64,000 nt of DNA from Candidatus Poribacteria bacterium (GCA_964291315.2 OZ219753.1:2528001-2592000), one strand, 5' to 3'; shown: positions 1-64,000, counted from the first letter of the stretch. Notes: generated by a model not told the origin, from the sequence alone. A program made the numbers and translations.

Positions 1-93
1 TATACGTAACTACCATAAACTGTTATAGCTGACGACTGAGCGTGAACGCAGCGAATGCACTGAAACCTGACAACTATAAAAAAAGGAGAAATC

Positions 94-1011
94 GTGAATT
101 TTGAACCGAGCACCCCGATTGAGGTGCCGAAAATCGTATCTGACCAGCAGATTCAATTTTTTATCCAAAACGGTTATCTCACTATTCCGGATCTGTTATC
201 CCTCGACGAAATAGAGGAATTGCGGCAGGACGCTGTCACGCTTGCTAAAGGTGGGTATCCGTGTGAGAGTTTACAACCGATCCCTGATGGTATTAGCGAT
301 GCCGAGGCCATCAGTCGTATCCTCTGCATCCATCAACCGCATTTTATCAGTCCTGTTATTGAAAAGTACATCAAGCACCCCAAAATATGTGGTATCTTGA
401 GCCAAATAACTGCTGCACATTTACCGCATTGGGACGGAAGTGTCAAATGTATGCAGTCGATGCTGTTTGTCAAGCCCCCTAATTTTCAAGGGCAGGCGTG
501 GCATCAGGACGAAATCTTTATCCCGACCCGTGACCGGTCCCTGATTGGTGCGTGGATAGCGATGGACGACGCAACTATAAAGAATGGATGTCTATGGGTA
601 CTCCCTGGCTCACATCGCCACGGATACCTATATCCGCTGAAGTATCATGAAAATCCGGATGAATTCGATGTCGCCCATGAAAGTTACGGGTTCGACGACA
701 CCAATGAAGTGCCTGTCGAAGTTAAAACCGGGGCGTTAGTGTTTTTTAACGGTTATTTACTCCACCGCTCTCGCAAAAACCGTGGAGATACATATCGACG
801 GGTCTTGGTGAATCATTACTGCAACGCCTGGTCGTTATTACCGTGGACGATTAAGGAGGGGGAACGCGCCGCAAGTGCTGATCGACGATGCATCATTCCG
901 GTTTCGGGTATTGATCCGTATGCGTGGAAAGGTTATGAACCACCGCCTCAAGATGTCCATTTACGGACATGCAAAGCCGCTGAAGAGATGGAGGCATTAG
1001 ATGCAAGTTGA
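94..1011 (+). CDS. Phytanoyl-CoA dioxygenase (PhyH) family 2OG/Fe(II) oxygenase
   Basis: WHQD HxD motif, NGCLWVLPGSH, distal H in LLHRS; RBS aaggag before GTG. Confidence 0.9.
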   Translation: MNFEPSTPIEVPKIVSDQQIQFFIQNGYLTIPDLLSLDEIEELRQDAVTLAKGGYPCESLQPIPDGISDAEAISRILCIHQPHFISPVIEKYIKHPKICGILSQITAAHLPHWDGSVKCMQSMLFVKPPNFQGQAWHQDEIFIPTRDRSLIGAWIAMDDATIKNGCLWVLPGSHRHGYLYPLKYHENPDEFDVAHESYGFDDTNEVPVEVKTGALVFFNGYLLHRSRKNRGDTYRRVLVNHYCNAWSLLPWTIKEGERAASADRRCIIPVSGIDPYAWKGYEPPPQDVHLRTCKAAEEMEALDAS

Positions 1012-1231
1012 ACCTCTTGACGCAGCTCTGAAATCTAAACTTGCTGACCTCAGACAAGTGTTAGAAACTATCATGCAGCGGATCGCGACCGGTGAGGATA
1101 TAGTGGGACAACTCGGCCAAATTGACACACTGTATCGAGAACTCACATTGGCGGAGGCCCCTAAAATGCTTCTGCACTACCTTGAGCGCAAAAGTTATAC
1201 TAAGGCATTAGAATTTCTCAGAACGTTATAG
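1001..1231 (+). CDS. Small helical hypothetical protein
   Basis: ggagg RBS; overlaps the PhyH stop; C-terminal LLHYLERKSYTKALEFL looks conserved-like. Confidence 0.65.
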   Translation: MQVEPLDAALKSKLADLRQVLETIMQRIATGEDIVGQLGQIDTLYRELTLAEAPKMLLHYLERKSYTKALEFLRTL

Positions 1232-1335
1232 CCGAACAGCTATCAACCGTCATCTGTCAGTTAAACATGATGACTGTGGATTAAAAGGTTTCATAGCAGA
1301 ACAAACCGATAGCTGCTAAAACCGACGGCCAGCAC
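1231..1335. repeat. Degenerate heptamer-based palindromic intergenic element
   Basis: Left arm cagctatcaaccgtcatctgtcag, right arm ccgatagctg..accgacggcc; same family as 3285-3402, 19240-19341 and 20402-20462. Confidence 0.45.
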
Positions 1336-1348
1336 ATGGAGATCAAGA

Positions 1349-2107
1349 ATGGAAAGAAAAGATGGGCGGCAACTAAATGAGATGCGTCCTGTCACGATCA
1401 AACGACACTATATCAAACATGCTGAAGGTTCAGTCCTCGTCGTAACAGGGGACACCCATGTTATCTGTACTGCTTCCGTTATAACCCAACAGCCTCGTTT
1501 CATGCGTGAGCAGCGTATCAAAAAAAAGGGATGGGTGACCGCGGAATACTCGATGCTGCCGCGTGCGACTGCCGATCGGACCCAACGTGAGGTGACACGT
1601 GGCAGTGTTGGCGGCAGGACACAAGAGATTCAACGTCTTATCGGCCGCTCCTTACGCGCTGCTGTTGATTTGCGTTCCCTAGAGGAACACACCGTCTGGA
1701 TAGATTGTGACGTCATTCAAGCAGATGGCGGGACACGCACCACTGCAATTACCGGGGCTTTTATCGCTTTATGGGATGCCTGCCGAAAACTCGTCAAGCA
1801 GAAAAAAATCAAGAACTTCCCAATCACCAATAATATCGCCGCAACCAGTGTCGGGATGATCAAAGGGACACCGCTGCTCGACCTCTGTTATAACGAAGAC
1901 TCCGCCGCCGATGTTGATATGAACATCATTATGAACGGGAGTGGAAAGTTTATAGAGATGCAAGCTACCGCGGAAAAGAAACCATTTTCGCGTGAGGATT
2001 ACGACCAGATGTTGGATCTTGCTGTCAACGGTATTCAGGAACTCGTTCGGTTACAGAACCGTATAATGTTGGAGGGATTAGATGAAGCTAGTACTAGCAA
2101 CCCGTAA
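1349..2107 (+). CDS. rph: Ribonuclease PH
   Basis: R.DGR...[31 protein letters not shown] motifs. Confidence 0.97.
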
Positions 2108-2711
2108 TCAAGGCAAGGTCCAAGAACTCACGGAGATGCTTGACTACATTTATCAACACTCAGCTGTCAAAACTGCTAACCAACAACCGAGAAAAGTCAA
2201 CGGTTCCATCGAAGTTGTCTCCTTAAAATCCTATCCCGGTGCCCCAGAGATTGATGAGGATGGCGAAACTTACGCTGAAAACGCCTGTAAAAAAGCATCT
2301 GCGATTGCTCAATATACCGGACATCTCACGCTAGCTGACGATGCCGGCTTAGAAGTAAGTGCCCTTAACGGAGCGCCCGGAGTTAACTCCAAACGCTGGG
2401 CCGGTGAAGATGCGACTGATGAAGAACGAGTTGCGCGTCTCCTTCAAATACTCGACCGTATTAAGGCTCGACGCGCCCGTTTTGTCGCAGCAATTGCGGT
2501 TGCACATCCGGATACTGTACCTGAAGTTGTCATGGGAATTTGTGAAGGACGGATTGCTCACAGCCCCGCCGGAGAAAGTGGTTTTGGATACGATCCAATA
2601 TTTGTACCCGACGGTTATGAACAGAGCTTCGCAGAATTGGGTGAAAAAATAAAAAATCAAATTAGTCACAGAGCTAAGGCATTGCAACAAGCACTTGCCT
2701 TGATTGAGTAA
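2082..2711 (+). CDS. rdgB: Non-canonical purine NTP pyrophosphatase (RdgB/HAM1)
   Basis: [40 protein letters not shown]; follows rph; carries an ~18-aa insertion near the N-terminus. Confidence 0.95.
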
Positions 2712-2726
2712 TCAAACGAGGAGAAA

Positions 2727-3284
2727 ATGGCATCACTTAACGATTTACGTAACGGATTGGTTATCCGACTTAACGATATTATTTACACTATAGTTGATTG
2801 TCAACATGTCAAGCCGGGGAAAGGGAGTGCCTTTGCGCGCACAAAAATCAAACGTGTTAGCGATGGGGCTGTCTTGGACCGGACATTCCGTTCCAGCGAA
2901 AATATAGAAACTGTCAGACTTATGGACCATCAGATGCAGTATATGTACAGGGACGGCGAGGGACTGTGGTTTATGGATAACGAGACTTTCGAGCAACATT
3001 CGCTGTCAATAGATTTTATCGGGGATAATTTGAAGTTTCTAAAGGAGGGCGAGACAGTCACCGTCAAGATGGACGGTTCAATACCCCTAGTGCTTGAACT
3101 TCCTAATTTTGTTGAGCTCCAGATCATTGAAACCGATCCGGGATTACGCGGTGATACGGTCAGCGGCGGCTCAAAGCGAGCCACCCTTGAGACAGGTGCA
3201 GTTGTTAACGTTCCGCTATTTATTCAAAACGAAACGCGCATCAAGGTTGATACGCGCACCGGAAAATATGTAGAAAGGATATAA
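2727..3284 (+). CDS. efp: Elongation factor P
   Basis: HVKPGKGSAF, PGLRGDT, VPLFI...KVDTRTGKYVER. Confidence 0.98.
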   Translation: MASLNDLRNGLVIRLNDIIYTIVDCQHVKPGKGSAFARTKIKRVSDGAVLDRTFRSSENIETVRLMDHQMQYMYRDGEGLWFMDNETFEQHSLSIDFIGDNLKFLKEGETVTVKMDGSIPLVLELPNFVELQIIETDPGLRGDTVSGGSKRATLETGAVVNVPLFIQNETRIKVDTRTGKYVERI

Positions 3285-3402
3285 TAGTCGTCAGTTCCAG
3301 CGGTCAAAGGTCAGTCACACATGGTCGGTTGCAAACGTTTTTTCGCCTGCCACGCTTTCTGAACTGACGGCTGAAAGCTAAGCAGCCCGATGGCTGACTG
3401 CT
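3285..3402. repeat. Heptamer-based palindromic intergenic element
   Basis: Left arm tagtcgtcagttccagcggtca..ggtcagtc; right arm ctgaactgacggctgaaagct..gatggctgactgcta. Confidence 0.55.
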
Positions 3403-3413
3403 ATTCCAAAGAG

Positions 3414-3932
3414 ATGCATCAAAACAAAGATAAAGATAAGTCTGAATCCACCGTGCAAGGCTTCAGTGGCATGCTGGAACTTGTTGAGCAACTAGCAGCT
3501 ATTCTTGAACGGACCAACCTCACGGAGGTGTGTATCCGAGAGAATGAAGTTGAGGTACGAGTGTCCAGACACCCACAAAACCCTTTTAGAGATGAGGGGT
3601 CGTCCTTACAACCTGTGGCAGCCAATATGGTGCCAAGTACACAGGGGCTACCGACAGAGGATGCAACGGTAGAAAGCAGCTCGCAAACCCAAGGTAACTT
3701 CATCAACGCTCCGATGCCTTCACGTTTTTATCGTTCCGCGGCACCGGGAGAACCTCCGTTTGTTGAGGTTGGAAATAGGGTCAGTGTTGGGGAGCCGGTC
3801 GCGGTCCTCGAAGTTATGAAGACTTACAATCCTGTAGAAGCACCTTTTAACTGTGAGATTTTAGAAATCCTCGTTCAAGACGGTGAAGCTGTTGAGTATA
3901 ACCAACCGCTGTTCCGAATCAAGCCGCAATAA
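3414..3932 (+). CDS. accB: Acetyl-CoA carboxylase biotin carboxyl carrier protein
   Basis: EVMKTYN biotinylation motif, APMPSRFYR, VEYNQPLF; start uncertain (3390, 3414 or 3471). Confidence 0.93.
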   Translation: MHQNKDKDKSESTVQGFSGMLELVEQLAAILERTNLTEVCIRENEVEVRVSRHPQNPFRDEGSSLQPVAANMVPSTQGLPTEDATVESSSQTQGNFINAPMPSRFYRSAAPGEPPFVEVGNRVSVGEPVAVLEVMKTYNPVEAPFNCEILEILVQDGEAVEYNQPLFRIKPQ

Positions 3933-4022
3933 GTTCTTTTTATAGTGTGAGTTACTTGTAGGTTTTCATCGTAAATTTTACTAGTTCAGCATCTAAATCT
4001 TGCTCTTTCTCAAATATAAGAT

Positions 4023-5381
4023 ATGATAAAAAAAATACTAATAGCAAATCGCGGTGAAATCGCTATCCGTATTATCCGCGCTTGTAAGGACATGGGAATA
4101 AAGACGGTCGCTATTTTTTCTACAGCTGATGAAGACGCACTGCACGTTCAATACGCTGATGAGGCGTACTGCATCGGCCCCGCACCGTCAACAGAAAGCT
4201 ATCTCAAGTATGCGAATATTATCTTTATTGCCGACTCTGCAAATGTTAATGCTATTCATCCGGGGGCAGGTTTTCTCGCCGAGGACGCACAGTTCGCTGA
4301 AATTTGTGAAGCACACGAGATACGGTTTATTGGGCCTTCTATCGAAGATATCCGAACAATGGGGAACAAAGTAAGAGCATTGGAAACGGCGGCGAAAGCA
4401 GGTTTGAAGTTGATTCCTGGCAGCCAAGGCGGTAGACGTAAAAAAAATAAGAAAAGTACAGTTGATACCGCTGAAGATGCTGCACAACTCGCGGAGAAGA
4501 TTGGTTATCCGGTCGGAATTAAAGCTGTTGCAGGTGGCGGCGGCCGCGGGATCCGGATCGCAGAAAATCGGCCAAGTTTGATGAACCTTTTTCACACTGC
4601 AAAGGCGGAAGGGGAAGCCGCTTTTGGTAATGGCGATGTCTATATTGAGAAATGGATTGAGGAAGCACGGCATATTGAAGTTCAAATCTTAGGCGATACA
4701 CACGGCAATGTCGTTCATTTGGGCGAGCGCGAATGTTCTATCCAGCGGAAACAGCAGAAATTGCTTGAGGAAGCGCCTGCCGCCTCTATTTCATCTAAGC
4801 TGCGCAATGAAATTTGTAAAGCTGCCGTGAAAGCTGCAAAGTCAATCGGATACTCGAATGCAGGGACAATTGAGTTTATTGTGGATAAGGACAACAATTT
4901 CTACTTTTTGGAGATGAATACGCGCATTCAAGTTGAGCACACTATCACAGAAAGCGTCACAGGCATAGATTTGATTAAGGAACAGATTCGACTCGCGATG
5001 GGCGAACCGCTTGGATACAACCAATCCGATGTTGAAATACGTGGGCACGCTATTGAATGCCGAATTAATGCCGAAGACCCTGCCAATCAGTTTATGCCTT
5101 CGCCAGGATTAGTCACTACTTATCATCCTCCAGGCGGCATCGGCATCCGGGTTGACGGATACCTCTACACCGGGTATACCGTCCCGCCACATTACGATTC
5201 ACTCATCGCGAAACTCATCGCAAACGGTAGAGACCGAAAGGAGGCAATCGCGCGATTAGGGCGAGCATTGTCCGAATTTAGAATTGATGGCATAAAAACT
5301 ACAATCCCGCTCTTCCAACAAATTTCCAATGATGAACGTTTCCTTAACCGAACTGTTTTTACGAATTTTCTTGAGACATGA
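4023..5381 (+). CDS. accC: Acetyl-CoA carboxylase biotin carboxylase subunit
   Basis: KKILIANRGEIA, GGGGRG, ERECSIQR, EMNTRIQVEH, YDSLIAKLI. Confidence 0.97.
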   Translation: MIKKILIANRGEIAIRIIRACKDMGIKTVAIFSTADEDALHVQYADEAYCIGPAPSTESYLKYANIIFIADSANVNAIHPGAGFLAEDAQFAEICEAHEIRFIGPSIEDIRTMGNKVRALETAAKAGLKLIPGSQGGRRKKNKKSTVDTAEDAAQLAEKIGYPVGIKAVAGGGGRGIRIAENRPSLMNLFHTAKAEGEAAFGNGDVYIEKWIEEARHIEVQILGDTHGNVVHLGERECSIQRKQQKLLEEAPAASISSKLRNEICKAAVKAAKSIGYSNAGTIEFIVDKDNNFYFLEMNTRIQVEHTITESVTGIDLIKEQIRLAMGEPLGYNQSDVEIRGHAIECRINAEDPANQFMPSPGLVTTYHPPGGIGIRVDGYLYTGYTVPPHYDSLIAKLIANGRDRKEAIARLGRALSEFRIDGIKTTIPLFQQISNDERFLNRTVFTNFLET

Positions 5382-5478
5382 AGGAACTGCCGGCCGTCAA
5401 CACCCCCGGTGTTTGCTACGCTTACTTTCACTAGTCAGTAAACCGTTCTATACGTCCGCGGATATCCAATAACCAGAG

Positions 5479-7134
5479 ATGTATTTTTTCTTTTCGCTAC
5501 TTGCAATTTTATGTTCGCTTTCTATAGATGTAGGCGCGGTTACCTATGTTGATGTCACTGATGAAGCTGGTATCCATTTTCAGCATTCTAGGGGTGCCCG
5601 TTCGAGTCTACTGCCAGAAGATATGGGATCCGGCGCAGGTTTTGCCGATATAGACAACGACGGCGACATCGACCTCTACATTGTTAATATTCCGGGCCCC
5701 TTTCAACAAGATGACAGCCTTGTCAGTTCCGGGGCTCCTAATGTTCTCTATCGTAATGACGGGAACGGCACGTTTACGGACATCACTAAGGCAGCAGGCG
5801 TTGGACACCAAGGCTACGGTATGGGATGTGTTTTTAGTGATTATGATGGCGACGGCAATATCGATCTGTATGTCACCAATTATGGAATGAACGTGCTTTA
5901 TCGCAATAACGGTGATAATACCTTCCGGGATGTGACAAAAATTGCCGGGGTCAGCTGTGAATTATGGAGCACTGGGGCAGCCTTTGCAGATGTGGATGGC
6001 GACAGTGACTTGGACCTCTACGTTTGCAATTATGTCGTCTATGATCTGGAAAAGTTAGGGCAGATGCAGGAGGAGTCTTTACAATCTGGTAAGCCTGTGC
6101 CGAGTGCTCTCAATCCGCATGTCTTTGAACCACAAAATAATGTCTTGTATCGAAATAACGGGGACGGGACGTTTACGGATGTAACAGCTGAAGCAGGCGT
6201 TGCTGCCGCTGAAGGGCGTAGTATGCAAGCTATCTTTAGCGACTTTGATGGTGATAACGACCTAGATCTATACGTCGCGAACGATACTTCTGTCAACTAT
6301 ACCTATCGGAATGATGGAGCCGGCGTTTTCACTGACATCAGTGCCGAATCATGGGCAGCAGATTTTCGCGGCTCTATGGGACTCGCTGCCGGCGATTACG
6401 ATGGCGATGGCGATATAGACCTTTTTATGAGTCATTGGGTTGATGAAGAAAACGCTCTTTATAGAAACCTCCTGAAGGAAGAAGACGGAGATACCGAAGA
6501 CATCAGGTTTGTAGATGAGTCCTATACCGCCCTGCTCGCTGAACAGAGCATCAAGCAGGTGGGGTGGGGAACTACACTCTTCGATTACGACAACGATGGC
6601 GATCTGGATATCTTTGTGACGAACGGCAGCACCTTCCAGGAGCTTGACAGTCCGGAGTCGCTTATTCCCCAACGTGATGCCTTGTTCCGCAATGACGGTG
6701 ATGGCACGTTTACCGATGTCAGTGGAATTGCGGGGTTTACCGCACTCGCTGTCCGCGTCGGTCGTGGGGCAGCATTTGGAGACTACGATAACGATGGCGA
6801 TCTGGATATCTTTGTTGTCAATAATTACGCATCCCCTGCTCTTTTACGCAATGAGGGCGGAAATCGAAACAACTGGCTGCATGTCGAATTGATTGGCACG
6901 AACGCGAACCGAAACGCAGTCGGCGCTAAGATCCAAGTGAAAACCGCGGAGCGTACGCAGCTCCGTGAGATTTACGCCGGGGATAGTTACATGTCTTTTA
7001 ATAGCTTCATCGCTGAATTTGGCGTGGGACTGGCAACATACGTTGAACGTCTACAAGTTATCTGGCCAAACGGCGATACACAAACGCTTCATAACGTGCC
7101 GACAAATCAGCGACTCCGTATAACGCAACAATAG
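5479..7134 (+). CDS. Secreted CRTAC1-family protein (FG-GAP/VCBS repeats + C-terminal ASPIC/UnbV domain)
   Basis: Signal peptide; repeated DxDxDGDxDL / LYRNxGDGTFTDVT; C-terminal NRNAVGA...FG.G...WP.G. Confidence 0.9.
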   Translation: MYFFFSLLAILCSLSIDVGAVTYVDVTDEAGIHFQHSRGARSSLLPEDMGSGAGFADIDNDGDIDLYIVNIPGPFQQDDSLVSSGAPNVLYRNDGNGTFTDITKAAGVGHQGYGMGCVFSDYDGDGNIDLYVTNYGMNVLYRNNGDNTFRDVTKIAGVSCELWSTGAAFADVDGDSDLDLYVCNYVVYDLEKLGQMQEESLQSGKPVPSALNPHVFEPQNNVLYRNNGDGTFTDVTAEAGVAAAEGRSMQAIFSDFDGDNDLDLYVANDTSVNYTYRNDGAGVFTDISAESWAADFRGSMGLAAGDYDGDGDIDLFMSHWVDEENALYRNLLKEEDGDTEDIRFVDESYTALLAEQSIKQVGWGTTLFDYDNDGDLDIFVTNGSTFQELDSPESLIPQRDALFRNDGDGTFTDVSGIAGFTALAVRVGRGAAFGDYDNDGDLDIFVVNNYASPALLRNEGGNRNNWLHVELIGTNANRNAVGAKIQVKTAERTQLREIYAGDSYMSFNSFIAEFGVGLATYVERLQVIWPNGDTQTLHNVPTNQRLRITQQ

Positions 7135-7144
7135 GAAGGTCAAA

Positions 7145-8539
7145 ATGCTTTTCCGTTTTTACTTCTTCCTTTCTGTCTGTTTAATACTGTTTGCATGCGG
7201 CGAAAACCCTGCTATTAAGCGCGGCAAGGCGTTACTCAGAACTGGTGACGCTCCTGCAGCGATTCGGGAGTTTGAGTCAGTACTTAAACAGAACTCTTCT
7301 GATGCTGAAGCCTATTATCAGCTCGGTTTAGCGTATGAAGAATTAAAGGATACCGTCCGGGCAACTGATGCTTTTAGAAGTGCACAACGATTCGCACCGC
7401 AACGTCCAGAAATCACACTCGCGATCGCTCGCCTCCACTGGCACACTGGTAACCGTGACTTCGCCATTTCCGAGTTTCAAAATTTGTTGAACAGCTCACT
7501 TAATAAAGAGAACCTCCTGGCGTTGGCAGCACTCACAGGTGATGCCTACCACGTCCAACGCTTGCGTACCGAGGGCAGCGGCGATTACGATCAGACTTTC
7601 ACTGATAAAGGGAATATAATGACCTTTACGGCAAAGTATGCCGATGATTATAGTCCAGCAATCTCACCAGATGGAAAACGGATCGTCTTCGCCTCAAATC
7701 GCCTTCAGAACACCGAGCTGTATCTCATGGACCTCGGGACTCGCGTACTCCGCCAACTAACGCATACCGATGAGCTTGATGAATATATGCCCGCTTTTTC
7801 ACCAGATGGAAAGTCGCTAGCCTTCGTGACCGAGCGCACACGCGGCGGTATGATGCTGCCGCCCGTTCAGGCGAGCGGTTCTGATCCGAGCAGCGCTACG
7901 ATTTATTTTATGGATATCGACGGAAAGAACCAGCGTCCGGTAATAGATATGGAAGGTGCCCAACGCTCCCCTGTTTTTTCGCCAGATGGCAAACGAATTG
8001 CTTTCGAATCCAAAGCACCCTCACGCGGAAATAAGAGCATCCCTGGAGGCAGCGATGATAACGACACTTTAGAGATTTACGTCATTCAGACAGATGGCAC
8101 AAATAAGATCCGGCTGACCCATAACAATATAGATGATGGACATCCCGCGTGGTCACCGAGTGGGAAGTGGATCGCTTTTACCGCTATGGTGGGGAATGTC
8201 TATCAAATTTTCGTCGTTAGTGCAACAGGTGGAACGGCAAAGCAGCTAACTTTCTCTGATGCCAGCCATTATCAGCCGATTTTCACTCCAGATGGTAGAC
8301 GGATCATCTATGTCTCAAACGCCCACAACCATTATACGCTCTGGATGATGAACGCTGACGGTAGAAACAAAACCCAACTCACAAGCCACATCGGTGCACA
8401 TTTTGAACCAAGTCTTTCGGGAGATGGGAAAACCCTTATATTTAGTTCCGACCGTTCAGATCACATGCGAATTTACCTCATGGATTTAGCAAAACCCACT
8501 CAAGCGGAAGCGTTGAGCGCAAGGTTGGCAGATTTGTAA
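7145..8539 (+). CDS. Lipoprotein with TPR domain and PD40/TolB-like beta-propeller
   Basis: Lipobox LFAC; TPR AEAYYQLGLAY; multiple P.(F/W)SPDGK.I.F repeats. Confidence 0.88.
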   Translation: MLFRFYFFLSVCLILFACGENPAIKRGKALLRTGDAPAAIREFESVLKQNSSDAEAYYQLGLAYEELKDTVRATDAFRSAQRFAPQRPEITLAIARLHWHTGNRDFAISEFQNLLNSSLNKENLLALAALTGDAYHVQRLRTEGSGDYDQTFTDKGNIMTFTAKYADDYSPAISPDGKRIVFASNRLQNTELYLMDLGTRVLRQLTHTDELDEYMPAFSPDGKSLAFVTERTRGGMMLPPVQASGSDPSSATIYFMDIDGKNQRPVIDMEGAQRSPVFSPDGKRIAFESKAPSRGNKSIPGGSDDNDTLEIYVIQTDGTNKIRLTHNNIDDGHPAWSPSGKWIAFTAMVGNVYQIFVVSATGGTAKQLTFSDASHYQPIFTPDGRRIIYVSNAHNHYTLWMMNADGRNKTQLTSHIGAHFEPSLSGDGKTLIFSSDRSDHMRIYLMDLAKPTQAEALSARLADL

Positions 8540-8555
8540 TCCGAACCTTCGAGTC

Positions 8556-8675
8556 TTGTAGCATCTTTAGTGCTTGTAACATAGACTGTTAGTCTGTGCA
8601 TCTTCGGGGCTTGCAGTATAGACTCTTGATCAGTGTGTTTTTAGGGTTTGTAGCATACACTGTTAGTCTATGCAT
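8556..8675 (+). repeat. Tandem GTAG-type REP-like palindromes, 37-bp period
   Basis: Units start at 8574, 8611 and 8648 (plus a partial at 8556); consensus ttGTAGCATAGACT-GTT-AGTCTATGC. Confidence 0.7.
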
Positions 8676-8740
8676 ATGTATGCCCCTAGCAGAAGGCTTT
8701 TTCTGTTGCCTTCTACTCCGAGAGCTGCTATTCTACCTTC

Positions 8741-11700
8741 ATGCCGAAAATCAGTCTCAAACCTACTCATAAACCGCTCTGCGATTATTACGCCACGCTG
8801 CAGGCATACAACCAGCACGACATCAGACATGAAGGTGCGGTGAGCTCTCCGTTCGAGGCACTCCTGCACGTCTGCGCGAAGCAGATGAAAGCGACGCTCA
8901 TCCCCCAATATCAGATGCACGCCCCCAACGGAAACCGCATCGTTATTGACGGCGCAATCTTGGACGAATATAGCCTGCCGCTCGCCTACTGGGAGGCAAA
9001 AGATATTGATGACGATCTCGCGAAGGCCATTGAGGAGAAACGCGCGGCGGGGTATCCGCTAGACAACATCCTGTTCCAGAACCCACAGCGTGCTATTTTG
9101 TATCAGAACGGAGCAGAGGTGCTCGATGTAGACATTACTGCCCCGGTCTCTCTGATCGCTGCCCTGGAAGGTCTATTCGCTTATGTGCCGCCGGCACTGG
9201 AAAATTGGCAGTCGGCTGTAAAAGACTTCAAGGAACATGTGCCGGCTCTCGCAGGCGAGTTGAAAGAGCTCATTAACCAGCGACACGGGGTGGATACGGC
9301 GTTTCAAGCAGCGTTCTCCAACTTCTATGAGACCTGTCGCACGGCAATTGACCCTGCACTCTCACAGGATGCGGTCGAGGAGATGCTGATCCAACATATC
9401 CTCACCGAACGGATCTTCCGCACGGTGTTTAATAACTCCGCCTTCACTCGCCGGAATATCATCGCACGCGAGATTGAAAACGTGGTTGACGAACTGATCC
9501 GACAAGCATTCAGTCGGGAAGAGTTTCTAGCACCCTTAGATCGTTTCTACATCGCTATTGAACAGGCGGCGTTATTCTGCAAAGACTTCTCACAGAAGCA
9601 GCACTTCCTCAATACGTTCTATGAGCAGTTTTTTCAAGGGTTCTCCGAAGATACAGCTGATACACACGGTATCGTCTATACGCCACAGCCGATCGTGGAT
9701 TTTATGGTCAACAGCGTGCAACATATATTAGAGACCGAGTTTGACCGCTCGCTGTCGGACGCGGGCGTGCATATCATAGACCCGTTTGTCGGCACGGGCA
9801 ACTTCATCGTGCGGCTGATGCCCTACATTCAAGGCACGGCACTCGAGACAAAATACCGGAAGGAGCTGCACTGCAGCGAGGTGATGCTTTTGCCGTATTA
9901 TATTGCGAGTCTGAACATTGAGCAGGAGTATTTCCGTCGGACGGGTGCGTATCTGCCGTTTGAGGGGATAGTGCTGGCGGATACGTTCGAGCTGCTTGAG
10001 CAGGAGCAGGGACAGCTCTTCACGCGTGAGAACACGGAGCGGGTGCAGGAGCAGAAGTCGGCGGATATGTTCGTAGTGATCGGGAATCCGCCCTACAACG
10101 CCGGGCAGCGGAATGAGAACGACAAGAACAAGAATAGGAAGCATCCGCTCATGGATGCGAGAGTTGCGGAGACGTATGTCAAAGACTCTGCAGCACAGAA
10201 CCCGAATAAGCTCTATGATCCGTATGTGAAGGCGATCCGGTGGGCCTCCGATCGTATTGGATCGGAGGGTGTTGTGGCTCTGGTAACGAATAATAGTTTT
10301 CTGGATGGCATCGCGTTTGATGGGGTGAGACAGCACCTTGCGGAAGACTTCGATGCGATTTACATACTTGACTTAGGCGGAAATGTGCAACGGGGATTAA
10401 AGGTCTCTCATGCGAATGTATTCAACATTCGGATAGGGGTGAGTATCAACCTATTCGTGAAAAACAGAGACAAGTCATCAGAGAGACCGCAGATATTTTA
10501 CTATTGCACGGATGAGTTGTGGAATAGAGATCAGAAGTTTGCGTTTCTGAAGGAGTGCCAGCATGTGGGCGGTGTTGCGTGGCAGCCCATTGAACCCGAT
10601 GCGCGACATGCGTGGCTCACCGAAGGGCTGGCACCTGAGTTTGACACCTTTATTCCGATGGGAGCTAAGTCAGCGAAGACTGCACAAGGAACGGGATCGG
10701 GCGCGATTTTCAAAACCTATAGTAACGGTGTGAAGACCAATCGTGATGCGTGGGCTTACAATTTCAACCGAGACGCGCTCACTGAAAATATAAGTCGGAT
10801 GATTGAAAATTACAACGCAGAAGTGGGTCGTTGGACACAACGGACAAATAGAGAGACGAACGTTGATAATTTTGTGATTTATGATGATACGAAAATCAAG
10901 TGGAGCTTAGACTTAAAGGGAGAGCTGGAGGGTGGCCACACAACTGAATATAGTGATGCTAAGACTCGTGTATCTCTCTATCGTCCCTTTACGAAATCAT
11001 TTCTTTACTTCGACCGAACGATGAACAATAGCGTGTACCTATTTCCATCTATCTTTCCGACCTTAGAGGCAGAGGCAGAAAATCAGGTTATGCAGATAAA
11101 GGTTGGACGGGAATGGCCAATGTTCGCACTGATGACTAACAAAATCCCCGATGGTTTGCCACAAGGTGGTTCTCAATGCTTTCCGTTCTACACCTATGAT
11201 GAAGACGGCACAAACCGCCGCGAAAATATCACCGACTGGGCACTATCTGAATTCCGCTCTCACTACAAGGACGATAGCATCAGCAAGTGGGACATCTTCC
11301 ACTATACCTATGGACTCCTACATCATCCGGACTATCGAGAGAGATACGAGGCAAACCTCAAACGCGATCTGCCGCATATGCCGTTCGCGACAGACTTCTG
11401 GGCGGTCGCTACCGCAGGCGTAAAGCTCGCAGAGCTCCACGTCAATTACGAAACCGCACAGCAGTTCCCGTTGAAATACAGAGAAACGCCCGACACGCCG
11501 ATAGACTGGCGCGTGGAGAAGATGAAGTTGTCTAAAGACAAAACACAGTTGAAATATAACGAGTTCTTGACGTTGGAGGGCATTCCAGCGGAGGCGTTTG
11601 CGTATCGGTTAGGCACTCGTTCAGCGTTGGAGTGGGTGATAGATCAGTATCGCGTCAAAACAGACAAGCGGAGCGGGCTGCTCAATGATCCGAATTGTGC

Positions 11701-11821
11701 GGATGCGCCGCGCTATATTGTAGATTTAGTGGTGCGGGTTATCACTGTCAGCCTAAAAACAGTAGAAATTGTTAAGAGCTTGCCGGAATTATCTTTAGAC
11801 TCTGGGTCACCTGGACCTTAA
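8741..11821 (+). CDS. Type IIG / ISP-like single-chain restriction-modification enzyme (nuclease + N6-adenine MTase + LlaBIII-like specificity domain; no helicase)
   Basis: IDG...WEAKD PD-(D/E)xK-like motif, GIVYTPQPIVDF, DPFVGTGNF, GNPPY, YRPF, YGLLHHPDYRERY..NLKRDLP. Confidence 0.88.
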   Translation: MPKISLKPTHKPLCDYYATLQAYNQHDIRHEGAVSSPFEALLHVCAKQMKATLIPQYQMHAPNGNRIVIDGAILDEYSLPLAYWEAKDIDDDLAKAIEEKRAAGYPLDNILFQNPQRAILYQNGAEVLDVDITAPVSLIAALEGLFAYVPPALENWQSAVKDFKEHVPALAGELKELINQRHGVDTAFQAAFSNFYETCRTAIDPALSQDAVEEMLIQHILTERIFRTVFNNSAFTRRNIIAREIENVVDELIRQAFSREEFLAPLDRFYIAIEQAALFCKDFSQKQHFLNTFYEQFFQGFSEDTADTHGIVYTPQPIVDFMVNSVQHILETEFDRSLSDAGVHIIDPFVGTGNFIVRLMPYIQGTALETKYRKELHCSEVMLLPYYIASLNIEQEYFRRTGAYLPFEGIVLADTFELLEQEQGQLFTRENTERVQEQKSADMFVVIGNPPYNAGQRNENDKNKNRKHPLMDARVAETYVKDSAAQNPNKLYDPYVKAIRWASDRIGSEGVVALVTNNSFLDGIAFDGVRQHLAEDFDAIYILDLGGNVQRGLKVSHANVFNIRIGVSINLFVKNRDKSSERPQIFYYCTDELWNRDQKFAFLKECQHVGGVAWQPIEPDARHAWLTEGLAPEFDTFIPMGAKSAKTAQGTGSGAIFKTYSNGVKTNRDAWAYNFNRDALTENISRMIENYNAEVGRWTQRTNRETNVDNFVIYDDTKIKWSLDLKGELEGGHTTEYSDAKTRVSLYRPFTKSFLYFDRTMNNSVYLFPSIFPTLEAEAENQVMQIKVGREWPMFALMTNKIPDGLPQGGSQCFPFYTYDEDGTNRRENITDWALSEFRSHYKDDSISKWDIFHYTYGLLHHPDYRERYEANLKRDLPHMPFATDFWAVATAGVKLAELHVNYETAQQFPLKYRETPDTPIDWRVEKMKLSKDKTQLKYNEFLTLEGIPAEAFAYRLGTRSALEWVIDQYRVKTDKRSGLLNDPNCADAPRYIVDLVVRVITVSLKTVEIVKSLPELSLDSGSPGP

Positions 11822-11938
11822 CACCCAATTCTCTTTCATTTTCTTTCATTCAACGGCGTTACCGATGCTTTTTGGATCTCTAACTCTTTTTTTATTTTCG
11901 TTAACACTATCTTTTATTATAGCGCTGATAAAACCGAT

Positions 11939-14287
11939 ATGCGAGAAGCTCTGTCTATTTTCTTGATTTTCCTTATTTTTGCCGCGTGCAGTAAAGATAC
12001 TCCGCAGACTAAGGTCTCCCCACAATTTGTGGCACAATATCAGAAAGGGATTGACGCGCTCGACGCAAGTAAATTTGCTGAGGCAGAAGAGGCGTTTCAG
12101 CGGTGTTTGCAAATGGATCCCAATGCCCACGAGGCTGGCATGCAGTTAGGACGCACCTACATCAGACAGCTGAAATTTGCCCGGGCCGAAGAGACCCTAC
12201 AGACTTTGATACGTCTGCTGGAGCAGGCACCTGAGGCGAAGGGTATGCTTTCGAAAGCATACCTAACATTGGCACAGGTTTTTAGTTATCAACAGCGATT
12301 CTCTGAGTCTACTCTCGCTCTCACCAAGGCGCTGGAGGTAAATCCCGACGATACCAATGCCCGTATTCGACTCGGCTATTTCTTGGGAGCTCCACAACAG
12401 ATGCTGGTGCCAGATCTGTCAGCATCTAAACGGCAATTTGAAAAAGTCTTGGAATTTGAACCCGATAACCTTGAAGCAATGCTACAACTCGGGCTAGCAG
12501 AATTTCGGCTTGGTGAAACCGACAAGGCAGCTGAGAGGTTTAAAAATATCATTCAAAATTACCGGCGCCACTCTGGGGCTTACTACTATCTCGGGGTCTA
12601 TCATCTCCGACACGGCAACCCGGAGAAAGCCGTTGAGAACTTTAAAGAGGCTCTCCGTCTAAAACCGCGCGACCCCGAAACCTTGTGGAATTTATGGACG
12701 GCTTATACCCAACTCGGTGGCTACCCTAAAAATTTACCAGCTGAATTCAGGGTAGCCGTCAGCGAAGATAGTCATCATCAAAGCGTCTTTCTTGCTAACC
12801 GTCCACAGCAGATACGAAAAAGACAATTTACGGATGTCGCTCCTGACTTAAAAATGGACAAGGTAGATGGTGGCCGCGGCAGCGCCTGGGGAGACTATGA
12901 TAATGATGGCAATTTGGATATCGTTGCTGTCGGGACCTATCAACCGCATGTCCTCTATCATAATAACACGGATGGAACGTTCACAAATGTGGCGGAGCAG
13001 GCAGGAATTGCTGATCCGAGAGGAGGGTGGGGCTCGATTTTCGCAGATTACGATAACGACGGCTACCTCGATCTTTACATCACGAGGGGCGGTTGGTCCG
13101 GCGCAGCCGAAAACACGCTTTATCATAACAACGGCGATGGCACATTTACAGATGTCACGCATGCTGCAGGAGTCGCTGATCCACAAAGCAGCTTCTGTGC
13201 AGCCTGGGCGGATTACGACAACGACGGATACCTGGACCTCTATATTGCGAACGGGGTCATCGGGGACGGCGCAGCGAACGTCCTATATCACAACAATGGT
13301 GATGGCACTTTCACCAATAGAGCTGACATCGCCGGCGTAGCGAATACGGGGAACTCCCTCGGAACCGCCTGGGGAGATTACGATAAAGACGGACATATTG
13401 ATCTGCATGTCATCAACTACGGGCAGTCTAATGTTCTCTACCGCAACAACGGAGACGGGACGTTCACGGATGTAACCGCAACAACCGGTATGAATCTCTC
13501 TGTTACGGACGCCTTCGTCACCTTCTTTTTAGACATAGATAATGATGCAGACCTCGACATTTTCATTTCGAATTCAGGAACGTTCCAAGCCTTTATCGCC
13601 GGTCAAATTACGGGGAGCGCCACGCACGATAGCGACCGGCAAGTGCTGTATCAGAACAACGGTGACGGCACATTTACAGATGTCACCAAGCAGGCCGGTT
13701 TGTACCACGCTTATGGAGCGATGGGGGCAAATTTCGGGGACATAAATAGCGACGGTTATGTTGACATCTATCTCGCTACCGGGGCACCACAGATGGGAAG
13801 ACTTGAACGCGATGCTCTCTTCCAAAACAACGGCGACGGCACCTTTACCGATGCAACCAGCACTTTAGGCCTGGGCAACATTGGAAAAGGCCATGGGGTA
13901 ACGTTCGGCGATGCTGACGCTGACGGTGATGTCGATATCTACGTTCCCGTCGGAGGAGCATTTATCGGCGACCAGTGGCACAATCTCTTCTATCAGAATG
14001 CTGGAACTGGAAACAACTGGCTTACTGTGAAACTGGTTGGTGTGGAGAGTAATCGTGACGGTATCGGATCTAAGGTTACTGTGAGTGTCGGTGATAGCAT
14101 CATCTACAGAGAAGTCAGCGGCGGTGGTGGGTTTGGTTCAACTAATAGTCTACCGCTTGAAATCGGTCTTGGAACGCATCCAAAAGTTGATACTCTTGAA
14201 GTCATTTGGCCCTCCGGTCACATAGATACGCATCGCAACCTGTCTGTTAACCAGAAAATCGTTGTCACTGAGGGAAGCAGGCTATGA
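11939..14287 (+). CDS. Lipoprotein with TPR repeats + FG-GAP repeats + ASPIC/UnbV (CRTAC1-like)
   Basis: Lipobox FAAC; N-terminal TPRs; repeated WGDYDNDGxLDL and NNGDGTFTDV; SNRDGIGS...WPSG. Confidence 0.9.
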   Translation: MREALSIFLIFLIFAACSKDTPQTKVSPQFVAQYQKGIDALDASKFAEAEEAFQRCLQMDPNAHEAGMQLGRTYIRQLKFARAEETLQTLIRLLEQAPEAKGMLSKAYLTLAQVFSYQQRFSESTLALTKALEVNPDDTNARIRLGYFLGAPQQMLVPDLSASKRQFEKVLEFEPDNLEAMLQLGLAEFRLGETDKAAERFKNIIQNYRRHSGAYYYLGVYHLRHGNPEKAVENFKEALRLKPRDPETLWNLWTAYTQLGGYPKNLPAEFRVAVSEDSHHQSVFLANRPQQIRKRQFTDVAPDLKMDKVDGGRGSAWGDYDNDGNLDIVAVGTYQPHVLYHNNTDGTFTNVAEQAGIADPRGGWGSIFADYDNDGYLDLYITRGGWSGAAENTLYHNNGDGTFTDVTHAAGVADPQSSFCAAWADYDNDGYLDLYIANGVIGDGAANVLYHNNGDGTFTNRADIAGVANTGNSLGTAWGDYDKDGHIDLHVINYGQSNVLYRNNGDGTFTDVTATTGMNLSVTDAFVTFFLDIDNDADLDIFISNSGTFQAFIAGQITGSATHDSDRQVLYQNNGDGTFTDVTKQAGLYHAYGAMGANFGDINSDGYVDIYLATGAPQMGRLERDALFQNNGDGTFTDATSTLGLGNIGKGHGVTFGDADADGDVDIYVPVGGAFIGDQWHNLFYQNAGTGNNWLTVKLVGVESNRDGIGSKVTVSVGDSIIYREVSGGGGFGSTNSLPLEIGLGTHPKVDTLEVIWPSGHIDTHRNLSVNQKIVVTEGSRL

Positions 14288-15675
14288 GTGAGAGTACGCA
14301 CAATCCCCCGAAGTCAGCCCTGCTCACGACGGATAACATGGCAATTTTTGTGGATTATTATCAACTCACGATGGGACAGGCAGATTTCAATGCCCAGAAC
14401 GATGCAGTTATTACAGCAAATTACTACGTCCGCGAGATACCACAGGGAGAATATCTCATCGCCGCTGGACTAGAGCAAGTTATCCACTACATCTTAAATT
14501 TACACTTCAGCGACACTACGCTTGATTGGTTGGTGCAGCGTGGACATCTGCATGCTGATTATCTCGCCTCACTCAAAGATTTCGGTTTCGAGGGAACTGT
14601 CTTTGCAGTTCCCGAAGGCACACCCGTTTTCCCGAATGAGCCGATCATCAATGTCACGGGCCGCTCCCGGGATGTCCAAATTTTTGAGACCTACCTGCTT
14701 TGTGTCATGAACTTTCAAACGTTAATTGCCACAAAGGCATCGAGGATTGTACAAGCAGCACGCGGCAGACCAGTTTTTGATTTTGGAGCGCGGCGGGCAC
14801 ATGGCCGAGACGCCGGTATTCTGGCCGCCCGCGCTTCCTTCATTGGCGGCGCTAACGGGACATCGTTGGTACTTGCAGGCCACTATTTCGATATTCCGTA
14901 TGTGGGCACGATGGCTCATAAATTCATTGCTGAACGGCCCACTGAATTAGAGGCCTTCCGCGATTACGCGACAGCTTTCCCGAACAGCACCACACTCTTG
15001 ATTGATACGTACGACACAATTCAAGGTGCGCGGAACGCTTGCATTGTCGCAAAAGAGATGGCAGCATCTGGGGTAAAGTTAGAGGCAGTCCGGTTGGATA
15101 GCGGGGACCTCTCTAAACTTAGCAAACAGGTGAGACAGATCCTTGATGCTGAGGGACTTGACTACGTCCAAATTATAGCAAGCCATGAACTTGATGAATT
15201 TCAGATAGACTCCCTACTCGAAAACGACGCACCGCTAGATGGCTTTGGGGTAGGCACCCGGCTTGCTACGGGGGCTAATTTCAACTCGCTCACAGGGGAA
15301 GGAGCTCCTTCTGCGTTAGGCGGCGTTTATAAAGTTGTTGAAAGCGATGGCAGACTCGTTGGAAAACAGGCGCTTGACGAACCTGCCAAAGCCACAGTAC
15401 CGGGCAAGAAGCAAATCTATCGCATCACGGATGCTGAACAAAATTATAGCAAAGATCAGATAGCTCTGTTAGATGAAGAAGTTTCCGAGGGAGTCCCCCT
15501 TCTGATTCCGATTATTCAAAATGGGGAATTGGTATATCAGTTTCCGAAACTACATGAAATTCAGTCGCGAACAATTGCAGAGCTCAACAAATTACCAGAT
15601 TGTCATAAGCGTTTGATGGAAGCGACCCCTTACTACGTCGATCTACATTCTTCACTATCGGCAGCTAGCAAATAG
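14284..15675 (+). CDS. pncB: Nicotinate phosphoribosyltransferase
   Basis: DYYQLTM, DFGARRAH, GTMAH, LIDTYD, VRLDSGD, GVGT, GGVYK. Confidence 0.95.
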   Translation: MSESTHNPPKSALLTTDNMAIFVDYYQLTMGQADFNAQNDAVITANYYVREIPQGEYLIAAGLEQVIHYILNLHFSDTTLDWLVQRGHLHADYLASLKDFGFEGTVFAVPEGTPVFPNEPIINVTGRSRDVQIFETYLLCVMNFQTLIATKASRIVQAARGRPVFDFGARRAHGRDAGILAARASFIGGANGTSLVLAGHYFDIPYVGTMAHKFIAERPTELEAFRDYATAFPNSTTLLIDTYDTIQGARNACIVAKEMAASGVKLEAVRLDSGDLSKLSKQVRQILDAEGLDYVQIIASHELDEFQIDSLLENDAPLDGFGVGTRLATGANFNSLTGEGAPSALGGVYKVVESDGRLVGKQALDEPAKATVPGKKQIYRITDAEQNYSKDQIALLDEEVSEGVPLLIPIIQNGELVYQFPKLHEIQSRTIAELNKLPDCHKRLMEATPYYVDLHSSLSAASK

Positions 15676-15715
15676 CTGTTGATAAATGTGCTAAGTACCG
15701 TCAACCGACACCGTA

Positions 15716-17689
15716 TTAACGCGTGTTGAGTCGTTTTTGACGTTCTTTGATGAAGTGCATGATGGTGTCTGAATCGGCCGATTGGAAGTTGCCTAGGGTG
15801 CTAGTTTCTTCTATGAGTGATTCTATTTGCACGGGATTATCCGTAAGTACCTCTTCTGCTCTTTCGTAAAAGTAGGCTGCTTGTGCTTTTTCATTGTGCT
15901 TCTCATTTATAGCGGCGAGATAGACGTAAGCAGCTGCAAGGCGTGGGGAGTGAATGCGGTTCTGAATGAACTCTTCAAAAGTGAAGCGCGCCTCATTATA
16001 ACGTCCGTCATCGTAATGGACGCGCCCGATCCGAAACTGTGCTCTGTCAGAGAAACTGTCCTTGTGGCCCCCGGCAAGATACCTATCCCGTTCTGGATAT
16101 CCAATGGTGGTTTTATAGGCTTGCAGTGCCTCGCTGTAGCGATTGAGTTTTCTGTACATTTCGCCCAACTGGAAGTTCGCCATCATCGCTTGTAAGGTAT
16201 TGGAATGTGCTGCAATAACTGTTTTATAAGCCTCAAGCGCCTCGTTAGGAGCAGAGAGGTGTTCAGTATAAACAATTCCACTACGATAAAGTGCTTCAGC
16301 GGAATAGGTTAAATCGGGATGGTACCTTGAAACCTCTTTATACGCCTCAATCGCTTTCGGGTAGTCTTGCAAGTGTTGTTCATAGATAGTGCCGATCTGT
16401 AATCGCGTGCGCGCCGCTTCTACAGGCGGTAAAATTTTGTCCTGGAGCTGTTCCCGCAGGTCCTCAATAGTTGCCAAGTGTTGAAGTGTTAGAAGTTGTT
16501 CCGATGCTTGCTTGGCTTGCGGAGTGTAGGGTGCAGCGGAAATGAGATTCCGGGCGATGCTTAATGCTAAGGAAAAATCTCTATCTGTGCGAGCCGTGTC
16601 CAACCGTTCTAATTCCGTTTGGGACATTTGTTGTGCAAGATCCTTGATTTTCTTACGAATATGAGTTGTTACTTCAGACAGGCTCTTATTGTGCATTGAG
16701 ATCTGACCTAAATACCCCGGATCGAGCTGTGGCAGATAAACGTGAAGAAATGTTTCAAAAGCCTCAATCGCTTTCGGATAGTTCAAAGTTTTTTCGTGGC
16801 AAATCCCTGTCCAATAGAGGACAGCGTGCATATTCCAGAAGTTGGGATATTTCTGTTTGAGTTTCTCAAACACAGGGATTGCAAGTGAGTATTTTTCGGT
16901 AGTGCGGTGAATGTTGGCAATCTGATAGAGCGCTTCCGCTGCGAAATTGCTTGTGGGATAATCGTTAGCGACCTTTCTATACGTTGCAATTGCTAAGAGC
17001 GACTGGTTAAGTACAGTATGCCGCAAATGTGCGATGCGCCACCGCGCTTCTGGAGCTACCGCCGAGTCTGGATATGTTTCTAACAGACCCTCATACTTTT
17101 CTATTGCCTTTTCGGGCTGGTTGAGCTGCGAATGATTCCGGTAGAGCTCAGCTATCTGGAATTGAGCGACAGCGGCAAGTGGTGCTCCTTTATATTGAAT
17201 CACAATGCGCTGCTGCTCCCTCAGGTCAGCGAGGGCGCTGTTAATATCCCGGATCTTCTGTAGCCCCGTTTTGTGGACAAAATGGGATGGCGGTGCAAGT
17301 TTAATCAGTCTGTCGTAGTTCTGAATAGCATCATGATAGTTTCCCATGCGGCTGTAGACATCACCTTTCTTGATAATGGCGAGAAATATTTCCTCGGCGG
17401 GAAGCCCTTTTTGCTCAAGCTGCAGAATTTTGTCGTAAGCCCTGGCTGCGTGCGTATACTGGTGTGTGTAGTTATAATAGATTTCGCCAATCTGATAGTA
17501 GCACCAGCTTTTCACTGCGATATCCTGGGCAGACTCCGCAAGATCTTCAAGCTTACGAATCGCCTCGGTATAATCTCCTGTCTCAATTAAGACGTGTACC
17601 TCTTCAAAACGTGCAAATGCGGCAAGCACACTGAAGGCGATTATTAACAGTATCGGTGAGAAAAATCTGAGCTTGCTCCGCCTTTTCAT
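15716..17689 (-). CDS. Multi-TPR exported protein (BamD/CpoB-like repeats)
   Basis: N-terminal hydrophobic segment; many YP.S..A.EAL(Y/F)..(G/A) TPR units; last gene of the ECF/anti-sigma operon. Confidence 0.85.
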   Translation of the reverse strand: MKRRSKLRFFSPILLIIAFSVLAAFARFEEVHVLIETGDYTEAIRKLEDLAESAQDIAVKSWCYYQIGEIYYNYTHQYTHAARAYDKILQLEQKGLPAEEIFLAIIKKGDVYSRMGNYHDAIQNYDRLIKLAPPSHFVHKTGLQKIRDINSALADLREQQRIVIQYKGAPLAAVAQFQIAELYRNHSQLNQPEKAIEKYEGLLETYPDSAVAPEARWRIAHLRHTVLNQSLLAIATYRKVANDYPTSNFAAEALYQIANIHRTTEKYSLAIPVFEKLKQKYPNFWNMHAVLYWTGICHEKTLNYPKAIEAFETFLHVYLPQLDPGYLGQISMHNKSLSEVTTHIRKKIKDLAQQMSQTELERLDTARTDRDFSLALSIARNLISAAPYTPQAKQASEQLLTLQHLATIEDLREQLQDKILPPVEAARTRLQIGTIYEQHLQDYPKAIEAYKEVSRYHPDLTYSAEALYRSGIVYTEHLSAPNEALEAYKTVIAAHSNTLQAMMANFQLGEMYRKLNRYSEALQAYKTTIGYPERDRYLAGGHKDSFSDRAQFRIGRVHYDDGRYNEARFTFEEFIQNRIHSPRLAAAYVYLAAINEKHNEKAQAAYFYERAEEVLTDNPVQIESLIEETSTLGNFQSADSDTIMHFIKERQKRLNTR

Positions 17690-17691
17690 TG

Positions 17692-18315
17692 TTAATATCC
17701 CTTAATAGCTGCCTGAGTTATGCTATTGGCACTGAAAGTTTGTGCGACCTTCATCCAATGTGTACCTTCCGCTTGTTCCTTGACTCGCTGAAGCCTGCTC
17801 TCCGTCTCCCATGCATCATTTCGGAGGTGATGCGTAATCATAGCATCCTCCAAATTCCGTTGGATGTCTTGCTGAAGATATTGTTCGATCCGAGCGTCAG
17901 TGGACTGTGATTCGCTTAGCTGCAATTCCACTTTCGGTTGCCAGAGTTCCGCAACCAAAACAATAGCAGTAATGACGGCAACTACAGCAGTGCCTGCGGC
18001 AGCAGTTCTGTGCCGCTGAAACAGGGATCTAAGGTTAGTTACGCAAGCGCGAAGACGCGAAAGCAGGGATTCCTCTTGTATGGCCACGAGTCGTTTGTAC
18101 ACATTCATCTCAATATCCTGAAGAGCTGCTTCTGGCAGTACCACCTCTTCCTCTGCCGCATCAGTCAAGTTTAACACGGTAGTGAAGGTTTTAACCGTCT
18201 TATTACAGGCCGCGCAGCTCTTAAGATGTTGCCTGAAGGTTTCCGCTTCTACTGTGGGTAGAAGTTTAAAGGCATAGTCAATAGCTTGCTCTTCAGATTT
18301 ATTACACCTCGGCAT
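17692..18315 (-). CDS. Zinc-binding anti-sigma factor (zf-HC2) with one TM helix
   Basis: HLKSCAAC (HxxxCxxC); TM segment AAAGTAVVAVITAIVLV; directly downstream of the ECF sigma. Confidence 0.85.
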   Translation of the reverse strand: MPRCNKSEEQAIDYAFKLLPTVEAETFRQHLKSCAACNKTVKTFTTVLNLTDAAEEEVVLPEAALQDIEMNVYKRLVAIQEESLLSRLRACVTNLRSLFQRHRTAAAGTAVVAVITAIVLVAELWQPKVELQLSESQSTDARIEQYLQQDIQRNLEDAMITHHLRNDAWETESRLQRVKEQAEGTHWMKVAQTFSANSITQAAIKGY

Positions 18316-18341
18316 AGACTTTACCCCCTTAAATATAATTA

Positions 18342-18923
18342 TTAAATTTCATTGTTTTCCCAGAGTGGACGTAACAGTGTTTGCAACCGTTTCATTGCGC
18401 GGTGTAAGTGAATTTTCACTGTTCCCTCCGCCATACCAAGTGTTTCTGCAACTTCCTTGATCTGCAAACCTTCGTATCGATTTAAAATAAAGACTGCTTT
18501 CTGCTTCGGTGAGAGTTGATCGACGGCTTCGCGAATGATGCGTCCAAGTTCCTGATCCTCTACACTCTTTACTGGATTGCTGTCTTGGTCGTCAGCAATG
18601 AGAATTGCTTCTGGGATCTCCATGTCCTCTAACGCGTAGACGGGATGCCGCGCCTTTGCTCGGTGATAATCGATGACGAGATTGGAGGCAATTTTGTAAA
18701 GCCACGTCGAAAATTTGGCTTTCGGCTGCCAATTTTCCAACGCGCGGTACGCCTTAAAGAAGACTTCGATAGTAATATCTTCAGCGTCTTCGTAATTTCT
18801 GATCGAACGCAAAAGATACGAGAAGATTTTCGATTTATAACGTTTCATCAACTCATCAAATGCGTTTTGGTGCCCGGCTTGAAATTGGGCAACTAACATT
18901 TCGTCATCAATCAATTTATCCAT
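18342..18923 (-). CDS. ECF RNA polymerase sigma-70 factor
   Basis: DAEDITIEVFFKAY, FSTWLYKIASN, LSPKQKAVF...EVAETLG...GTVKIHLHRA. Confidence 0.95.
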   Translation of the reverse strand: MDKLIDDEMLVAQFQAGHQNAFDELMKRYKSKIFSYLLRSIRNYEDAEDITIEVFFKAYRALENWQPKAKFSTWLYKIASNLVIDYHRAKARHPVYALEDMEIPEAILIADDQDSNPVKSVEDQELGRIIREAVDQLSPKQKAVFILNRYEGLQIKEVAETLGMAEGTVKIHLHRAMKRLQTLLRPLWENNEI

Positions 18924-18998
18924 GATTCCCGACTTTCGACATCGGTTTAGAAGTGTGTCCTCCCAAAACGGTGGACAAAATGCGTCAATTGCTCTCTT

Positions 18999-19026
18999 AA
19001 ACGGAAACGGTTTAAATAAGTTTACA
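18999..19026 (-). promoter_or_regulatory. Putative ECF autoregulatory promoter TGTAAAC-N16-CGTTT
   Basis: AAAC-N16-CGT spacing typical of SigW-like ECF promoters, ~75 bp upstream of the sigma start. Confidence 0.5.
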
Positions 19027-19239
19027 GAATTAATAATTGATTTGTCAAAAAACTTTGACGCGGCGACATTCGTTTAATATTCCGTCGCTTGAGAGTAGGT
19101 GGGTAGTAGTTCCTAACCTCTCCGATCTTCTATAACAGACCTCCAAACGACACCGTTATACTGATGGCTGCCAGCTGCAGGCTACTGCCTAAAAAGACTT
19201 GATTTTCTTATGCTATTGGTTTAGAATAGCACAAAAAAT

Positions 19240-19341
19240 GGTCAGTGATTCCTAGTCGTCAGCTATTCCGGTGTGACGGACAATAGGTGTGTCTCTTTTG
19301 TGGTATTTAACTGACATCTGATGACTGAAAACTGATTGCTA
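19240..19341. repeat. Heptamer-based palindromic intergenic element
   Basis: Left arm ggtcagtga..tagtcgtcagcta; right arm aactgacatctgatgactgaaaactgattgcta. Confidence 0.55.
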
Positions 19342-19342
19342 T

Positions 19343-20389
19343 ATGGAGGTATTCTTTGTGGCCCATACACATAACGATTCCCAATTAAGGCCTTTGGTCA
19401 TTCCAGCTTCGGAGACAGCGGCGCAGATGGCACAGGCTGCAGAAAATTTTCTCGATACGCTCACGCCGCGGCTACGCGAGCAAGCAGCTCTCCCATTCGA
19501 TGGAAACGAACGATTCCGTTGGCACTACATCCCTGTTGAGATGTGGAAACGGAAAGGTGTGTCTCTTAAGGAACTAAACGCCAAACAGCAGGAAGCAGCG
19601 TTCGCTCTGATAGAGAACGGTTTAAGCGCGAAAGGGTATCAGAAAGCGCGGACTATTATTAATTTAGAGATAACGCTCGGTGAGATTGAACAAGCTGCCG
19701 GTGAAGCCCGGCTTGCCCGAGATCCGTCTTTGTACTTTTTTACTGTGTTTGGTGATCCGACAGGGAAAGGTGCCTGGGGATGGCGTGCTGAAGGACACCA
19801 CGTTTCTCTCAACTTTACTGTGGTTAATCGCGAACTTATTTCACCAAACCCGTTTTTCTTCGGTTCAAACCCGGCTGAAGTACCGCAAGGCGAGAAAAAA
19901 GGACTGAGGGTCCTCTCTGCTGAGGAAGATATAGCTCGTAAACTCCTTACAAGCCTAAATAACACTCAGAAGGCACAAGCCATCATCAGTGCAGATGCCC
20001 CCTCTGATATCTTGACGCGCGATGTCCCTAAAGTTGAATTTGAGACTGTTGAGGGATTGTCTGCAGAATCTATGCGGACACATCAGCGTGAACACCTGAT
20101 GAACCTCGTCCATGAGTACATTGATCGGCTGCCCGACCAAGTTGCTCGGATTGAGCTACGTAAACTACGCGAGGGTGGTGTCAATGATATCCACTTTGCA
20201 TGGGCGGGTGGTGAAACACCGAAGACACCACACTATTATAGGCTACACGCCCCCTTCTTCTTCGTGGAGTATGATAATACCCAAAACAGCGCGAATCATA
20301 TTCACTCTGTGTGGCGGCACATCGCAGACGATTTTGGGGTGGACTTACTTCGGTTGCACTACCACAAATCAGATCACCACGATCATTAA
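19343..20389 (+). CDS. DUF3500 family protein
   Basis: YFFTVFGDP, WGWRAEGHHVSLN, F.WAG, HYYR, EYDNTQN.ANHIHSVWR..DFG. Confidence 0.9.
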   Translation: MEVFFVAHTHNDSQLRPLVIPASETAAQMAQAAENFLDTLTPRLREQAALPFDGNERFRWHYIPVEMWKRKGVSLKELNAKQQEAAFALIENGLSAKGYQKARTIINLEITLGEIEQAAGEARLARDPSLYFFTVFGDPTGKGAWGWRAEGHHVSLNFTVVNRELISPNPFFFGSNPAEVPQGEKKGLRVLSAEEDIARKLLTSLNNTQKAQAIISADAPSDILTRDVPKVEFETVEGLSAESMRTHQREHLMNLVHEYIDRLPDQVARIELRKLREGGVNDIHFAWAGGETPKTPHYYRLHAPFFFVEYDNTQNSANHIHSVWRHIADDFGVDLLRLHYHKSDHHDH

Positions 20390-20401
20390 AGAATCTCTAT
20401 G

Positions 20402-20462
20402 GGCAGTCAGCGGTCAGGGCGGTAGGAGGAAACTTTGAAGCCTGACCACTGACTGCTAATCG
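20402..20462. repeat. Heptamer-based palindrome between convergent genes (possible bidirectional terminator)
   Basis: gcagtcagcggtcagg...cctgaccactgactgc inverted arms. Confidence 0.6.
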
Positions 20463-21305
20463 TTAATCGTTAATTGCCTTTAGGTTACCCCAAGTGGTTG
20501 TCAACTTATCCGCAGCTTCAACAGCGAGTACCTCGCTAGTAAGCACGACTAAGCCGGTATGTTCTGAATTCTTTCCGAAGACAACAGAATGCGTGTACCA
20601 ACCGCTCCAACCTTTCTGTCCTTCTTGACCAGCCTTTCTGTCGCCATCGTTCACACAGATACCCAGGCCGAACTCAAATCCTTCACTGAATTTTTTCCCT
20701 TTTACTTGCAATTCTTCGGCTGTGAATCTAAGTTCATAACGGGTTTTCTTTTCATCCTCGTTTCGGATGATTGCGACATCTTCGTCTGGAACGATACCGG
20801 CGCCCCCCGGGTTTTCATTTAACGCCAAGAGGAGGACGTTCTCCGCCTTATCATCTAGGCCTACATTATAGAGCCACATCGGCAATCCGGGGCTCCGTTT
20901 GCCACTCATTTCAAAGGCGAGCTGTGCGCCATCACCGTTCCAAGCCGCCTCGGCAGCATGCTCATGTTCATCATCATCAACAGCAATCATGAGATAAATT
21001 GCCTCAGGGTCCCAAAGAATCGCGAAACAAGTTTGGTGGTCGTCAGGTCCTGTCCAGTTCCCGCCACCGTGTTCTTGGAAAACATTACCAGAATATTCAA
21101 TTCCACAAAAAGGGGTTCCATCTGTTCCTTTGACTGTTTCCAATACCTCATCCCAGTAGTCGCTAAAATCGCCTACGTTAATATCAACGCCTGCTGGAAT
21201 TGTAAAGGCATTATAGACATCGTGCGTTTTACTGCGCCATTGCGCGTCTACTGTACTATTTATAAGTAGCGCGAAGGCGGCTATCAGAAGCCAAAACTTG
21301 TTCAT
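20463..21305 (-). CDS. Secreted CBM9/DOMON-like sugar-binding-fold protein with conserved C-terminal tail
   Basis: Start MNKFW with aaggagg RBS; signal peptide; WD..AIYL...V.DD, WNGDG.QL, YELRF, ICVNDGD; tail AVEAADKLTTTWGNLK. Confidence 0.75.
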   Translation of the reverse strand: MNKFWLLIAAFALLINSTVDAQWRSKTHDVYNAFTIPAGVDINVGDFSDYWDEVLETVKGTDGTPFCGIEYSGNVFQEHGGGNWTGPDDHQTCFAILWDPEAIYLMIAVDDDEHEHAAEAAWNGDGAQLAFEMSGKRSPGLPMWLYNVGLDDKAENVLLLALNENPGGAGIVPDEDVAIIRNEDEKKTRYELRFTAEELQVKGKKFSEGFEFGLGICVNDGDRKAGQEGQKGWSGWYTHSVVFGKNSEHTGLVVLTSEVLAVEAADKLTTTWGNLKAIND

Positions 21306-21321
21306 TTTTCTTGCCTCCTTA

Positions 21322-22959
21322 TTAGCGGTTATTAATAGTTTCCTCCGGCCTATCACTACTCAAACAAAAGATATATCGGTCGCTGGACCCAATGTACAGC
21401 ATACCGTTGGCAATTGCGGGTGATGAGTAGAGTTCTATGTTTTGGTTAAAAGTTCTCGTGTTGAACTCCCACAGCATTTCTCCACTGCTTGTGGAAAGTG
21501 AATAGATATGTCCATTTTGCGTCGCTGCATAGATCGCTGCAGGTGTTACTGCAGGTGAGGAGACAACCGGAGCCCCAAGATCTATTTTCCATTTAAGGTG
21601 CCCATCCATTGTCCCCAGGCAATAAACGTGTCCATCGCGCGAGCCAAAGACGACGGAGCTGTTCATAACAGCGATCGCCGTGAAAACAGCGTCTTCTGCT
21701 TCATGTTCCCAGGTGATGTCTCCTGTTTCACCATCAAGTGCGACGACCTTACCAGCTGGTAGCGGGTCACTGTCCGAAAAGTTCCCCCTCCCAAGTCCAA
21801 AAAAAACGAGGTTTTCACTGACACCGGGGCTCCCCCACACGGGATAAGATACCTTCTTCGACCAAATCTCAGCACCTGTTTCGGCATTGACTGCAAGAAT
21901 CTGGTAATCGCCGTAGCCTGTCCCAAAGTAGACCAGGCCATTGTGGACAATAGGGGACATGTCAGCGTGAATGTTTTTATAGTGCCAAATTGTTTGACCT
22001 TCTAACGCATCAATGCAGTAAACTCCATCCGCACCTGCTGTGAAATAGAGTCTGCCTTGACTGATAAACGGGGTTGACTCAACATGACTAGCTGTTTGGA
22101 AGGCCCAGACAAGATCACCGGTTTTTGCGTCGAGGCATCGAAGCTGGCAATTACTGTCTTGATGGAAGCCTTCGCCGATATAGACCCTGCCTCCAGCCAC
22201 GGCGGGTGGCGAGAAAATTGGGATACGGGAGGTATGCCGCCAGATAACCTTCTTTGATTCTATATCAATACAGTACGTTGCACCGCCGGCCGAAAAGATC
22301 GAACCGTGTGAAGAACCGATATAGAGCCGATTCCCAACGACTGCTGGTGAAGAGGAAAAGTTAGCTGTCATTGCCTCCTCATCTTTAAAAACCCATGCTA
22401 GTGTCCCGTGTATTGGTCCCGGAAGTCCATCTATATGTCCTGTTCGGTTTTTCCCGCCTCGGAAGGTTGGCCATCCTCTTGCAACGCTGGTGCCGCTTAC
22501 ACTCGTGTTCTGGACGTTGACTTCAGGGGTGGAGGTTGTCCAATGTCGCGTTGTTTCGATCAGTCGATAGGTTCCCCAACCGAGTCCGGCGAGGATAAAG
22601 AGGCTAAAAACAGCGGAAACACCCCTATGAGCATCGGCAAAGTCACGGCATTTGTAGAAAACCACTTTAACTGTATCCCGTGCAAAGACGAGTGTTGTAA
22701 GGAGCGCGACTCCAACAAAAGCGATGATTTGTGGAATGATGCTCAACAACGCGGTCAGGGGGCCCAGGAGCTGCGGGATAACCGCGTGCGCGGGACGTGC
22801 TGCAGCGAAAAAAATGAAAAAAAGGCATATTGTTAAGAGCAACCTTATATTGACTTGCGCTGGCGCGTGTAGCATGATGAAACGCCTCGCCCGCCACAAC
22901 AGATTAGCTGATGGCTGATGACTGATGGCTAACAACCTCTTTAATTTTCCCTTCTTCAT
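21322..22959 (-). CDS. Membrane-anchored PQQ-like (BamB-type) beta-propeller protein
   Basis: N-terminal TM segments; WPTFRGGKNRTG; repeated SSPAV...YIGS / CLDA.TG..W. Confidence 0.85.
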   Translation of the reverse strand: MKKGKLKRLLAISHQPSANLLWRARRFIMLHAPAQVNIRLLLTICLFFIFFAAARPAHAVIPQLLGPLTALLSIIPQIIAFVGVALLTTLVFARDTVKVVFYKCRDFADAHRGVSAVFSLFILAGLGWGTYRLIETTRHWTTSTPEVNVQNTSVSGTSVARGWPTFRGGKNRTGHIDGLPGPIHGTLAWVFKDEEAMTANFSSSPAVVGNRLYIGSSHGSIFSAGGATYCIDIESKKVIWRHTSRIPIFSPPAVAGGRVYIGEGFHQDSNCQLRCLDAKTGDLVWAFQTASHVESTPFISQGRLYFTAGADGVYCIDALEGQTIWHYKNIHADMSPIVHNGLVYFGTGYGDYQILAVNAETGAEIWSKKVSYPVWGSPGVSENLVFFGLGRGNFSDSDPLPAGKVVALDGETGDITWEHEAEDAVFTAIAVMNSSVVFGSRDGHVYCLGTMDGHLKWKIDLGAPVVSSPAVTPAAIYAATQNGHIYSLSTSSGEMLWEFNTRTFNQNIELYSSPAIANGMLYIGSSDRYIFCLSSDRPEETINNR

Positions 22960-22977
22960 CTGTATTTACCTCTTGCT

Positions 22978-24156
22978 CTATTTGGATTCTTCCAAAAATC
23001 TGACAGCGAAATGCACCAAGTTCTCAAGCATCCGGCGGTTTTTAGCGATTTGCGAGTTCCCTCGATTATGGAGACTCGTGATGAGATACATCCCCTTTCC
23101 ATATCGGAGTTTGGCAACAACAAGCTCTCTCCCGCTGTTAGTTGTTGCTAGTATCTGATACTTCTGGTTCCATCCCTTCCATGAGTCATCAAGCGCGAGT
23201 TGCCCGGATCGGATGCGGTTTGGCGTTTTAAAAAGCTCGCCTGCATCAGAAGTCACTTGGAAATCGTTGCGGGTTGGACTTTCGACACCTTGGAGCGGTT
23301 CAGGTAGCCATCCACTGCCACATGGGCGATTGTCGTCGCTATCTTGCCCGGAGGCGATGACAATGCCTCCGTTCTTCACGAATTCTCTAATGCGTCTTTC
23401 TTGCTCGTCGTTAAGTCGGTATCGCCCCTCGGAAAGTGATCGAAAACCGAGCCAGAGAATATCTGTTTTGCTGAGTACCGGCAAGTTTCGATCAGTTGTC
23501 ACCTGATAAACAAAGCCGAAATCTGCTACAGCATCAAGTTCAGCAATAGCGCGAGGTTCCGACTCATACTTTTCTGTTTTGAGCAGTAAGAGTTGAAGGC
23601 TTTCTCCACTGAGGAGGCCATGCAATTCTTTTTGAAAATTCTGTGTTGAATCTCGCCTTGAGACCTTATCTCTATTAAGATACTTCTCAAAGTGTGTGAA
23701 CAGCCACCAGTCCCAGTCTTTCCCCTTGGGTTTTGTGACCTGCGTCTGAAACCACTTGCCCCTTGTATGTGCAAGACTATCAATGCGTCTGCCAGCTTTC
23801 AGGTAGAAGATGATGATAGGTTCGTTTCGCCTTAGGAAGTTGATAACTTCTTCCCTATGGTCTTCCTCGCCTTTGTAGACATCAAACCGGATCTTAATCT
23901 CCCGAAATTCACTTTCGCCTTTGAGATTTTCTTCGACCTTGATTTTTGCTGTCCTACGTTTGGTATTAACCTCAGAGACGGTCCCGAAAACAACGTTTGT
24001 GCTTTCCGCAACGATTTGTCTGACGCTGTACCGTTTTGCAATATATCCCTCCACAGCGGATTGCATCAGCAAAACGGGCACGGTAACAAGCAGTCCGAAT
24101 AAGAAGTACGACTTCCAGATACCGTTTACCTTACAAGTCGATGTGAGTATTGGCAT
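22978..24156 (-). CDS. Exported hypothetical protein, C-terminal class I GATase-like (DUF4159-like) domain
   Basis: ggagg RBS; signal-like segment; IREFVKNGGIVI and YGKGMYLITS...LENL motifs. Confidence 0.65.
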   Translation of the reverse strand: MPILTSTCKVNGIWKSYFLFGLLVTVPVLLMQSAVEGYIAKRYSVRQIVAESTNVVFGTVSEVNTKRRTAKIKVEENLKGESEFREIKIRFDVYKGEEDHREEVINFLRRNEPIIIFYLKAGRRIDSLAHTRGKWFQTQVTKPKGKDWDWWLFTHFEKYLNRDKVSRRDSTQNFQKELHGLLSGESLQLLLLKTEKYESEPRAIAELDAVADFGFVYQVTTDRNLPVLSKTDILWLGFRSLSEGRYRLNDEQERRIREFVKNGGIVIASGQDSDDNRPCGSGWLPEPLQGVESPTRNDFQVTSDAGELFKTPNRIRSGQLALDDSWKGWNQKYQILATTNSGRELVVAKLRYGKGMYLITSLHNRGNSQIAKNRRMLENLVHFAVRFLEESK

Positions 24157-24483
24157 TGTCTTTCCTCCGTGGAATTGTGTTTTTTATGTATGTTGTGCTC
24201 GGAACCCACAATCACAATTCCCATTTAGCACCTACAAAGCGCTAATTTACCGTGAATCTTGGAAACAAGCTTCGTACATTAGATTGGATCGAACTATCCT
24301 ATTTGTGTTTCTTACATCTGTTCCAACTAAAAGGATGTGGAAGTCTGTTTTCACTGTATACCTTTGAATCCGCTTAGCGAGGAAACGCTAAAAAACTTGA
24401 TATTGTGGCACCGACAAAAGAAACAATCTGACACCCGCTTTGGTTCATTGTTAAAAATGCCAGCGTTCTGATTTTTGCTAACA

Positions 24484-25728
24484 TCAACTAATGTGATATT
24501 CCACTTTCTTAACAGCTTCATGCAAGTTCTTGACAAGATCCTCATACCTGACAGAGCGTCCAATCACAGCACATAGATGAATAGCAAAATTTTCGGGTGG
24601 CAAATAGACAGGATCGCCAACTTCAAGTTTCGGTATGACAGACAGAACCCCTTCAGTCTCTAGGGCATCAGAAATACCTCTTATGCCCTTAAGGGTCCCA
24701 GCTCTATTCGGCAGCACAAGCACTTTGCCTGCGTAGCAATCTGCTTGAGCGTCGATTGCTTCTAAATCTGCTGACTCGCCAAGTGCCATTTTGATAACTT
24801 GTTCAACAAATGAAACACCCGTGGCAATTTCTATCAAATGCGAAACAATATACCCTCCTGCAGGTCTACCCGCTACCTCAAGTATCTTCACGCCGGTCGA
24901 AGTCAGACGCGCTTCAAGGTGGAATGCACTATTATTGAGTCCAAGTAAGGATATAGACTCACGGGCGGCATCCTTTACTGCCTTTATAGTTGTTTCGCTT
25001 TTACTTGAAGGAAAAAATTCCGTGTATTCGATGGAATAATCTGGGGTTACATCTTTATCTGTGACCCCAGCTATTTGAATCTTATGATCCTGCACCAAAC
25101 CATCTACACAGACTTCTGGTCCATCCATGTATTCTTCGACAATGTATTGGTTAGGGTAATAAGAGTAGATTGTCCCACTAACAGGGACAGTATTTTGCAG
25201 CATTTCTTTCCACTTTTGATCAATCTCATCAGGCGAACTAATCTTCAAAATAGATTTGCTACCGGAAGCTCCTACAGGTTTGAAGACAAGCGGTAGACCG
25301 ATACGCTCAGCTGCATTTCGTAAATCATTTAAAGACTCTACTGGATGGAATCTCGGACATAAGCCATTACCACCACTCAGCGTTTTTCTCATTTCAAATT
25401 TATTGCGGCCCCTCTTAGCCGCACTCGTGGACAGAGCAGGTAGACAGAAACTTTCTCCTATCGCTGCGACGAGCTCAACATCCTTGTCTGTCCAAGTAAG
25501 AACACCGTCGAATGGATGTCTTCTGTAGTATTCCTGAAGAGCTACAAGTGTCGTGGCTATGTCGTATGTATTATGCATAATTACGTCGGCTGCCAAACCT
25601 TTGGGAATTTTAGGGGCTTCAGCAGTCAGCAAGATAGGAGTTACCCCCATTCTATTAGCAACCCAAAATGGCACGAGCCTCTCAACTCTGTCCGTCCTAG
25701 TGTTAACAAAAAGAATTGTTTTATTCAT
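24484..25728 (-). CDS. ATP-grasp L-amino-acid-ligase-like protein
   Basis: RNKFEMR, PLVFKPVGASGS, VEEYMDGPE, FHLEARLT..G..ILEVAGRPAGG; AT-richer than neighbours; start 25728 (gagg RBS) or 25740. Confidence 0.88.
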   Translation of the reverse strand: MNKTILFVNTRTDRVERLVPFWVANRMGVTPILLTAEAPKIPKGLAADVIMHNTYDIATTLVALQEYYRRHPFDGVLTWTDKDVELVAAIGESFCLPALSTSAAKRGRNKFEMRKTLSGGNGLCPRFHPVESLNDLRNAAERIGLPLVFKPVGASGSKSILKISSPDEIDQKWKEMLQNTVPVSGTIYSYYPNQYIVEEYMDGPEVCVDGLVQDHKIQIAGVTDKDVTPDYSIEYTEFFPSSKSETTIKAVKDAARESISLLGLNNSAFHLEARLTSTGVKILEVAGRPAGGYIVSHLIEIATGVSFVEQVIKMALGESADLEAIDAQADCYAGKVLVLPNRAGTLKGIRGISDALETEGVLSVIPKLEVGDPVYLPPENFAIHLCAVIGRSVRYEDLVKNLHEAVKKVEYHIS

Positions 25729-25806
25729 AATCAACCTCATAGCATCGAAGACACAACCTAACAGTAATGTTCATATTGGGACATGTACGGCTTTGTTTGA
25801 TAGCTT

Positions 25807-26375
25807 TACCGTGAGTTTGATAAATAATTCCGTGTTTCTTTGTTCAAAAAAAACCGCCTCACTCCTTTAGTAGTATCTCCTTTGTGGGTTCCACAAGGGT
25901 GCGGTTGTGCAAAATAATAGGTGTATCTCTTCACATCGCGTCTTTTCAGCGGATCAAGTCGGGTGGTCTAAAACGTCTATAGGGTGGTTCTATGGTTTCA
26001 AACTTCATGTGATTATCAACGATGCCGGTGAGCGCTTAGCGGTTGCGTTATCCCTGGAAATACCGGTGATCACAAACCTGTCTCGGCATCGGTCTCCAAA
26101 TCGAGCGAGGTTTCAGTGCAGCCTCTACACAGATAGCAGCTATACCGCTAAAAACCTCCGGGAGCGTCTCCCGCAACAATCTGTAAATTTGGTTTACACA
26201 GTCCGGGAGAACATGGAACCGCTAGAGATATCCGCGGCTGATAAAGTGCTACATCTTCTCGGCATTGATAGCTTATCAGCTCTCCGAGCATAAGCCCTCG
26301 CTGAACGGTTCTGAACTCCAGCAAGGACAAGATTTACTAGGCATCCGTAAAATTTAACCTTTTTTCAAACTCACG
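25807..26375 (+). mobile_element. Internally deleted, frameshifted IS982-family element
   Basis: Transposase motifs SISFVGST / NNR.ISSHRVF / KTSIGWFYGFKLHVIINDAGE; inverted repeats cgtgagtttgataaa (25810-25824) and tttttcaaactcacg (26361-26375), 14/15 match. Confidence 0.85.
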
Positions 26376-26382
26376 AATTTAA

Positions 26383-26404
26383 AATGTTACACTAGTGTAA
26401 CATT
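26383..26404. promoter_or_regulatory. Perfect 22-bp palindrome AATGTTACACTAGTGTAACATT (operator-like)
   Basis: Seen directly; a further half-site agtgtaacat lies near 26497. Confidence 0.5.
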
Positions 26405-26744
26405 GCAACCTCGGCGCTAAGCGTCTGTAACCCTATGTGGGACGTGGCTTCTTTAAGTGTTAATTTCTGCTGCGAAAAAAAGGGATTTATCCGAAAGTGT
26501 AACATCTTATTTTTTTGAATTCTTAATTCAAATTTATATCGTATATGATAATATATATAATGTTGGGATGCAAATTTTTTTATGAATGGTTAAAAAGGCT
26601 CTGTTGTGCCCAAAATTTTAAATTTCTGGTGTTAGAGAGTCTAGAAATCGCTATACCCGGTTAGGTAATCTTTACGTTTTCGTGTGCTGTTTCCGAACTG
26701 TCCGCGGGGTGAGTGGTACACATGAGAGCCTGAAAAAGATAAAA

Positions 26745-26788
26745 AGGGCGCGATAGCTATTAGGAGGGCCCTACCGCTATCACGCCCT
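26745..26788 (-). terminator. Probable intrinsic terminator of the FGE-domain gene
   Basis: agggcgcgatagc...gctatcacgccct inverted repeat followed by a T-run on the minus strand. Confidence 0.6.
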
Positions 26789-26851
26789 ACTTTGGAGCTT
26801 CAGTGCCTTTCAGCGATTTATCCGCGGATAAAAAGCGCAAGCCATAAAGTT

Positions 26852-29560
26852 TCATGGGGCTACAGGCTTCACACACCGAAAACCGAATACAGTGGCACCA
26901 CCCCAAGTCGAATATCCATACCGACTAGTGACCGAGAAGCCTCGATAGGACCAGTCGCCACCGCGAACGACACGGTTTTGGGGCTGTCCATACTTATTCG
27001 AGGGCGAGAAAATATCCAGGTTCGCGTTATAGTTATCTAACAAGTCTTGGATACTGGTTGCAATCGACAACGACACCGGATTGTGGGTTGGGGATTTTGC
27101 GTAGTAGTCAGCATCATACGCATCGAGACACCACTCCGCTACATTCCCGACCATATCATAGAGGCCGTACCCGTTCGGCGGATAACTACCGACTGCCGTC
27201 GAACCACGGGGGTTATTATAGTTCGCCTTGGTTTTATCTAGGGTGTCTCCCCAGGGATATCGCTTGCCGGCTAAGCCGCCGCGTGCGGCATACTCCCACT
27301 CTGCTTCGGTTGGCAGTCGCTTTCCTGCCCATCTAGCATATGCCATCGCACCCCGCCATCTTACAGAAATGACAGGATGATTCTCATAGCCTGCCCGTGG
27401 GCGATACACACCGTCTACTAAGTTAATGGTTGTATAAGCACCACCATTAATATCCACCCACCGCCACCAGCCATTTATATGTTTGCCCATTGCGTTGAGA
27501 AATGCCGCGTATTCAGTGTTTGTTACTTCGTGTGTATCCATGTAAAATGCGTCTAAAGTGACAGTGTGAACAGGGCGTTCATCGGTATCACCCGTGTTGC
27601 TGCCCATTTGGAAGGTGCCCGCGGGGATCAACGCCATGCCCGCAGGAGCATCGCTTTGATCAGGCACCGGAGTGGTATCCGGGTTTCCACTCGTGATATC
27701 CGGGGTCTCTGAACCGCGGGTTGTCGTAAATGAGGCAGTGGACACCGACTTCACACATCGAAAACCGAGATCGTTGCCCGTGCTCATCGGGAAACTATAG
27801 TCACGATTCGACACGCGAACAACCGAGGCTGAATAGAACCAAGAGCCGCCACGCAACACACGCTGCGAATCAACGGTTGTATAGGTGTCTATTACGGTGC
27901 TGTCGCCTGACAACGGGTTCTGCGCGGGAGAGGTGTCATAGAAGTTGTCGAGATACGTATCGAGACACCACTCAAATACGTTTCCTGCCATATCGTAGAG
28001 ACCATAGCCGTTCGCAGCGTATGCCCCGCCTGCGGTTGTGTCCGCGATATTCCATCCGTAGTTCGCCTGGGTCGTGTCTATGGTATCGCCCCAGGGATAT
28101 TGCTTGCCGGCTAAGCCGCCGCGTGCGGCGTATTCCCACTCGGCCTCGGTGGGGAGTCGTTTGCCTGCCCATGCGGCGTATGCCATGGCGCCATACCAAG
28201 TGACGCGAACGACAGGATGATTCTCATAGCCTGCCTTGACACTATATCTTCCGTCTATCCGTTCTATGCGGGCATCACTGCTACCGAGAGCCAACCACTT
28301 ATGGTCTGCGTCGGCGTGTTTGCCTTTTGCGTTGAGAAATGCGGCGTATTCTGCGTTCGTCACTTCATGTGTGTCCATATAAAACGCATCTAAAGACACT
28401 GCGTGAACGGGGCGTTCATCGGCATCGCCGGTGGTGCTGCCCATTTGGAAGGTGCCCGCGGGGATCAACACCATCCCCGCAGGAGCTGGCGGGTTTACCG
28501 GAGGCGTTGGCGTTTCAGGTGGCAGTGGAGTGCCATCGTCACCCGCATTCCCTTTACCATCATCACTGTCATCTATAGGAGCTACCGGCACCCAATCAGC
28601 AGTCACCGTCACGTCAGAACCGCTCTCATATACCATAAACCCATCTGACTGCACTAAATTCGAACGATCCGAGTAACTCAGACCCGACTGCTCTACTGTC
28701 GCAGAAACCTGATCCGAGACCAGTCGAAACGAACGACGCGGATGCAACCAGAACCCAAACGTCTCCGAACTCGCCTCCGGTTTTAACGCTCCCGCAGCAT
28801 TGGCAATCCGGAAATAAATCTCGTTATCCGCCCAGGCATGAAATACGCGCCCCTTCCCAGGACGAATGCGATACGTGCCGCGCGTCCGAAAACCCTCCGG
28901 ATAACCTTTCTTCGAGTTCTCCAGCTTCCACGTCGCGTAGACTACATATAGATCGGCTTCCGTGGCATTTGTTATCACGCTCGCTACCCACGCAGGCGGA
29001 GCAACATCTTCACCAGGCCGACCACCATCGTCTCCGAGTTCGTCATTCGGCGGAGCAGTCGGCTGCCCATCTAGCGACACCCACTCCGGAGTGACAACCA
29101 CTGCGGAGCCACCCGTATAGCTGACAAATCCCTCTAATTGAACCAACTGATTGTTCGGACGATCCGAGTAAAGCAGCTGATCTGTCGTCACAGAGGTATC
29201 GAGCGTCTGTGAGACGACGCGGAAGGAGCGCTTCGGATGAGACCAGAACGCAGAAGCCGTCGTGCCGCTATTCGCTTTTATCGCACCATCTGCGTTTGAA
29301 ATACGGAAATAGATGTTGTTAGTGTCCCAGGAATAGAACACTCTGGACTTCCCAGGATCAAGCCGGTAGGAGCCGCGCGTCCAGAACCCTGCGGGGATGC
29401 CTTTGTTGCTATTCGCTGCCTGCCACGTGCTCTTGATCACATAGATCTCTTCAAGCGTGTTATTGGTTACCATGTTCTCTTGCCATTCTGCAGCCGCGAA
29501 CGGAACGCTCACAAATATGAGCGCAGCAAAAATGGATAGAGCCACTATTGTTTTTTGCAT
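26852..29560 (-). CDS. Secreted protein with two ~135-aa N-terminal repeats (DUF1036-like) and two FGE-sulfatase (SUMF1, C-type lectin fold) domains
   Basis: Signal peptide; duplicated N.T...YV..TW...KG.P.GF.TRG.YR..PGK.RVF.W; two copies of MxLIPAGTFQMGS...RLPTEAEWEYAARGG...NGYGLYDM.GNV.EW...RGG.W...GFRCV. Confidence 0.92.
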   Translation of the reverse strand: MQKTIVALSIFAALIFVSVPFAAAEWQENMVTNNTLEEIYVIKSTWQAANSNKGIPAGFWTRGSYRLDPGKSRVFYSWDTNNIYFRISNADGAIKANSGTTASAFWSHPKRSFRVVSQTLDTSVTTDQLLYSDRPNNQLVQLEGFVSYTGGSAVVVTPEWVSLDGQPTAPPNDELGDDGGRPGEDVAPPAWVASVITNATEADLYVVYATWKLENSKKGYPEGFRTRGTYRIRPGKGRVFHAWADNEIYFRIANAAGALKPEASSETFGFWLHPRRSFRLVSDQVSATVEQSGLSYSDRSNLVQSDGFMVYESGSDVTVTADWVPVAPIDDSDDGKGNAGDDGTPLPPETPTPPVNPPAPAGMVLIPAGTFQMGSTTGDADERPVHAVSLDAFYMDTHEVTNAEYAAFLNAKGKHADADHKWLALGSSDARIERIDGRYSVKAGYENHPVVRVTWYGAMAYAAWAGKRLPTEAEWEYAARGGLAGKQYPWGDTIDTTQANYGWNIADTTAGGAYAANGYGLYDMAGNVFEWCLDTYLDNFYDTSPAQNPLSGDSTVIDTYTTVDSQRVLRGGSWFYSASVVRVSNRDYSFPMSTGNDLGFRCVKSVSTASFTTTRGSETPDITSGNPDTTPVPDQSDAPAGMALIPAGTFQMGSNTGDTDERPVHTVTLDAFYMDTHEVTNTEYAAFLNAMGKHINGWWRWVDINGGAYTTINLVDGVYRPRAGYENHPVISVRWRGAMAYARWAGKRLPTEAEWEYAARGGLAGKRYPWGDTLDKTKANYNNPRGSTAVGSYPPNGYGLYDMVGNVAEWCLDAYDADYYAKSPTHNPVSLSIATSIQDLLDNYNANLDIFSPSNKYGQPQNRVVRGGDWSYRGFSVTSRYGYSTWGGATVFGFRCVKPVAP

Positions 29561-29615
29561 GTTGTCTCTCCTTTTATCTGTGAAGATACACAGAAGTGTA
29601 TGTTTTTATTTATAC

Positions 29616-29775
29616 TTAACGTGGGTTTGATAAATAAGCCACTGTTTTCTTTGTCCAAACAGAACCTTTTATTATCCACTGTAAGGTTATTATATCTTCA
29701 CTCGAAACAGGGTTTCCGATGCGTATTGTATCGCTTTTCGGCAAAATAGCCAACCGTTTTCTTGTGTCCGACAAA
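29616..29775 (+). mobile_element. IS982-type left-end remnant (IR + leader + first ~19 transposase codons)
   Basis: ttaacgtgggtttgataaata matches the IR at 25807; ATG 29719 gives MRIVSLFGKIANRFL; homologous to 47612-47780. Confidence 0.7.
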
Positions 29776-29895
29776 GTCAGTGATGCTTGCCATAAAATCG
29801 CGAAGAACATGTGCACCGATAATAGCTTCCCCTGTGATAGCCCCGATGTGTTGCCGGATCTGTGTGTTTACCTTCGTACGTAGGGTTCTAATCAC
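29768..29895 (-). pseudogene. Truncated YbjQ/UPF0145 family gene (N-terminal ~40 aa only)
   Basis: QIRQHIGAITGEAIIGAHVLRDFMASITDFVG matches the YbjQ N-terminus, then similarity stops at the IS remnant. Confidence 0.7.
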
Positions 29896-31022
29896 TATTG
29901 TGACTTCCCTCTTGCTGCGATTTCCCATACAGATTCGACAATATCGTTACGGATGCCGTAATACCTGTCATGGAGATTCACCGTTGTACAGCAGTGGGTT
30001 GGTAAAATTTCGAGTTTATCTCCCGGATTGAGACGGATGTCCACATCGGAGATCTGCATCTTTCCGTGCTCTTCAGAGAGCCCTGTCATTTCTAAACCGG
30101 TTACATCAAGAGGTTGTGGAGTACCGAACTCTTTGGTAAGCACCTTCAAACCGGTATCTACTATTATTCGGTTCAGGGCTGGACGGCTCACAACAGTTGC
30201 TAGGACCGACAAGGCACATTCAAAATGCTCTCCGATGCCTTCTACGTTTCGGTAGGTAGAATCCATGAAGACATAGGACCCTGCCTGTATCTCTGTCATT
30301 TCCGGGATGCTACCGGTAATGTTGAAGGTTCCGGTGCCTCCACCGCTCATGATCGGTACCGCCACCCCGTGTTTTTCGAGGTAGCGTTTCGCATCCACCA
30401 AACGTTGCATCGCCTCACGTGCAGCTGTATCCCGTTCTGCTTTGTCAGGTTTAGCAACAGTATGTCCCTCGTACCCCATCAAACCGGCAAATTCCACGTT
30501 TGAACTTTTGTATATCAGGTTTGCCAGTTCCAGTGTAGTTTCCCCGGTTTCAACGCCGCATCGATCCATGCCGATGTTAACTTCCACTAACATCCTGATG
30601 TTCGTACCTTTCGCGGATGCTGCCTCGGAGATGGCTTGCACATTCTGGGCGTTATCGACGGCAACCATAATCTCCGAATGCTTCGCGAGATTAATGAGGC
30701 GGGCAATCTTTTGTGCCCCAACAATTTGGTTGGCGATTAGTACATCTCGGATCCCAGCATGAACCACTGCCTCTGCCTCACCCAACTTTGCGCACGTAAC
30801 GCCCAGGGCACCCGCCGCGATCTGTTTATGTGCGATAATCGGTGTTTTGTGGGTTTTCACATGCGGTCTCAACATTGTGTTCACTGTGGAAAAATAAGCT
30901 GCCATTGTCTGTATATTGGCTTCCATCTTGTCCAAATCAATGAGTAAGGCTGGCGTATCCAATTCCATTTTGTGCATACCGATAAAAGGTTCGCTACCGT
31001 TTATATCCTGATAGATATTCAT
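29895..31022 (-). CDS. DSD1 / D-threonine-aldolase-like PLP enzyme (alanine racemase fold)
   Basis: LDTPALLIDL, RPHVKTHK, GMDRCGV, GLMGYEGH, SGGGTGT, SEEHG, HCCTTVNLHD. Confidence 0.92.
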   Translation of the reverse strand: MNIYQDINGSEPFIGMHKMELDTPALLIDLDKMEANIQTMAAYFSTVNTMLRPHVKTHKTPIIAHKQIAAGALGVTCAKLGEAEAVVHAGIRDVLIANQIVGAQKIARLINLAKHSEIMVAVDNAQNVQAISEAASAKGTNIRMLVEVNIGMDRCGVETGETTLELANLIYKSSNVEFAGLMGYEGHTVAKPDKAERDTAAREAMQRLVDAKRYLEKHGVAVPIMSGGGTGTFNITGSIPEMTEIQAGSYVFMDSTYRNVEGIGEHFECALSVLATVVSRPALNRIIVDTGLKVLTKEFGTPQPLDVTGLEMTGLSEEHGKMQISDVDIRLNPGDKLEILPTHCCTTVNLHDRYYGIRNDIVESVWEIAARGKSQ

Positions 31023-31034
31023 TCGAGCTGTCTC

Positions 31035-31988
31035 CTAAAGTTGTTTTACGGGATTTGATAAAGTGCCGAACCCATCAATTTCTATATTAACGACATCCCC
31101 CGCGGCAAGTGGTAAGTCGTTTGGTACGATGATACCGGTACCAGTGGAAACAACGGTGCCGAAAGGAAGCGGATTATCCCGCATCAGGAATTCCGTGAGA
31201 TTCTCAAATCTCCAATTGATTTGGGAGGTATTCACGTTGCCTTCGTAGATAATTTCTTCCTCGCGAAGAACAGTACACCGCATATCCAGATTATAGGGTT
31301 CGTCTACTTCGGATGGGGTGAGAAACATGGGTCCGAGTGCGCAGCATCCGTAGAAGACTTTGGATTGTGGTAAGTAAAGCGGGTTGTCTCGTTCTATATC
31401 CCATGCGGAAACATCATTGCAGAGTGTATATCCGATGATTTCGCCATCGTTACTGAGAACATATGCGAGTTCTGGTTCCGTTGCTGTTAGCTCAGAATCG
31501 CTTCTAATCCCAATAAAGCCGTTGGGCCCAACACAACGCGGAGCGGTTGCCTTGAAGAATATCTCAGGACGCTCAGCGTAGTAGACACGACTGTAAATAT
31601 CTTGTTCACTGTCGTCATCACGCATATCCGCGCTGCGTTTGTAAGTTACGCCACATCCCCAAACTTCAGGCGGGTCAATCGGTGTTAGGAGATGTGGGAC
31701 ATTTTCAGCGGGTGCGACATTTAATTTTTTCAGTGTCAGGCCATCAGATTCAGTGTTCCCATTTTCTGCATCTCGGTGTGCCTGAAGTTGTATCGGAGTC
31801 GGGGTCGCCACTTCCTCTTGGATATCAGCAAGTAAGACACCCAGGCTTACCTGTTCTCGATGAGCGAGTTCCAGTATCTCTAAGACGCCAGGTGATTCTT
31901 CGCTTGTCACGTCAATTACTTCCTCTTCGCGAGTAACTATCCCAACGCGCTTACCTAAGTTCGGTAGATGGAATTGAATGAGTTTCAT
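31035..31988 (-). CDS. Fumarylacetoacetate hydrolase family protein (2-keto-3-deoxy-pentonate dehydratase-like)
   Basis: EVWGCGVTYKRS, RPEIFFKAT, PEL, NDVSAWDIERDNPLYLPQSK, TGTGIIVP. Confidence 0.88.
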   Translation of the reverse strand: MKLIQFHLPNLGKRVGIVTREEEVIDVTSEESPGVLEILELAHREQVSLGVLLADIQEEVATPTPIQLQAHRDAENGNTESDGLTLKKLNVAPAENVPHLLTPIDPPEVWGCGVTYKRSADMRDDDSEQDIYSRVYYAERPEIFFKATAPRCVGPNGFIGIRSDSELTATEPELAYVLSNDGEIIGYTLCNDVSAWDIERDNPLYLPQSKVFYGCCALGPMFLTPSEVDEPYNLDMRCTVLREEEIIYEGNVNTSQINWRFENLTEFLMRDNPLPFGTVVSTGTGIIVPNDLPLAAGDVVNIEIDGFGTLSNPVKQL

Positions 31989-32236
31989 TCTTTTTTCCTT
32001 AAGTATAGTAAGTACATGCTATTAATACCGTATCTGTTTACACGAAAATGTTTACTGAAGTTCAAGTTCAGTCCACGCCCTAGCGTCTTTAGCGACCACT
32101 CCAGGTATATATAATTTGTGAGCGCAGTAGATGCTGTTGTGTAGGGCTTAAACAGAGCTCACACATCTGTTAAAATGTATAGCTGTGCCTACATTTGACC
32201 CTATTTTTTGCTACTGCAACATGTCCCTTTCGTGTC

Positions 32237-32869
32237 CTAATTGTCTGCGGGGACTAAACCTGCTTTGACAAGAGATGCAACGACTACTTGTGCGGCTTCT
32301 TCAATAGAGAGTTCTTCTGTATTTACCGTGACTTCAGGGTCGGCCGGCGGTTCGTAAGGTGCACTAATACCTGTAAACTCTTTAATCTCTCCAGCTCGCG
32401 CTTTTTTGTATAAACCTTTCGTGTCACGTTCTTCACAGATTTTAAGTGGACAGGCAACGAAAACTTCGACAAATCTACCTTCTGCAACGAGTGCTCTTGC
32501 CTTATCTCTATCGGCGCGATAGGGCGAAATGAAAGCTGTCATAACGATAGTACCAGCGTCTGTAAAGAGTTTTGCCACTTCGCCGATACGCCGGATGTTT
32601 TCCTCACGATCCTCGGGCGAGAAGCCTAAGTTCTTGTTCAATCCGTGCCGGACGTTGTCGCCATCTAAAACGTATGTATGGTGGTGCTGTTGGTGCAATA
32701 TGTGTTCGACCGCATTTGCCAAAGTCGACTTACCAGAACCTGAAAGCCCAGTGAACCAGACTACACAACCGCTCTGATTCAGTAATTTTTCTCTATCTTC
32801 TGCCGTGACAGTTGCTTTATGCCACGTTATATTAGTTGCTTTCCGTTGAGCCAATTGACTATTCCTCAC
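32237..32869 (-). CDS. cysC: Adenylyl-sulfate kinase
   Basis: [53 protein letters not shown]. Confidence 0.97.
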
Positions 32870-32935
32870 ATATAAAAATCAAAAAATTGAGGCAGCCCCG
32901 AGGTGCCTCTGTAATCAAAGGGAATTATAGTCACT

Positions 32936-32965
32936 ATTATACGCGCGAATATGCTTTGATGTCAA
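32936..32965 (-). promoter_or_regulatory. Sigma70 promoter of cysC (TTGACA-N18-TATAAT)
   Basis: Both consensus hexamers present on the minus strand. Confidence 0.7.
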
Positions 32966-33133
32966 GAGGAATAGAAGGAAAGAATCTCTCTGAAGGTTGA
33001 GAATCTGTCATATTATGCGGGTTTAGTTCCGTTATAATAAAGATAAAAAATCGCCGGCAAAACTGCTGAGGGTTGCCTCTTTGTTGTCTTAATTTTTTTC
33101 TTTTTGCTAACGAGCCGAAATTTCAAATAGAGC

Positions 33134-34864
33134 CTACCTTATTTGCTCCTCCGTAATAGTAATCACTTGATTTATACGGTTCTCCTTGTCCGAGAAGCCC
33201 AACGTCTGGACATGACCACTTTGCCATTTTATCTTTATAGATTCTATTGTCTTTTCTGAACCGATCCCGAAGTGAAGGCTTTGCTGACTACCAGAGGCGT
33301 AACTTCCGCCACAAGTTGCTTCACGGAATTGCGTTTTCTCCGCTGTGTGTAGCCAGACTTTCGCGCCGATCCCGTCTCTATTGCTTTGAGTTCCCACAAG
33401 TACGATTTTCACCCAATTGTTTTTTCCTGTTGCGGTTTGAGAGTCGTTTCTCAGTAGTGCTGGGCTTTCACCGTTGGATGTAACAAGAACGTCTAGTGCG
33501 CCGTCGTTATTGTAGTCCCCGATAGCTACACCGCGCCCCACAATTGGGCGTTTGAAGAACTGACCTGCTGTGTCGGGTAACGGTCTAAATACTCCCAAGC
33601 CGATATTCTCAAAAATCTGGGATCTCTGCTTGTAGGAAAGCGACTGCGTAATTTCCGATACGTTATCCCAGACGTGCCCATTTGCGACTAGGAGGTCGAG
33701 CATTCCATTGTTGTTTGCATCAAGGAAGGCGGTTCCGAAGCCGAGTTGTGAGAAACTCGGATCGGCAAGCCCCGCTTCAAAAGTGGTCATCGTATAGAAA
33801 TTATCACCGTCGTTGCGAAAGAGGCTGTTAATTTCCAAAGAGAAGTTTGTAATAAAGAGATCAACCGCCTCATCATTATTATAATCACCAGCAGCAATCC
33901 CCATACTAGCGGTCGCTCTACCTTCTGAATTGTAAGCGACGCCAGCTTCAATGGCGACATCTGTAAAGGTGTCGTCTCTGTTATTGCGATAGAGGAAATC
34001 GGGGACAGCATCGTTAGCAACAAAAATATCAAGGTAACCGTCGTTATTGTAGTCCGTGAAGAGTGTTCCTAATCCCTTGCTAATGTTGTGTAGTCCGGCA
34101 TGGGCGGTAATATCTGTAAAAGTACCGTCCCCGTTGTTACGATAAAGCGTGTCACGGCCCCCCGGGTATTCGTGTGGACCACAGTAGATATGCTCGCCGT
34201 CTAGAAAACAGGCGTGGGCAGTTTCAAGTTGGTAATCTAAATAGTTTGCTACATAGAGATCTAAGTATCCGTCAAGGTTGAAATCTCCGAAGGAGGCACT
34301 AATGCTCCAATTGCCATCACCCACATCAGCATGCAGCGTCACATCTGTGAAGGTGCCGTCCCCGTTGTTACGATAGAGCTGGTTCGCACCGAAGTTTGTG
34401 AGATAGAGATCAGTGTCCCCGTCATTGTCGTAATCGGCAGAAATGCAGCCCATACCGTAACCCTGGTCTTGTTGAAGTCCTGCTGCTGCGGTGACATCAA
34501 CAAAAGTACCGTCTCCGTTGTTTCTATAGAGGACGTTCATATCGTCGGGTTGTCTATACTGTTGGTAACGATGTATGAGTGTACCACTGTTAACGAGATA
34601 GATATCGAGATGACTATCATTGTTATAATCGAAGAAGAGGCCACCGGCACCCATCGTCTCGGGAAGGTATTTCTGTTTTGAGGCACCATTGGTGTGTGTG
34701 AAGAGGAGACCTGCTTGCTGCGTCTGCTCTGTGAAGTAAATTCTGGTTTCAGCTGCGGCTGGAAGAATAGAGAAATTGGTGGCAAGTATGAGATAGGTGT
34801 GTAAAAAAAAGATTAGATTAGTGCAGAGCGAGAGACAACAGGGGTACTTCAATTTTTTCTGCAT
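33134..34864 (-). CDS. CRTAC1-family protein (FG-GAP repeats + ASPIC/UnbV)
   Basis: LPETMGAGG..FDY, repeated LYRNNGDGTF.D, SNRDGIGAKV...GGSYAS...LHFG; start uncertain. Confidence 0.9.
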   Translation of the reverse strand: MQKKLKYPCCLSLCTNLIFFLHTYLILATNFSILPAAAETRIYFTEQTQQAGLLFTHTNGASKQKYLPETMGAGGLFFDYNNDSHLDIYLVNSGTLIHRYQQYRQPDDMNVLYRNNGDGTFVDVTAAAGLQQDQGYGMGCISADYDNDGDTDLYLTNFGANQLYRNNGDGTFTDVTLHADVGDGNWSISASFGDFNLDGYLDLYVANYLDYQLETAHACFLDGEHIYCGPHEYPGGRDTLYRNNGDGTFTDITAHAGLHNISKGLGTLFTDYNNDGYLDIFVANDAVPDFLYRNNRDDTFTDVAIEAGVAYNSEGRATASMGIAAGDYNNDEAVDLFITNFSLEINSLFRNDGDNFYTMTTFEAGLADPSFSQLGFGTAFLDANNNGMLDLLVANGHVWDNVSEITQSLSYKQRSQIFENIGLGVFRPLPDTAGQFFKRPIVGRGVAIGDYNNDGALDVLVTSNGESPALLRNDSQTATGKNNWVKIVLVGTQSNRDGIGAKVWLHTAEKTQFREATCGGSYASGSQQSLHFGIGSEKTIESIKIKWQSGHVQTLGFSDKENRINQVITITEEQIR

Positions 34865-34887
34865 ATCCCGCGTTGTAGTAGTAGAGA

Positions 34888-34916
34888 TAAGGGCATCCAG
34901 CGAGTGGATGCCCTTA
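34888..34916. terminator. GC-rich hairpin downstream of the 34950-35654 gene
   Basis: taagggcatcca-gcgag-tggatgccctta. Confidence 0.6.
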
Positions 34917-34949
34917 GGTGAGGCTTTTCTACTTATTAGAATAAGGCTT

Positions 34950-35654
34950 TTAGAAAAGGTTTTTCAGTGATCCCCAGGTAGTTGTGAGTCTATTTTGTGC
35001 TTCAACCGCGGTCTGCGGGTCGGTTTCATTCGGATCGAATGCCACATCGGTTGTCGCGAAGATTTTATCAACATATGTGCCGTCTTCGCGGTGCGCGATA
35101 TAGAAGGTATGGTCCCCATCAGATAACGCCACAGGAACGGGATCGTCGCCGTGCTGGGTCATTTCAAGTCCCTCAAACGGACCGTCGCGTGTATTCAACC
35201 GGAACCAGACCCAATCGGTTGTATAGTTAACGCGGAGTTCTTCTGCTTCAAAGAAATCCCAGATATTCATGGTGGCGTTATTGGTAGAGGCGATATCACC
35301 GTCTGCGGCATCGAGCGCCCAGTAAAGGGAATTATCACTGACTGAGGGAGCAATAATGCGCCCCCAGAAATGCCAATCGTCTGCTGCGACTGAAAATTCA
35401 TATTTTACCCAGTCACCACCGTCGTTAGTAGCTCCATTATGTGAACCGATGTAGGCCCCACCGGATGCTTCTGTGACGGTGTAATCCTCTACACCTTCAG
35501 CAGCGTTACCTGGATGCTCATTTGGAGCTTCAAATATCTCAAATTTCGTACCGTTTGAATCGTTAAAGTTTTCTGCTTCCCAACTGATGTATTTCTGGGC
35601 AAATGCGGGAAGCGCGATAAGGCTTAAAGCTGTTAGTAGAATGAGAGTTCGCAT
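34950..35654 (-). CDS. Secreted acidic beta-rich (CBM-like) protein with conserved C-terminal tail
   Basis: aaggagg RBS; signal peptide; WEAENF...HREDG..VDKI; tail AVEAQNRLTTTWGSLK; start 35654 or 35660. Confidence 0.75.
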   Translation of the reverse strand: MRTLILLTALSLIALPAFAQKYISWEAENFNDSNGTKFEIFEAPNEHPGNAAEGVEDYTVTEASGGAYIGSHNGATNDGGDWVKYEFSVAADDWHFWGRIIAPSVSDNSLYWALDAADGDIASTNNATMNIWDFFEAEELRVNYTTDWVWFRLNTRDGPFEGLEMTQHGDDPVPVALSDGDHTFYIAHREDGTYVDKIFATTDVAFDPNETDPQTAVEAQNRLTTTWGSLKNLF

Positions 35655-35768
35655 TAACAAACCTCCTTAGAAAAGTGGATTAAAGTTATTGTAGCACAAT
35701 TATAAAGAGAAGCACTACTTTTTATTTGTCGGTTTCTCGTCTAGACTATTTACTGCGTTATGCTATTT

Positions 35769-36017
35769 TTAAAGACCCAGCAAAACATCTTCAACAGCTT
35801 CAGGAAGTTCGACCGTACTCGGATCGACATCAATGGCGTATTCAGTACCATAAGCTGCAACGAGATTATCAAAAGTGACGTTGTCTATACGTTCAAGTTC
35901 GTCGCCCGGATAGACAAGCCATACTCCATAGCAGCCGTCACAACTGACCATATCCACATCGTCATTTTCAATTGGGAACTGGGTTAGCGGACTATTACAA
36001 TCAGGACATGGCAACAT
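35769..36017 (-). CDS. Small acidic zinc-ribbon protein
   Basis: CPDC and CDGC pairs; aagga RBS before ATG 36017; directly downstream of moeB. Confidence 0.7.
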   Translation of the reverse strand: MLPCPDCNSPLTQFPIENDDVDMVSCDGCYGVWLVYPGDELERIDNVTFDNLVAAYGTEYAIDVDPSTVELPEAVEDVLLGL

Positions 36018-36051
36018 ATTGGTTTTTCCTTGTAGTTGTCTCAGTTTAATC

Positions 36052-37239
36052 TTAGTCGGCCGCTGGTGCGAAAACTTCCGGATTCTCCGCAGCGGCATCG
36101 TAATCGTCGATCAGTTTTGTAATGATAGGGGTATCGCCGCAGATCGGGCAATTTTCATCTCGGTTGATTTTCATCTCGCGATAGGTCATTCCGAGTGCTT
36201 CATAGAGAATGAGCCTGCCGATGAGGGGTGCACCGATACCGAGAATATATTTAATCGCTTCGGTTGCCATCATGACACCTATTATGCCTGGGAGCACGCC
36301 CAGAACTCCGGCCTCGCTTCAGCTCGGCACTAGGCCTGGGGGTGGCGGGGTCGGATACATGCATCGATAGCAAGGACCATCGTGTGGTTTAAAGAGCGAG
36401 ACCTGCCCTTCAAACTGGAAAATACTACCGTGGACGATTGGTTTACCCAATAGTACAGCTGCGTCATTGACGAGATAACGGGTGGCGAAATTATCACACC
36501 CGTCCACAATTATGTCATATTCTGAGAAAATTTCTTCAACATTATCGGCAGCTAGACGCAGGTTATACGGAGTGATGTCAATGTCTGGGTTCAACGACTT
36601 AATGGTTGTTGTCGCGGATTGTACCTTCGGTGTGCCGACGGCTTCTGTACGGTGGAGTATCTGACGTTGGAGGTTACTTAACTCCACAACATCAGAATCG
36701 ATAATACCGAGATGGCCGATACCTGCGGCCCCGAGATACACGCCTGCTGGTGATCCCAAGCCTCCTGCACCAACCAGCAGGACGTTAGCATCAAGGAGTT
36801 TGGCTTGTCCGTGTTCGCCGACTTCTGTGAGCATAAAATGCCGGCTGTAACGGTCGAGCTGATCGTGTGTCATCGGTTTGTCTTGTGCAGTCGGGAACCC
36901 GGCGCTCATCCAGTCCCGATAGCCGCCTGCAAGAGAGACGGTATCAGTGTATCCCATTTGGCGGAGGGATTTGGCAGCGAGTAGAGAACGGAGCCCCGCT
37001 GCGCAGTATACAACGACCTTTTGGTCTCGATCAGGAATATAATTTTCGATAGAGAACTCAAGCATGCCACGTGTGACATGCACAGCATTCGGGATATAAC
37101 CGGCGCGATATTCATCTTCATCGCGAACATCCAGCAGTACGAAATCGTTCTCTTCGTCTTGTTCGGTTTTCACTTCAGCAACAGTTACTTCCGGTATTTC
37201 TGCTTTCGCTTCCTCAACGATTTGCCTGTAGGATTTCAT
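36052..37239 (-). CDS. moeB: Rhodanese-MoeB/ThiF fusion (MoeZ-like sulfur-carrier adenylyltransferase) with in-frame UGA, probable selenocysteine
   Basis: Rhodanese LDVR..EY..GYIPNA / YCAAGLRS; RYSRH, GAGGLGS, SNLQRQ, CYRC; reads PPGLVPS-TGA-SEAGVLGVLPGIIG in frame and continues to CPICG. Confidence 0.9.
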
Positions 37240-37328
37240 AAAATTTTTCTCCTGCGAAGAAGAAATATGAAAATTAAGGATCTCATATTCTCTCATTCTA
37301 TGGATTTTAGGTCTTTTGCACTTACAGA

Positions 37329-37357
37329 ATTATACCATATGTGCCTTGTCTTGTCAA
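37329..37357 (-). promoter_or_regulatory. Consensus sigma70 promoter of moeB (TTGACA-N17-TATAAT, extended -10)
   Basis: Perfect hexamers with a 17-bp spacer. Confidence 0.8.
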
Positions 37358-37451
37358 TATTTTAATCTTTCGGATGTATTAACTATAATGGAAAGTCAGG
37401 GCTATTTAGTTTCCCTATCAGAGGGAATTTCTGATTCTTTGTTATCGGTTA

Positions 37452-37481
37452 TTGACAAGCAAGATATGGGTATGTTAAAAT
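37452..37481 (+). promoter_or_regulatory. Sigma70 promoter (TTGACA-N18-TAAAAT) for the PHP-waaF-HAD genes
   Basis: Near-consensus hexamers; TG at the extended -10 position. Confidence 0.6.
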
Positions 37482-37567
37482 AGATGTAGACAGGTGTAGA
37501 CACAAGTGGTAACCGGTCCAGTAGATTAAGGCACTGTCTCTAAAAGCATAAAGATAAAGGAGAAGCG

Positions 37568-38443
37568 ATGTTCAACACAAACCCTTTTCAACAACCCGGA
37601 CAGTGGTATCGCGGGAATACACATAGCCACAGCACTGAGTCCGATGGACAACTCTCAATATCAGATCGTTTTGCTGCGTATAGGGACGCAGGTTACGATT
37701 TTCTCGTGTTGACTGATCACCGCAAGGTTAACGAAGTGCAGGCTTACACGACATCGGATTTTTTGGCAATATCAGGGAGCGAAGTTCATCCTGAAAATCC
37801 TTACGGTGGTGGGACATATCACATCGTTGCGATTAATATACATGAACAGCTAAACTGCGCGAACATGCACCCGAATGCAGTAATCGATCAGATTAAAATG
37901 CAAGGTGGTGAAGCCGTTTTGTGTCATCCTTATTGGTGTGGGCATACAATTTTAGATTATCTGCCGTTGCGCGGTTATTTTGCTGTTGAGGTTTATAACG
38001 ACACATGCATGGGCATCGGTAAAGGGTTTTCGGAGCAGGCATGGGACGATCTTCTAGATAGAGGTGGTCCTGTCTTCGGCATCGCCGCCGATGATGCCCA
38101 CGGCACAAAGCACGACTGCTTCCACGGCTGGATTATGGTCAAAGCGCAAGAACTCGCGCTCGGTAGCATCATGGAATCACTCCGGACCGGCGCTTTCTAT
38201 TCTACACTTGGGCCCGAGATTAAGGATATGAACTTAGATGGAAATCAATTGACTGTTAAATGTTCGGCGGCACGATCAATTGTTTTTAAAGCAGAGTGCA
38301 GTCGTGGAAAACGAATCTTGCCATTCGATGGCGAGCTCTTAACTGAGGCAACCTACAGTATTCCGGAGAACGTCAAATACGTTCGCGTCGAGATAACTGA
38401 CGAAACCGGTAAGAAAGCATGGTCAAACCCACTCTTTTTTTAG
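37568..38443 (+). CDS. PHP-domain metallohydrolase (CehA/McbA-like)
   Basis: WYRGNTHSHSTESDG, LTDH, CHPYW, EVYN, DDAH, G.FYST.GP, AWSNP. Confidence 0.88.
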   Translation: MFNTNPFQQPGQWYRGNTHSHSTESDGQLSISDRFAAYRDAGYDFLVLTDHRKVNEVQAYTTSDFLAISGSEVHPENPYGGGTYHIVAINIHEQLNCANMHPNAVIDQIKMQGGEAVLCHPYWCGHTILDYLPLRGYFAVEVYNDTCMGIGKGFSEQAWDDLLDRGGPVFGIAADDAHGTKHDCFHGWIMVKAQELALGSIMESLRTGAFYSTLGPEIKDMNLDGNQLTVKCSAARSIVFKAECSRGKRILPFDGELLTEATYSIPENVKYVRVEITDETGKKAWSNPLFF

Positions 38444-38488
38444 TGAAATGTCTTGGCAGATCTCGTCACACTTTCATGGGGGATTCCG

Positions 38489-39517
38489 ATGCAAAACATT
38501 TTGGTGTGCCAAACAGGAGGCTGGATCGGCGATATGGTGCTGCTGACTCCTGCCTTACGTGCCCTGAAGTGCGCGTATCCGAAATCTAATTTAACACTTC
38601 TGTTGCGGCGGTGTGTAGCCGATCTAATGCAAACCCACCCTTATGTTGACACCTGCATCGTGGATGCGAAAACAGAAGGTCGCTATCGATCGTTTCGGGA
38701 CCTTGTCCGTCAGATACGGGCTAAGGTATTTGACATCGCAGTTGTGCTGCATCCTACCTCGTTTCGGAATGCGCTTCTACCCTTCATAGCACATATCCCG
38801 ATACGTGTTGGGACAAATGTTGGTGGGCGCGGGATGCTGCTAACACTGTCTTGTAAAGACACTACAGAGATACATGAGGTCCACCGATACCTCCGTGTCC
38901 TAGAGCTGCTAAATATTGATGGAGCTCCCTCTTTTTTGGAGTTTTGGCATACAGATGCAGATCGGAAGTTTATTAAACGACTCCTGCGTACTGAGGGCGT
39001 ATTACCGGGCGACCGAGTTATTGCTCTCAATTTGGGCACGACCTGGCCAACGAAACGATGGAACATAACGAATTTCGCAGACCTTATCCAACGAATTGCA
39101 GTACTGATACCAGAAATCAAAATCCTGTTAATCGGTTCATCTGAGGAGCGGGAACTTGCAAAAGCACTGTCCACTTGGTTGTCGGTTATTAATCTCGTCG
39201 GGAAAACGGATATTCTCGAACTAGGGGCGTTGTTGGAAAGATGTGAAGTGTGCTTAACTTGTGATAGTGGCCCGATGCATATTGCCGCTGCAGTTCAGAC
39301 GCCGACAGTGGCACTTTTTGGTCCAACGAGTCCAACGCGCCATCGGCCCTACGGAGATGGGCATACTCTCATTGAAAAACCAGTCTCATGTCGCCCTTGT
39401 TACAAACAGATGTGTCGTCGACAAGAGGCACCGCACCTCTGTATGCAGGAAATAGGTACCGCTGAAGTTGTCAAGGCATTAGAGATTAAGTTGCGCCGGG
39501 AAATTGCCGCTGCTTAA
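38489..39517 (+). CDS. waaF: Glycosyltransferase family 9 (LPS heptosyltransferase II-like)
   Basis: WIGDMVL.TPAL, KRW, NLVGKT, DSGPMHIAAA...TVALFGPT, CRPC. Confidence 0.85.
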   Translation: MQNILVCQTGGWIGDMVLLTPALRALKCAYPKSNLTLLLRRCVADLMQTHPYVDTCIVDAKTEGRYRSFRDLVRQIRAKVFDIAVVLHPTSFRNALLPFIAHIPIRVGTNVGGRGMLLTLSCKDTTEIHEVHRYLRVLELLNIDGAPSFLEFWHTDADRKFIKRLLRTEGVLPGDRVIALNLGTTWPTKRWNITNFADLIQRIAVLIPEIKILLIGSSEERELAKALSTWLSVINLVGKTDILELGALLERCEVCLTCDSGPMHIAAAVQTPTVALFGPTSPTRHRPYGDGHTLIEKPVSCRPCYKQMCRRQEAPHLCMQEIGTAEVVKALEIKLRREIAAA

Positions 39518-39546
39518 ATATAAACTATAGAAAAAAGGAATAGTGA

Positions 39547-40293
39547 ATGAAAGACATCCGCGCACTGGTATTTGATTTCGGCGGGACTTTGGATGGAAAC
39601 GGTATCCACTGGTTGGAACGGACGTATCTGTTTATCCGCGAACGGTGCCCCGAAATTACACGCGAGGCATTTGACGAAGCAGATAGGGCAACGGTAACGG
39701 AGTTTGCACTTGGAGATTCTTCTCATGAGTGGTCTTACCAAGACGGTTCAATGTTACCGCTCGGGGTGGTCGCCTCTGAGCACACAGCGTGCTGTAATTT
39801 GCGAGAAACTGCCGATGCGATTGCATCAGGAATTTATAAGCGACTAGGCCTGAGCAAACAGATGAAAGATGAATATGTTGAGTGGTTCTGTAAGGGAGTC
39901 GCCCAAAGTCTTGCTGAAAATAGGCGATGGCTTAAAACACTTTACGGCACCTACCAGCTTGCTGTGATTAGCAATAACTTTGGAAACACGCGCGGTTGGT
40001 GTGATGAATATGGACTTTCCCCATTGCTTGAGGCAATTATAGATTCCACGGTTCTCGGTATAGCGAAGCCAGATGCCCGTATCTTTGAAGCAGCTTTGGC
40101 CGAATTGAGGGTGGCACCTCATCAAGCAATCTACGTTGGCGATAGTTATGCTGCGGATATGGTCGGAGGAAAAAACGCAGGAATGTGGACTGCGTGGCTT
40201 GTTGGCGATGAGCACAAGACCTGCCCGGATTTATCTATGGTTGATGTTAAACTGTCCTATTTGTATGAATTGACCCAGTTTTTGAATTCGTAG
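39547..40293 (+). CDS. HAD-superfamily hydrolase
   Basis: FDFGGTLD, ISNN, KPDARIF, VGDSYAADMVGG. Confidence 0.88.
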   Translation: MKDIRALVFDFGGTLDGNGIHWLERTYLFIRERCPEITREAFDEADRATVTEFALGDSSHEWSYQDGSMLPLGVVASEHTACCNLRETADAIASGIYKRLGLSKQMKDEYVEWFCKGVAQSLAENRRWLKTLYGTYQLAVISNNFGNTRGWCDEYGLSPLLEAIIDSTVLGIAKPDARIFEAALAELRVAPHQAIYVGDSYAADMVGGKNAGMWTAWLVGDEHKTCPDLSMVDVKLSYLYELTQFLNS

Positions 40294-40312
40294 TAGAATT
40301 TTGAGAGAGAAA

Positions 40313-40335
40313 AGGGCAGATATTTGCTTCTGCCC
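40313..40335. terminator. Hairpin between convergent HAD and lexA genes
   Basis: gggcaga...tctgccc, A-rich on the left and T-rich on the right. Confidence 0.55.
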
Positions 40336-40373
40336 GTTAGTTTTGTTAATGTTTGAGAAGTAAAGTGTGAAGG

Positions 40374-41039
40374 TTATAGTTCACGATGGAGACAGACGAC
40401 TTTACCCAGTATCGTCACTTCATTAATGTTATAAATACTGGATTCAATGACCGGGTTTTCCGGCTGTAACCGCACTTGATCGCCTTCTATAAAAAAGCGT
40501 TTTACTGTTGCTTCGTCTTCCACCATAGCGACCACAATATCACCTGGATCGGCATCTGCTTGTCTTCTGACAATAACATAGTCGCCTTCTAGGATGCCGA
40601 CCCCGATCATGCTGGTGCCGATGATTCGGAGGGCGAAGCATTCCTGGTTATTTACCATGCGGGTTGGAATAGGCAGAGTGCCTTCGATATTCTGTGAGGC
40701 AAGGAGTGGTGCTCCGGCAGCTACACGTCCAAAAATCGGTATTTCTACGATATCCCGATCTACTTCCGTTAGCATTGGATTCGCGCCTTGGTCTTCAAGC
40801 CATTTACTAGTGACAACCTTGGGTTGTGTTTCCTTCAGAATGGAGATCGCCCTAGGCTTGCCTTCTTCCCGTTCAATATATTTCTTTTTCTCGAGCGCGT
40901 TGAGATGGTCATGCGCCGCTTTTTCGGAGAAGCCGAATTGACTGCCAATCTCACGAATCGTCGGCGGATAACCCTCCTTAATACATTTCTGGATGTAATT
41001 AAAGATCTCGCGCTGCCTGTTTGTCAAATTCTTCGCCAT
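40374..41039 (-). CDS. lexA: SOS repressor LexA
   Basis: PPTIREI wHTH, GRVAAG cleavage site, G.SM catalytic Ser, EATVKR catalytic Lys. Confidence 0.97.
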   Translation of the reverse strand: MAKNLTNRQREIFNYIQKCIKEGYPPTIREIGSQFGFSEKAAHDHLNALEKKKYIEREEGKPRAISILKETQPKVVTSKWLEDQGANPMLTEVDRDIVEIPIFGRVAAGAPLLASQNIEGTLPIPTRMVNNQECFALRIIGTSMIGVGILEGDYVIVRRQADADPGDIVVAMVEDEATVKRFFIEGDQVRLQPENPVIESSIYNINEVTILGKVVCLHREL

Positions 41040-41088
41040 GAGTTAAGCCTCCTGCAACTGATCATAGGGTATTAGTTAATATGTTTAT

Positions 41089-41117
41089 ATTATACTATAT
41101 GCAGGTTAAGAATGCAA
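41089..41117 (-). promoter_or_regulatory. Sigma70 promoter of lexA (TTGCAT-N17-TATAAT)
   Basis: Near-consensus hexamers with a 17-bp spacer. Confidence 0.7.
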
Positions 41118-41171
41118 GAAAAAAACAAATATTTATTTTTTTCTATGGTCCAAAGGCGCTTGCCATAAAAT

Positions 41172-41197
41172 TGAAACCGAAAAGTGCTGCTAACGTC
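41172..41197 (+). promoter_or_regulatory. Putative ECF promoter TGAAAC-N16-CGTC upstream of the redoxin gene
   Basis: Matches the SigW/SigM-type consensus and spacing. Confidence 0.5.
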
Positions 41198-41213
41198 TTA
41201 ATTAAAGGGAAAC

Positions 41214-41915
41214 TTGGAAATGCAAAATCTACCTCTTTTTATCTCTCTCTTTACTAATGTCCGTATCATCTTTGAGAAGTTTCATCAGATCACAGCTGTC
41301 GTGTATCCTGGTTGTGTTATAGGTGCCCTATTTATCGGGGTAGTGAGTTCGGGGATTGCGAAAGAGCAGGCGGAGAAAGTAAAGCTTGATAGCGTCGTCA
41401 AGGACTTTAGTCTTAAAGACGTTAACGGGACATCTCACACTCTGTACAAGCTCGGCGAGGAAAAGTCTGCTGTTGTTGTCTTATTTCTTGCTACACAGTG
41501 CCCTATAGTGACTGATTATGTGGAACGTATTGTTGCTTTGGTTAAGGCTTACGACGACAAAAACGTGCAATTTATTGGTGTCAATTCAAATAAACAGGAA
41601 AACGTTAAAGAGATCTCGGAATACAACCACAAACACGGGTTGGAATTTCCTGTCCTAAAGGATCTAGAAAATAATATCGCGGATTATTTTGGGGCAAGAA
41701 GAACGCCAGAAGCGTTTCTACTCGATGCAGAGCATGTGCTCCGCTACGCTGGGGCAATAGACAATAGTCCAAAAGAACCGATAAAACAGTATCTCCGAAG
41801 TGCTTTAGATCTAGTAGTTGCTGGAAAAGAGATTCCCAAGGATTCCAGAAAGACAAGGGCAGTTGGCTGTACAATTAAGCGGGTACGGAAATCCAACGTA
41901 GATAGGACCCCGTGA
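41214..41915 (+). CDS. Exported thioredoxin-like redoxin (AhpC/TSA family)
   Basis: DFSLKD..G, FLATQCP, GVNSN, FPVLKD, A.RTPEAF, YAGAID, GCTIK; start uncertain. Confidence 0.85.
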   Translation: MEMQNLPLFISLFTNVRIIFEKFHQITAVVYPGCVIGALFIGVVSSGIAKEQAEKVKLDSVVKDFSLKDVNGTSHTLYKLGEEKSAVVVLFLATQCPIVTDYVERIVALVKAYDDKNVQFIGVNSNKQENVKEISEYNHKHGLEFPVLKDLENNIADYFGARRTPEAFLLDAEHVLRYAGAIDNSPKEPIKQYLRSALDLVVAGKEIPKDSRKTRAVGCTIKRVRKSNVDRTP

Positions 41916-41973
41916 ATATTTATCTGCTTCCTTGTTTTTGGGGTCGATGTCACCGTGGAGGTGAAAAAACAAG

Positions 41974-44451
41974 ATGTTTCGATTGTTTTACCACTGTTTT
42001 CAAGCAGTTCTAAGTCTGTTTTGGGGGGCATGTATTCTTGTATTTATAGCGATTTTCGTGGGTATCGGATTTGCAGGCGGGATATTCTTAGCGTGTTGGA
42101 AAGATGTACGAGGCATCGATCTTAATCGACTCGAATATAATGTAGACACCGAAACTTGGAGACAACACTTGGAGGTTTATTCTTCTGTTTGCGAAGTACG
42201 AGAGACAGATAAAGCGGTGTTTTTGCTTGATAAATTGGAACGACTGAAATATAAGAAGGTCGCCGAGATCATCCCCCGATTGAGCGAACCGGGCGAGTAC
42301 ACCGATACATTGGACGCGAACGGAAATCGAGTGATCCGTATCCATCTGCGAGATTTTGAGTATCCGTACCTTGACGTGGCGGCTGGACATGTGCAAGTTG
42401 CAGTTAGAGACGAGCGGATTGTAGCCATCCGGAGTGAAGCTGGGGTTGTACGCCAGAATTTTTACCTTGAGCCGGAGAAGATGAGCGAATTTACTGACGA
42501 ACAAGGTGCCACGCGCCGTTTGATTCCGTTGCTCCAAATGCCTACAAAGTTGACAGGGGCATTTATCGCTATTGAGGATCACCGCTTTTCGAACCATTGG
42601 GGAGTTGATATTATACGTCTCGGCGGAGCAGTGAAGAATACTTTGTTAAATGGGGTCCGATTGGCCGGGACAAGTACACTCACACAACAGTTGGCGCGCA
42701 ATATTTATCTGTTTGATCAGAGATCCGTGAGAGACATTGGCCGGAAATCGAAAGAGATACTCCTTGCGGTGAGAATTGAGAAGGTTTTTTCTAAAGATGA
42801 GATCTTAGAGCGGTATTTGAATTATGTTGACTTGGGCAGATCGAGATATGGGGGCAAAACGTTTCACGGTGTTCAGCAAGCAGCACTCGGATATTTTGGG
42901 AAACAAGTGTCGGAGCTCGACTACCACGAATGCGCTTTGCTCGCAGCGCTTCCAAAGGGACCTTTTGCTTTTTCACCATTTTCCAATCCTGAGGATGCCA
43001 AGAGACGTCGTAATATGGTGCTTGACAGAATGTTAACGGAAGAATACATTCCTGCGTCCGAGTGGCGTGTCAGTCGAAACGCTCCGTTACTCCCCCCAAA
43101 TGTGGAGGAGAGACGTACAAAGATCTCCGCAAAGGAGGCAGGCCACTTCCTTCAACATGTGCGTGATGAACTTGTCCGACTTCCTGAACTTAAAACGAAA
43201 TTGTACAGCGAAGGGTTAAAGGTTTATACAACCATAGACATGTCAATGCAAGCGGTTGCTGAGAAAGAAGTCGCGAATCACCTCCGTTATATGGACAAGA
43301 CTTATGGCGGGGCGCGGCTCCCGGATTACGATACTTATAAGCTGAGACCAGACGGTGATCCGATAAATAACTATCTACAAGCCGCACTCATCGCCTTTGA
43401 ACCCAAGACAGGCCATGTTAAAGCGATGGTAGGCGGACGCGATTACAATATCACAGCGACGAAAATTGATCACTACAACCGCGCCCTTGGAAGCGCGAGG
43501 CGACAACCCGGGTCCGCTTTCAAACCGATTGTTTTCGCCGCCCTCCTAGAAGAACCGTCTATTTTAACGCCCGCAACAGTTATCGTTGATAGTAGCTGGG
43601 GCATTGTGCCTTTTCCTGGACAGAAGACATGGTATCCTCGAAACTACAGCAGGATGTTTAGAGGTAACGTCAATATCCGGGATGTGCTCACAAAATCGAT
43701 CAATGTTCCTACGGCGAGAGCGGTGCTTGAGACACCAATAGGTGACAACGGTATATGGGAAGGAATCAATCGCGTCGTGGACCTATCAAAACGGATGGGT
43801 ATTAAGAGCCCGATGGACCCAAAGCCTGCACTCTCCTTAGGTGCGTCTGTTATGACAGTCCTTGAATTGACATCCGCTTATGGGGTCTTTGCAAACGGAG
43901 GCGTTCAGATGGAACCGGTGCATATCCAATATATTCTTGACACAACGGGCAACATAATTTATCCATCTGACAACCATCAGGTAGAACGTCGGCGTGTCTT
44001 GGACGAAAAAGTAGCGTATCAGATTACTTCATACTTGGAAAACGTAATTCAAAATGGAACGGGTAGGCGCGCGAAACACATAATGGGGCTTACTCGGCCT
44101 GCAGCAGGTAAAACAGGAACCACTAATGACAATGTAGATGCTTGGTTCGTCGGCTATACCGCAGATCTAGTTGTCGGTGTGTGGGTAGGACTTGATAAAA
44201 ATCTGCCGAACCGCCGTAACTACAACCAAGAGGGGGCAAAAGCGGCGCTGCCAATTTGGGCGCAATTTTTAATTGATGCAGCGCGGGGGCCCCACAAGGA
44301 ATTCCCAGTACCTGATGGCATTGTCTTCCGAGACATTGATAAGAAAAGTGGAAAGCTCAAAAGGGACGGTGAATGCCCAGAAGAAAACATTAGTACGGAG
44401 CCTTTTATTGAAGGACAGGAACCCAAAAACCTTTGTAACCTGCGACATTAA
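41974..44451 (+). CDS. Class A penicillin-binding protein (transglycosylase/transpeptidase), PBP1b-like with a UB2H-like insert
   Basis: EDHRF, GTSTLTQQLARN, SKDEILERYLN, QPGSAFKP (SxxK), SIN, GKTGT. Confidence 0.93.
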   Translation: MFRLFYHCFQAVLSLFWGACILVFIAIFVGIGFAGGIFLACWKDVRGIDLNRLEYNVDTETWRQHLEVYSSVCEVRETDKAVFLLDKLERLKYKKVAEIIPRLSEPGEYTDTLDANGNRVIRIHLRDFEYPYLDVAAGHVQVAVRDERIVAIRSEAGVVRQNFYLEPEKMSEFTDEQGATRRLIPLLQMPTKLTGAFIAIEDHRFSNHWGVDIIRLGGAVKNTLLNGVRLAGTSTLTQQLARNIYLFDQRSVRDIGRKSKEILLAVRIEKVFSKDEILERYLNYVDLGRSRYGGKTFHGVQQAALGYFGKQVSELDYHECALLAALPKGPFAFSPFSNPEDAKRRRNMVLDRMLTEEYIPASEWRVSRNAPLLPPNVEERRTKISAKEAGHFLQHVRDELVRLPELKTKLYSEGLKVYTTIDMSMQAVAEKEVANHLRYMDKTYGGARLPDYDTYKLRPDGDPINNYLQAALIAFEPKTGHVKAMVGGRDYNITATKIDHYNRALGSARRQPGSAFKPIVFAALLEEPSILTPATVIVDSSWGIVPFPGQKTWYPRNYSRMFRGNVNIRDVLTKSINVPTARAVLETPIGDNGIWEGINRVVDLSKRMGIKSPMDPKPALSLGASVMTVLELTSAYGVFANGGVQMEPVHIQYILDTTGNIIYPSDNHQVERRRVLDEKVAYQITSYLENVIQNGTGRRAKHIMGLTRPAAGKTGTTNDNVDAWFVGYTADLVVGVWVGLDKNLPNRRNYNQEGAKAALPIWAQFLIDAARGPHKEFPVPDGIVFRDIDKKSGKLKRDGECPEENISTEPFIEGQEPKNLCNLRH

Positions 44452-44538
44452 ATAAAAATATCTCTCTACACTTTTATCACGCTTCTCCGGTTAAAACTCG
44501 TTATGAAAAAGTTCACAAGACACGATACCCTATATTAC

Positions 44539-44600
44539 TAACGTAAGTTTGATAGATACGTCCGTGTTTACTTTGTCCAAAGAGAACGCTTTGGGTATGC
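44539..44600 (+). mobile_element. Short IS982-type left-end remnant overlapping the 3' end of the mod gene
   Basis: taacgtaagtttgatagatacgtccgtgtttactttgtccaaagagaac aligns with the 25807, 29616 and 47612 copies. Confidence 0.6.
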
Positions 44601-47535
44601 TAAACTATGCAGGCTCATCACCTCATTTCCGCGCGGGTCGATGACTTTGACTGCGACCTGTTTATGCGGTCCGGGACGGAACGGAAACGACGTTGTACCA
44701 CTGAACCGCTCAAACTGCTCTTCATCAATAACGCCTTTCAAGGCACGGGCGATCTTCTGCCACGCCGTCTTGTCCGGGAAGAAGGCTTGTGTGATGCAGA
44801 ACGTGCGTCCATCGTAGTCGGTATCCACAAACCACGCCGCCACCTTATTCGCACCCGCAGAACGCACGGTGTTGTCTGACGGGTCGTAGATGTCCACGCC
44901 CTCCATCTCGACAATATATTCCTCTTCGCCGGCTTCCTCAAGGGTTGTGCGGGGCATTCCGAAGACGGTAAAGAGCTGGGTTGAGGGTGTCTCCTTGAGG
45001 AGTCCGCCCATTGCGACGTCGGGGTTGATGTGTGCCATATGGATACGGACCCTGGGGTTCGGATCGTCTTGGATAACTGCTTGTGCCGCGCCGTCAAAAC
45101 TGAACCCTGCGAAGACAAGTTCATCATAGCCGCGGCGGGAGGCGATGGGTAGACACGCCTCGACTTGCATTGCGGTGATGGGGCCGTGCTGTGGTCCAAA
45201 TGCGACGGCGACGGAGGATTCGGTATCGCAGTGTTTCCAAGTGCCTTCTGCGTGGAGGATATCGGCTTCGATGGGGTCGAGGGTGTCGAATGTCAATGTG
45301 TTGTTATTAGGGAATCGGATGCCGTCGTGTCGGAGGTGATGTATCATCTGTTCGAGGTATGCCTCGGCATTGACTGCTTGGTGCGTGTCGGTCTCGGCAT
45401 CAAAAGTGGTTTTGACTTCTTCGGGTTGTGCTGTGCTGGACGAATCAAGGTCGAGTGACTCTTCTGCGGGTTGCACTGCCTCTACGGTGAAGGGACCGGT
45501 GACGCGCACTCGTTTTCTGTTGATGTGTGGCTGATCGACGAGTTCTTCGGTTTCAGATGCTGCGGTGATGCATGCGTTGATGTCGTGCATCTTTGCTTGC
45601 CATGCTTTGCGATAGTCTATGAGAGCGTGTTGTAGTGTTTTTGGCCAGTCGGGGTCTGTATCGAAGGGTACTTGCCAGTCGTGCCAGTGTGTATCTGGTA
45701 GCTGCCAGCGCCTTTTGTCTGCATCCGTGATGGCAGTTTTGCCGTGTTTTTTCTGCTTATGCTTGAGTTTTGCGAGGAGTTTTATGCGAAGCGGGGGGGG
45801 TAATCTGTGATAAGTTGTTGTTCAGAGCATCCAACTTCTCTTTCAATATCGGCTCATGTTTCTCAAAAATCGGATCCAGGGCAGTGTTTTGGGCGATACT
45901 TTTGAGGGTGATATGCGGAGCTTGTTTATTGACGAAGCCACCCGCGATGCCTTTTGACTCATCCTTGAGCTTATAGTAATCAAAGGCTCCTGTCAATAAG
46001 CGTTGTCGGGCTAAGGCGACAGCCACGCGGCTGGTATCAATGGTTATCCAGCGTCTGCCCCACTGTTCAGCAACATAGGCGGTGCTGCCGCTTCCACAAG
46101 TTGGATCGAGGACAAGATCTCCAGGATCTGTGGTCATGAGAAGGCAGCGTTCAATGACTTTTGTTGAGGTTTGAACAACATAGGCTTTATTTTGCTCTGA
46201 CATTTGATTATCCCATAGGTTTGCTATTAAAGCGTAGGGAAAATCACCGTGAAAATATTTATAGCGGACAGAGTTTCCTTGACTAATTATGCGGTCTGCT
46301 GCTGCCAAACGGCTTAGCCCATCTTGCGAACATCGCCAGCCGCGAGAACGGGAAGCAGCAGGTAAATATTCTCTATTACGGAACATAAAAGGCATCCTAG
46401 ATGTATCACTGCCACTAGTTGAATACAAACTATTGCTTGAAAAGAATTTAGCATTTCCTTTATTTAATTTCTTCGCATCGGAAGCATTAACGATTTCGCC
46501 ATCAATATCTGCTAAGTTAAATCGTACCGAGTCTGCCTTTTTCTCCTCGTAAAGACGATGAAATTTTAGTAAAGAAATATCTTTACTATACCAAAGAATA
46601 TAATCGTTCAATATAGATAGGTTTTTCCTTGTAGAAGTACTACGGGTTTTAAAAACAATCTCTCCAACAAAATTCTCACTCCCAAACACTTCATCCATGA
46701 CACATCGGACGCGATGGACGTTCTCGTCCCCGATCTGCACAAAAATACTGCCGCTATCGGTCAACAACTCCTTCGCAACAATCAACCGATCTCGCAGATA
46801 CGCAAGATATGAGTGGATACCCAAACGCCACGTATCCCGATACGCCTTGATCTGCTCACGCTCACGCGTCAAGTCCTGGGGCCGATCTCTTACATCCCGC
46901 TGAAAAGTGCTCGGTTGAAAATTAGACGCAAACTTGATGCCATACGGCGGGTCTATGTAGATCATCTGCACCTTGCCACCGAGATTTTCACGTTGTGCAA
47001 GGGAACTCATCACCGTGAGACTATCCCCAAGGATCAGGCGATTCGCCCAATCCACATCGTGCTGGTAAAAGTCAACGGCTGTGCTATAATCCTGCTGCGG
47101 ATCAGCGAAGAGTTCACGTTGGACGTTTTGGCGCTTTGCGGTTTTCAAGATTGCTTTGCTGCTGATGCGTTCGTGGATGTGGAGGGCCACGGGGTCGACG
47201 CTGAAGGCTGCTGTCTCCTGTTTGCCTGCCCATTCAAGCCAGGGGGCGTGGTGTCGGAGTGCCTCGGCGAGCGTCTTCGCCTCCTCTACGGAGAGCGGTC
47301 GCTGCTGTGCGGTGTGGAGGAGTTCGGGGAGTTTGTCTGCGTCTGCGTCTAGGTCGGATCGGAGGCGGGGTGGCAGGTGTGGGTTGTATGCGTATTGCCG
47401 TTTCGGGGGTTCTTGGATCTTCCCTTGTGCGGCGATGCCTGCGGGCGGGTTATTTTTTCGGGTAGCAGTACTGTGTCGGTAGTCGCGGACCTCTTTTGGC
47501 TTAGTGGTGCGTTTTGTGCGTTTTCTTCTTGACAT
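44568..47535 (-). pseudogene. Type III Mod-like N6-adenine DNA methyltransferase, frameshifted in a C8 tract (phase-variable or pseudogene); no res gene adjacent
   Basis: NRLILGDSL, YIDPPY, YVVQT..KVIERC, DPTCGSG.T; C7 instead of C8 at 45793-45800 joins both ORFs via WQVPFDTDPDWP...YRKAWQAKMHDINACI (988 aa). Confidence 0.88.
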
Positions 47536-47611
47536 TCTGGGACCTCTCTATGGAAATTGCTCGTTTTTTAGTTGATACAAGATGCCCATCCGTGGTATAT
47601 TGTATACGTAT

Positions 47612-47780
47612 GAACGTGAGTTTGATAAACAGCTCACTGTTATCTTTATCTAAAGAGAGCCCCTTGGTATATTCGGTATATCAGGTTATTATATCTTTAC
47701 CGAAAGGAGCCCTCCCTCATATATTGTATCACTTCTCCGCAAAATAGACGACTTTTTTCTTGCGTTCGGGAAAAAGCAAA
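47612..47780 (+). mobile_element. IS982-type left-end remnant (IR + leader + degenerate transposase start)
   Basis: aacgtgagtttgataaa IR; aaaggag RBS; frame IVSLLRKIDDFFLAFGK resembles an IS982 transposase N-terminus. Confidence 0.7.
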
Positions 47781-47872
47781 CCTATAAATTTCTTGTAGTT
47801 TCGATGCACGATGCAGCTTGCATCCCGTATTGCGGAAACAATTGGAGCTGCAAGAAGGAGCCAAAAGCCGTC

Positions 47873-49945
47873 ATGAGAATGAATTGGGAATTGCTGACAG
47901 AAATTAAGTGCCCAAAAGATGGTGCTCCGGAAGTGGATCACCGACAATTTGATCTCGTATCAGACTACACGCCGCAAGGCGACCAACCCCAAGCGATTGA
48001 AAAGTTGACAAAGGGTCTCCTACGAGGAGACAGGACACAGACGCTGCTGGGTGTAACTGGTTCCGGCAAAACTTACACGATGGCGAATGTTATCCAGAAC
48101 GTGCAGGTGCCCACGCTTGTCATTTCACCGAATAAGACACTTTCCGCACAACTCTACAACGAATTTCGAACATTTTTCCCAAACAACGCTGTCCATTACT
48201 TCGTCAGCGACTATGAATACTATCAACCAGAGGCGTATCTCCCGGTTACCGATACTTTCATTGAGAAGGATGTTCGTATTAACGAGGAGATTACACGGAT
48301 GCGGCTTGCCGCAACAGCGTCCCTGATATCTCGTCGTGATGTTATTGTTGTTGCAAGCGTTTCCTGTCTCTACGGACTCGGTTCCCCAACTGAATTTAAA
48401 AAGCAGAGAGTTCATATAGCCGTAGGTGAGGTTATTCGTCGCGACAAACTCCTACGTGCTCTCATCGATATTCAATATGTTCGTAACGATGTTGAGTTCT
48501 GGCAGGGCATCTTCCGAGCACGAGGGGATGTTGTTGAAGTGTTTCCAGCTTATAGCGAAAATGCTTATCGTATTGAACTCTTCGGGGATGAGATTGATCG
48601 GATTAGCGAAATTGATACCACAACCGGTGAAGTATTAGCACACCGCGACTTCCTTGAAATCTATCCTGCTAAACACTTCATGACCGATGCTGAAATCTTC
48701 GGCGAGGCATTAATTAATATTGAACTTGAACTCCAAGACCGGATTCTTTTTTTTGAGAAACAGAACAAGCTGTTAGAAGCGCAGCGCGTTGAACAGCGAA
48801 CCCGTTTTGATCTAGAAATGTTGCGGGAAGTAGGCTACTGTTCTGGTATTGAGAACTACTCGCGACATCTCTCAGGACTCCAACCGGGTGATCCGCCTTA
48901 CTGTCTCATGCATTACTTCCCTGATAATTTTTTGCTTTTTATTGATGAATCTCATGTAACCATTCCACAACTACGCGGTATGTATCGTGGCGACCGATCG
49001 CGGAAAGAGACCTTGGTCGAGTACGGTTTCCGTTTGCCTTCGGCGTTAGATAACCGTCCGCTCCGTTTCGACGAGGTTGAAGCACGCGTCAACCAGGTTG
49101 TCTTTGTCTCGGCGACCCCGGGGCCCTATGAGATGGAAAACAGTTCTCAAACTGTTGAGCAAATCATTCGTCCTACGGGCCTGGTGGATCCGAAGATTAC
49201 TATCCACCCAGTGAGTGGACAGGTCGACGACCTCATAGGTAGGATTAAGAGGCGCGTCAAGAGCAAACAACGTGTACTCGTTACAACCCTCACTAAACGG
49301 ATGGCAGAAGACTTGACCGAGTATTTAACCGAAGCAGGTATCCGTGCTGACTATATGCACTCTGAGATTGATGTGTTCGATCGCGCCCGCATTCTACGTC
49401 AATTACGAGAGGGAGTTTTCGACGTTCTCGTTGGCATTAACTTGCTTCGAGAAGGCCTCGACCTGCCAGAGGTCTCTCTTGTGGCAATCTTAGATGCCGA
49501 TCGACCCGGCTTCCTCCGTTCTGTCAGGTCTCTCGTTCAAACGGCTGGACGTGCTGCACGAAACGTTGACGGTGAAGTAATCCTATACGGAAATGATGTC
49601 ACGGAGGCAATGGCAGAGGCGATACAAGAGACGCAACGGCGACGGGACATTCAGCTGCAGTACAACCTTGATAACAACATCACACCAGCCACTATTGAAA
49701 AAGCCATTCAAGAACTTATTACCGAGGCTGGGGATGAGTATCAAACAAAGGCAGCTGACAAACCAGCCTTTGCTGTAGCAGACATTGATCCTCAAGATGT
49801 TGAAACAATGATCAAGGACCTAACGCGACAGATGCGGAAGGCTGCCCTTGATCTCGATTACGAAGAAGCTGCTGCCTTACGTGACCGTATTGCTGAACTC
49901 AAGGAACAGTCAGCGGAACAGGAGCGTGTCACCGACAACAGCTAA
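47873..49945 (+). CDS. uvrB: Excinuclease ABC subunit B
   Basis: GDQPQAI, LGVTGSGKT, YYQPEAY, DESH, FRLPSALDNRPL, GRAARN, C-terminal UVR domain; start chosen from the aaggag RBS. Confidence 0.98.
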   Translation: MRMNWELLTEIKCPKDGAPEVDHRQFDLVSDYTPQGDQPQAIEKLTKGLLRGDRTQTLLGVTGSGKTYTMANVIQNVQVPTLVISPNKTLSAQLYNEFRTFFPNNAVHYFVSDYEYYQPEAYLPVTDTFIEKDVRINEEITRMRLAATASLISRRDVIVVASVSCLYGLGSPTEFKKQRVHIAVGEVIRRDKLLRALIDIQYVRNDVEFWQGIFRARGDVVEVFPAYSENAYRIELFGDEIDRISEIDTTTGEVLAHRDFLEIYPAKHFMTDAEIFGEALINIELELQDRILFFEKQNKLLEAQRVEQRTRFDLEMLREVGYCSGIENYSRHLSGLQPGDPPYCLMHYFPDNFLLFIDESHVTIPQLRGMYRGDRSRKETLVEYGFRLPSALDNRPLRFDEVEARVNQVVFVSATPGPYEMENSSQTVEQIIRPTGLVDPKITIHPVSGQVDDLIGRIKRRVKSKQRVLVTTLTKRMAEDLTEYLTEAGIRADYMHSEIDVFDRARILRQLREGVFDVLVGINLLREGLDLPEVSLVAILDADRPGFLRSVRSLVQTAGRAARNVDGEVILYGNDVTEAMAEAIQETQRRRDIQLQYNLDNNITPATIEKAIQELITEAGDEYQTKAADKPAFAVADIDPQDVETMIKDLTRQMRKAALDLDYEEAAALRDRIAELKEQSAEQERVTDNS

Positions 49946-50025
49946 GGCTGTGTGTATCTTATCATCTTTTAGAGAACTGACTCGATATAAGTCCGGCAAA
50001 CGTGCTCCTTATTAAGTCTACATAG

Positions 50026-50162
50026 TTCCTGTTGATACCGGATTCCTATGGGGATACCGCCGCCCCGACGACGGCACGAGAGAACCGGGGATGACTAAAC
50101 CTAGGGGTTTGCAAGTGTTGAGAAGTCCGCTTCAATCACTCTATCCGGGGCTTTATGGGAAC
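50026..50162. ncRNA. Candidate structured ncRNA (long imperfect rod; 6S-like possibility)
   Basis: Terminal pairing gttcctgt..ccggat with atccgg..atgggaac; GC-rich island in an AT-rich spacer; family not identified. Confidence 0.3.
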
Positions 50163-50333
50163 ATTAATCGGATATTGGGGTTTTAGACCTTGTATTCTAA
50201 AACCTAATCTGCTAATATTGTAGTAATAGATTTATAATTCAAACTCACAATTTTGTTCTTCAACGGCTTGATAATGTTGCAATTCGGTAACAAAGGTATC
50301 AATTTTCTTGGAGGACAGAGAAAGGATTTTGCA

Positions 50334-50591
50334 ATGTTTGTTTGTGTAGCTTGTGGTTATTTATGGAAGGAAGCAGATAGCCCACCGGACGAGTGTCCGG
50401 CTTGCACTGCACCGAAAGAGAAATATATCCCTTATGATGCCCGAGCAGAACGATGGGTTAAACGTGCAGTAGCGGCACATGTTATGTACCCAGACGCAGA
50501 AGGCGCAGACCTTCGGGCTGAGAATTCTGCGCTCTCATCACATATTAGATTCGCCCTGGTGGGGTTGCTTGGGGACATGCAGCAAAAGTAA
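50334..50591 (+). CDS. Small rubredoxin-like protein
   Basis: CVACGY...PPDECPACTAPKEKY; aagga RBS before ATG 50334. Confidence 0.8.
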   Translation: MFVCVACGYLWKEADSPPDECPACTAPKEKYIPYDARAERWVKRAVAAHVMYPDAEGADLRAENSALSSHIRFALVGLLGDMQQK

Positions 50592-50602
50592 GATGTAGAG
50601 GG

Positions 50603-50626
50603 AGCCTCGATTCTCAAATCGAGGCT
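50603..50626 (+). terminator. Hairpin after the rubredoxin-like gene
   Basis: agcctcgatt-ctca-aatcgaggct followed by tcttt. Confidence 0.55.
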
Positions 50627-50672
50627 TCTTTCCGATTTTGGTAGATACATGGAATTTTAAAGGAACAGATAG

Positions 50673-52187
50673 ATGAAACAGATACGTTACCTGCTAATTC
50701 TATTCTTGGTTATTTTGCACGGAATAGTATCAGCGCAAGACCTGGCAGACCGGGTGGTAGAGCACACTTTTCCTAACGGCTTGAAGTTGTTAATGATAGA
50801 GCGCCACACCTCACCGACTATTGCCCCGTACATCCTCTTTAGAGCGGGGTCCGTTGATGAATCAAACGATACACGAGGCATCGCACACATGCTAGAGCAC
50901 ATGTTGTTCAAAGGCACTCAAACAATCGGTACAAGAGACTATGAGAAAGAAAAAGAGGTGCTTTCCGAAATTGATCGGATAGGCAATGCCCTCGACATAG
51001 AACGAACAAAAGGCGCAAGAAGCGATGATGCCAAAATTGCCGAATTGGAAAAAGCACTCAAAGTGCAACAGGAACGCGCGAAGGAGTGGATTGTTAGCGG
51101 GGAATACAGTGAGATTTATACGCAACACGGTAGCACAGGATTCAATGCCGGCACTTCTGTTGACTATACCATTTACACGGTCGAATTGCCGTCTAACAAG
51201 TTAGAGTTGTGGGCGATCCTTGAGTCTGATCGGCTTAAAAACGCAGTCCTCCGGGAATTTTATGTGGAGCGTGAAGCTGTCAAGGAGGAACGTCGGATGC
51301 GTGTGGACACCCAACCGGAGGGTAAGCTTTATGAGCAGTTTATCGCAACTGCTTTCACCGCCCATCCATACGGTATGCCGATCATCGGTTGGCCCTCGGA
51401 TATCGCTATGCTAAATCGTCGCAAAGCTGAGGAATTTTTCCGTGTCCACTATGCACCAAACAATTCCATCATTGTTATTGTAGGCAGCATTAATCCGAGC
51501 GAAACCATTGAGCTTATTGAAAAATACTTCGGTGATATACCCGCACAACCACTCCCACCTGAAGTCACGACTGCTGAGCCACCTCAAGAAGGAGAACGTC
51601 GTATAGAGGTCGAATTTGACGCAGAACCGCGACTCATGATCGGGTATCATAAACCGACAATCCCACATTTTGACGATTATGTATTCGATATGATTAGCGC
51701 GATTCTTTCTGATGGGCGTACTTCTCGGTTTTACAAAAACATTGTCGAGGAGGGGATAGCTGTCTCCGCTAACTCGGTTAACGGATATCCGGGCGGACGC
51801 TATGACAACCTTTTTGTTCTTAACGCGACACCGCGGGCACCACACACAGTCTCCGATGTTGAAGAAGCTATTTATGCTGAACTCGAAAAACTCAAAACCG
51901 AACCAGTTGCCCAAAAAGAATTTAAACGGATTCTCAAACAGATTGAAGCGAGTTTCATCCGGGGATTGAGTTCAAACGCTGGGATGGCGCGGCAATTAAC
52001 CTTCTATGAAGGACTTGCGGGCGATTGGCGTTATATCCTCGATTGGCGGGAAACTATGTATGAGATCATGCCTGAAGATATCATGAAGGTCGCAAACGCC
52101 TATTTTACAAAAAGCAACCGCACTGTCGCCACACTCGTTAAAAAAGAGGCAGTGCCCGCGGAAAGTAACGCGGAGGGTAAGGAATAA
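50673..52187 (+). CDS. M16 (pitrilysin-family) zinc peptidase, catalytic subunit
   Basis: GIAHMLEHMLFKGT (HxxEH), NAGTS.D, EERRMR, HPY..P.IGW; signal peptide. Confidence 0.93.
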   Translation: MKQIRYLLILFLVILHGIVSAQDLADRVVEHTFPNGLKLLMIERHTSPTIAPYILFRAGSVDESNDTRGIAHMLEHMLFKGTQTIGTRDYEKEKEVLSEIDRIGNALDIERTKGARSDDAKIAELEKALKVQQERAKEWIVSGEYSEIYTQHGSTGFNAGTSVDYTIYTVELPSNKLELWAILESDRLKNAVLREFYVEREAVKEERRMRVDTQPEGKLYEQFIATAFTAHPYGMPIIGWPSDIAMLNRRKAEEFFRVHYAPNNSIIVIVGSINPSETIELIEKYFGDIPAQPLPPEVTTAEPPQEGERRIEVEFDAEPRLMIGYHKPTIPHFDDYVFDMISAILSDGRTSRFYKNIVEEGIAVSANSVNGYPGGRYDNLFVLNATPRAPHTVSDVEEAIYAELEKLKTEPVAQKEFKRILKQIEASFIRGLSSNAGMARQLTFYEGLAGDWRYILDWRETMYEIMPEDIMKVANAYFTKSNRTVATLVKKEAVPAESNAEGKE

Positions 52188-54334
52188 TGAAAAAACCGAC
52201 TTCTATAGGGCTTCTCATTGTCACACTGATTGCTTGTTTTGTTGTGTGGGGAGATCCCGCTACATTCGCAAAACCACATGAAGAGCTCATCTACGAACCG
52301 ATTGAATTTAAGCCGCCTGTTCCACAAAAACGGACGCTCTCCAACGGCATGACGCTCTATCTTATAGAAGATCACGAGTTGCCCCTTTTCAATATTAACG
52401 GTTTAATTAAAACCGGCGACATTTATGATCCAGCGGACAAGGTGGGCTTGGCATCTATATTTGCAAGCGTCATGCGGACAGGCGGGACGGTATCCCGCGA
52501 ACCGGACGCGCTGAACGAGGAATTGGAGTCTATGGCGGCTTCTGTTGAGGTCGGGATGTCCCGCGAGTACGGCACAATTAATCTCTCAACGCTCACAGAA
52601 GACATCGAAAAAGGCTTAGAAATCTTTGCCGATGTACTCAGAAATCCTGCGTTTCGTGAAGACAAATTGGAACTCAGAAAACAACAGTCAATTGAGCGCA
52701 TCCGCCGCCGCAACGATAATCCTATCCAGCTTGCATTGCGTAACTTCTCTGCTCTGCTCTACGGAACGGATCACCCGTTCGGATGGTATACCAAAACCGA
52801 GGGCATAAATAGTATCACTGTTGATGACCTTAGAGCGTTTCATGCTAAGTACTATCACCCCAACAATATGATGCTTGCAATTACCGGTGATTTTGATACG
52901 GACACTCTGATTACACAACTAGAAAGAGTTTTTGACGGATGGGAAACGACTGAGATCACATTCTCTGATGTTCCGACAGTGGATGCTACCGCCAAACCGT
53001 CTGTCAATTATATCTTTAAAGATCTGCCGCAAACAACGATATTAATCGGGCATTTCGGTATCAAACGCACACCGGATTTTCCCGACTTCTTCGCGCTCCG
53101 CGTCATGAATGAAATTCTGGGTGAAGGCGGATTTACTTCCCGTCTGATGACGGAAGTACGGGAGAAACATGGACTTGCTTATATGGTCGGGAGTCGTATG
53201 CGCACATCGTACTACACGAATCCGGGCGAATGGTTCGCTTATTCACAGACGCGTACCGAGAAAACGGCAGAAGCGATCTCGCTCATCATTGATGTCGTCA
53301 AAGAGCTTCGGGATGTGCCTGTGCCAGAGGCTGAATTGCAGCGTACCAAAGATTCGCTTATCAATTCGTTTGTTTTTGGTTTCGAAAGTAGTGCACAGAT
53401 TGCTTTCCAACAGATGATACTTGCCTATCGCGGGTATGCCCCAGATTTTCTTGAAACCTATACCGATAATATCGCTATGGTCACAGTGGACGATGTACAG
53501 GCGGTTGCACAAAAATATCTGCATCCAGACGCAATCACGATTGTTGCTGTCGGGAATAAAGCCAATTTCGATCGCCCGCTTGATGAGTTCGGAGCGGTTA
53601 ACGAAATTGAGATAGAGCAACCCAAACCGCCTCCTGCTGAACTGATGCCTGAAGTGAACGAAGCTGATGTAGCAAAAGCTCGGGAAATCCTGGCCGCTGC
53701 TGTCGAAGCACATGGGGGTCTCTCGAGATTGCAAGCGGTGAAAAATATTGTCGCGGAAGGACGTACTGCCGCAAACTCACCGATGGGGCAAATGCAAGTC
53801 GAGGGCAAATCATACTATGTTTATCCTGACAAATTCAGACAGGATGTCGACACACCGCAAGGTGAAATGAGCTATATTTTTGATGGCAGCGCCGGGTTTG
53901 CTTTGACACCAATGGGGGTTCAACCGCTGCCTCCTGATATGGCTAACTCTTTTAAAGATGCCGTTTTTCGGGAGACCTTATGGCTTTTGGTAAATCTTTC
54001 ACAAAACGAGATTTCGGTTCAGTATGCTGCTACAGAAGAGGTACAAGGTAAACCTGCGCACGTTCTCCTTGTGCCACAACCATCTGGCGATGTTCTCAGG
54101 CTCTTTGTGACAGAGGAGACACATTATGTCGTAAAACTCGCTTATCGCGAAACAGCACAAGGTGTTGTGAGGAACAGAGAATCGATCATGGATGATTATC
54201 GCGATGTTGACGGTGTTAAAGTCGCCCATCATGTTATTCAGAACGTAGAAGGTCAACTTTTCTCCGAGAGTTGGATAACAAATGTCACATTGAACGCAGA
54301 ACTTGACGATGCCCTGTTTCAGGCACCAGAGTGA
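52187..54334 (+). CDS. M16 peptidase non-catalytic subunit fused to an extra ~230-aa C-terminal domain
   Basis: No HxxEH; LSNGM, YYHPNN, ILG.GGFTSRL..EVREKHGLAY; C-terminal A.EIL...EAHGG...DYRDVDGVK...F..P domain. Confidence 0.88.
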   Translation: MKKPTSIGLLIVTLIACFVVWGDPATFAKPHEELIYEPIEFKPPVPQKRTLSNGMTLYLIEDHELPLFNINGLIKTGDIYDPADKVGLASIFASVMRTGGTVSREPDALNEELESMAASVEVGMSREYGTINLSTLTEDIEKGLEIFADVLRNPAFREDKLELRKQQSIERIRRRNDNPIQLALRNFSALLYGTDHPFGWYTKTEGINSITVDDLRAFHAKYYHPNNMMLAITGDFDTDTLITQLERVFDGWETTEITFSDVPTVDATAKPSVNYIFKDLPQTTILIGHFGIKRTPDFPDFFALRVMNEILGEGGFTSRLMTEVREKHGLAYMVGSRMRTSYYTNPGEWFAYSQTRTEKTAEAISLIIDVVKELRDVPVPEAELQRTKDSLINSFVFGFESSAQIAFQQMILAYRGYAPDFLETYTDNIAMVTVDDVQAVAQKYLHPDAITIVAVGNKANFDRPLDEFGAVNEIEIEQPKPPPAELMPEVNEADVAKAREILAAAVEAHGGLSRLQAVKNIVAEGRTAANSPMGQMQVEGKSYYVYPDKFRQDVDTPQGEMSYIFDGSAGFALTPMGVQPLPPDMANSFKDAVFRETLWLLVNLSQNEISVQYAATEEVQGKPAHVLLVPQPSGDVLRLFVTEETHYVVKLAYRETAQGVVRNRESIMDDYRDVDGVKVAHHVIQNVEGQLFSESWITNVTLNAELDDALFQAPE

Positions 54335-54441
54335 AAGCATTAGATTTACGTGTTGGCTATTTTCAGAATAGCACGTCCGCAGATGAGCCATGTCTTGAAT
54401 AGCGTATCTATCTCACAAAATATACTCTGTTTTCAGGGTCG

Positions 54442-54463
54442 GCGAGGCGTTTTTGCCTCGCCT
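54442..54463. repeat. GC-rich palindrome between convergent genes (REP-like or terminator)
   Basis: ggcgaggc-gttttt-gcctcgcc. Confidence 0.5.
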
Positions 54464-54570
54464 TTCCAAATACTCTGTATTCCTCAGACTTTGAAGGATG
54501 TCACTTGCAGACGTAGCTCAAATGTCAAAGGCGAAAAGTCCTTGCACATTTTCCAGAAGTGTGAGTCAGC

Positions 54571-55290
54571 TTAGGAAGGCAAAACAAATGCGTTTTTGAA
54601 CTTTCGGAACCATGAAATAAAAAGTGTCACAGCCTTTGGATCCTGACGTTTAGGCGAAAGCTGATAAATCCCTTCACCTCTGCCATCGTAAGATAGGGTA
54701 TAGAACCCTTGAGTCTGCCGTCCGATGGCGATGAATCCAACAGCCTTGCCAGTGTACTGCTCTGTTCCAACGTACTTGTAACCTATAGAAATAGCAATAA
54801 ATCCATAGGCATTGCTAGTGCTAATCGCTATAAATCCAACTGCAGCTGTACTTGCTATGGAGATCAAGCCACAGGAACCTATTCCACCTATCGCAATGAT
54901 ACCACAAGAGCTACCGCCACTTATCGCAATGATGCCACAGGAGCTACCGCCACTTATCGCAATGATACCACAGGAGAAGATCCCAATTGAAATAATTCCA
55001 GGTGCTACCACTCCCACCTCTGTTATATAACGCAAGCCCAATTCATCTAATAGTAGGAATTTGCCCGCCTCCCATACATGTAGAAAGCCGGTGATGTCAA
55101 CCTTTGTCATCTCTAAGTACAAGGCAATTCCATATACTGCAAAAGTTAGGGAAATCAAGATAACTGCGCCCGCAGAAATAGTATTGAATTTCCGAACGTA
55201 CCTATTAAAGGTCATTCGGAATATTTCCGGATCAAACGGATGGTCGTAGATTTGGTCAGTTTTGGCTTGTTTTTCTAAGGTTTTTGACAT
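54571..55290 (-). CDS. Hypothetical membrane protein with Gly/Ile/Ala repeats
   Basis: ggagg RBS; N-terminal TM; repeated GxIAIxG units. Confidence 0.7.
   Translation of the reverse strand: MSKTLEKQAKTDQIYDHPFDPEIFRMTFNRYVRKFNTISAGAVILISLTFAVYGIALYLEMTKVDITGFLHVWEAGKFLLLDELGLRYITEVGVVAPGIISIGIFSCGIIAISGGSSCGIIAISGGSSCGIIAIGGIGSCGLISIASTAAVGFIAISTSNAYGFIAISIGYKYVGTEQYTGKAVGFIAIGRQTQGFYTLSYDGRGEGIYQLSPKRQDPKAVTLFISWFRKFKNAFVLPS
54884..54976 (-). repeat. 33-bp coding tandem repeat (~2.8 copies, SSCGIIAISGG)
   Basis: tatcgcaatgat at 54889, 54922 and 54955. Confidence 0.85.
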
Positions 55291-55338
55291 TTATCTTTCC
55301 TCCACTAAACGCCGCAAGGGTGGGATTGTGCTCCACTT

Positions 55339-57234
55339 TTAATCAGCGGAGACAGTTTCTAATGGTGGAAGTTCTGGATAATTCCCACGGGCGTTTCGCC
55401 AAGCGATGACCCCTTCAGCGATCATCCATATCTGCAATGCCTCTACAGCAACACCAAATCCGAAAAGTAGATATTGGCCGGTGAAGAGCCAGCCTGTTTC
55501 TGGATTGAGCATCTGATGGAGCATCGCCCACGCGGGCATAATCAACATGACAATCATTGGGAGGAATGCAAACCAGATAGGCTTGTTACGCCGCAGGAGA
55601 TAAAAAACAATTACCATGAAGGCTAAGCCTGCTAAGAGTTGATTCGTTGCCCCGAAAAGGGGCCAAAGCGTCAAATCACCGCTCCCGGGCCCGCTCGGTC
55701 CCTGTAATAAGGCAACAACTGCAGCGAGCACTAGCGCGAACGCCGTCGCGGTGTAACGATTCGTCAACGGTTTGAAGTTAAGGGTGTGCGCCAATTCATG
55801 AATGACGTACCGCTGGAGTCGTGTAGCTGTATCGAGCGTTGTTGCAGCGAAACTTGCGACTAGTACCGCCATGATTGAAATGCTCATTTTGAGCGGAATA
55901 CCCAACGATGCAAGAAAATTTCCACCTCCATCAACAAACGCACTCACCTTTGCCTTGAGGCCATGGTTTGCCCAACCGCCAACGGTCTGTGTTGTGCCGT
56001 CGGCATTTGTCACCATTTTACTCTTGGCATAGCGAGTTTTCCACGCCTCTTGATTGGTAAGAGGGGCTGTGTTTTCTGCGTTGACAATGGGTTCAAAGGT
56101 GTAACTTGCCCCCGTGCCAGTGCGATTGAAAATGCCCATACCGATGCCGGCACAGCAAGCGAGGATAACAATAACAGCGAGACCTCCTTCAAGGAGCATC
56201 GCCCCGTAGCCTACATATTGGGCATCACTTTCAGACGCAACCTGTTTGCTAGTGGTGCCGGAACTCACCATGCAGTGGAAACCACTGACGGCACCACAGG
56301 CGATTGTAATAAAAAGGAAGGGCCAAATCGGTGGTGCGTCGGGTGGAATGTCGGAAGCGACAGCGGGTGCTGAAGCTGCCAAGTCCGCTCTGCCCGTGAG
56401 TCCCGCGACAGCGAGTCCAAGCATAAGTAAAAGGAGCGCCAATACCAATTCGTGGCTATTAATGAAATCTCTCGGTTGCAAGAGGGTCCAGACAGGCAGT
56501 ACTGAAGCGATAAAACAGTAGATAAAAAGCACCAGTGTCCAGATCACTACGACGTTCAGATAAGTTTGCTCGAGTAGCGGGATACCGAACCATTCGCCTA
56601 AATCAATAGGGAAGATATAGGCACCGACTGCCATCGCAATGTACATGATACCGAGGGCAATAAGAGAGGGCACGAGGATATTACCGCCTCTGCGATAAAT
56701 CCAGAGGCCGATGGCCACGGCGAGGGGAATTTCGACCCAAACAGATAGAACAGATTCGGGGTAGTAGGAGAAAATTAGGGCGATAACTAGACCGAAGATA
56801 GCGAGGACAAGGGTAAGCCCCATAAAGAGTACAAAAAGGAAGAGAAATTTCGCGCGGGGCCCAATCATTCTACCTGCAACTTCACCCACGCTCTGTCCTC
56901 GGTTGCGCAGGGAGACAACGAGCGCACCGAAGTCATGAACGGCCCCAATAAACACTGAGCCGAGAATAACCCATAGTAGTGCCGGCAGCCATCCCCAAAA
57001 GACTGCGATCGCGGGGCCTACGATCGGCCCTGTGCCAGCAATGCTAGTAAAATGATGGCCAAAAATGACCTCTTTTTTCGTAGGGACATAGTCAACATCA
57101 TCTTGTAATTGTTGACTCGGCACTGTTGCTTGTGCATCCAAGCCAAAAATTTTTCTCGCCAACCATTTGCCGTATGTATGATAGGCGGCGATGAAGCCCA
57201 CGAAACTCAAGATCGCAATAATCAGTGTATTCAT
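55339..57234 (-). CDS. cstA: Carbon starvation protein A family transporter
   Basis: DYVPT..IFGHHFTSIAGTGPIVGP, LPVWTLLQPRD, FITIACGAVSGFH, TTLDTATRL.R, WPLFGATNQL. Confidence 0.95.
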   Translation of the reverse strand: MNTLIIAILSFVGFIAAYHTYGKWLARKIFGLDAQATVPSQQLQDDVDYVPTKKEVIFGHHFTSIAGTGPIVGPAIAVFWGWLPALLWVILGSVFIGAVHDFGALVVSLRNRGQSVGEVAGRMIGPRAKFLFLFVLFMGLTLVLAIFGLVIALIFSYYPESVLSVWVEIPLAVAIGLWIYRRGGNILVPSLIALGIMYIAMAVGAYIFPIDLGEWFGIPLLEQTYLNVVVIWTLVLFIYCFIASVLPVWTLLQPRDFINSHELVLALLLLMLGLAVAGLTGRADLAASAPAVASDIPPDAPPIWPFLFITIACGAVSGFHCMVSSGTTSKQVASESDAQYVGYGAMLLEGGLAVIVILACCAGIGMGIFNRTGTGASYTFEPIVNAENTAPLTNQEAWKTRYAKSKMVTNADGTTQTVGGWANHGLKAKVSAFVDGGGNFLASLGIPLKMSISIMAVLVASFAATTLDTATRLQRYVIHELAHTLNFKPLTNRYTATAFALVLAAVVALLQGPSGPGSGDLTLWPLFGATNQLLAGLAFMVIVFYLLRRNKPIWFAFLPMIVMLIMPAWAMLHQMLNPETGWLFTGQYLLFGFGVAVEALQIWMIAEGVIAWRNARGNYPELPPLETVSAD

Positions 57235-57282
57235 AAACCGAGCTCCAACTTTTTCAAGGTCGTGCCCGCGAACTGATTCTGT

Positions 57283-58452
57283 TTATCGAACACCGGTTAA
57301 GATTTCAAATGTCAGTTGATCCAATTTTTCGTATCCGAGCCCCTTCTGGGCGAGGGTATCTGGTTCAAAGTCTATTTTTCTCAGTTTGCCCACGTTTTCA
57401 GCGTTGTAGTGTGCCATAAGTGTTTCGAGTTCGGCATCTCGTGCATGCAATTCGGAGAGAATCCCTTGAATTTCAGCGTCTTCATTGAATCGAGTCGCCT
57501 TCTCTTTGAGTATCAGATAACTCCGCATACATCCTACGGCGAAGTCCCAGACCCCTTTTTCATCTTCAGTTCGGTAGGCGTGGGCGTCAAAGTGTCGGTT
57601 ACCGTTCCAGTTGACATCTTCCAAGAACTTGACAAGGAAGAACGCGCCTTTGATGTTTTCGGAGCCGAACCTCAGGTCTTGATCGAAGCGACTCATCTTT
57701 TGATCGTTCAGATCGATATGAAACAGTTTTCCGGCTTCGTATGCTTGAGCAACGCCGTGGACGAAGCTTAACCCTGCCATCGTTTCATGCGCGAATTCAG
57801 GGTTAACGCCGACTATTTCGGGGTGTTCGAGCGTTTCAATGAAGTGAAGCATGTGTCCGGTTGTCGGTAGGTAGATGTCGCCGCGCGGTTCATTCGGCTT
57901 CGCTTCAAGTGCAAAGCGGAGGTCGTAGCCTTGGTCTTTAACGTAGTGTGTGAAGTAGTTGATCGCTTCACGGTTCCACTTGACAGTATCTGGCCCGTTT
58001 TTAGCAGCCTCCACTTCTGATCCTTCACGCCCGCCCCAGAACACATAAACTGTTGCACCGAGTTCTACGCCGAGGTCAATAGCGTTCAACGTTTTCTGGA
58101 TCGCAAAGGCTCTTACTTTTGGATCGTTAGCGGTAAACGCACCATCTTTAAAGATTGGATGATAAAAGAGGTTTGTTGTTGCCATCGGCACTTTCATGCC
58201 GTGGTCCCGGAGCGCTTGTTTGAATTCACTAACGATTTTATCGCGCTCGACAGCTGTGGCATCAAAGGGGACCAGGTCGTTATCGTGCAGATTGACACCA
58301 TACGCGCCAAACTCGCTTAATTTTTCGACAGTGTAGGTAGGTTCCAAGGGGGGCCTGACAACATCACCGAATGGATCGCGTCCCGGGTTACCGACAGTCC
58401 ACAATCCAAAGGTGAACTTATGCTCAGGCTTAGGCTGATACTGTTCTGACAT
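57283..58452 (-). CDS. xylA: Xylose isomerase (class I, short type)
   Basis: [52 protein letters not shown]. Confidence 0.96.
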
Positions 58453-58486
58453 ACATTCACTCCTATTGTTTGTTATTTTGGGCGAA

Positions 58487-58537
58487 GTTCGTAAACGAAC
58501 ATGTAGAATTATACCACACTCCTCGAATTTGTTGCAA
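58487..58537 (-). promoter_or_regulatory. xylA promoter (TTGCAA-N18-TATAAT) with downstream palindrome GTTCGT-N2-ACGAAC (candidate operator)
   Basis: Hexamers at 58532-58537 and 58508-58513; palindrome at 58487-58500. Confidence 0.55.
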
Positions 58538-58704
58538 ATTTTTATCGGAGTACCTCATGTTCTACCTTTCTATTGGATTCAGTAGCGGAGTCGAAGGGCG
58601 GAGAGGTTTATAAAGGTTGGCCCTCATGCTCAGAAACCAATCTCAGGTTTATAATTTGTGGTCGCGAGTTTAACACAGTCACCAGGACTTGTATGTATAA
58701 CGCA

Positions 58705-60033
58705 TTACGCATCGAGATGTGTCCCAATTTGTTTCAGGACCTCTTCATAGTCTGCTTCCAGCTCAAGCGGCGCGTTCAAGTAACGGGGCGGCGGCTCGTC
58801 AGGCGCGACCTTGTGATATGCTACTTTGAAATCCGGGAATTTGAGACCGTTGGCAGTAGAAATTACGATCACTTTGTCGTTTTGTTGTATCTGTCTACGC
58901 TCAACCATTTTTATCAAAACAGCCAAGGCTACGCCGGTATGTGGGCAATTGAATAAGCCTGTTCTGTCTGCTCTCGCTGCGGCATCCGCTAATTCTGCTT
59001 CTGTTGCTTGGTCAACGATGCCATCAAATCGTTTCAAAATTCGGGTTGCACGATGGATTGATACCGGATTTCCAATCTGAATGGCTGTGGCTTGTGTAGC
59101 TTGTGCGGTGATGGCCTGGAACTCCGTGAACCCCGTTTGGTAGCTTCGATAGAGTGGATTTGCGCGTTCAGCTTGTGCACAAGCGATGCGGGGGAGCTTG
59201 TCAATGATACCGAGTTCCAACATCATTAGGAAGCCTAAGCCAAGTGCGGAGACGTTGCCGAGGTTGCCCCCCGGAATAATGATCCAATCCGGGACCTCCC
59301 AATTGAACTGCTGCACAATTTCAATACTGACTGTTTTTTGGCCTTCAATGCGGATAGAGTTAATGGAGTTCGCGAGGTAGAAATCTTTTCGAGCAGCCAG
59401 CTTTTGAACGATCGCCATGCAGCCGTCGAAATCCGTCTCGAGTGAGAGCGTCAATGCCCCGTTAGCAATCGGCTGAATTAGTTGTTCGCGTGTAACCTTC
59501 GCTTTTGGCAAGAGGATAATTGCGGGGATGCCGGCTGCGGACGCGTAGGCCGCCAGAGAGGCGGATGTATCACCGGTGGAGGCGCACATAACGGCGCGGA
59601 TACTTGCAGATTCAGCGATTATTTGTTTGACCATTGAGACGAGGACCGTCATACCAAGATCTTTAAAAGAGCCTGTGTGACTGTTACCACACTGCTTAAT
59701 CCAGAGGTCGTTTAAGCCGAGGTGTTCGCCGAAACGTTCTGCCCAGAACAGATTGGTTCCGCCCTCATACATAGAAATGACGTTAGCGTTGTCAACATTC
59801 GGGCAGACTAGTTCCTTTTTCCCCCAGACACCGCTGCCATACGGGTACTGCGTCCGCATATAGCGATTTTCAAAGAGTGATTTCCAATCCGCAGCATGCC
59901 GTTCTTTAAGCACTTCTACGTCGTGCTGCACCTCTAACAAGCCGTCGCAGTTTCGGCATCGATAGATAATTTCTGTGAGCAGGTAGGTTTCACCGCAGCC
60001 TTCACTGCACTGAAACCAAGCGTTATAATCCAT
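58705..60033 (-). CDS. thrC: Threonine synthase
   Basis: EGGT, HTGSFKDLGM, CASTGDTSAS, NSINSIRIEGQKT, PGGNLGN, TA.GLKF. Confidence 0.95.
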   Translation of the reverse strand: MDYNAWFQCSEGCGETYLLTEIIYRCRNCDGLLEVQHDVEVLKERHAADWKSLFENRYMRTQYPYGSGVWGKKELVCPNVDNANVISMYEGGTNLFWAERFGEHLGLNDLWIKQCGNSHTGSFKDLGMTVLVSMVKQIIAESASIRAVMCASTGDTSASLAAYASAAGIPAIILLPKAKVTREQLIQPIANGALTLSLETDFDGCMAIVQKLAARKDFYLANSINSIRIEGQKTVSIEIVQQFNWEVPDWIIIPGGNLGNVSALGLGFLMMLELGIIDKLPRIACAQAERANPLYRSYQTGFTEFQAITAQATQATAIQIGNPVSIHRATRILKRFDGIVDQATEAELADAAARADRTGLFNCPHTGVALAVLIKMVERRQIQQNDKVIVISTANGLKFPDFKVAYHKVAPDEPPPRYLNAPLELEADYEEVLKQIGTHLDA

Positions 60034-60671
60034 CACTCTGTGCTTTCCTCCGGGCCGGTTGGCAGCAGTTCTTGAGGCGGTTCGTTGCCGTTTGACGCGC
60101 TAAGGAGCTCCTCAATCTCATCTAATGAAGGTAGTTCAGAGGCATCCTTCAATCCGAATTGTTTAAGAAACTCATCGGTTGTTGAGAAGAGAAGAGAACG
60201 TCCTGCTTTTCTACCGGCGATCGAAACAAGGCGTTTCTCAACCAACGAATTGAGTACGCTATCGCTATTTACGCCTCGAATCGCTGCTACATCTGCTCGA
60301 GTGACGGGCTGTTTGTAAGCAACTATAGCGAGCGTCTCTAACGCAGATGGTGATAGGGTGACGCGAACCTGCTGGGTATAGAACTTCTGAATCCACGCAG
60401 AATAGTGCGGAGACGTGCAAATTTGATACCCGTTCGCAATTTCAAAAAGACGAAAACTTCGGTCCATCTCTTGGTAGTCCTTACAGAGTTCAGTAAGTCC
60501 CTTTCGGATAACCCGTGCGTCTAATCCGTGTAACACCGTTTGAAACTGTTTTACTGAAATCGGTTCACTTGCAGCGAACAGAATCGCTTCCAAAACTGAC
60601 TTGAGGGTTTTGCCTGACAACGAAGCCGGGTCATCTATTGGGTCTACAACGGTAACATATTCAGAATCCAT
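60033..60671 (-). CDS. scpB: SMC-Scp complex subunit ScpB
   Basis: LEAILFAASEP, LS.SALETLAIVAYKQPVTRA...IRGV, TTDEFL..FGL...LP. Confidence 0.96.
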   Translation of the reverse strand: MDSEYVTVVDPIDDPASLSGKTLKSVLEAILFAASEPISVKQFQTVLHGLDARVIRKGLTELCKDYQEMDRSFRLFEIANGYQICTSPHYSAWIQKFYTQQVRVTLSPSALETLAIVAYKQPVTRADVAAIRGVNSDSVLNSLVEKRLVSIAGRKAGRSLLFSTTDEFLKQFGLKDASELPSLDEIEELLSASNGNEPPQELLPTGPEESTE

Positions 60672-60681
60672 AAGCTAATTC

Positions 60682-61563
60682 CTAATAACCTTGTTCTTTT
60701 GAACGAGGTGTTTCTACGGGCGGAGGCGGCGCAATTTGTCGATTGAGCCCTTCCTGCTCCTGTTTAACGATATAGATACTCTCAAAATGGTCGGTCTGAA
60801 CGGTAACAACCTTCTTGATCCGGATAAGTTCTAAGATAGCAAGGAAGGTAACGATCCGATCTACCTTACTTGAGGATAATAAAAATAGATCCTCAAAGAG
60901 CAGCTCGTTCGCGTTTGTCAACTGTTGGTCTATAAAGGCGATTTTGTCTTCAACGGTGATTGTTTCTTCTTCAACCGTTTCGTACATTTCCTCGATATCT
61001 ATCTCTGCAGCGCGGTCATTGATATTTTTGAAAGCGGAGAGTAGATCGAAGAGGGTCGCTTTGATTTCAAATTCGCGTGTTCCATCTAAATCTGCATGCA
61101 ATTTGGGGCTTCTGCTGTAAAGTAAAGTACTGCGTTCAGCATAAATATCCAGTGCATGAGCTGCCTCTTTGAACCTTTTATATTCTAAAAGTTGATGGAC
61201 AAGCTCTGTCTGATCGCCAAGTGTATATTCAGCATCTGCTGTCAGTTTCGGAAGGATACTCTGCGATTTAATATGGAGAAGGGTTGCCGCCATCACCAAA
61301 AATTCGGAGGCAACGTCCAAGTCCAACTGCTCCATTAAGTTGATGTACTCCAGATACCGATCCGTGATCTGTGATATCTGAATGTCATAAATATTCATCT
61401 CTTCTTTTTCGATGAGATGGAGTAGGAGGTCCAAAGGCCCCTCAAATCCGTCTAACTTGACAGAATATATTGAGCGGATGGATATAAGATCGGGATCTTG
61501 GCTTTCTGGCGTTTGAGTTGTTTTGGTTAACATATGTACTACTTCATCTGGAATGTAAGTCAA
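60682..61563 (-). CDS. scpA: Segregation/condensation protein A
   Basis: FEGPLDLLLHLI, EFLVMAATLL.IKS..LP, LLEYKRFK, TFLAILEL; start uncertain. Confidence 0.95.
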   Translation of the reverse strand: MTYIPDEVVHMLTKTTQTPESQDPDLISIRSIYSVKLDGFEGPLDLLLHLIEKEEMNIYDIQISQITDRYLEYINLMEQLDLDVASEFLVMAATLLHIKSQSILPKLTADAEYTLGDQTELVHQLLEYKRFKEAAHALDIYAERSTLLYSRSPKLHADLDGTREFEIKATLFDLLSAFKNINDRAAEIDIEEMYETVEEETITVEDKIAFIDQQLTNANELLFEDLFLLSSSKVDRIVTFLAILELIRIKKVVTVQTDHFESIYIVKQEQEGLNRQIAPPPPVETPRSKEQGY

Positions 61564-61619
61564 GGGGGCTATATAATTGAAATGAGCAAGCTGGAACTTC
61601 GGTTAAAAAAGTCTGCTGC

Positions 61620-62300
61620 TCATCGTAAACCGACAATTGTTGCGATCAAATTGAATATCGCGTAACTGATGTCACTCAAGAACCCGAATATGTTCAGCAT
61701 GGGCAGGAAATATGGTAGAAAGATAAGAGACATCAGAATTGGCATACCGTACGGCATCAATTTTTCAAATTGACGTGCAGCGCCTGCTGGAAGCAAGCCC
61801 CGGACAACACTGAATCCGTCCAACGGAAAAAGTGGAAGCATATTAAACGCTGCGAGGAATACACTGATAAGCGCCGTACGAATGACTTGCCTGTGTATCT
61901 CTGCGTGAAGTAGAGAGCCGCGTGGACTAAAATCCGTGAATTCCACGACTATCCTTAGCCCCCCCAAAATCACGAAAGTGAGAAGGATGTTCATGAAAGG
62001 CCCTGCGGCTGCAATTATCATCAGATCCTGTCTCGGGTTCTTTAGGTTGTACGGGTTGACCGGCACCGGTTTAGCCCAACCAAAGAAAGCGCCTCCAAAA
62101 AGTGTTCCGAGGAGCGGGAGTATTACCGTGCCGATAATGTCAATGTGAACCCCCGGATTTAGTGACATTCGTCCCTGATGGCGCGCCGTCGGATCCCCTA
62201 ACATATCCGCTGATTTGGCGTGTCCCCATTCGTGAAAGGTCAACAGAATAATAAACTGTGTAACCGTAAGGATCGCAGCGAAAGGATCAAGATTTGACAT
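61620..62300 (-). CDS. Site-2 protease (peptidase M50)
   Basis: HEWGH, GDPTA..GR.SLNP, FGWAKPVP, AGP, FNMLPLFPLDG. Confidence 0.93.
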   Translation of the reverse strand: MSNLDPFAAILTVTQFIILLTFHEWGHAKSADMLGDPTARHQGRMSLNPGVHIDIIGTVILPLLGTLFGGAFFGWAKPVPVNPYNLKNPRQDLMIIAAAGPFMNILLTFVILGGLRIVVEFTDFSPRGSLLHAEIHRQVIRTALISVFLAAFNMLPLFPLDGFSVVRGLLPAGAARQFEKLMPYGMPILMSLIFLPYFLPMLNIFGFLSDISYAIFNLIATIVGLR

Positions 62301-63750
62301 TGTCTATTTTCCGTAAGTGAGAATACGCCTCTTCTTTTTTTCTGATTTTTCCATCTAACTGTGCGGCAAATAGTTCCCATAGTTGAGTTTCAAATGCGCT
62401 GCCTGGTTTCTCCCCCAATTGAATCAGTTCTTTCCCTGTCACAAAGGGTTGAGCCTTGCGCAGTACGCAAAGGTAGGTTTTTATTTTTTCGCGTTTCCAT
62501 TCTGGAGCTGCTGTATCTACAACTGCCAAGATTAATGCCTCAACTGGGTAGGGTTTTAGCAATTGGTATATCTCGCTTGCGGTCACTGTCGGTTGTAATG
62601 GAGTGAATGCTTGCTCTAACTCCTTATAAGCAGTGAGTGGTGTTTCTACCCGGTAGAGGTTTCCTTCTCCACATATGTACGTTGCGTCCTTGTCTGTTGA
62701 GGCATCTACATCAACGATACACCATTTCCCATTTCTGTATTCAATTAAAGCGTGCTGCGACAATGGGAATCCAAGCTTCTCAAATGCCTCGTGTGTCACC
62801 TTCTCGAGCGAAAGGTGGCGTTGTGCTGCTTGTCTTCGACTTACCAATCTCCGAAGTTGATGCCTCAGTACAAGTCTGAAACTGAGTGCCTCAATGTGAC
62901 ATACCGGCGTATGTGTACTAAAAAGTGTCATCCAGTAGACGAGTTCCGGCTCAACCTTCTCATCTATCAGGTGCTCCAATGCCCAAGCGATAGCCCGCTG
63001 TGCGGTTTGGAAATCCGACGCAAAACTCGGTGAAATCTGCCATCCGGCAAAAATAGCGTCGTATACGCCAAATTCTGTGAGTTGTTGTACAATTCGCGGG
63101 ACATGCTCCTCCAAAAATATTGTATTGATTTCGTTCCGAATCCGTTGACCGCTAAGCCGCGCCAAGTGAGGGAGTGCTTCTCGAATCAAGTTCACATCTG
63201 TCTCAGCAATACGAAAGTTATAACGTCCAGCATACCGGCAGGCGCGGAAGATCCGCGTTGGGTCGTCCATGAAACTGTGCGCGTGTAGCGCCCGGATGAT
63301 ACCTTTCTCAAGATCTTCGCGGCCACCTGTTGTATCAACAATTGTGCCGAAAGCACCCGTATCTAAGTGTAATGCTAACGCGTTGATCGAGAAGTCCCTT
63401 CGCTGCAAGTCGTCCGTGATGTTCCCACGTGTTACGATAGGTAACGCTCCGGCGCTTTCATACGTTTCACGACGGGCCGTAACGAAGTCTATTTTGAGCA
63501 GTTTAAGGTTAGTAGATGTGACAGTTGCAGTGCCAAATCGTGGATGGACCTGCAGTGTTCCGTTCCAGCGATCCCGCAGCACTTTTGCGATGTCTATAGC
63601 ATCGCCTTCTACGACGATATCGAGGTCGAGACTCGGTCGTTTGAGCAGCATATCTCGGACAGATCCACCGACGAGATAAGTGCCCTTTCCGCCGACATCG
63701 CCGATTTCCTGTAACAGGTTTAGGATCGGTTCAGGAATGTTGGGTGTCAT
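62287..63750 (-). CDS. CCA tRNA nucleotidyltransferase / poly(A) polymerase family protein
   Basis: YLVGGSVRD, DLDIVVEG, FGTA, ARRE.Y, DLQRRDFSINA, SFMDDPTRIFRA. Confidence 0.9.
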   Translation of the reverse strand: MTPNIPEPILNLLQEIGDVGGKGTYLVGGSVRDMLLKRPSLDLDIVVEGDAIDIAKVLRDRWNGTLQVHPRFGTATVTSTNLKLLKIDFVTARRETYESAGALPIVTRGNITDDLQRRDFSINALALHLDTGAFGTIVDTTGGREDLEKGIIRALHAHSFMDDPTRIFRACRYAGRYNFRIAETDVNLIREALPHLARLSGQRIRNEINTIFLEEHVPRIVQQLTEFGVYDAIFAGWQISPSFASDFQTAQRAIAWALEHLIDEKVEPELVYWMTLFSTHTPVCHIEALSFRLVLRHQLRRLVSRRQAAQRHLSLEKVTHEAFEKLGFPLSQHALIEYRNGKWCIVDVDASTDKDATYICGEGNLYRVETPLTAYKELEQAFTPLQPTVTASEIYQLLKPYPVEALILAVVDTAAPEWKREKIKTYLCVLRKAQPFVTGKELIQLGEKPGSAFETQLWELFAAQLDGKIRKKEEAYSHLRKIDNVKS

Positions 63751-63815
63751 TTTTTTTACAGTCGGGCAGAATCACGACGACCGTGTCTGCAGGTCGGTTT
63801 TATCTTTGAACAAAC

Positions 63816-64000
63816 TCATACAAACGCGAAGACGCGTGTCGGTGCCCCTGAACTTCTTGCCAATTTTAGCGGGGCAATTACTACATAGAAATGCGTAGGC
63901 AACTGGCTCAAATTACGGAGATTTTCAACATGCGGAATACCAGTCCCCAGAAAGACGAGGTGTGCTGGCGGTAAACCGTCGTGCAACGGTGGATGTCCGG
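63816..64000 (-). CDS. C-terminal part of a cyclase / kynurenine-formamidase family protein (runs off the window)
   Basis: Manual translation ...AHLVFLGTGIPHVENLRNLSQLPTHFYVVIAPLKLARSSGAPTRVFAFV-stop. Confidence 0.8.
   Translation of the reverse strand, partial: GHPPLHDGLPPAHLVFLGTGIPHVENLRNLSQLPTHFYVVIAPLKLARSSGAPTRVFAFV

Follow-up and report, generated by a model that had tools for sequence, protein, structure and literature searches.

Specificity (TRD) modules of Type I, III, and IIG restriction-modification (R-M) genes shuffle between alleles or paralogs. GRINS, described in 2021 in polyketide synthase genes, mainly of Streptomyces, are also carried by transposases, integrases, phage genes, and actinobacterial endonucleases (PMC8256042). 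In the main text of that description, the GC and TA skews of GRINS correlate (r = 0.70), a GRINS "life cycle" is proposed, and deamination of the lagging strand is objected to as unable to explain opposite signs on a single strand. The words "restriction," "methylase," "Poribacteria," and "sponge" do not occur in this main text, and the supplements may list more gene classes. The criteria are duplication over >500 bp at >80% DNA identity and mean absolute GC and TA skews both >0.15, computed in 150-nt windows with a step of 30.

The window considered here is a 64,000-nt stretch of a Candidatus Poribacteria MAG from a sponge symbiont (GCA_964291315.2, OZ219753.1:2528001-2592000). A sequence-only reading had noted that two of its R-M genes pass from C/A-rich to G/T-rich composition and reset at variable specificity domains, with a weaker version in an FGE gene, and had read this as a mutational footprint of repeated module exchange that could reflect an undescribed process.

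Composition flips at silent codon positions

On recount, all 11 of the hand counts of G+T per 60 nt behind that reading were exact (background over the whole window: 1,066 nonoverlapping windows, mean 30.5, SD 4.3, 1st percentile 21, 99th percentile 41). Two of them, at 44821 and 45301, had been misplaced in the Mod gene; both lie in a separate ORF, ORF340, which in relatives is the C-terminal part of a single ~985-aa ORF whose N-terminal two-thirds correspond to the Mod ORF (Table 1). In raw 60-nt statistics over all positions, the Mod ORF was extreme (cusum, 99.9th percentile; autocorrelation, 99.8th percentile), whereas the ISP-like gene reached only the 78th to 88th percentile of 1,865 long ORFs.

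We then removed the amino acid expectation and took the cumulative range of residual G+T at third codon positions (range statistic). Values were 3.68 for Mod, 2.92 for FGE, 2.72 for ISP, and 2.57 for ORF340, corresponding to the 99.8th, 99.0th, 98.8th, and 98.6th percentiles of 2,997 ORFs; these four rank first to fourth among the window's 45 ORFs, the next value being 2.00 (asymptotic Kuiper P from 2e-10 to 9e-5). Segmentation by K3, the G+T fraction at third codon positions, divided each gene as listed in Table 1, while 30 shuffles per gene gave a mean of 1.0 segment. The skew also survived at fourfold-degenerate sites, where G+T spanned 0.15 to 0.78 between segments and differed between adjacent segments of Mod (0.19 versus 0.62; Fisher P = 4e-9) and of ISP (0.52 versus 0.78; P = 2e-4). 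Across the ISP-like family, the fourfold value reached 0.89 at codons 387 to 417, and the 3' ISP block goes from a C/A-rich start (11201-11440, 0.26) to a G/T-rich end (11531-11818, 0.63). Amino acid content, neighboring codons, codon optimality, and RNA folding do not explain the skew: K3 expected from the amino acid, next base, and next amino acid is flat (0.48 to 0.52), highly expressed genes have K3 of 0.41 to 0.61 in differing directions, and ribosomal protein genes, EF-Tu, and GroEL lack such bias.

Table 1. Features of the window, numbered from its first nucleotide
Feature	Coordinates	Strand	Basis
ISP-like methyltransferase-specificity gene, 1,026 aa	8741..11821	+	Pfam; PADLOC REase_MTase_IIG PDLC03621
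First ISP segment, K3 0.49	8741..9877	+	segmentation
G+T-rich third-position segment, K3 0.77, fourfold 0.78, ends beside variable region	9878..10327	+	segmentation, fourfold sites
Last ISP segment, K3 0.54	10328..11818	+	segmentation
Variable (specificity) region of ISP-like family, ~codons 538-820	10352..11200	+	amino acid identity, distance matrix
3' conserved ISP block, passes GRINS thresholds	11201..11818	+	fourfold sites, skews
FGE-sulfatase gene, two FGE domains, 19-copy family, below GRINS thresholds	26852..29560	-	Pfam, segmentation
G/T-rich FGE segment, K3 0.72	28466..29194	-	segmentation
C/A-rich FGE segment following it, K3 0.37	27875..28465	-	segmentation
Type III Mod-like methyltransferase ORF, 592 aa	45757..47535	-	Pfam N6_N4_Mtase PF01555, residues 189-509; PADLOC
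C/A-rich 5' segment of Mod, K3 0.22, fourfold 0.19	47107..47535	-	segmentation, fourfold sites
G/T-rich Mod segment running into TRD, K3 0.66, fourfold 0.62	46318..47106	-	segmentation, fourfold sites
Variable TRD of Mod, AT-rich	46200..46700	-	six-copy identity, GC
Mod segment, K3 0.44	45823..46317	-	segmentation
C8 run between Mod and ORF340 frames	45793..45800	-	identical in 6/6 copies
C/A-rich segment, K3 0.26, fourfold 0.15	44925..45822	-	segmentation, fourfold sites
ORF340, C-terminal domain of same protein in relatives	44568..45590	-	no Pfam/NCBIfam match
G/T-leaning 3' end, K3 0.56, fourfold 0.56	44571..44924	-	segmentation, fourfold sites
Duplicated block passing GRINS thresholds, absolute GC 0.16, TA 0.21, r 0.67	44533..46194	.	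self-hits
Duplicated block passing GRINS thresholds, absolute GC 0.20, TA 0.29, r 0.93	46647..47671	.	self-hits

Reset at the variable domain is seen in ISP, where the G+T-rich segment ends at codon 529 and the variable region begins at ~537, but Mod drops first within the TRD (46318) and again ~380 nt past it (45822). Blocks begin C/A-rich and end G/T-rich overall, but the C/A-to-G/T flips themselves fall mid-block.

Genome-wide, 49 ORFs stood out by the range statistic against 0.54 expected. Values >2.5 occurred in 5 of 2,071 single-copy ORFs (0.2%) versus 34 of 138 ORFs in families of at least six copies (25%), in agreement with the earlier failure to notice the pattern in housekeeping genes; some single-copy methyltransferase genes flip too. 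Taken together, the flips are a real feature of silent codon positions in multicopy, recombining DNA methyltransferase genes.

Recombining paralogs and the GRINS thresholds

The ISP-like gene is one of 16 paralogs (66 to 100% amino acid identity), and its product combines coupler (PF22240), N6_Mtase/Eco57I (PF02384/PF07669), and Type_ISP_C (PF18135) domains in one chain. Amino acid identity in the family is 0.53 to 0.65 in the variable region versus 0.76 to 0.95 in the flanks. The nearest neighbor differs from block to block, and paralog distances in the variable region do not correlate with distances in the conserved blocks (matrix r = -0.13 to 0.06). Mod, a full-length relative of which matched PADLOC MTase_III (PDLC03632, E = 2.7e-169), has six copies whose identity is ~90% or higher outside the TRD and 30 to 50% within it, with the profile dropping to 0.15 to 0.53 there; this profile confirms the TRD limits first proposed, within which most 90-nt windows have a GC of 0.27 to 0.38. 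Across 144 informative sites in the six copies, partitions change every 20 to 150 nt. At the C8 run, no indel was listed in contigs of four runs. ISP-like and Mod copies swap specificity domains and short tracts, and the skewed blocks are kept alike by frequent short-tract gene conversion while the intervening specificity domains swap. Module exchange, as first suggested, is therefore evident in both families, and the interpretation built upon it is partly supported.

Duplication was called by dc-megablast self-hits, where the GRINS authors used bowtie2 mapping, and covered 8647-11823, 26743-29618, 44533-46194, and 46647-47671. Both Mod blocks exceeded 0.15 in GC and TA skew, as did the 3' part of ISP (11200-11821, 0.17/0.17; GC-TA r = 0.67). 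Values fell below threshold for the whole ISP region (0.15/0.12; r = 0.05), its 5' part (8741-10350, 0.11/0.11), the FGE region (0.12/0.14; r = 0.30), and the FGE segment 28466-29194 (0.23/0.12); the G/T-rich segment of ISP owes its skew mostly to GC. Among unique 1-kb control segments, 6.7% passed, compared with 41 of 201 duplicated regions of the genome. Median GC-TA r was 0.67 in passing regions but 0.22 for the remaining duplicated regions and 0.00 for unique DNA. Eight of the 12 GRINS clusters in the genome overlap DNA methyltransferase genes (Pfam, tblastn).

These data suggest, at a probability of roughly 60%, that the skewed blocks are GRINS-type elements, that is, repeat blocks of multicopy genes, mostly R-M methyltransferases, whose silent positions have been recoded to be strongly G+T- or C+A-rich, the sign changing within a gene. 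The pattern first taken as a possible sign of an undescribed process has a counterpart published in 2021 (PMC8256042). Against the GRINS-type reading stand the ISP-like and FGE genes, which as wholes miss the thresholds; the use of dc-megablast in place of the authors' pipeline; a skew no stronger where paralogs are more alike or more numerous (rho = 0.01 and 0.11, respectively; 200 regions); and the single-copy methyltransferase genes that flip. In addition, among sponge-associated MAG homologs with nearly saturated fourfold sites, 60 of 62 share the same sign pattern, which also recurs in 9 of 10 clusters; this would be unexpected of a relic that is purely historical and eroding.

Origin and present erosion of the skew

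The skew involves both C/T and A/G choices, like the strongly skewed chromosomal domains of the same genome, where regional fourfold G+T is 0.77 versus 0.21. The fourfold frequencies of the segments, for example A.29, C.55, G.08, and T.08, resemble those of genes in one such domain (C4, 720 to 840 kb), which have A.36, C.42, G.09, and T.12, mirrored on the other strand. In base spectrum and strength, the skew equals the strand asymmetry of the genome's most skewed domains. A paralog resident in such a domain has undergone 30 changes to G/T versus 8 to C/A, so a regional strand-asymmetric process is active on it.

Recent substitutions among the paralogs behave differently from a running mutational footprint, as the skew was first taken to be. 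Polarized singletons in C/A-rich regions comprised 36 C/A-to-G/T changes (336 sites) versus 12 G/T-to-C/A changes (116 sites); in G/T-rich regions, the numbers were 5 (110 sites) versus 22 (390 sites). Because per-site rates are equal both ways, the skew is now eroding rather than being produced, and ongoing deamination is not supported; in this genome it is being worn down by ordinary symmetric mutation. Under the GRINS-type reading, a block may earlier have undergone strand-asymmetric transitions, with C changing to T and A to G on the same strand, and the skew would then have spread to all copies by conversion, matching the GRINS life cycle. What exposed one strand may have been a stay within a skewed domain, a single-stranded intermediate of recombination, or another cause.

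Residence in skewed domains could also have produced a mosaic: paralogs long resident in opposite orientations in skewed domains would have become wholly G/T- or C/A-rich, and recombination between oppositely skewed copies would have made chimeras that later spread. The skewed domains exist and act on resident copies, paralogs are mosaics, erosion is expected in the unskewed region around the window genes, some relatives carry homologs skewed one way throughout (L066, K3 0.33, C/A-rich; L121, 0.60, G/T-rich), and gene-wide K3 tracks flanking context (r = 0.58, n = 71). However, this account predicts flips of random sign and position, at odds with the common sign among homologs; the N-terminal and postvariable blocks exceed a K3 of 0.6 in none of 61 to 62 relatives; the first 90 codons are C/A-rich in 23 ORFs and reversed in 2; and concerted evolution across mixed contexts should average the skew out. 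We consider a mosaic of strand histories unlikely.

The mechanism suggested by the sequence-only reading would make the skew a continuing footprint of deamination (C to T, A to G) on 3' single-stranded tails. Repair from a paralog would expose these tails after a break within or next to the heterologous TRD, leaving each homology block G/T-rich toward the 3' end of either strand. Consistent with it are the C/A-to-G/T course of blocks and their reset at or near the variable region, the intense recombination between paralogs, and the 12 of 12 distant plasmid Type ISP genes examined that lack the flips. The C/A-to-G/T direction is taken by all 5 strongly sloped GRINS clusters and by 9 of 12 overall. 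In 17 of 25 multicopy families, G+T is higher over the final 90 codons than over the initial 90, while single-copy genes show no such trend. It would also meet the objection raised in the main text of PMC8256042 about both signs on one strand. The singleton rate ratios (0.97 and 0.81, where ~3 is needed) nevertheless speak against it, the cluster count is nonsignificant (binomial P = 0.15), the strongest C/A-rich Mod stretch lies 400 to 1,300 nt from the TRD, single-copy methyltransferase genes share the C/A-rich 5' ends, and break hotspots would have to be postulated at the TRD and the outer gene borders. Spontaneous single-strand deamination is, moreover, slow per event. Tail deamination is accordingly a quite doubtful source of the skew.

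A polarity rule for GRINS might apply: each homology block bounded by heterology (the TRD or unique flanks) would run from C/A-rich to G/T-rich, so that at both edges the strand with its 3' terminus there is G/T-rich, whether through tail deamination in ectopic repair or through favored pairing of G/T-rich tails. We regard the rule as a long shot, but if true it would supply a mechanism for GRINS, and methyltransferase specificity shuffling in sponge symbionts would be a natural test system.

Selection on nucleic acid composition would take one of two forms. G/T-rich 3'-ending strands at block edges could favor RecA pairing and hence TRD exchange, RecA preferring GT-rich DNA, or a C-rich, G-poor 5' mRNA could stay unstructured or load Rho. 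Purifying selection against new changes would also yield an excess of skew-breaking singletons, and selection would fit the sign kept in near-saturated homologs, the C/A-rich 5' ends that recur across methyltransferase families, single-copy genes included, and the 5' 900 nt of Mod, whose fold is less stable than all 20 shuffles (z = +1.9). It would, however, have to maintain hundreds of individual silent sites in the genome of a symbiont, and both the pattern-free plasmid Type ISP genes and the unbiased ribosomal protein, EF-Tu, and GroEL genes count against it; we judge it improbable. Finally, that the flips reflect chance, amino acid content, codon context, codon optimality, or eye-picked windows is scarcely credible: the raw ISP percentiles are unexceptional and ~51 windows of SD 4.3 should by themselves yield extremes such as 19 and 40, but the third-position and fourfold tests, the single segment of shuffled genes, the flat expectations, and the directionless highly expressed genes contradict it.

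Comparison with known systems

The ISP-like protein shares with Type ISP R-M enzymes a coupler, a gamma-class N6-adenine methyltransferase, and Type_ISP_C in one chain; it differs in that Pfam detected neither an N-terminal nuclease nor a superfamily 2 helicase-like ATPase in the window protein. Eleven plasmid homologs are annotated as genes of ~4.7 to 5.0 kb, matched by the window protein only from residue ~154 onward, and a Rhizobium homolog annotated "type ISP restriction/modification enzyme" has a gene of 3,102 nt, about the length of the window gene. Mod resembles Type III R-M (Mod plus Res) in being a Mod-type N6/N4 methyltransferase with an inserted TRD, but at this locus no Res subunit (helicase-nuclease) is adjacent; its neighbors encode a class A penicillin-binding protein (41974-44451) and UvrB (47804-49945). 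As in the TRD shuffling of Type I, III, and IIG systems, conserved arms flank an exchanged hypervariable TRD. Here, however, 6 and 16 dispersed full-length copies occur per genome, the arms carry skew, and neither inverted silent cassettes nor a recombinase lies beside the window copies (ORFs and Pfam, 10 window ORFs that include both neighbors of each gene).

Replication-associated strand asymmetry likewise shows at fourfold sites as a preference, on one strand, for G over C and T over A, and the strength here equals that of the genome's most skewed domains. In contrast to such asymmetry, the sign flips within one gene, on the same strand, over 0.3 to 0.9 kb, and the surrounding chromosomal region has no net skew.

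GRINS differ from the present case in several respects. In this Candidatus Poribacteria MAG, DNA methyltransferase genes are the carriers, and whole genes at dispersed sites form the repeats, rather than modules within one cluster. The FGE gene and some of the ISP-like gene lie below threshold, and neither the C/A-to-G/T block polarity nor the reset near the variable domain was found in the main text of PMC8256042. If the GRINS-type reading is right, GRINS would extend to defense genes and a new phylum, namely dispersed multicopy R-M methyltransferases of an uncultured sponge symbiont, with skewed blocks tied to the arms that flank exchangeable specificity domains. Three observations would bear on mechanism: the blocks may be polarized, the skew is eroding today, and its base spectrum is that of the genome's own strand asymmetry. 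For annotation, such genes call for caution, as their long antisense ORFs and unusual codon usage are by-products of skew. What is shared with GRINS comprises duplicated blocks of >500 bp at >80% identity, skew that is most marked at third codon positions, intense GC and TA skews that rise and fall together in the two Mod blocks and the 3' ISP block, abrupt switches between G+T-rich and C+A-rich composition within 1 kb of one gene, copies at different stages, erosion included, and a tie to gene conversion and diversification of the part that determines specificity.

Third-position skew within the genes

The sequence-only reading had described conserved gene blocks that begin C/A-rich and end G/T-rich, and its 11 hand counts of G+T per 60 nt were all exact on recount. 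Over the 1066 non-overlapping 60-nt segments of the window, G+T averaged 30.5 (SD, 4.3), placing values of 19 to 20 and 40 to 44 in the tails; values of 20 and 40 are expected by chance in a gene spanning ∼50 such segments. By raw 60-nt statistics among 1865 open reading frames (ORFs) of at least 300 codons, the ISP-like methyltransferase gene was ordinary (78th to 88th percentile) and the Mod ORF was extreme (cusum, 99.9th percentile; autocorrelation, 99.8th). When 90-nt intervals were tabulated by codon position, the signal was carried by third positions and was not predicted by amino acids. We therefore expressed K3, the G+T fraction at third codon positions, as a residual from the value that genome-wide codon usage predicts for each amino acid, and refer to its normalized cumulative range simply as the range. 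The ORF set for the assembly (4.40 Mb, four contigs), from a member of the sponge-symbiont Candidatus Poribacteria, was a crude longest-ORF call made with no gene finder, in which wrong-strand ORFs could only swell the single-copy tail.

Among 2997 ORFs, the range was 3.68 for Mod (99.8th percentile; asymptotic Kuiper P = 2e-10), 2.92 for the FGE-sulfatase (FGE) gene (99.0th; 3e-6), 2.72 for the ISP-like gene (98.8th; 2e-5), and 2.57 for ORF340 (98.6th; 9e-5). These four ranked highest of the 45 ORFs in the window, with the fifth at 2.00. Genome-wide, 49 ORFs exceeded 2.5, against 0.54 expected. Nor does the skew vanish at fourfold-degenerate sites, where adjacent segments differ sharply: G+T ran 0.19, 0.62, 0.32, 0.15, and 0.56 along Mod/ORF340 and 0.52, 0.78, 0.60, 0.26, and 0.63 along the ISP-like gene (Fisher P for adjacent contrasts, 4e-9 to 1e-2). 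The skew pattern is real and specific.

Ordinary causes were ruled out. A hairpin between C/A-rich and G/T-rich halves fails, with no long inverted repeats found and a native fold weaker than 20 of 20 shuffles (first 900 nt of Mod, z = +1.9). Codon optimality and transcription-linked asymmetry are excluded by ribosomal-protein genes, EF-G, EF-Tu, and GroEL, whose K3 (0.41 to 0.61) has no shared direction. Amino acid composition, and likewise next-base or next-amino-acid context, gave an expected K3 of 0.48 to 0.52 in every segment. Antisense ORFs of 157 to 202 amino acids (aa) lie within the skewed genes at 9728-10336 (-), 46813-47352 (+), and 27730-28203 (+). The first we rejected as a gene and regard as a side effect of the skew. 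Its codons line up with those of the sense frame and, reading from the ORF coordinates, it is open because the sense strand is short of A-ending codons, which removes antisense stops.

Segmentation with a BIC-like penalty placed the change points listed in the table and returned a mean of 1.0 segment in 30 shuffles per gene. A stricter penalty gave zero change points in the ISP-like or FGE gene; the BIC-like penalty recovers them, and not in shuffles. The G/T-rich segment of the ISP-like gene has codon 529 as its last, adjoining the start of the variable specificity region (codon ∼537). In Mod, one drop falls within the target-recognition domain (TRD) and another ∼20 nt ahead of a run of C's. 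The C/A-to-G/T flips sit mid-block. Switch points thus appear to match allele breakpoints only in part.

Coordinates of genes, K3 segments (BIC-like segmentation), and blocks passing the GRINS thresholds (GRINS, skewed duplicated blocks as defined in PMC8256042; skews given as GC/TA)
Feature	Coordinates	Strand	Value or description
ISP-like gene	8741-11821	+	1026 aa; Type ISP coupler, N6-adenine methyltransferase, Type_ISP_C specificity domain
ISP-like segment 1	8741-9877	+	K3 0.49
ISP-like segment 2	9878-10327	+	K3 0.77
ISP-like segment 3	10328-11818	+	K3 0.54
ISP 3' block, GRINS passing	11200-11821		skews 0.17/0.17, r 0.67
FGE gene	26852-29560	-	FGE-sulfatase
FGE segment 1		-	K3 0.51
FGE segment 2	29194-28466	-	K3 0.72
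FGE segment 3	28465-27875	-	K3 0.37
FGE segment 4		-	K3 0.55
Mod	45757-47535	-	Mod-type N6_N4 methyltransferase
ORF340	44568-45590	-	340 aa; no family matches
Mod/ORF340 segment 1	47535-47107	-	K3 0.22
Mod/ORF340 segment 2	47106-46318	-	K3 0.66
Mod/ORF340 segment 3	46317-45823	-	K3 0.44
Mod/ORF340 segment 4	45822-44925	-	K3 0.26
Mod/ORF340 segment 5	44924-44571	-	K3 0.56
Mod-locus block, GRINS passing	44533-46194		skews 0.16/0.21, r 0.67
Mod-locus block, GRINS passing	46647-47671		skews 0.20/0.29, r 0.93

Copy number, module exchange, and gene structure

The skew is concentrated in multicopy families: the share of ORFs with a range above 2.5 was 0.2% for single-copy ORFs (n = 2071), 5.0% for two-copy ORFs (n = 101), 5.6% for families of 3 to 5 copies (n = 36), and 24.6% for families of at least 6 (n = 138). 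The five single-copy exceptions were four DNA methyltransferases and an SbcC-like ATPase, and the median range exceeded 2.0 in 8 of 25 families. Single-copy genes showed no positional K3 trend (mean slope, -0.003); the last 90 codons were more G+T-rich than the first 90 in 17 of 25 multicopy families (Wilcoxon P = 0.005). A K3 deficit of 0.2 or more in the first 90 codons, relative to the remainder of the gene, occurred in 7 of 1624 single-copy ORFs, 1 of 113 in 2- to 5-copy families, and 16 of 114 in families of at least 6 copies; the reverse case occurred 2, 0, and 0 times, respectively.

The ISP-like family has 16 copies (66 to 100% amino acid identity) plus four distant relatives, Mod has six copies, and FGE is one of 19 family members. 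Identity among the six Mod loci is ∼87 to 100% between the start codon and the ORF340 stop, dropping to 0.15 to 0.53 at 46200-46700, which bears out the TRD limits first proposed; the flanks of the loci are unrelated. Among the six copies, partitions at 144 informative sites change every 20 to 150 nt, with junctions everywhere. In the ISP-like family, the nearest paralogue of each copy switches between blocks, and the variable region (approximately codons 538 to 820) has a distance matrix that shows no correlation with the matrices of the conserved blocks (r, -0.13 to 0.06). Therefore, the repeated module exchange that the sequence-only reading had inferred is real and is accompanied by short-tract conversion.

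Other expansions in the assembly include 26 lamin-tail-domain genes, 19 and 14 FGE-sulfatases, and 13 Uma2 putative endonucleases alongside the 16 ISP-like methyltransferases, and a Mod query matched 65 stretches resembling N6_N4 methyltransferases genome-wide. In three sequencing runs, summed contig depth (44400-47800) was ∼10 to 30 times as high in the conserved Mod blocks as in this copy's TRD and flanks, an excess consistent with arms common to many copies or strains. Contigs in two runs cross this TRD without differences.

A domain search of the 1026-aa ISP-like protein found neither nuclease nor helicase domains, and its best full-length PADLOC match was a 1024-position "Type IIG" profile. 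The same short "Type ISP" form, lacking the nuclease-helicase half, is seen in a 3102-nt annotated type ISP gene on a Rhizobium plasmid (locus L142, 538-3639). At 17 of 20 homologous loci, Mod and ORF340 are joined in one open frame of 988 to 1033 codons, and the full-length relative matches PADLOC MTase_III PDLC03632 (983-position profile); in relatives, ORF340 is not a separate gene. In this genome a C8 run (45793-45800) stands between the two frames. It is exactly C8 in 6 of 6 copies, and seven C's would be predicted to restore the frame. Four public sequencing runs of a single study, which may include the source sample, had contigs showing no indel at this position, weakly supporting the run length. 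No Res gene adjoins Mod; its neighbors encode a penicillin-binding protein and UvrB. G/C runs of at least 8 number 65 across the assembly, and runs of 8 to 9 at conserved positions in multicopy methyltransferase genes split every copy seen into two ORFs (Mod, with C8 in 6 of 6 copies; the Eco57I-type families numbered 6 and 7, with 8 runs; the Type III families numbered 9 and 15; and the MmeI-type family numbered 8). Such splits could reflect phase variation, programmed slippage, or systematic homopolymer error. A 55-nt imperfect direct repeat (75% identity; 44540-44594 and 47613-47667) flanks the Mod/ORF340 module; its left arm is found again at the termini of some other copies, and we rejected the pair as a general feature of Mod copies.

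Relatives, regional asymmetry, and present substitutions

We compared the ISP-like gene with 62 homologues from sponge-associated metagenome-assembled genomes (MAGs; fourfold identity to the window copy, 0.33 to 0.46). The contrast of codons 387-447 with codons 821-900 was positive in 60 of 62, and that with the first 90 codons in 59 of 61, although weaker than in the window gene (median, 0.17 versus 0.47). Its sign was kept in 9 of 10 single-linkage clusters (0.5 fourfold identity), which are still mutually related. Gene-wide K3 in homologues tracks flanking context (r = 0.58, n = 71), the raw range exceeded 2.5 in 22 of 62, and 17 of 18 Mod-type relatives with an intact N terminus had at most 8 G/T-ending codons among the first 30. 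Twelve Type ISP genes on plasmids, representing seven bacterial classes (33 to 39% identity), had ranges of 1.17 to 1.92, and their block contrasts comprised 3 positive, 2 zero, and 7 negative values; these homologues rule out the skew as an intrinsic Type ISP gene property. Sponge-associated Caldilineaceae carry many close homologues (53 to 65% identity), 10 of these loci being on one chromosome, and single homologues occur in Latescibacterota, Pyrinomonadaceae, Parabeggiatoa, and one deltaproteobacterial MAG. This distribution suggests that the family has moved between phyla.

The assembly also contains 100- to 300-kb domains of strong keto skew, with GC and TA skews equal in sign and similar in size. 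On the window's contig they lie at 700-900 kb (up to +0.20), 1750-2050 kb (to -0.15), and 2700-2950 kb (to +0.13), and fourfold sites in skewed domains differ between strands (0.77 versus 0.21). A second contig, C1, is strongly keto-skewed over its whole length; about two thirds of the assembly is without such skew, unlike the usual two-replichore picture. The genome-wide skew profile shows no regional keto skew in the window's region. Fourfold sites of single-copy genes at 720-840 kb had A.11, C.12, G.39, and T.38 on one strand and A.36, C.42, G.09, and T.12 on the other. The intragenic segments resemble this spectrum, with somewhat higher G+C (e.g., ORF340 1-240, A.29, C.55, G.08, T.08; ISP 391-540, A.09, C.13, G.62, T.16). 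A paralogue inside the strongest skew domain carried 30 singleton changes to G/T versus 8 to C/A; the regional process is therefore active.

Third-position synonymous singletons were polarized among paralogues of four families. In C/A-rich regions, 336 sites yielded 36 singletons to G/T and 116 sites yielded 12 to C/A; in G/T-rich regions, the corresponding figures were 5 on 110 sites and 22 on 390. The two directions therefore have equal rates per site (ratios, ∼0.97 and ∼0.81), where ∼3 would be needed for maintenance. On these ratios, the intragenic skew is either being eroded or maintained by selection against new changes, and it does not stand at mutational equilibrium. The same ratios speak against deamination as a running process in this genome, to which, acting on exposed 3' arms, the flips had been ascribed. 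Deamination on 3' tails is a geometrically attractive, unsupported candidate mechanism.

Comparison with GRINS

GRINS were defined as duplicated DNA of >500 bp and >80% identity with mean absolute GC and TA skews above 0.15 in 150-nt windows (Nivina et al., PNAS 2021, PMC8256042). As described there, the two skews are correlated (r = 0.70) and strongest at third codon positions, G+T-rich and C+A-rich stretches switch abruptly inside 1 kb, and the feature is tied to gene conversion and diversification of specificity-bearing domains (PMC8256042). The proposed life cycle is one in which skew accumulates, spreads by conversion, and erodes (PMC8256042). The main text of that paper does not contain the words "restriction," "methylase," "Poribacteria," or "sponge." Among the papers listed by literature searches, GRINS were discussed for megasynthases only, and none paired them with "restriction-modification."

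Emulating this definition with dc-megablast self-hits, we found 201 duplicated regions with a minimum length of 500 bp (480 kb in all). The thresholds were passed by 41 of them (65 kb), including the two Mod-locus blocks in the table. GC and TA skews had a median correlation of 0.67 in passing regions; the value was 0.22 for the remaining duplicates and 0.00 for unique DNA, where 6.7% of 1-kb segments passed the skew thresholds. The ISP 3' block in the table also passed. Below threshold were the ISP region taken whole (0.15/0.12, r 0.05), its 5' block, and the FGE gene. The passing regions form 12 homology clusters: 8 overlap DNA methyltransferase genes, 1 overlaps Uma2 and FGE, and the others are unannotated. 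Nine of the 12 clusters had a positive C/A-to-G/T slope along their blocks (P = 0.15), as did all 5 with |z| > 3. Scaling of skew strength with paralogue identity or copy number was rejected, as no relation appeared.

The suggestion of an undescribed diversification process is not borne out, because the pattern is of the GRINS type, already described in PMC8256042. The literature, too, leaves the GRINS mechanism open. The present genes extend GRINS-type features to a new gene class and a new phylum.
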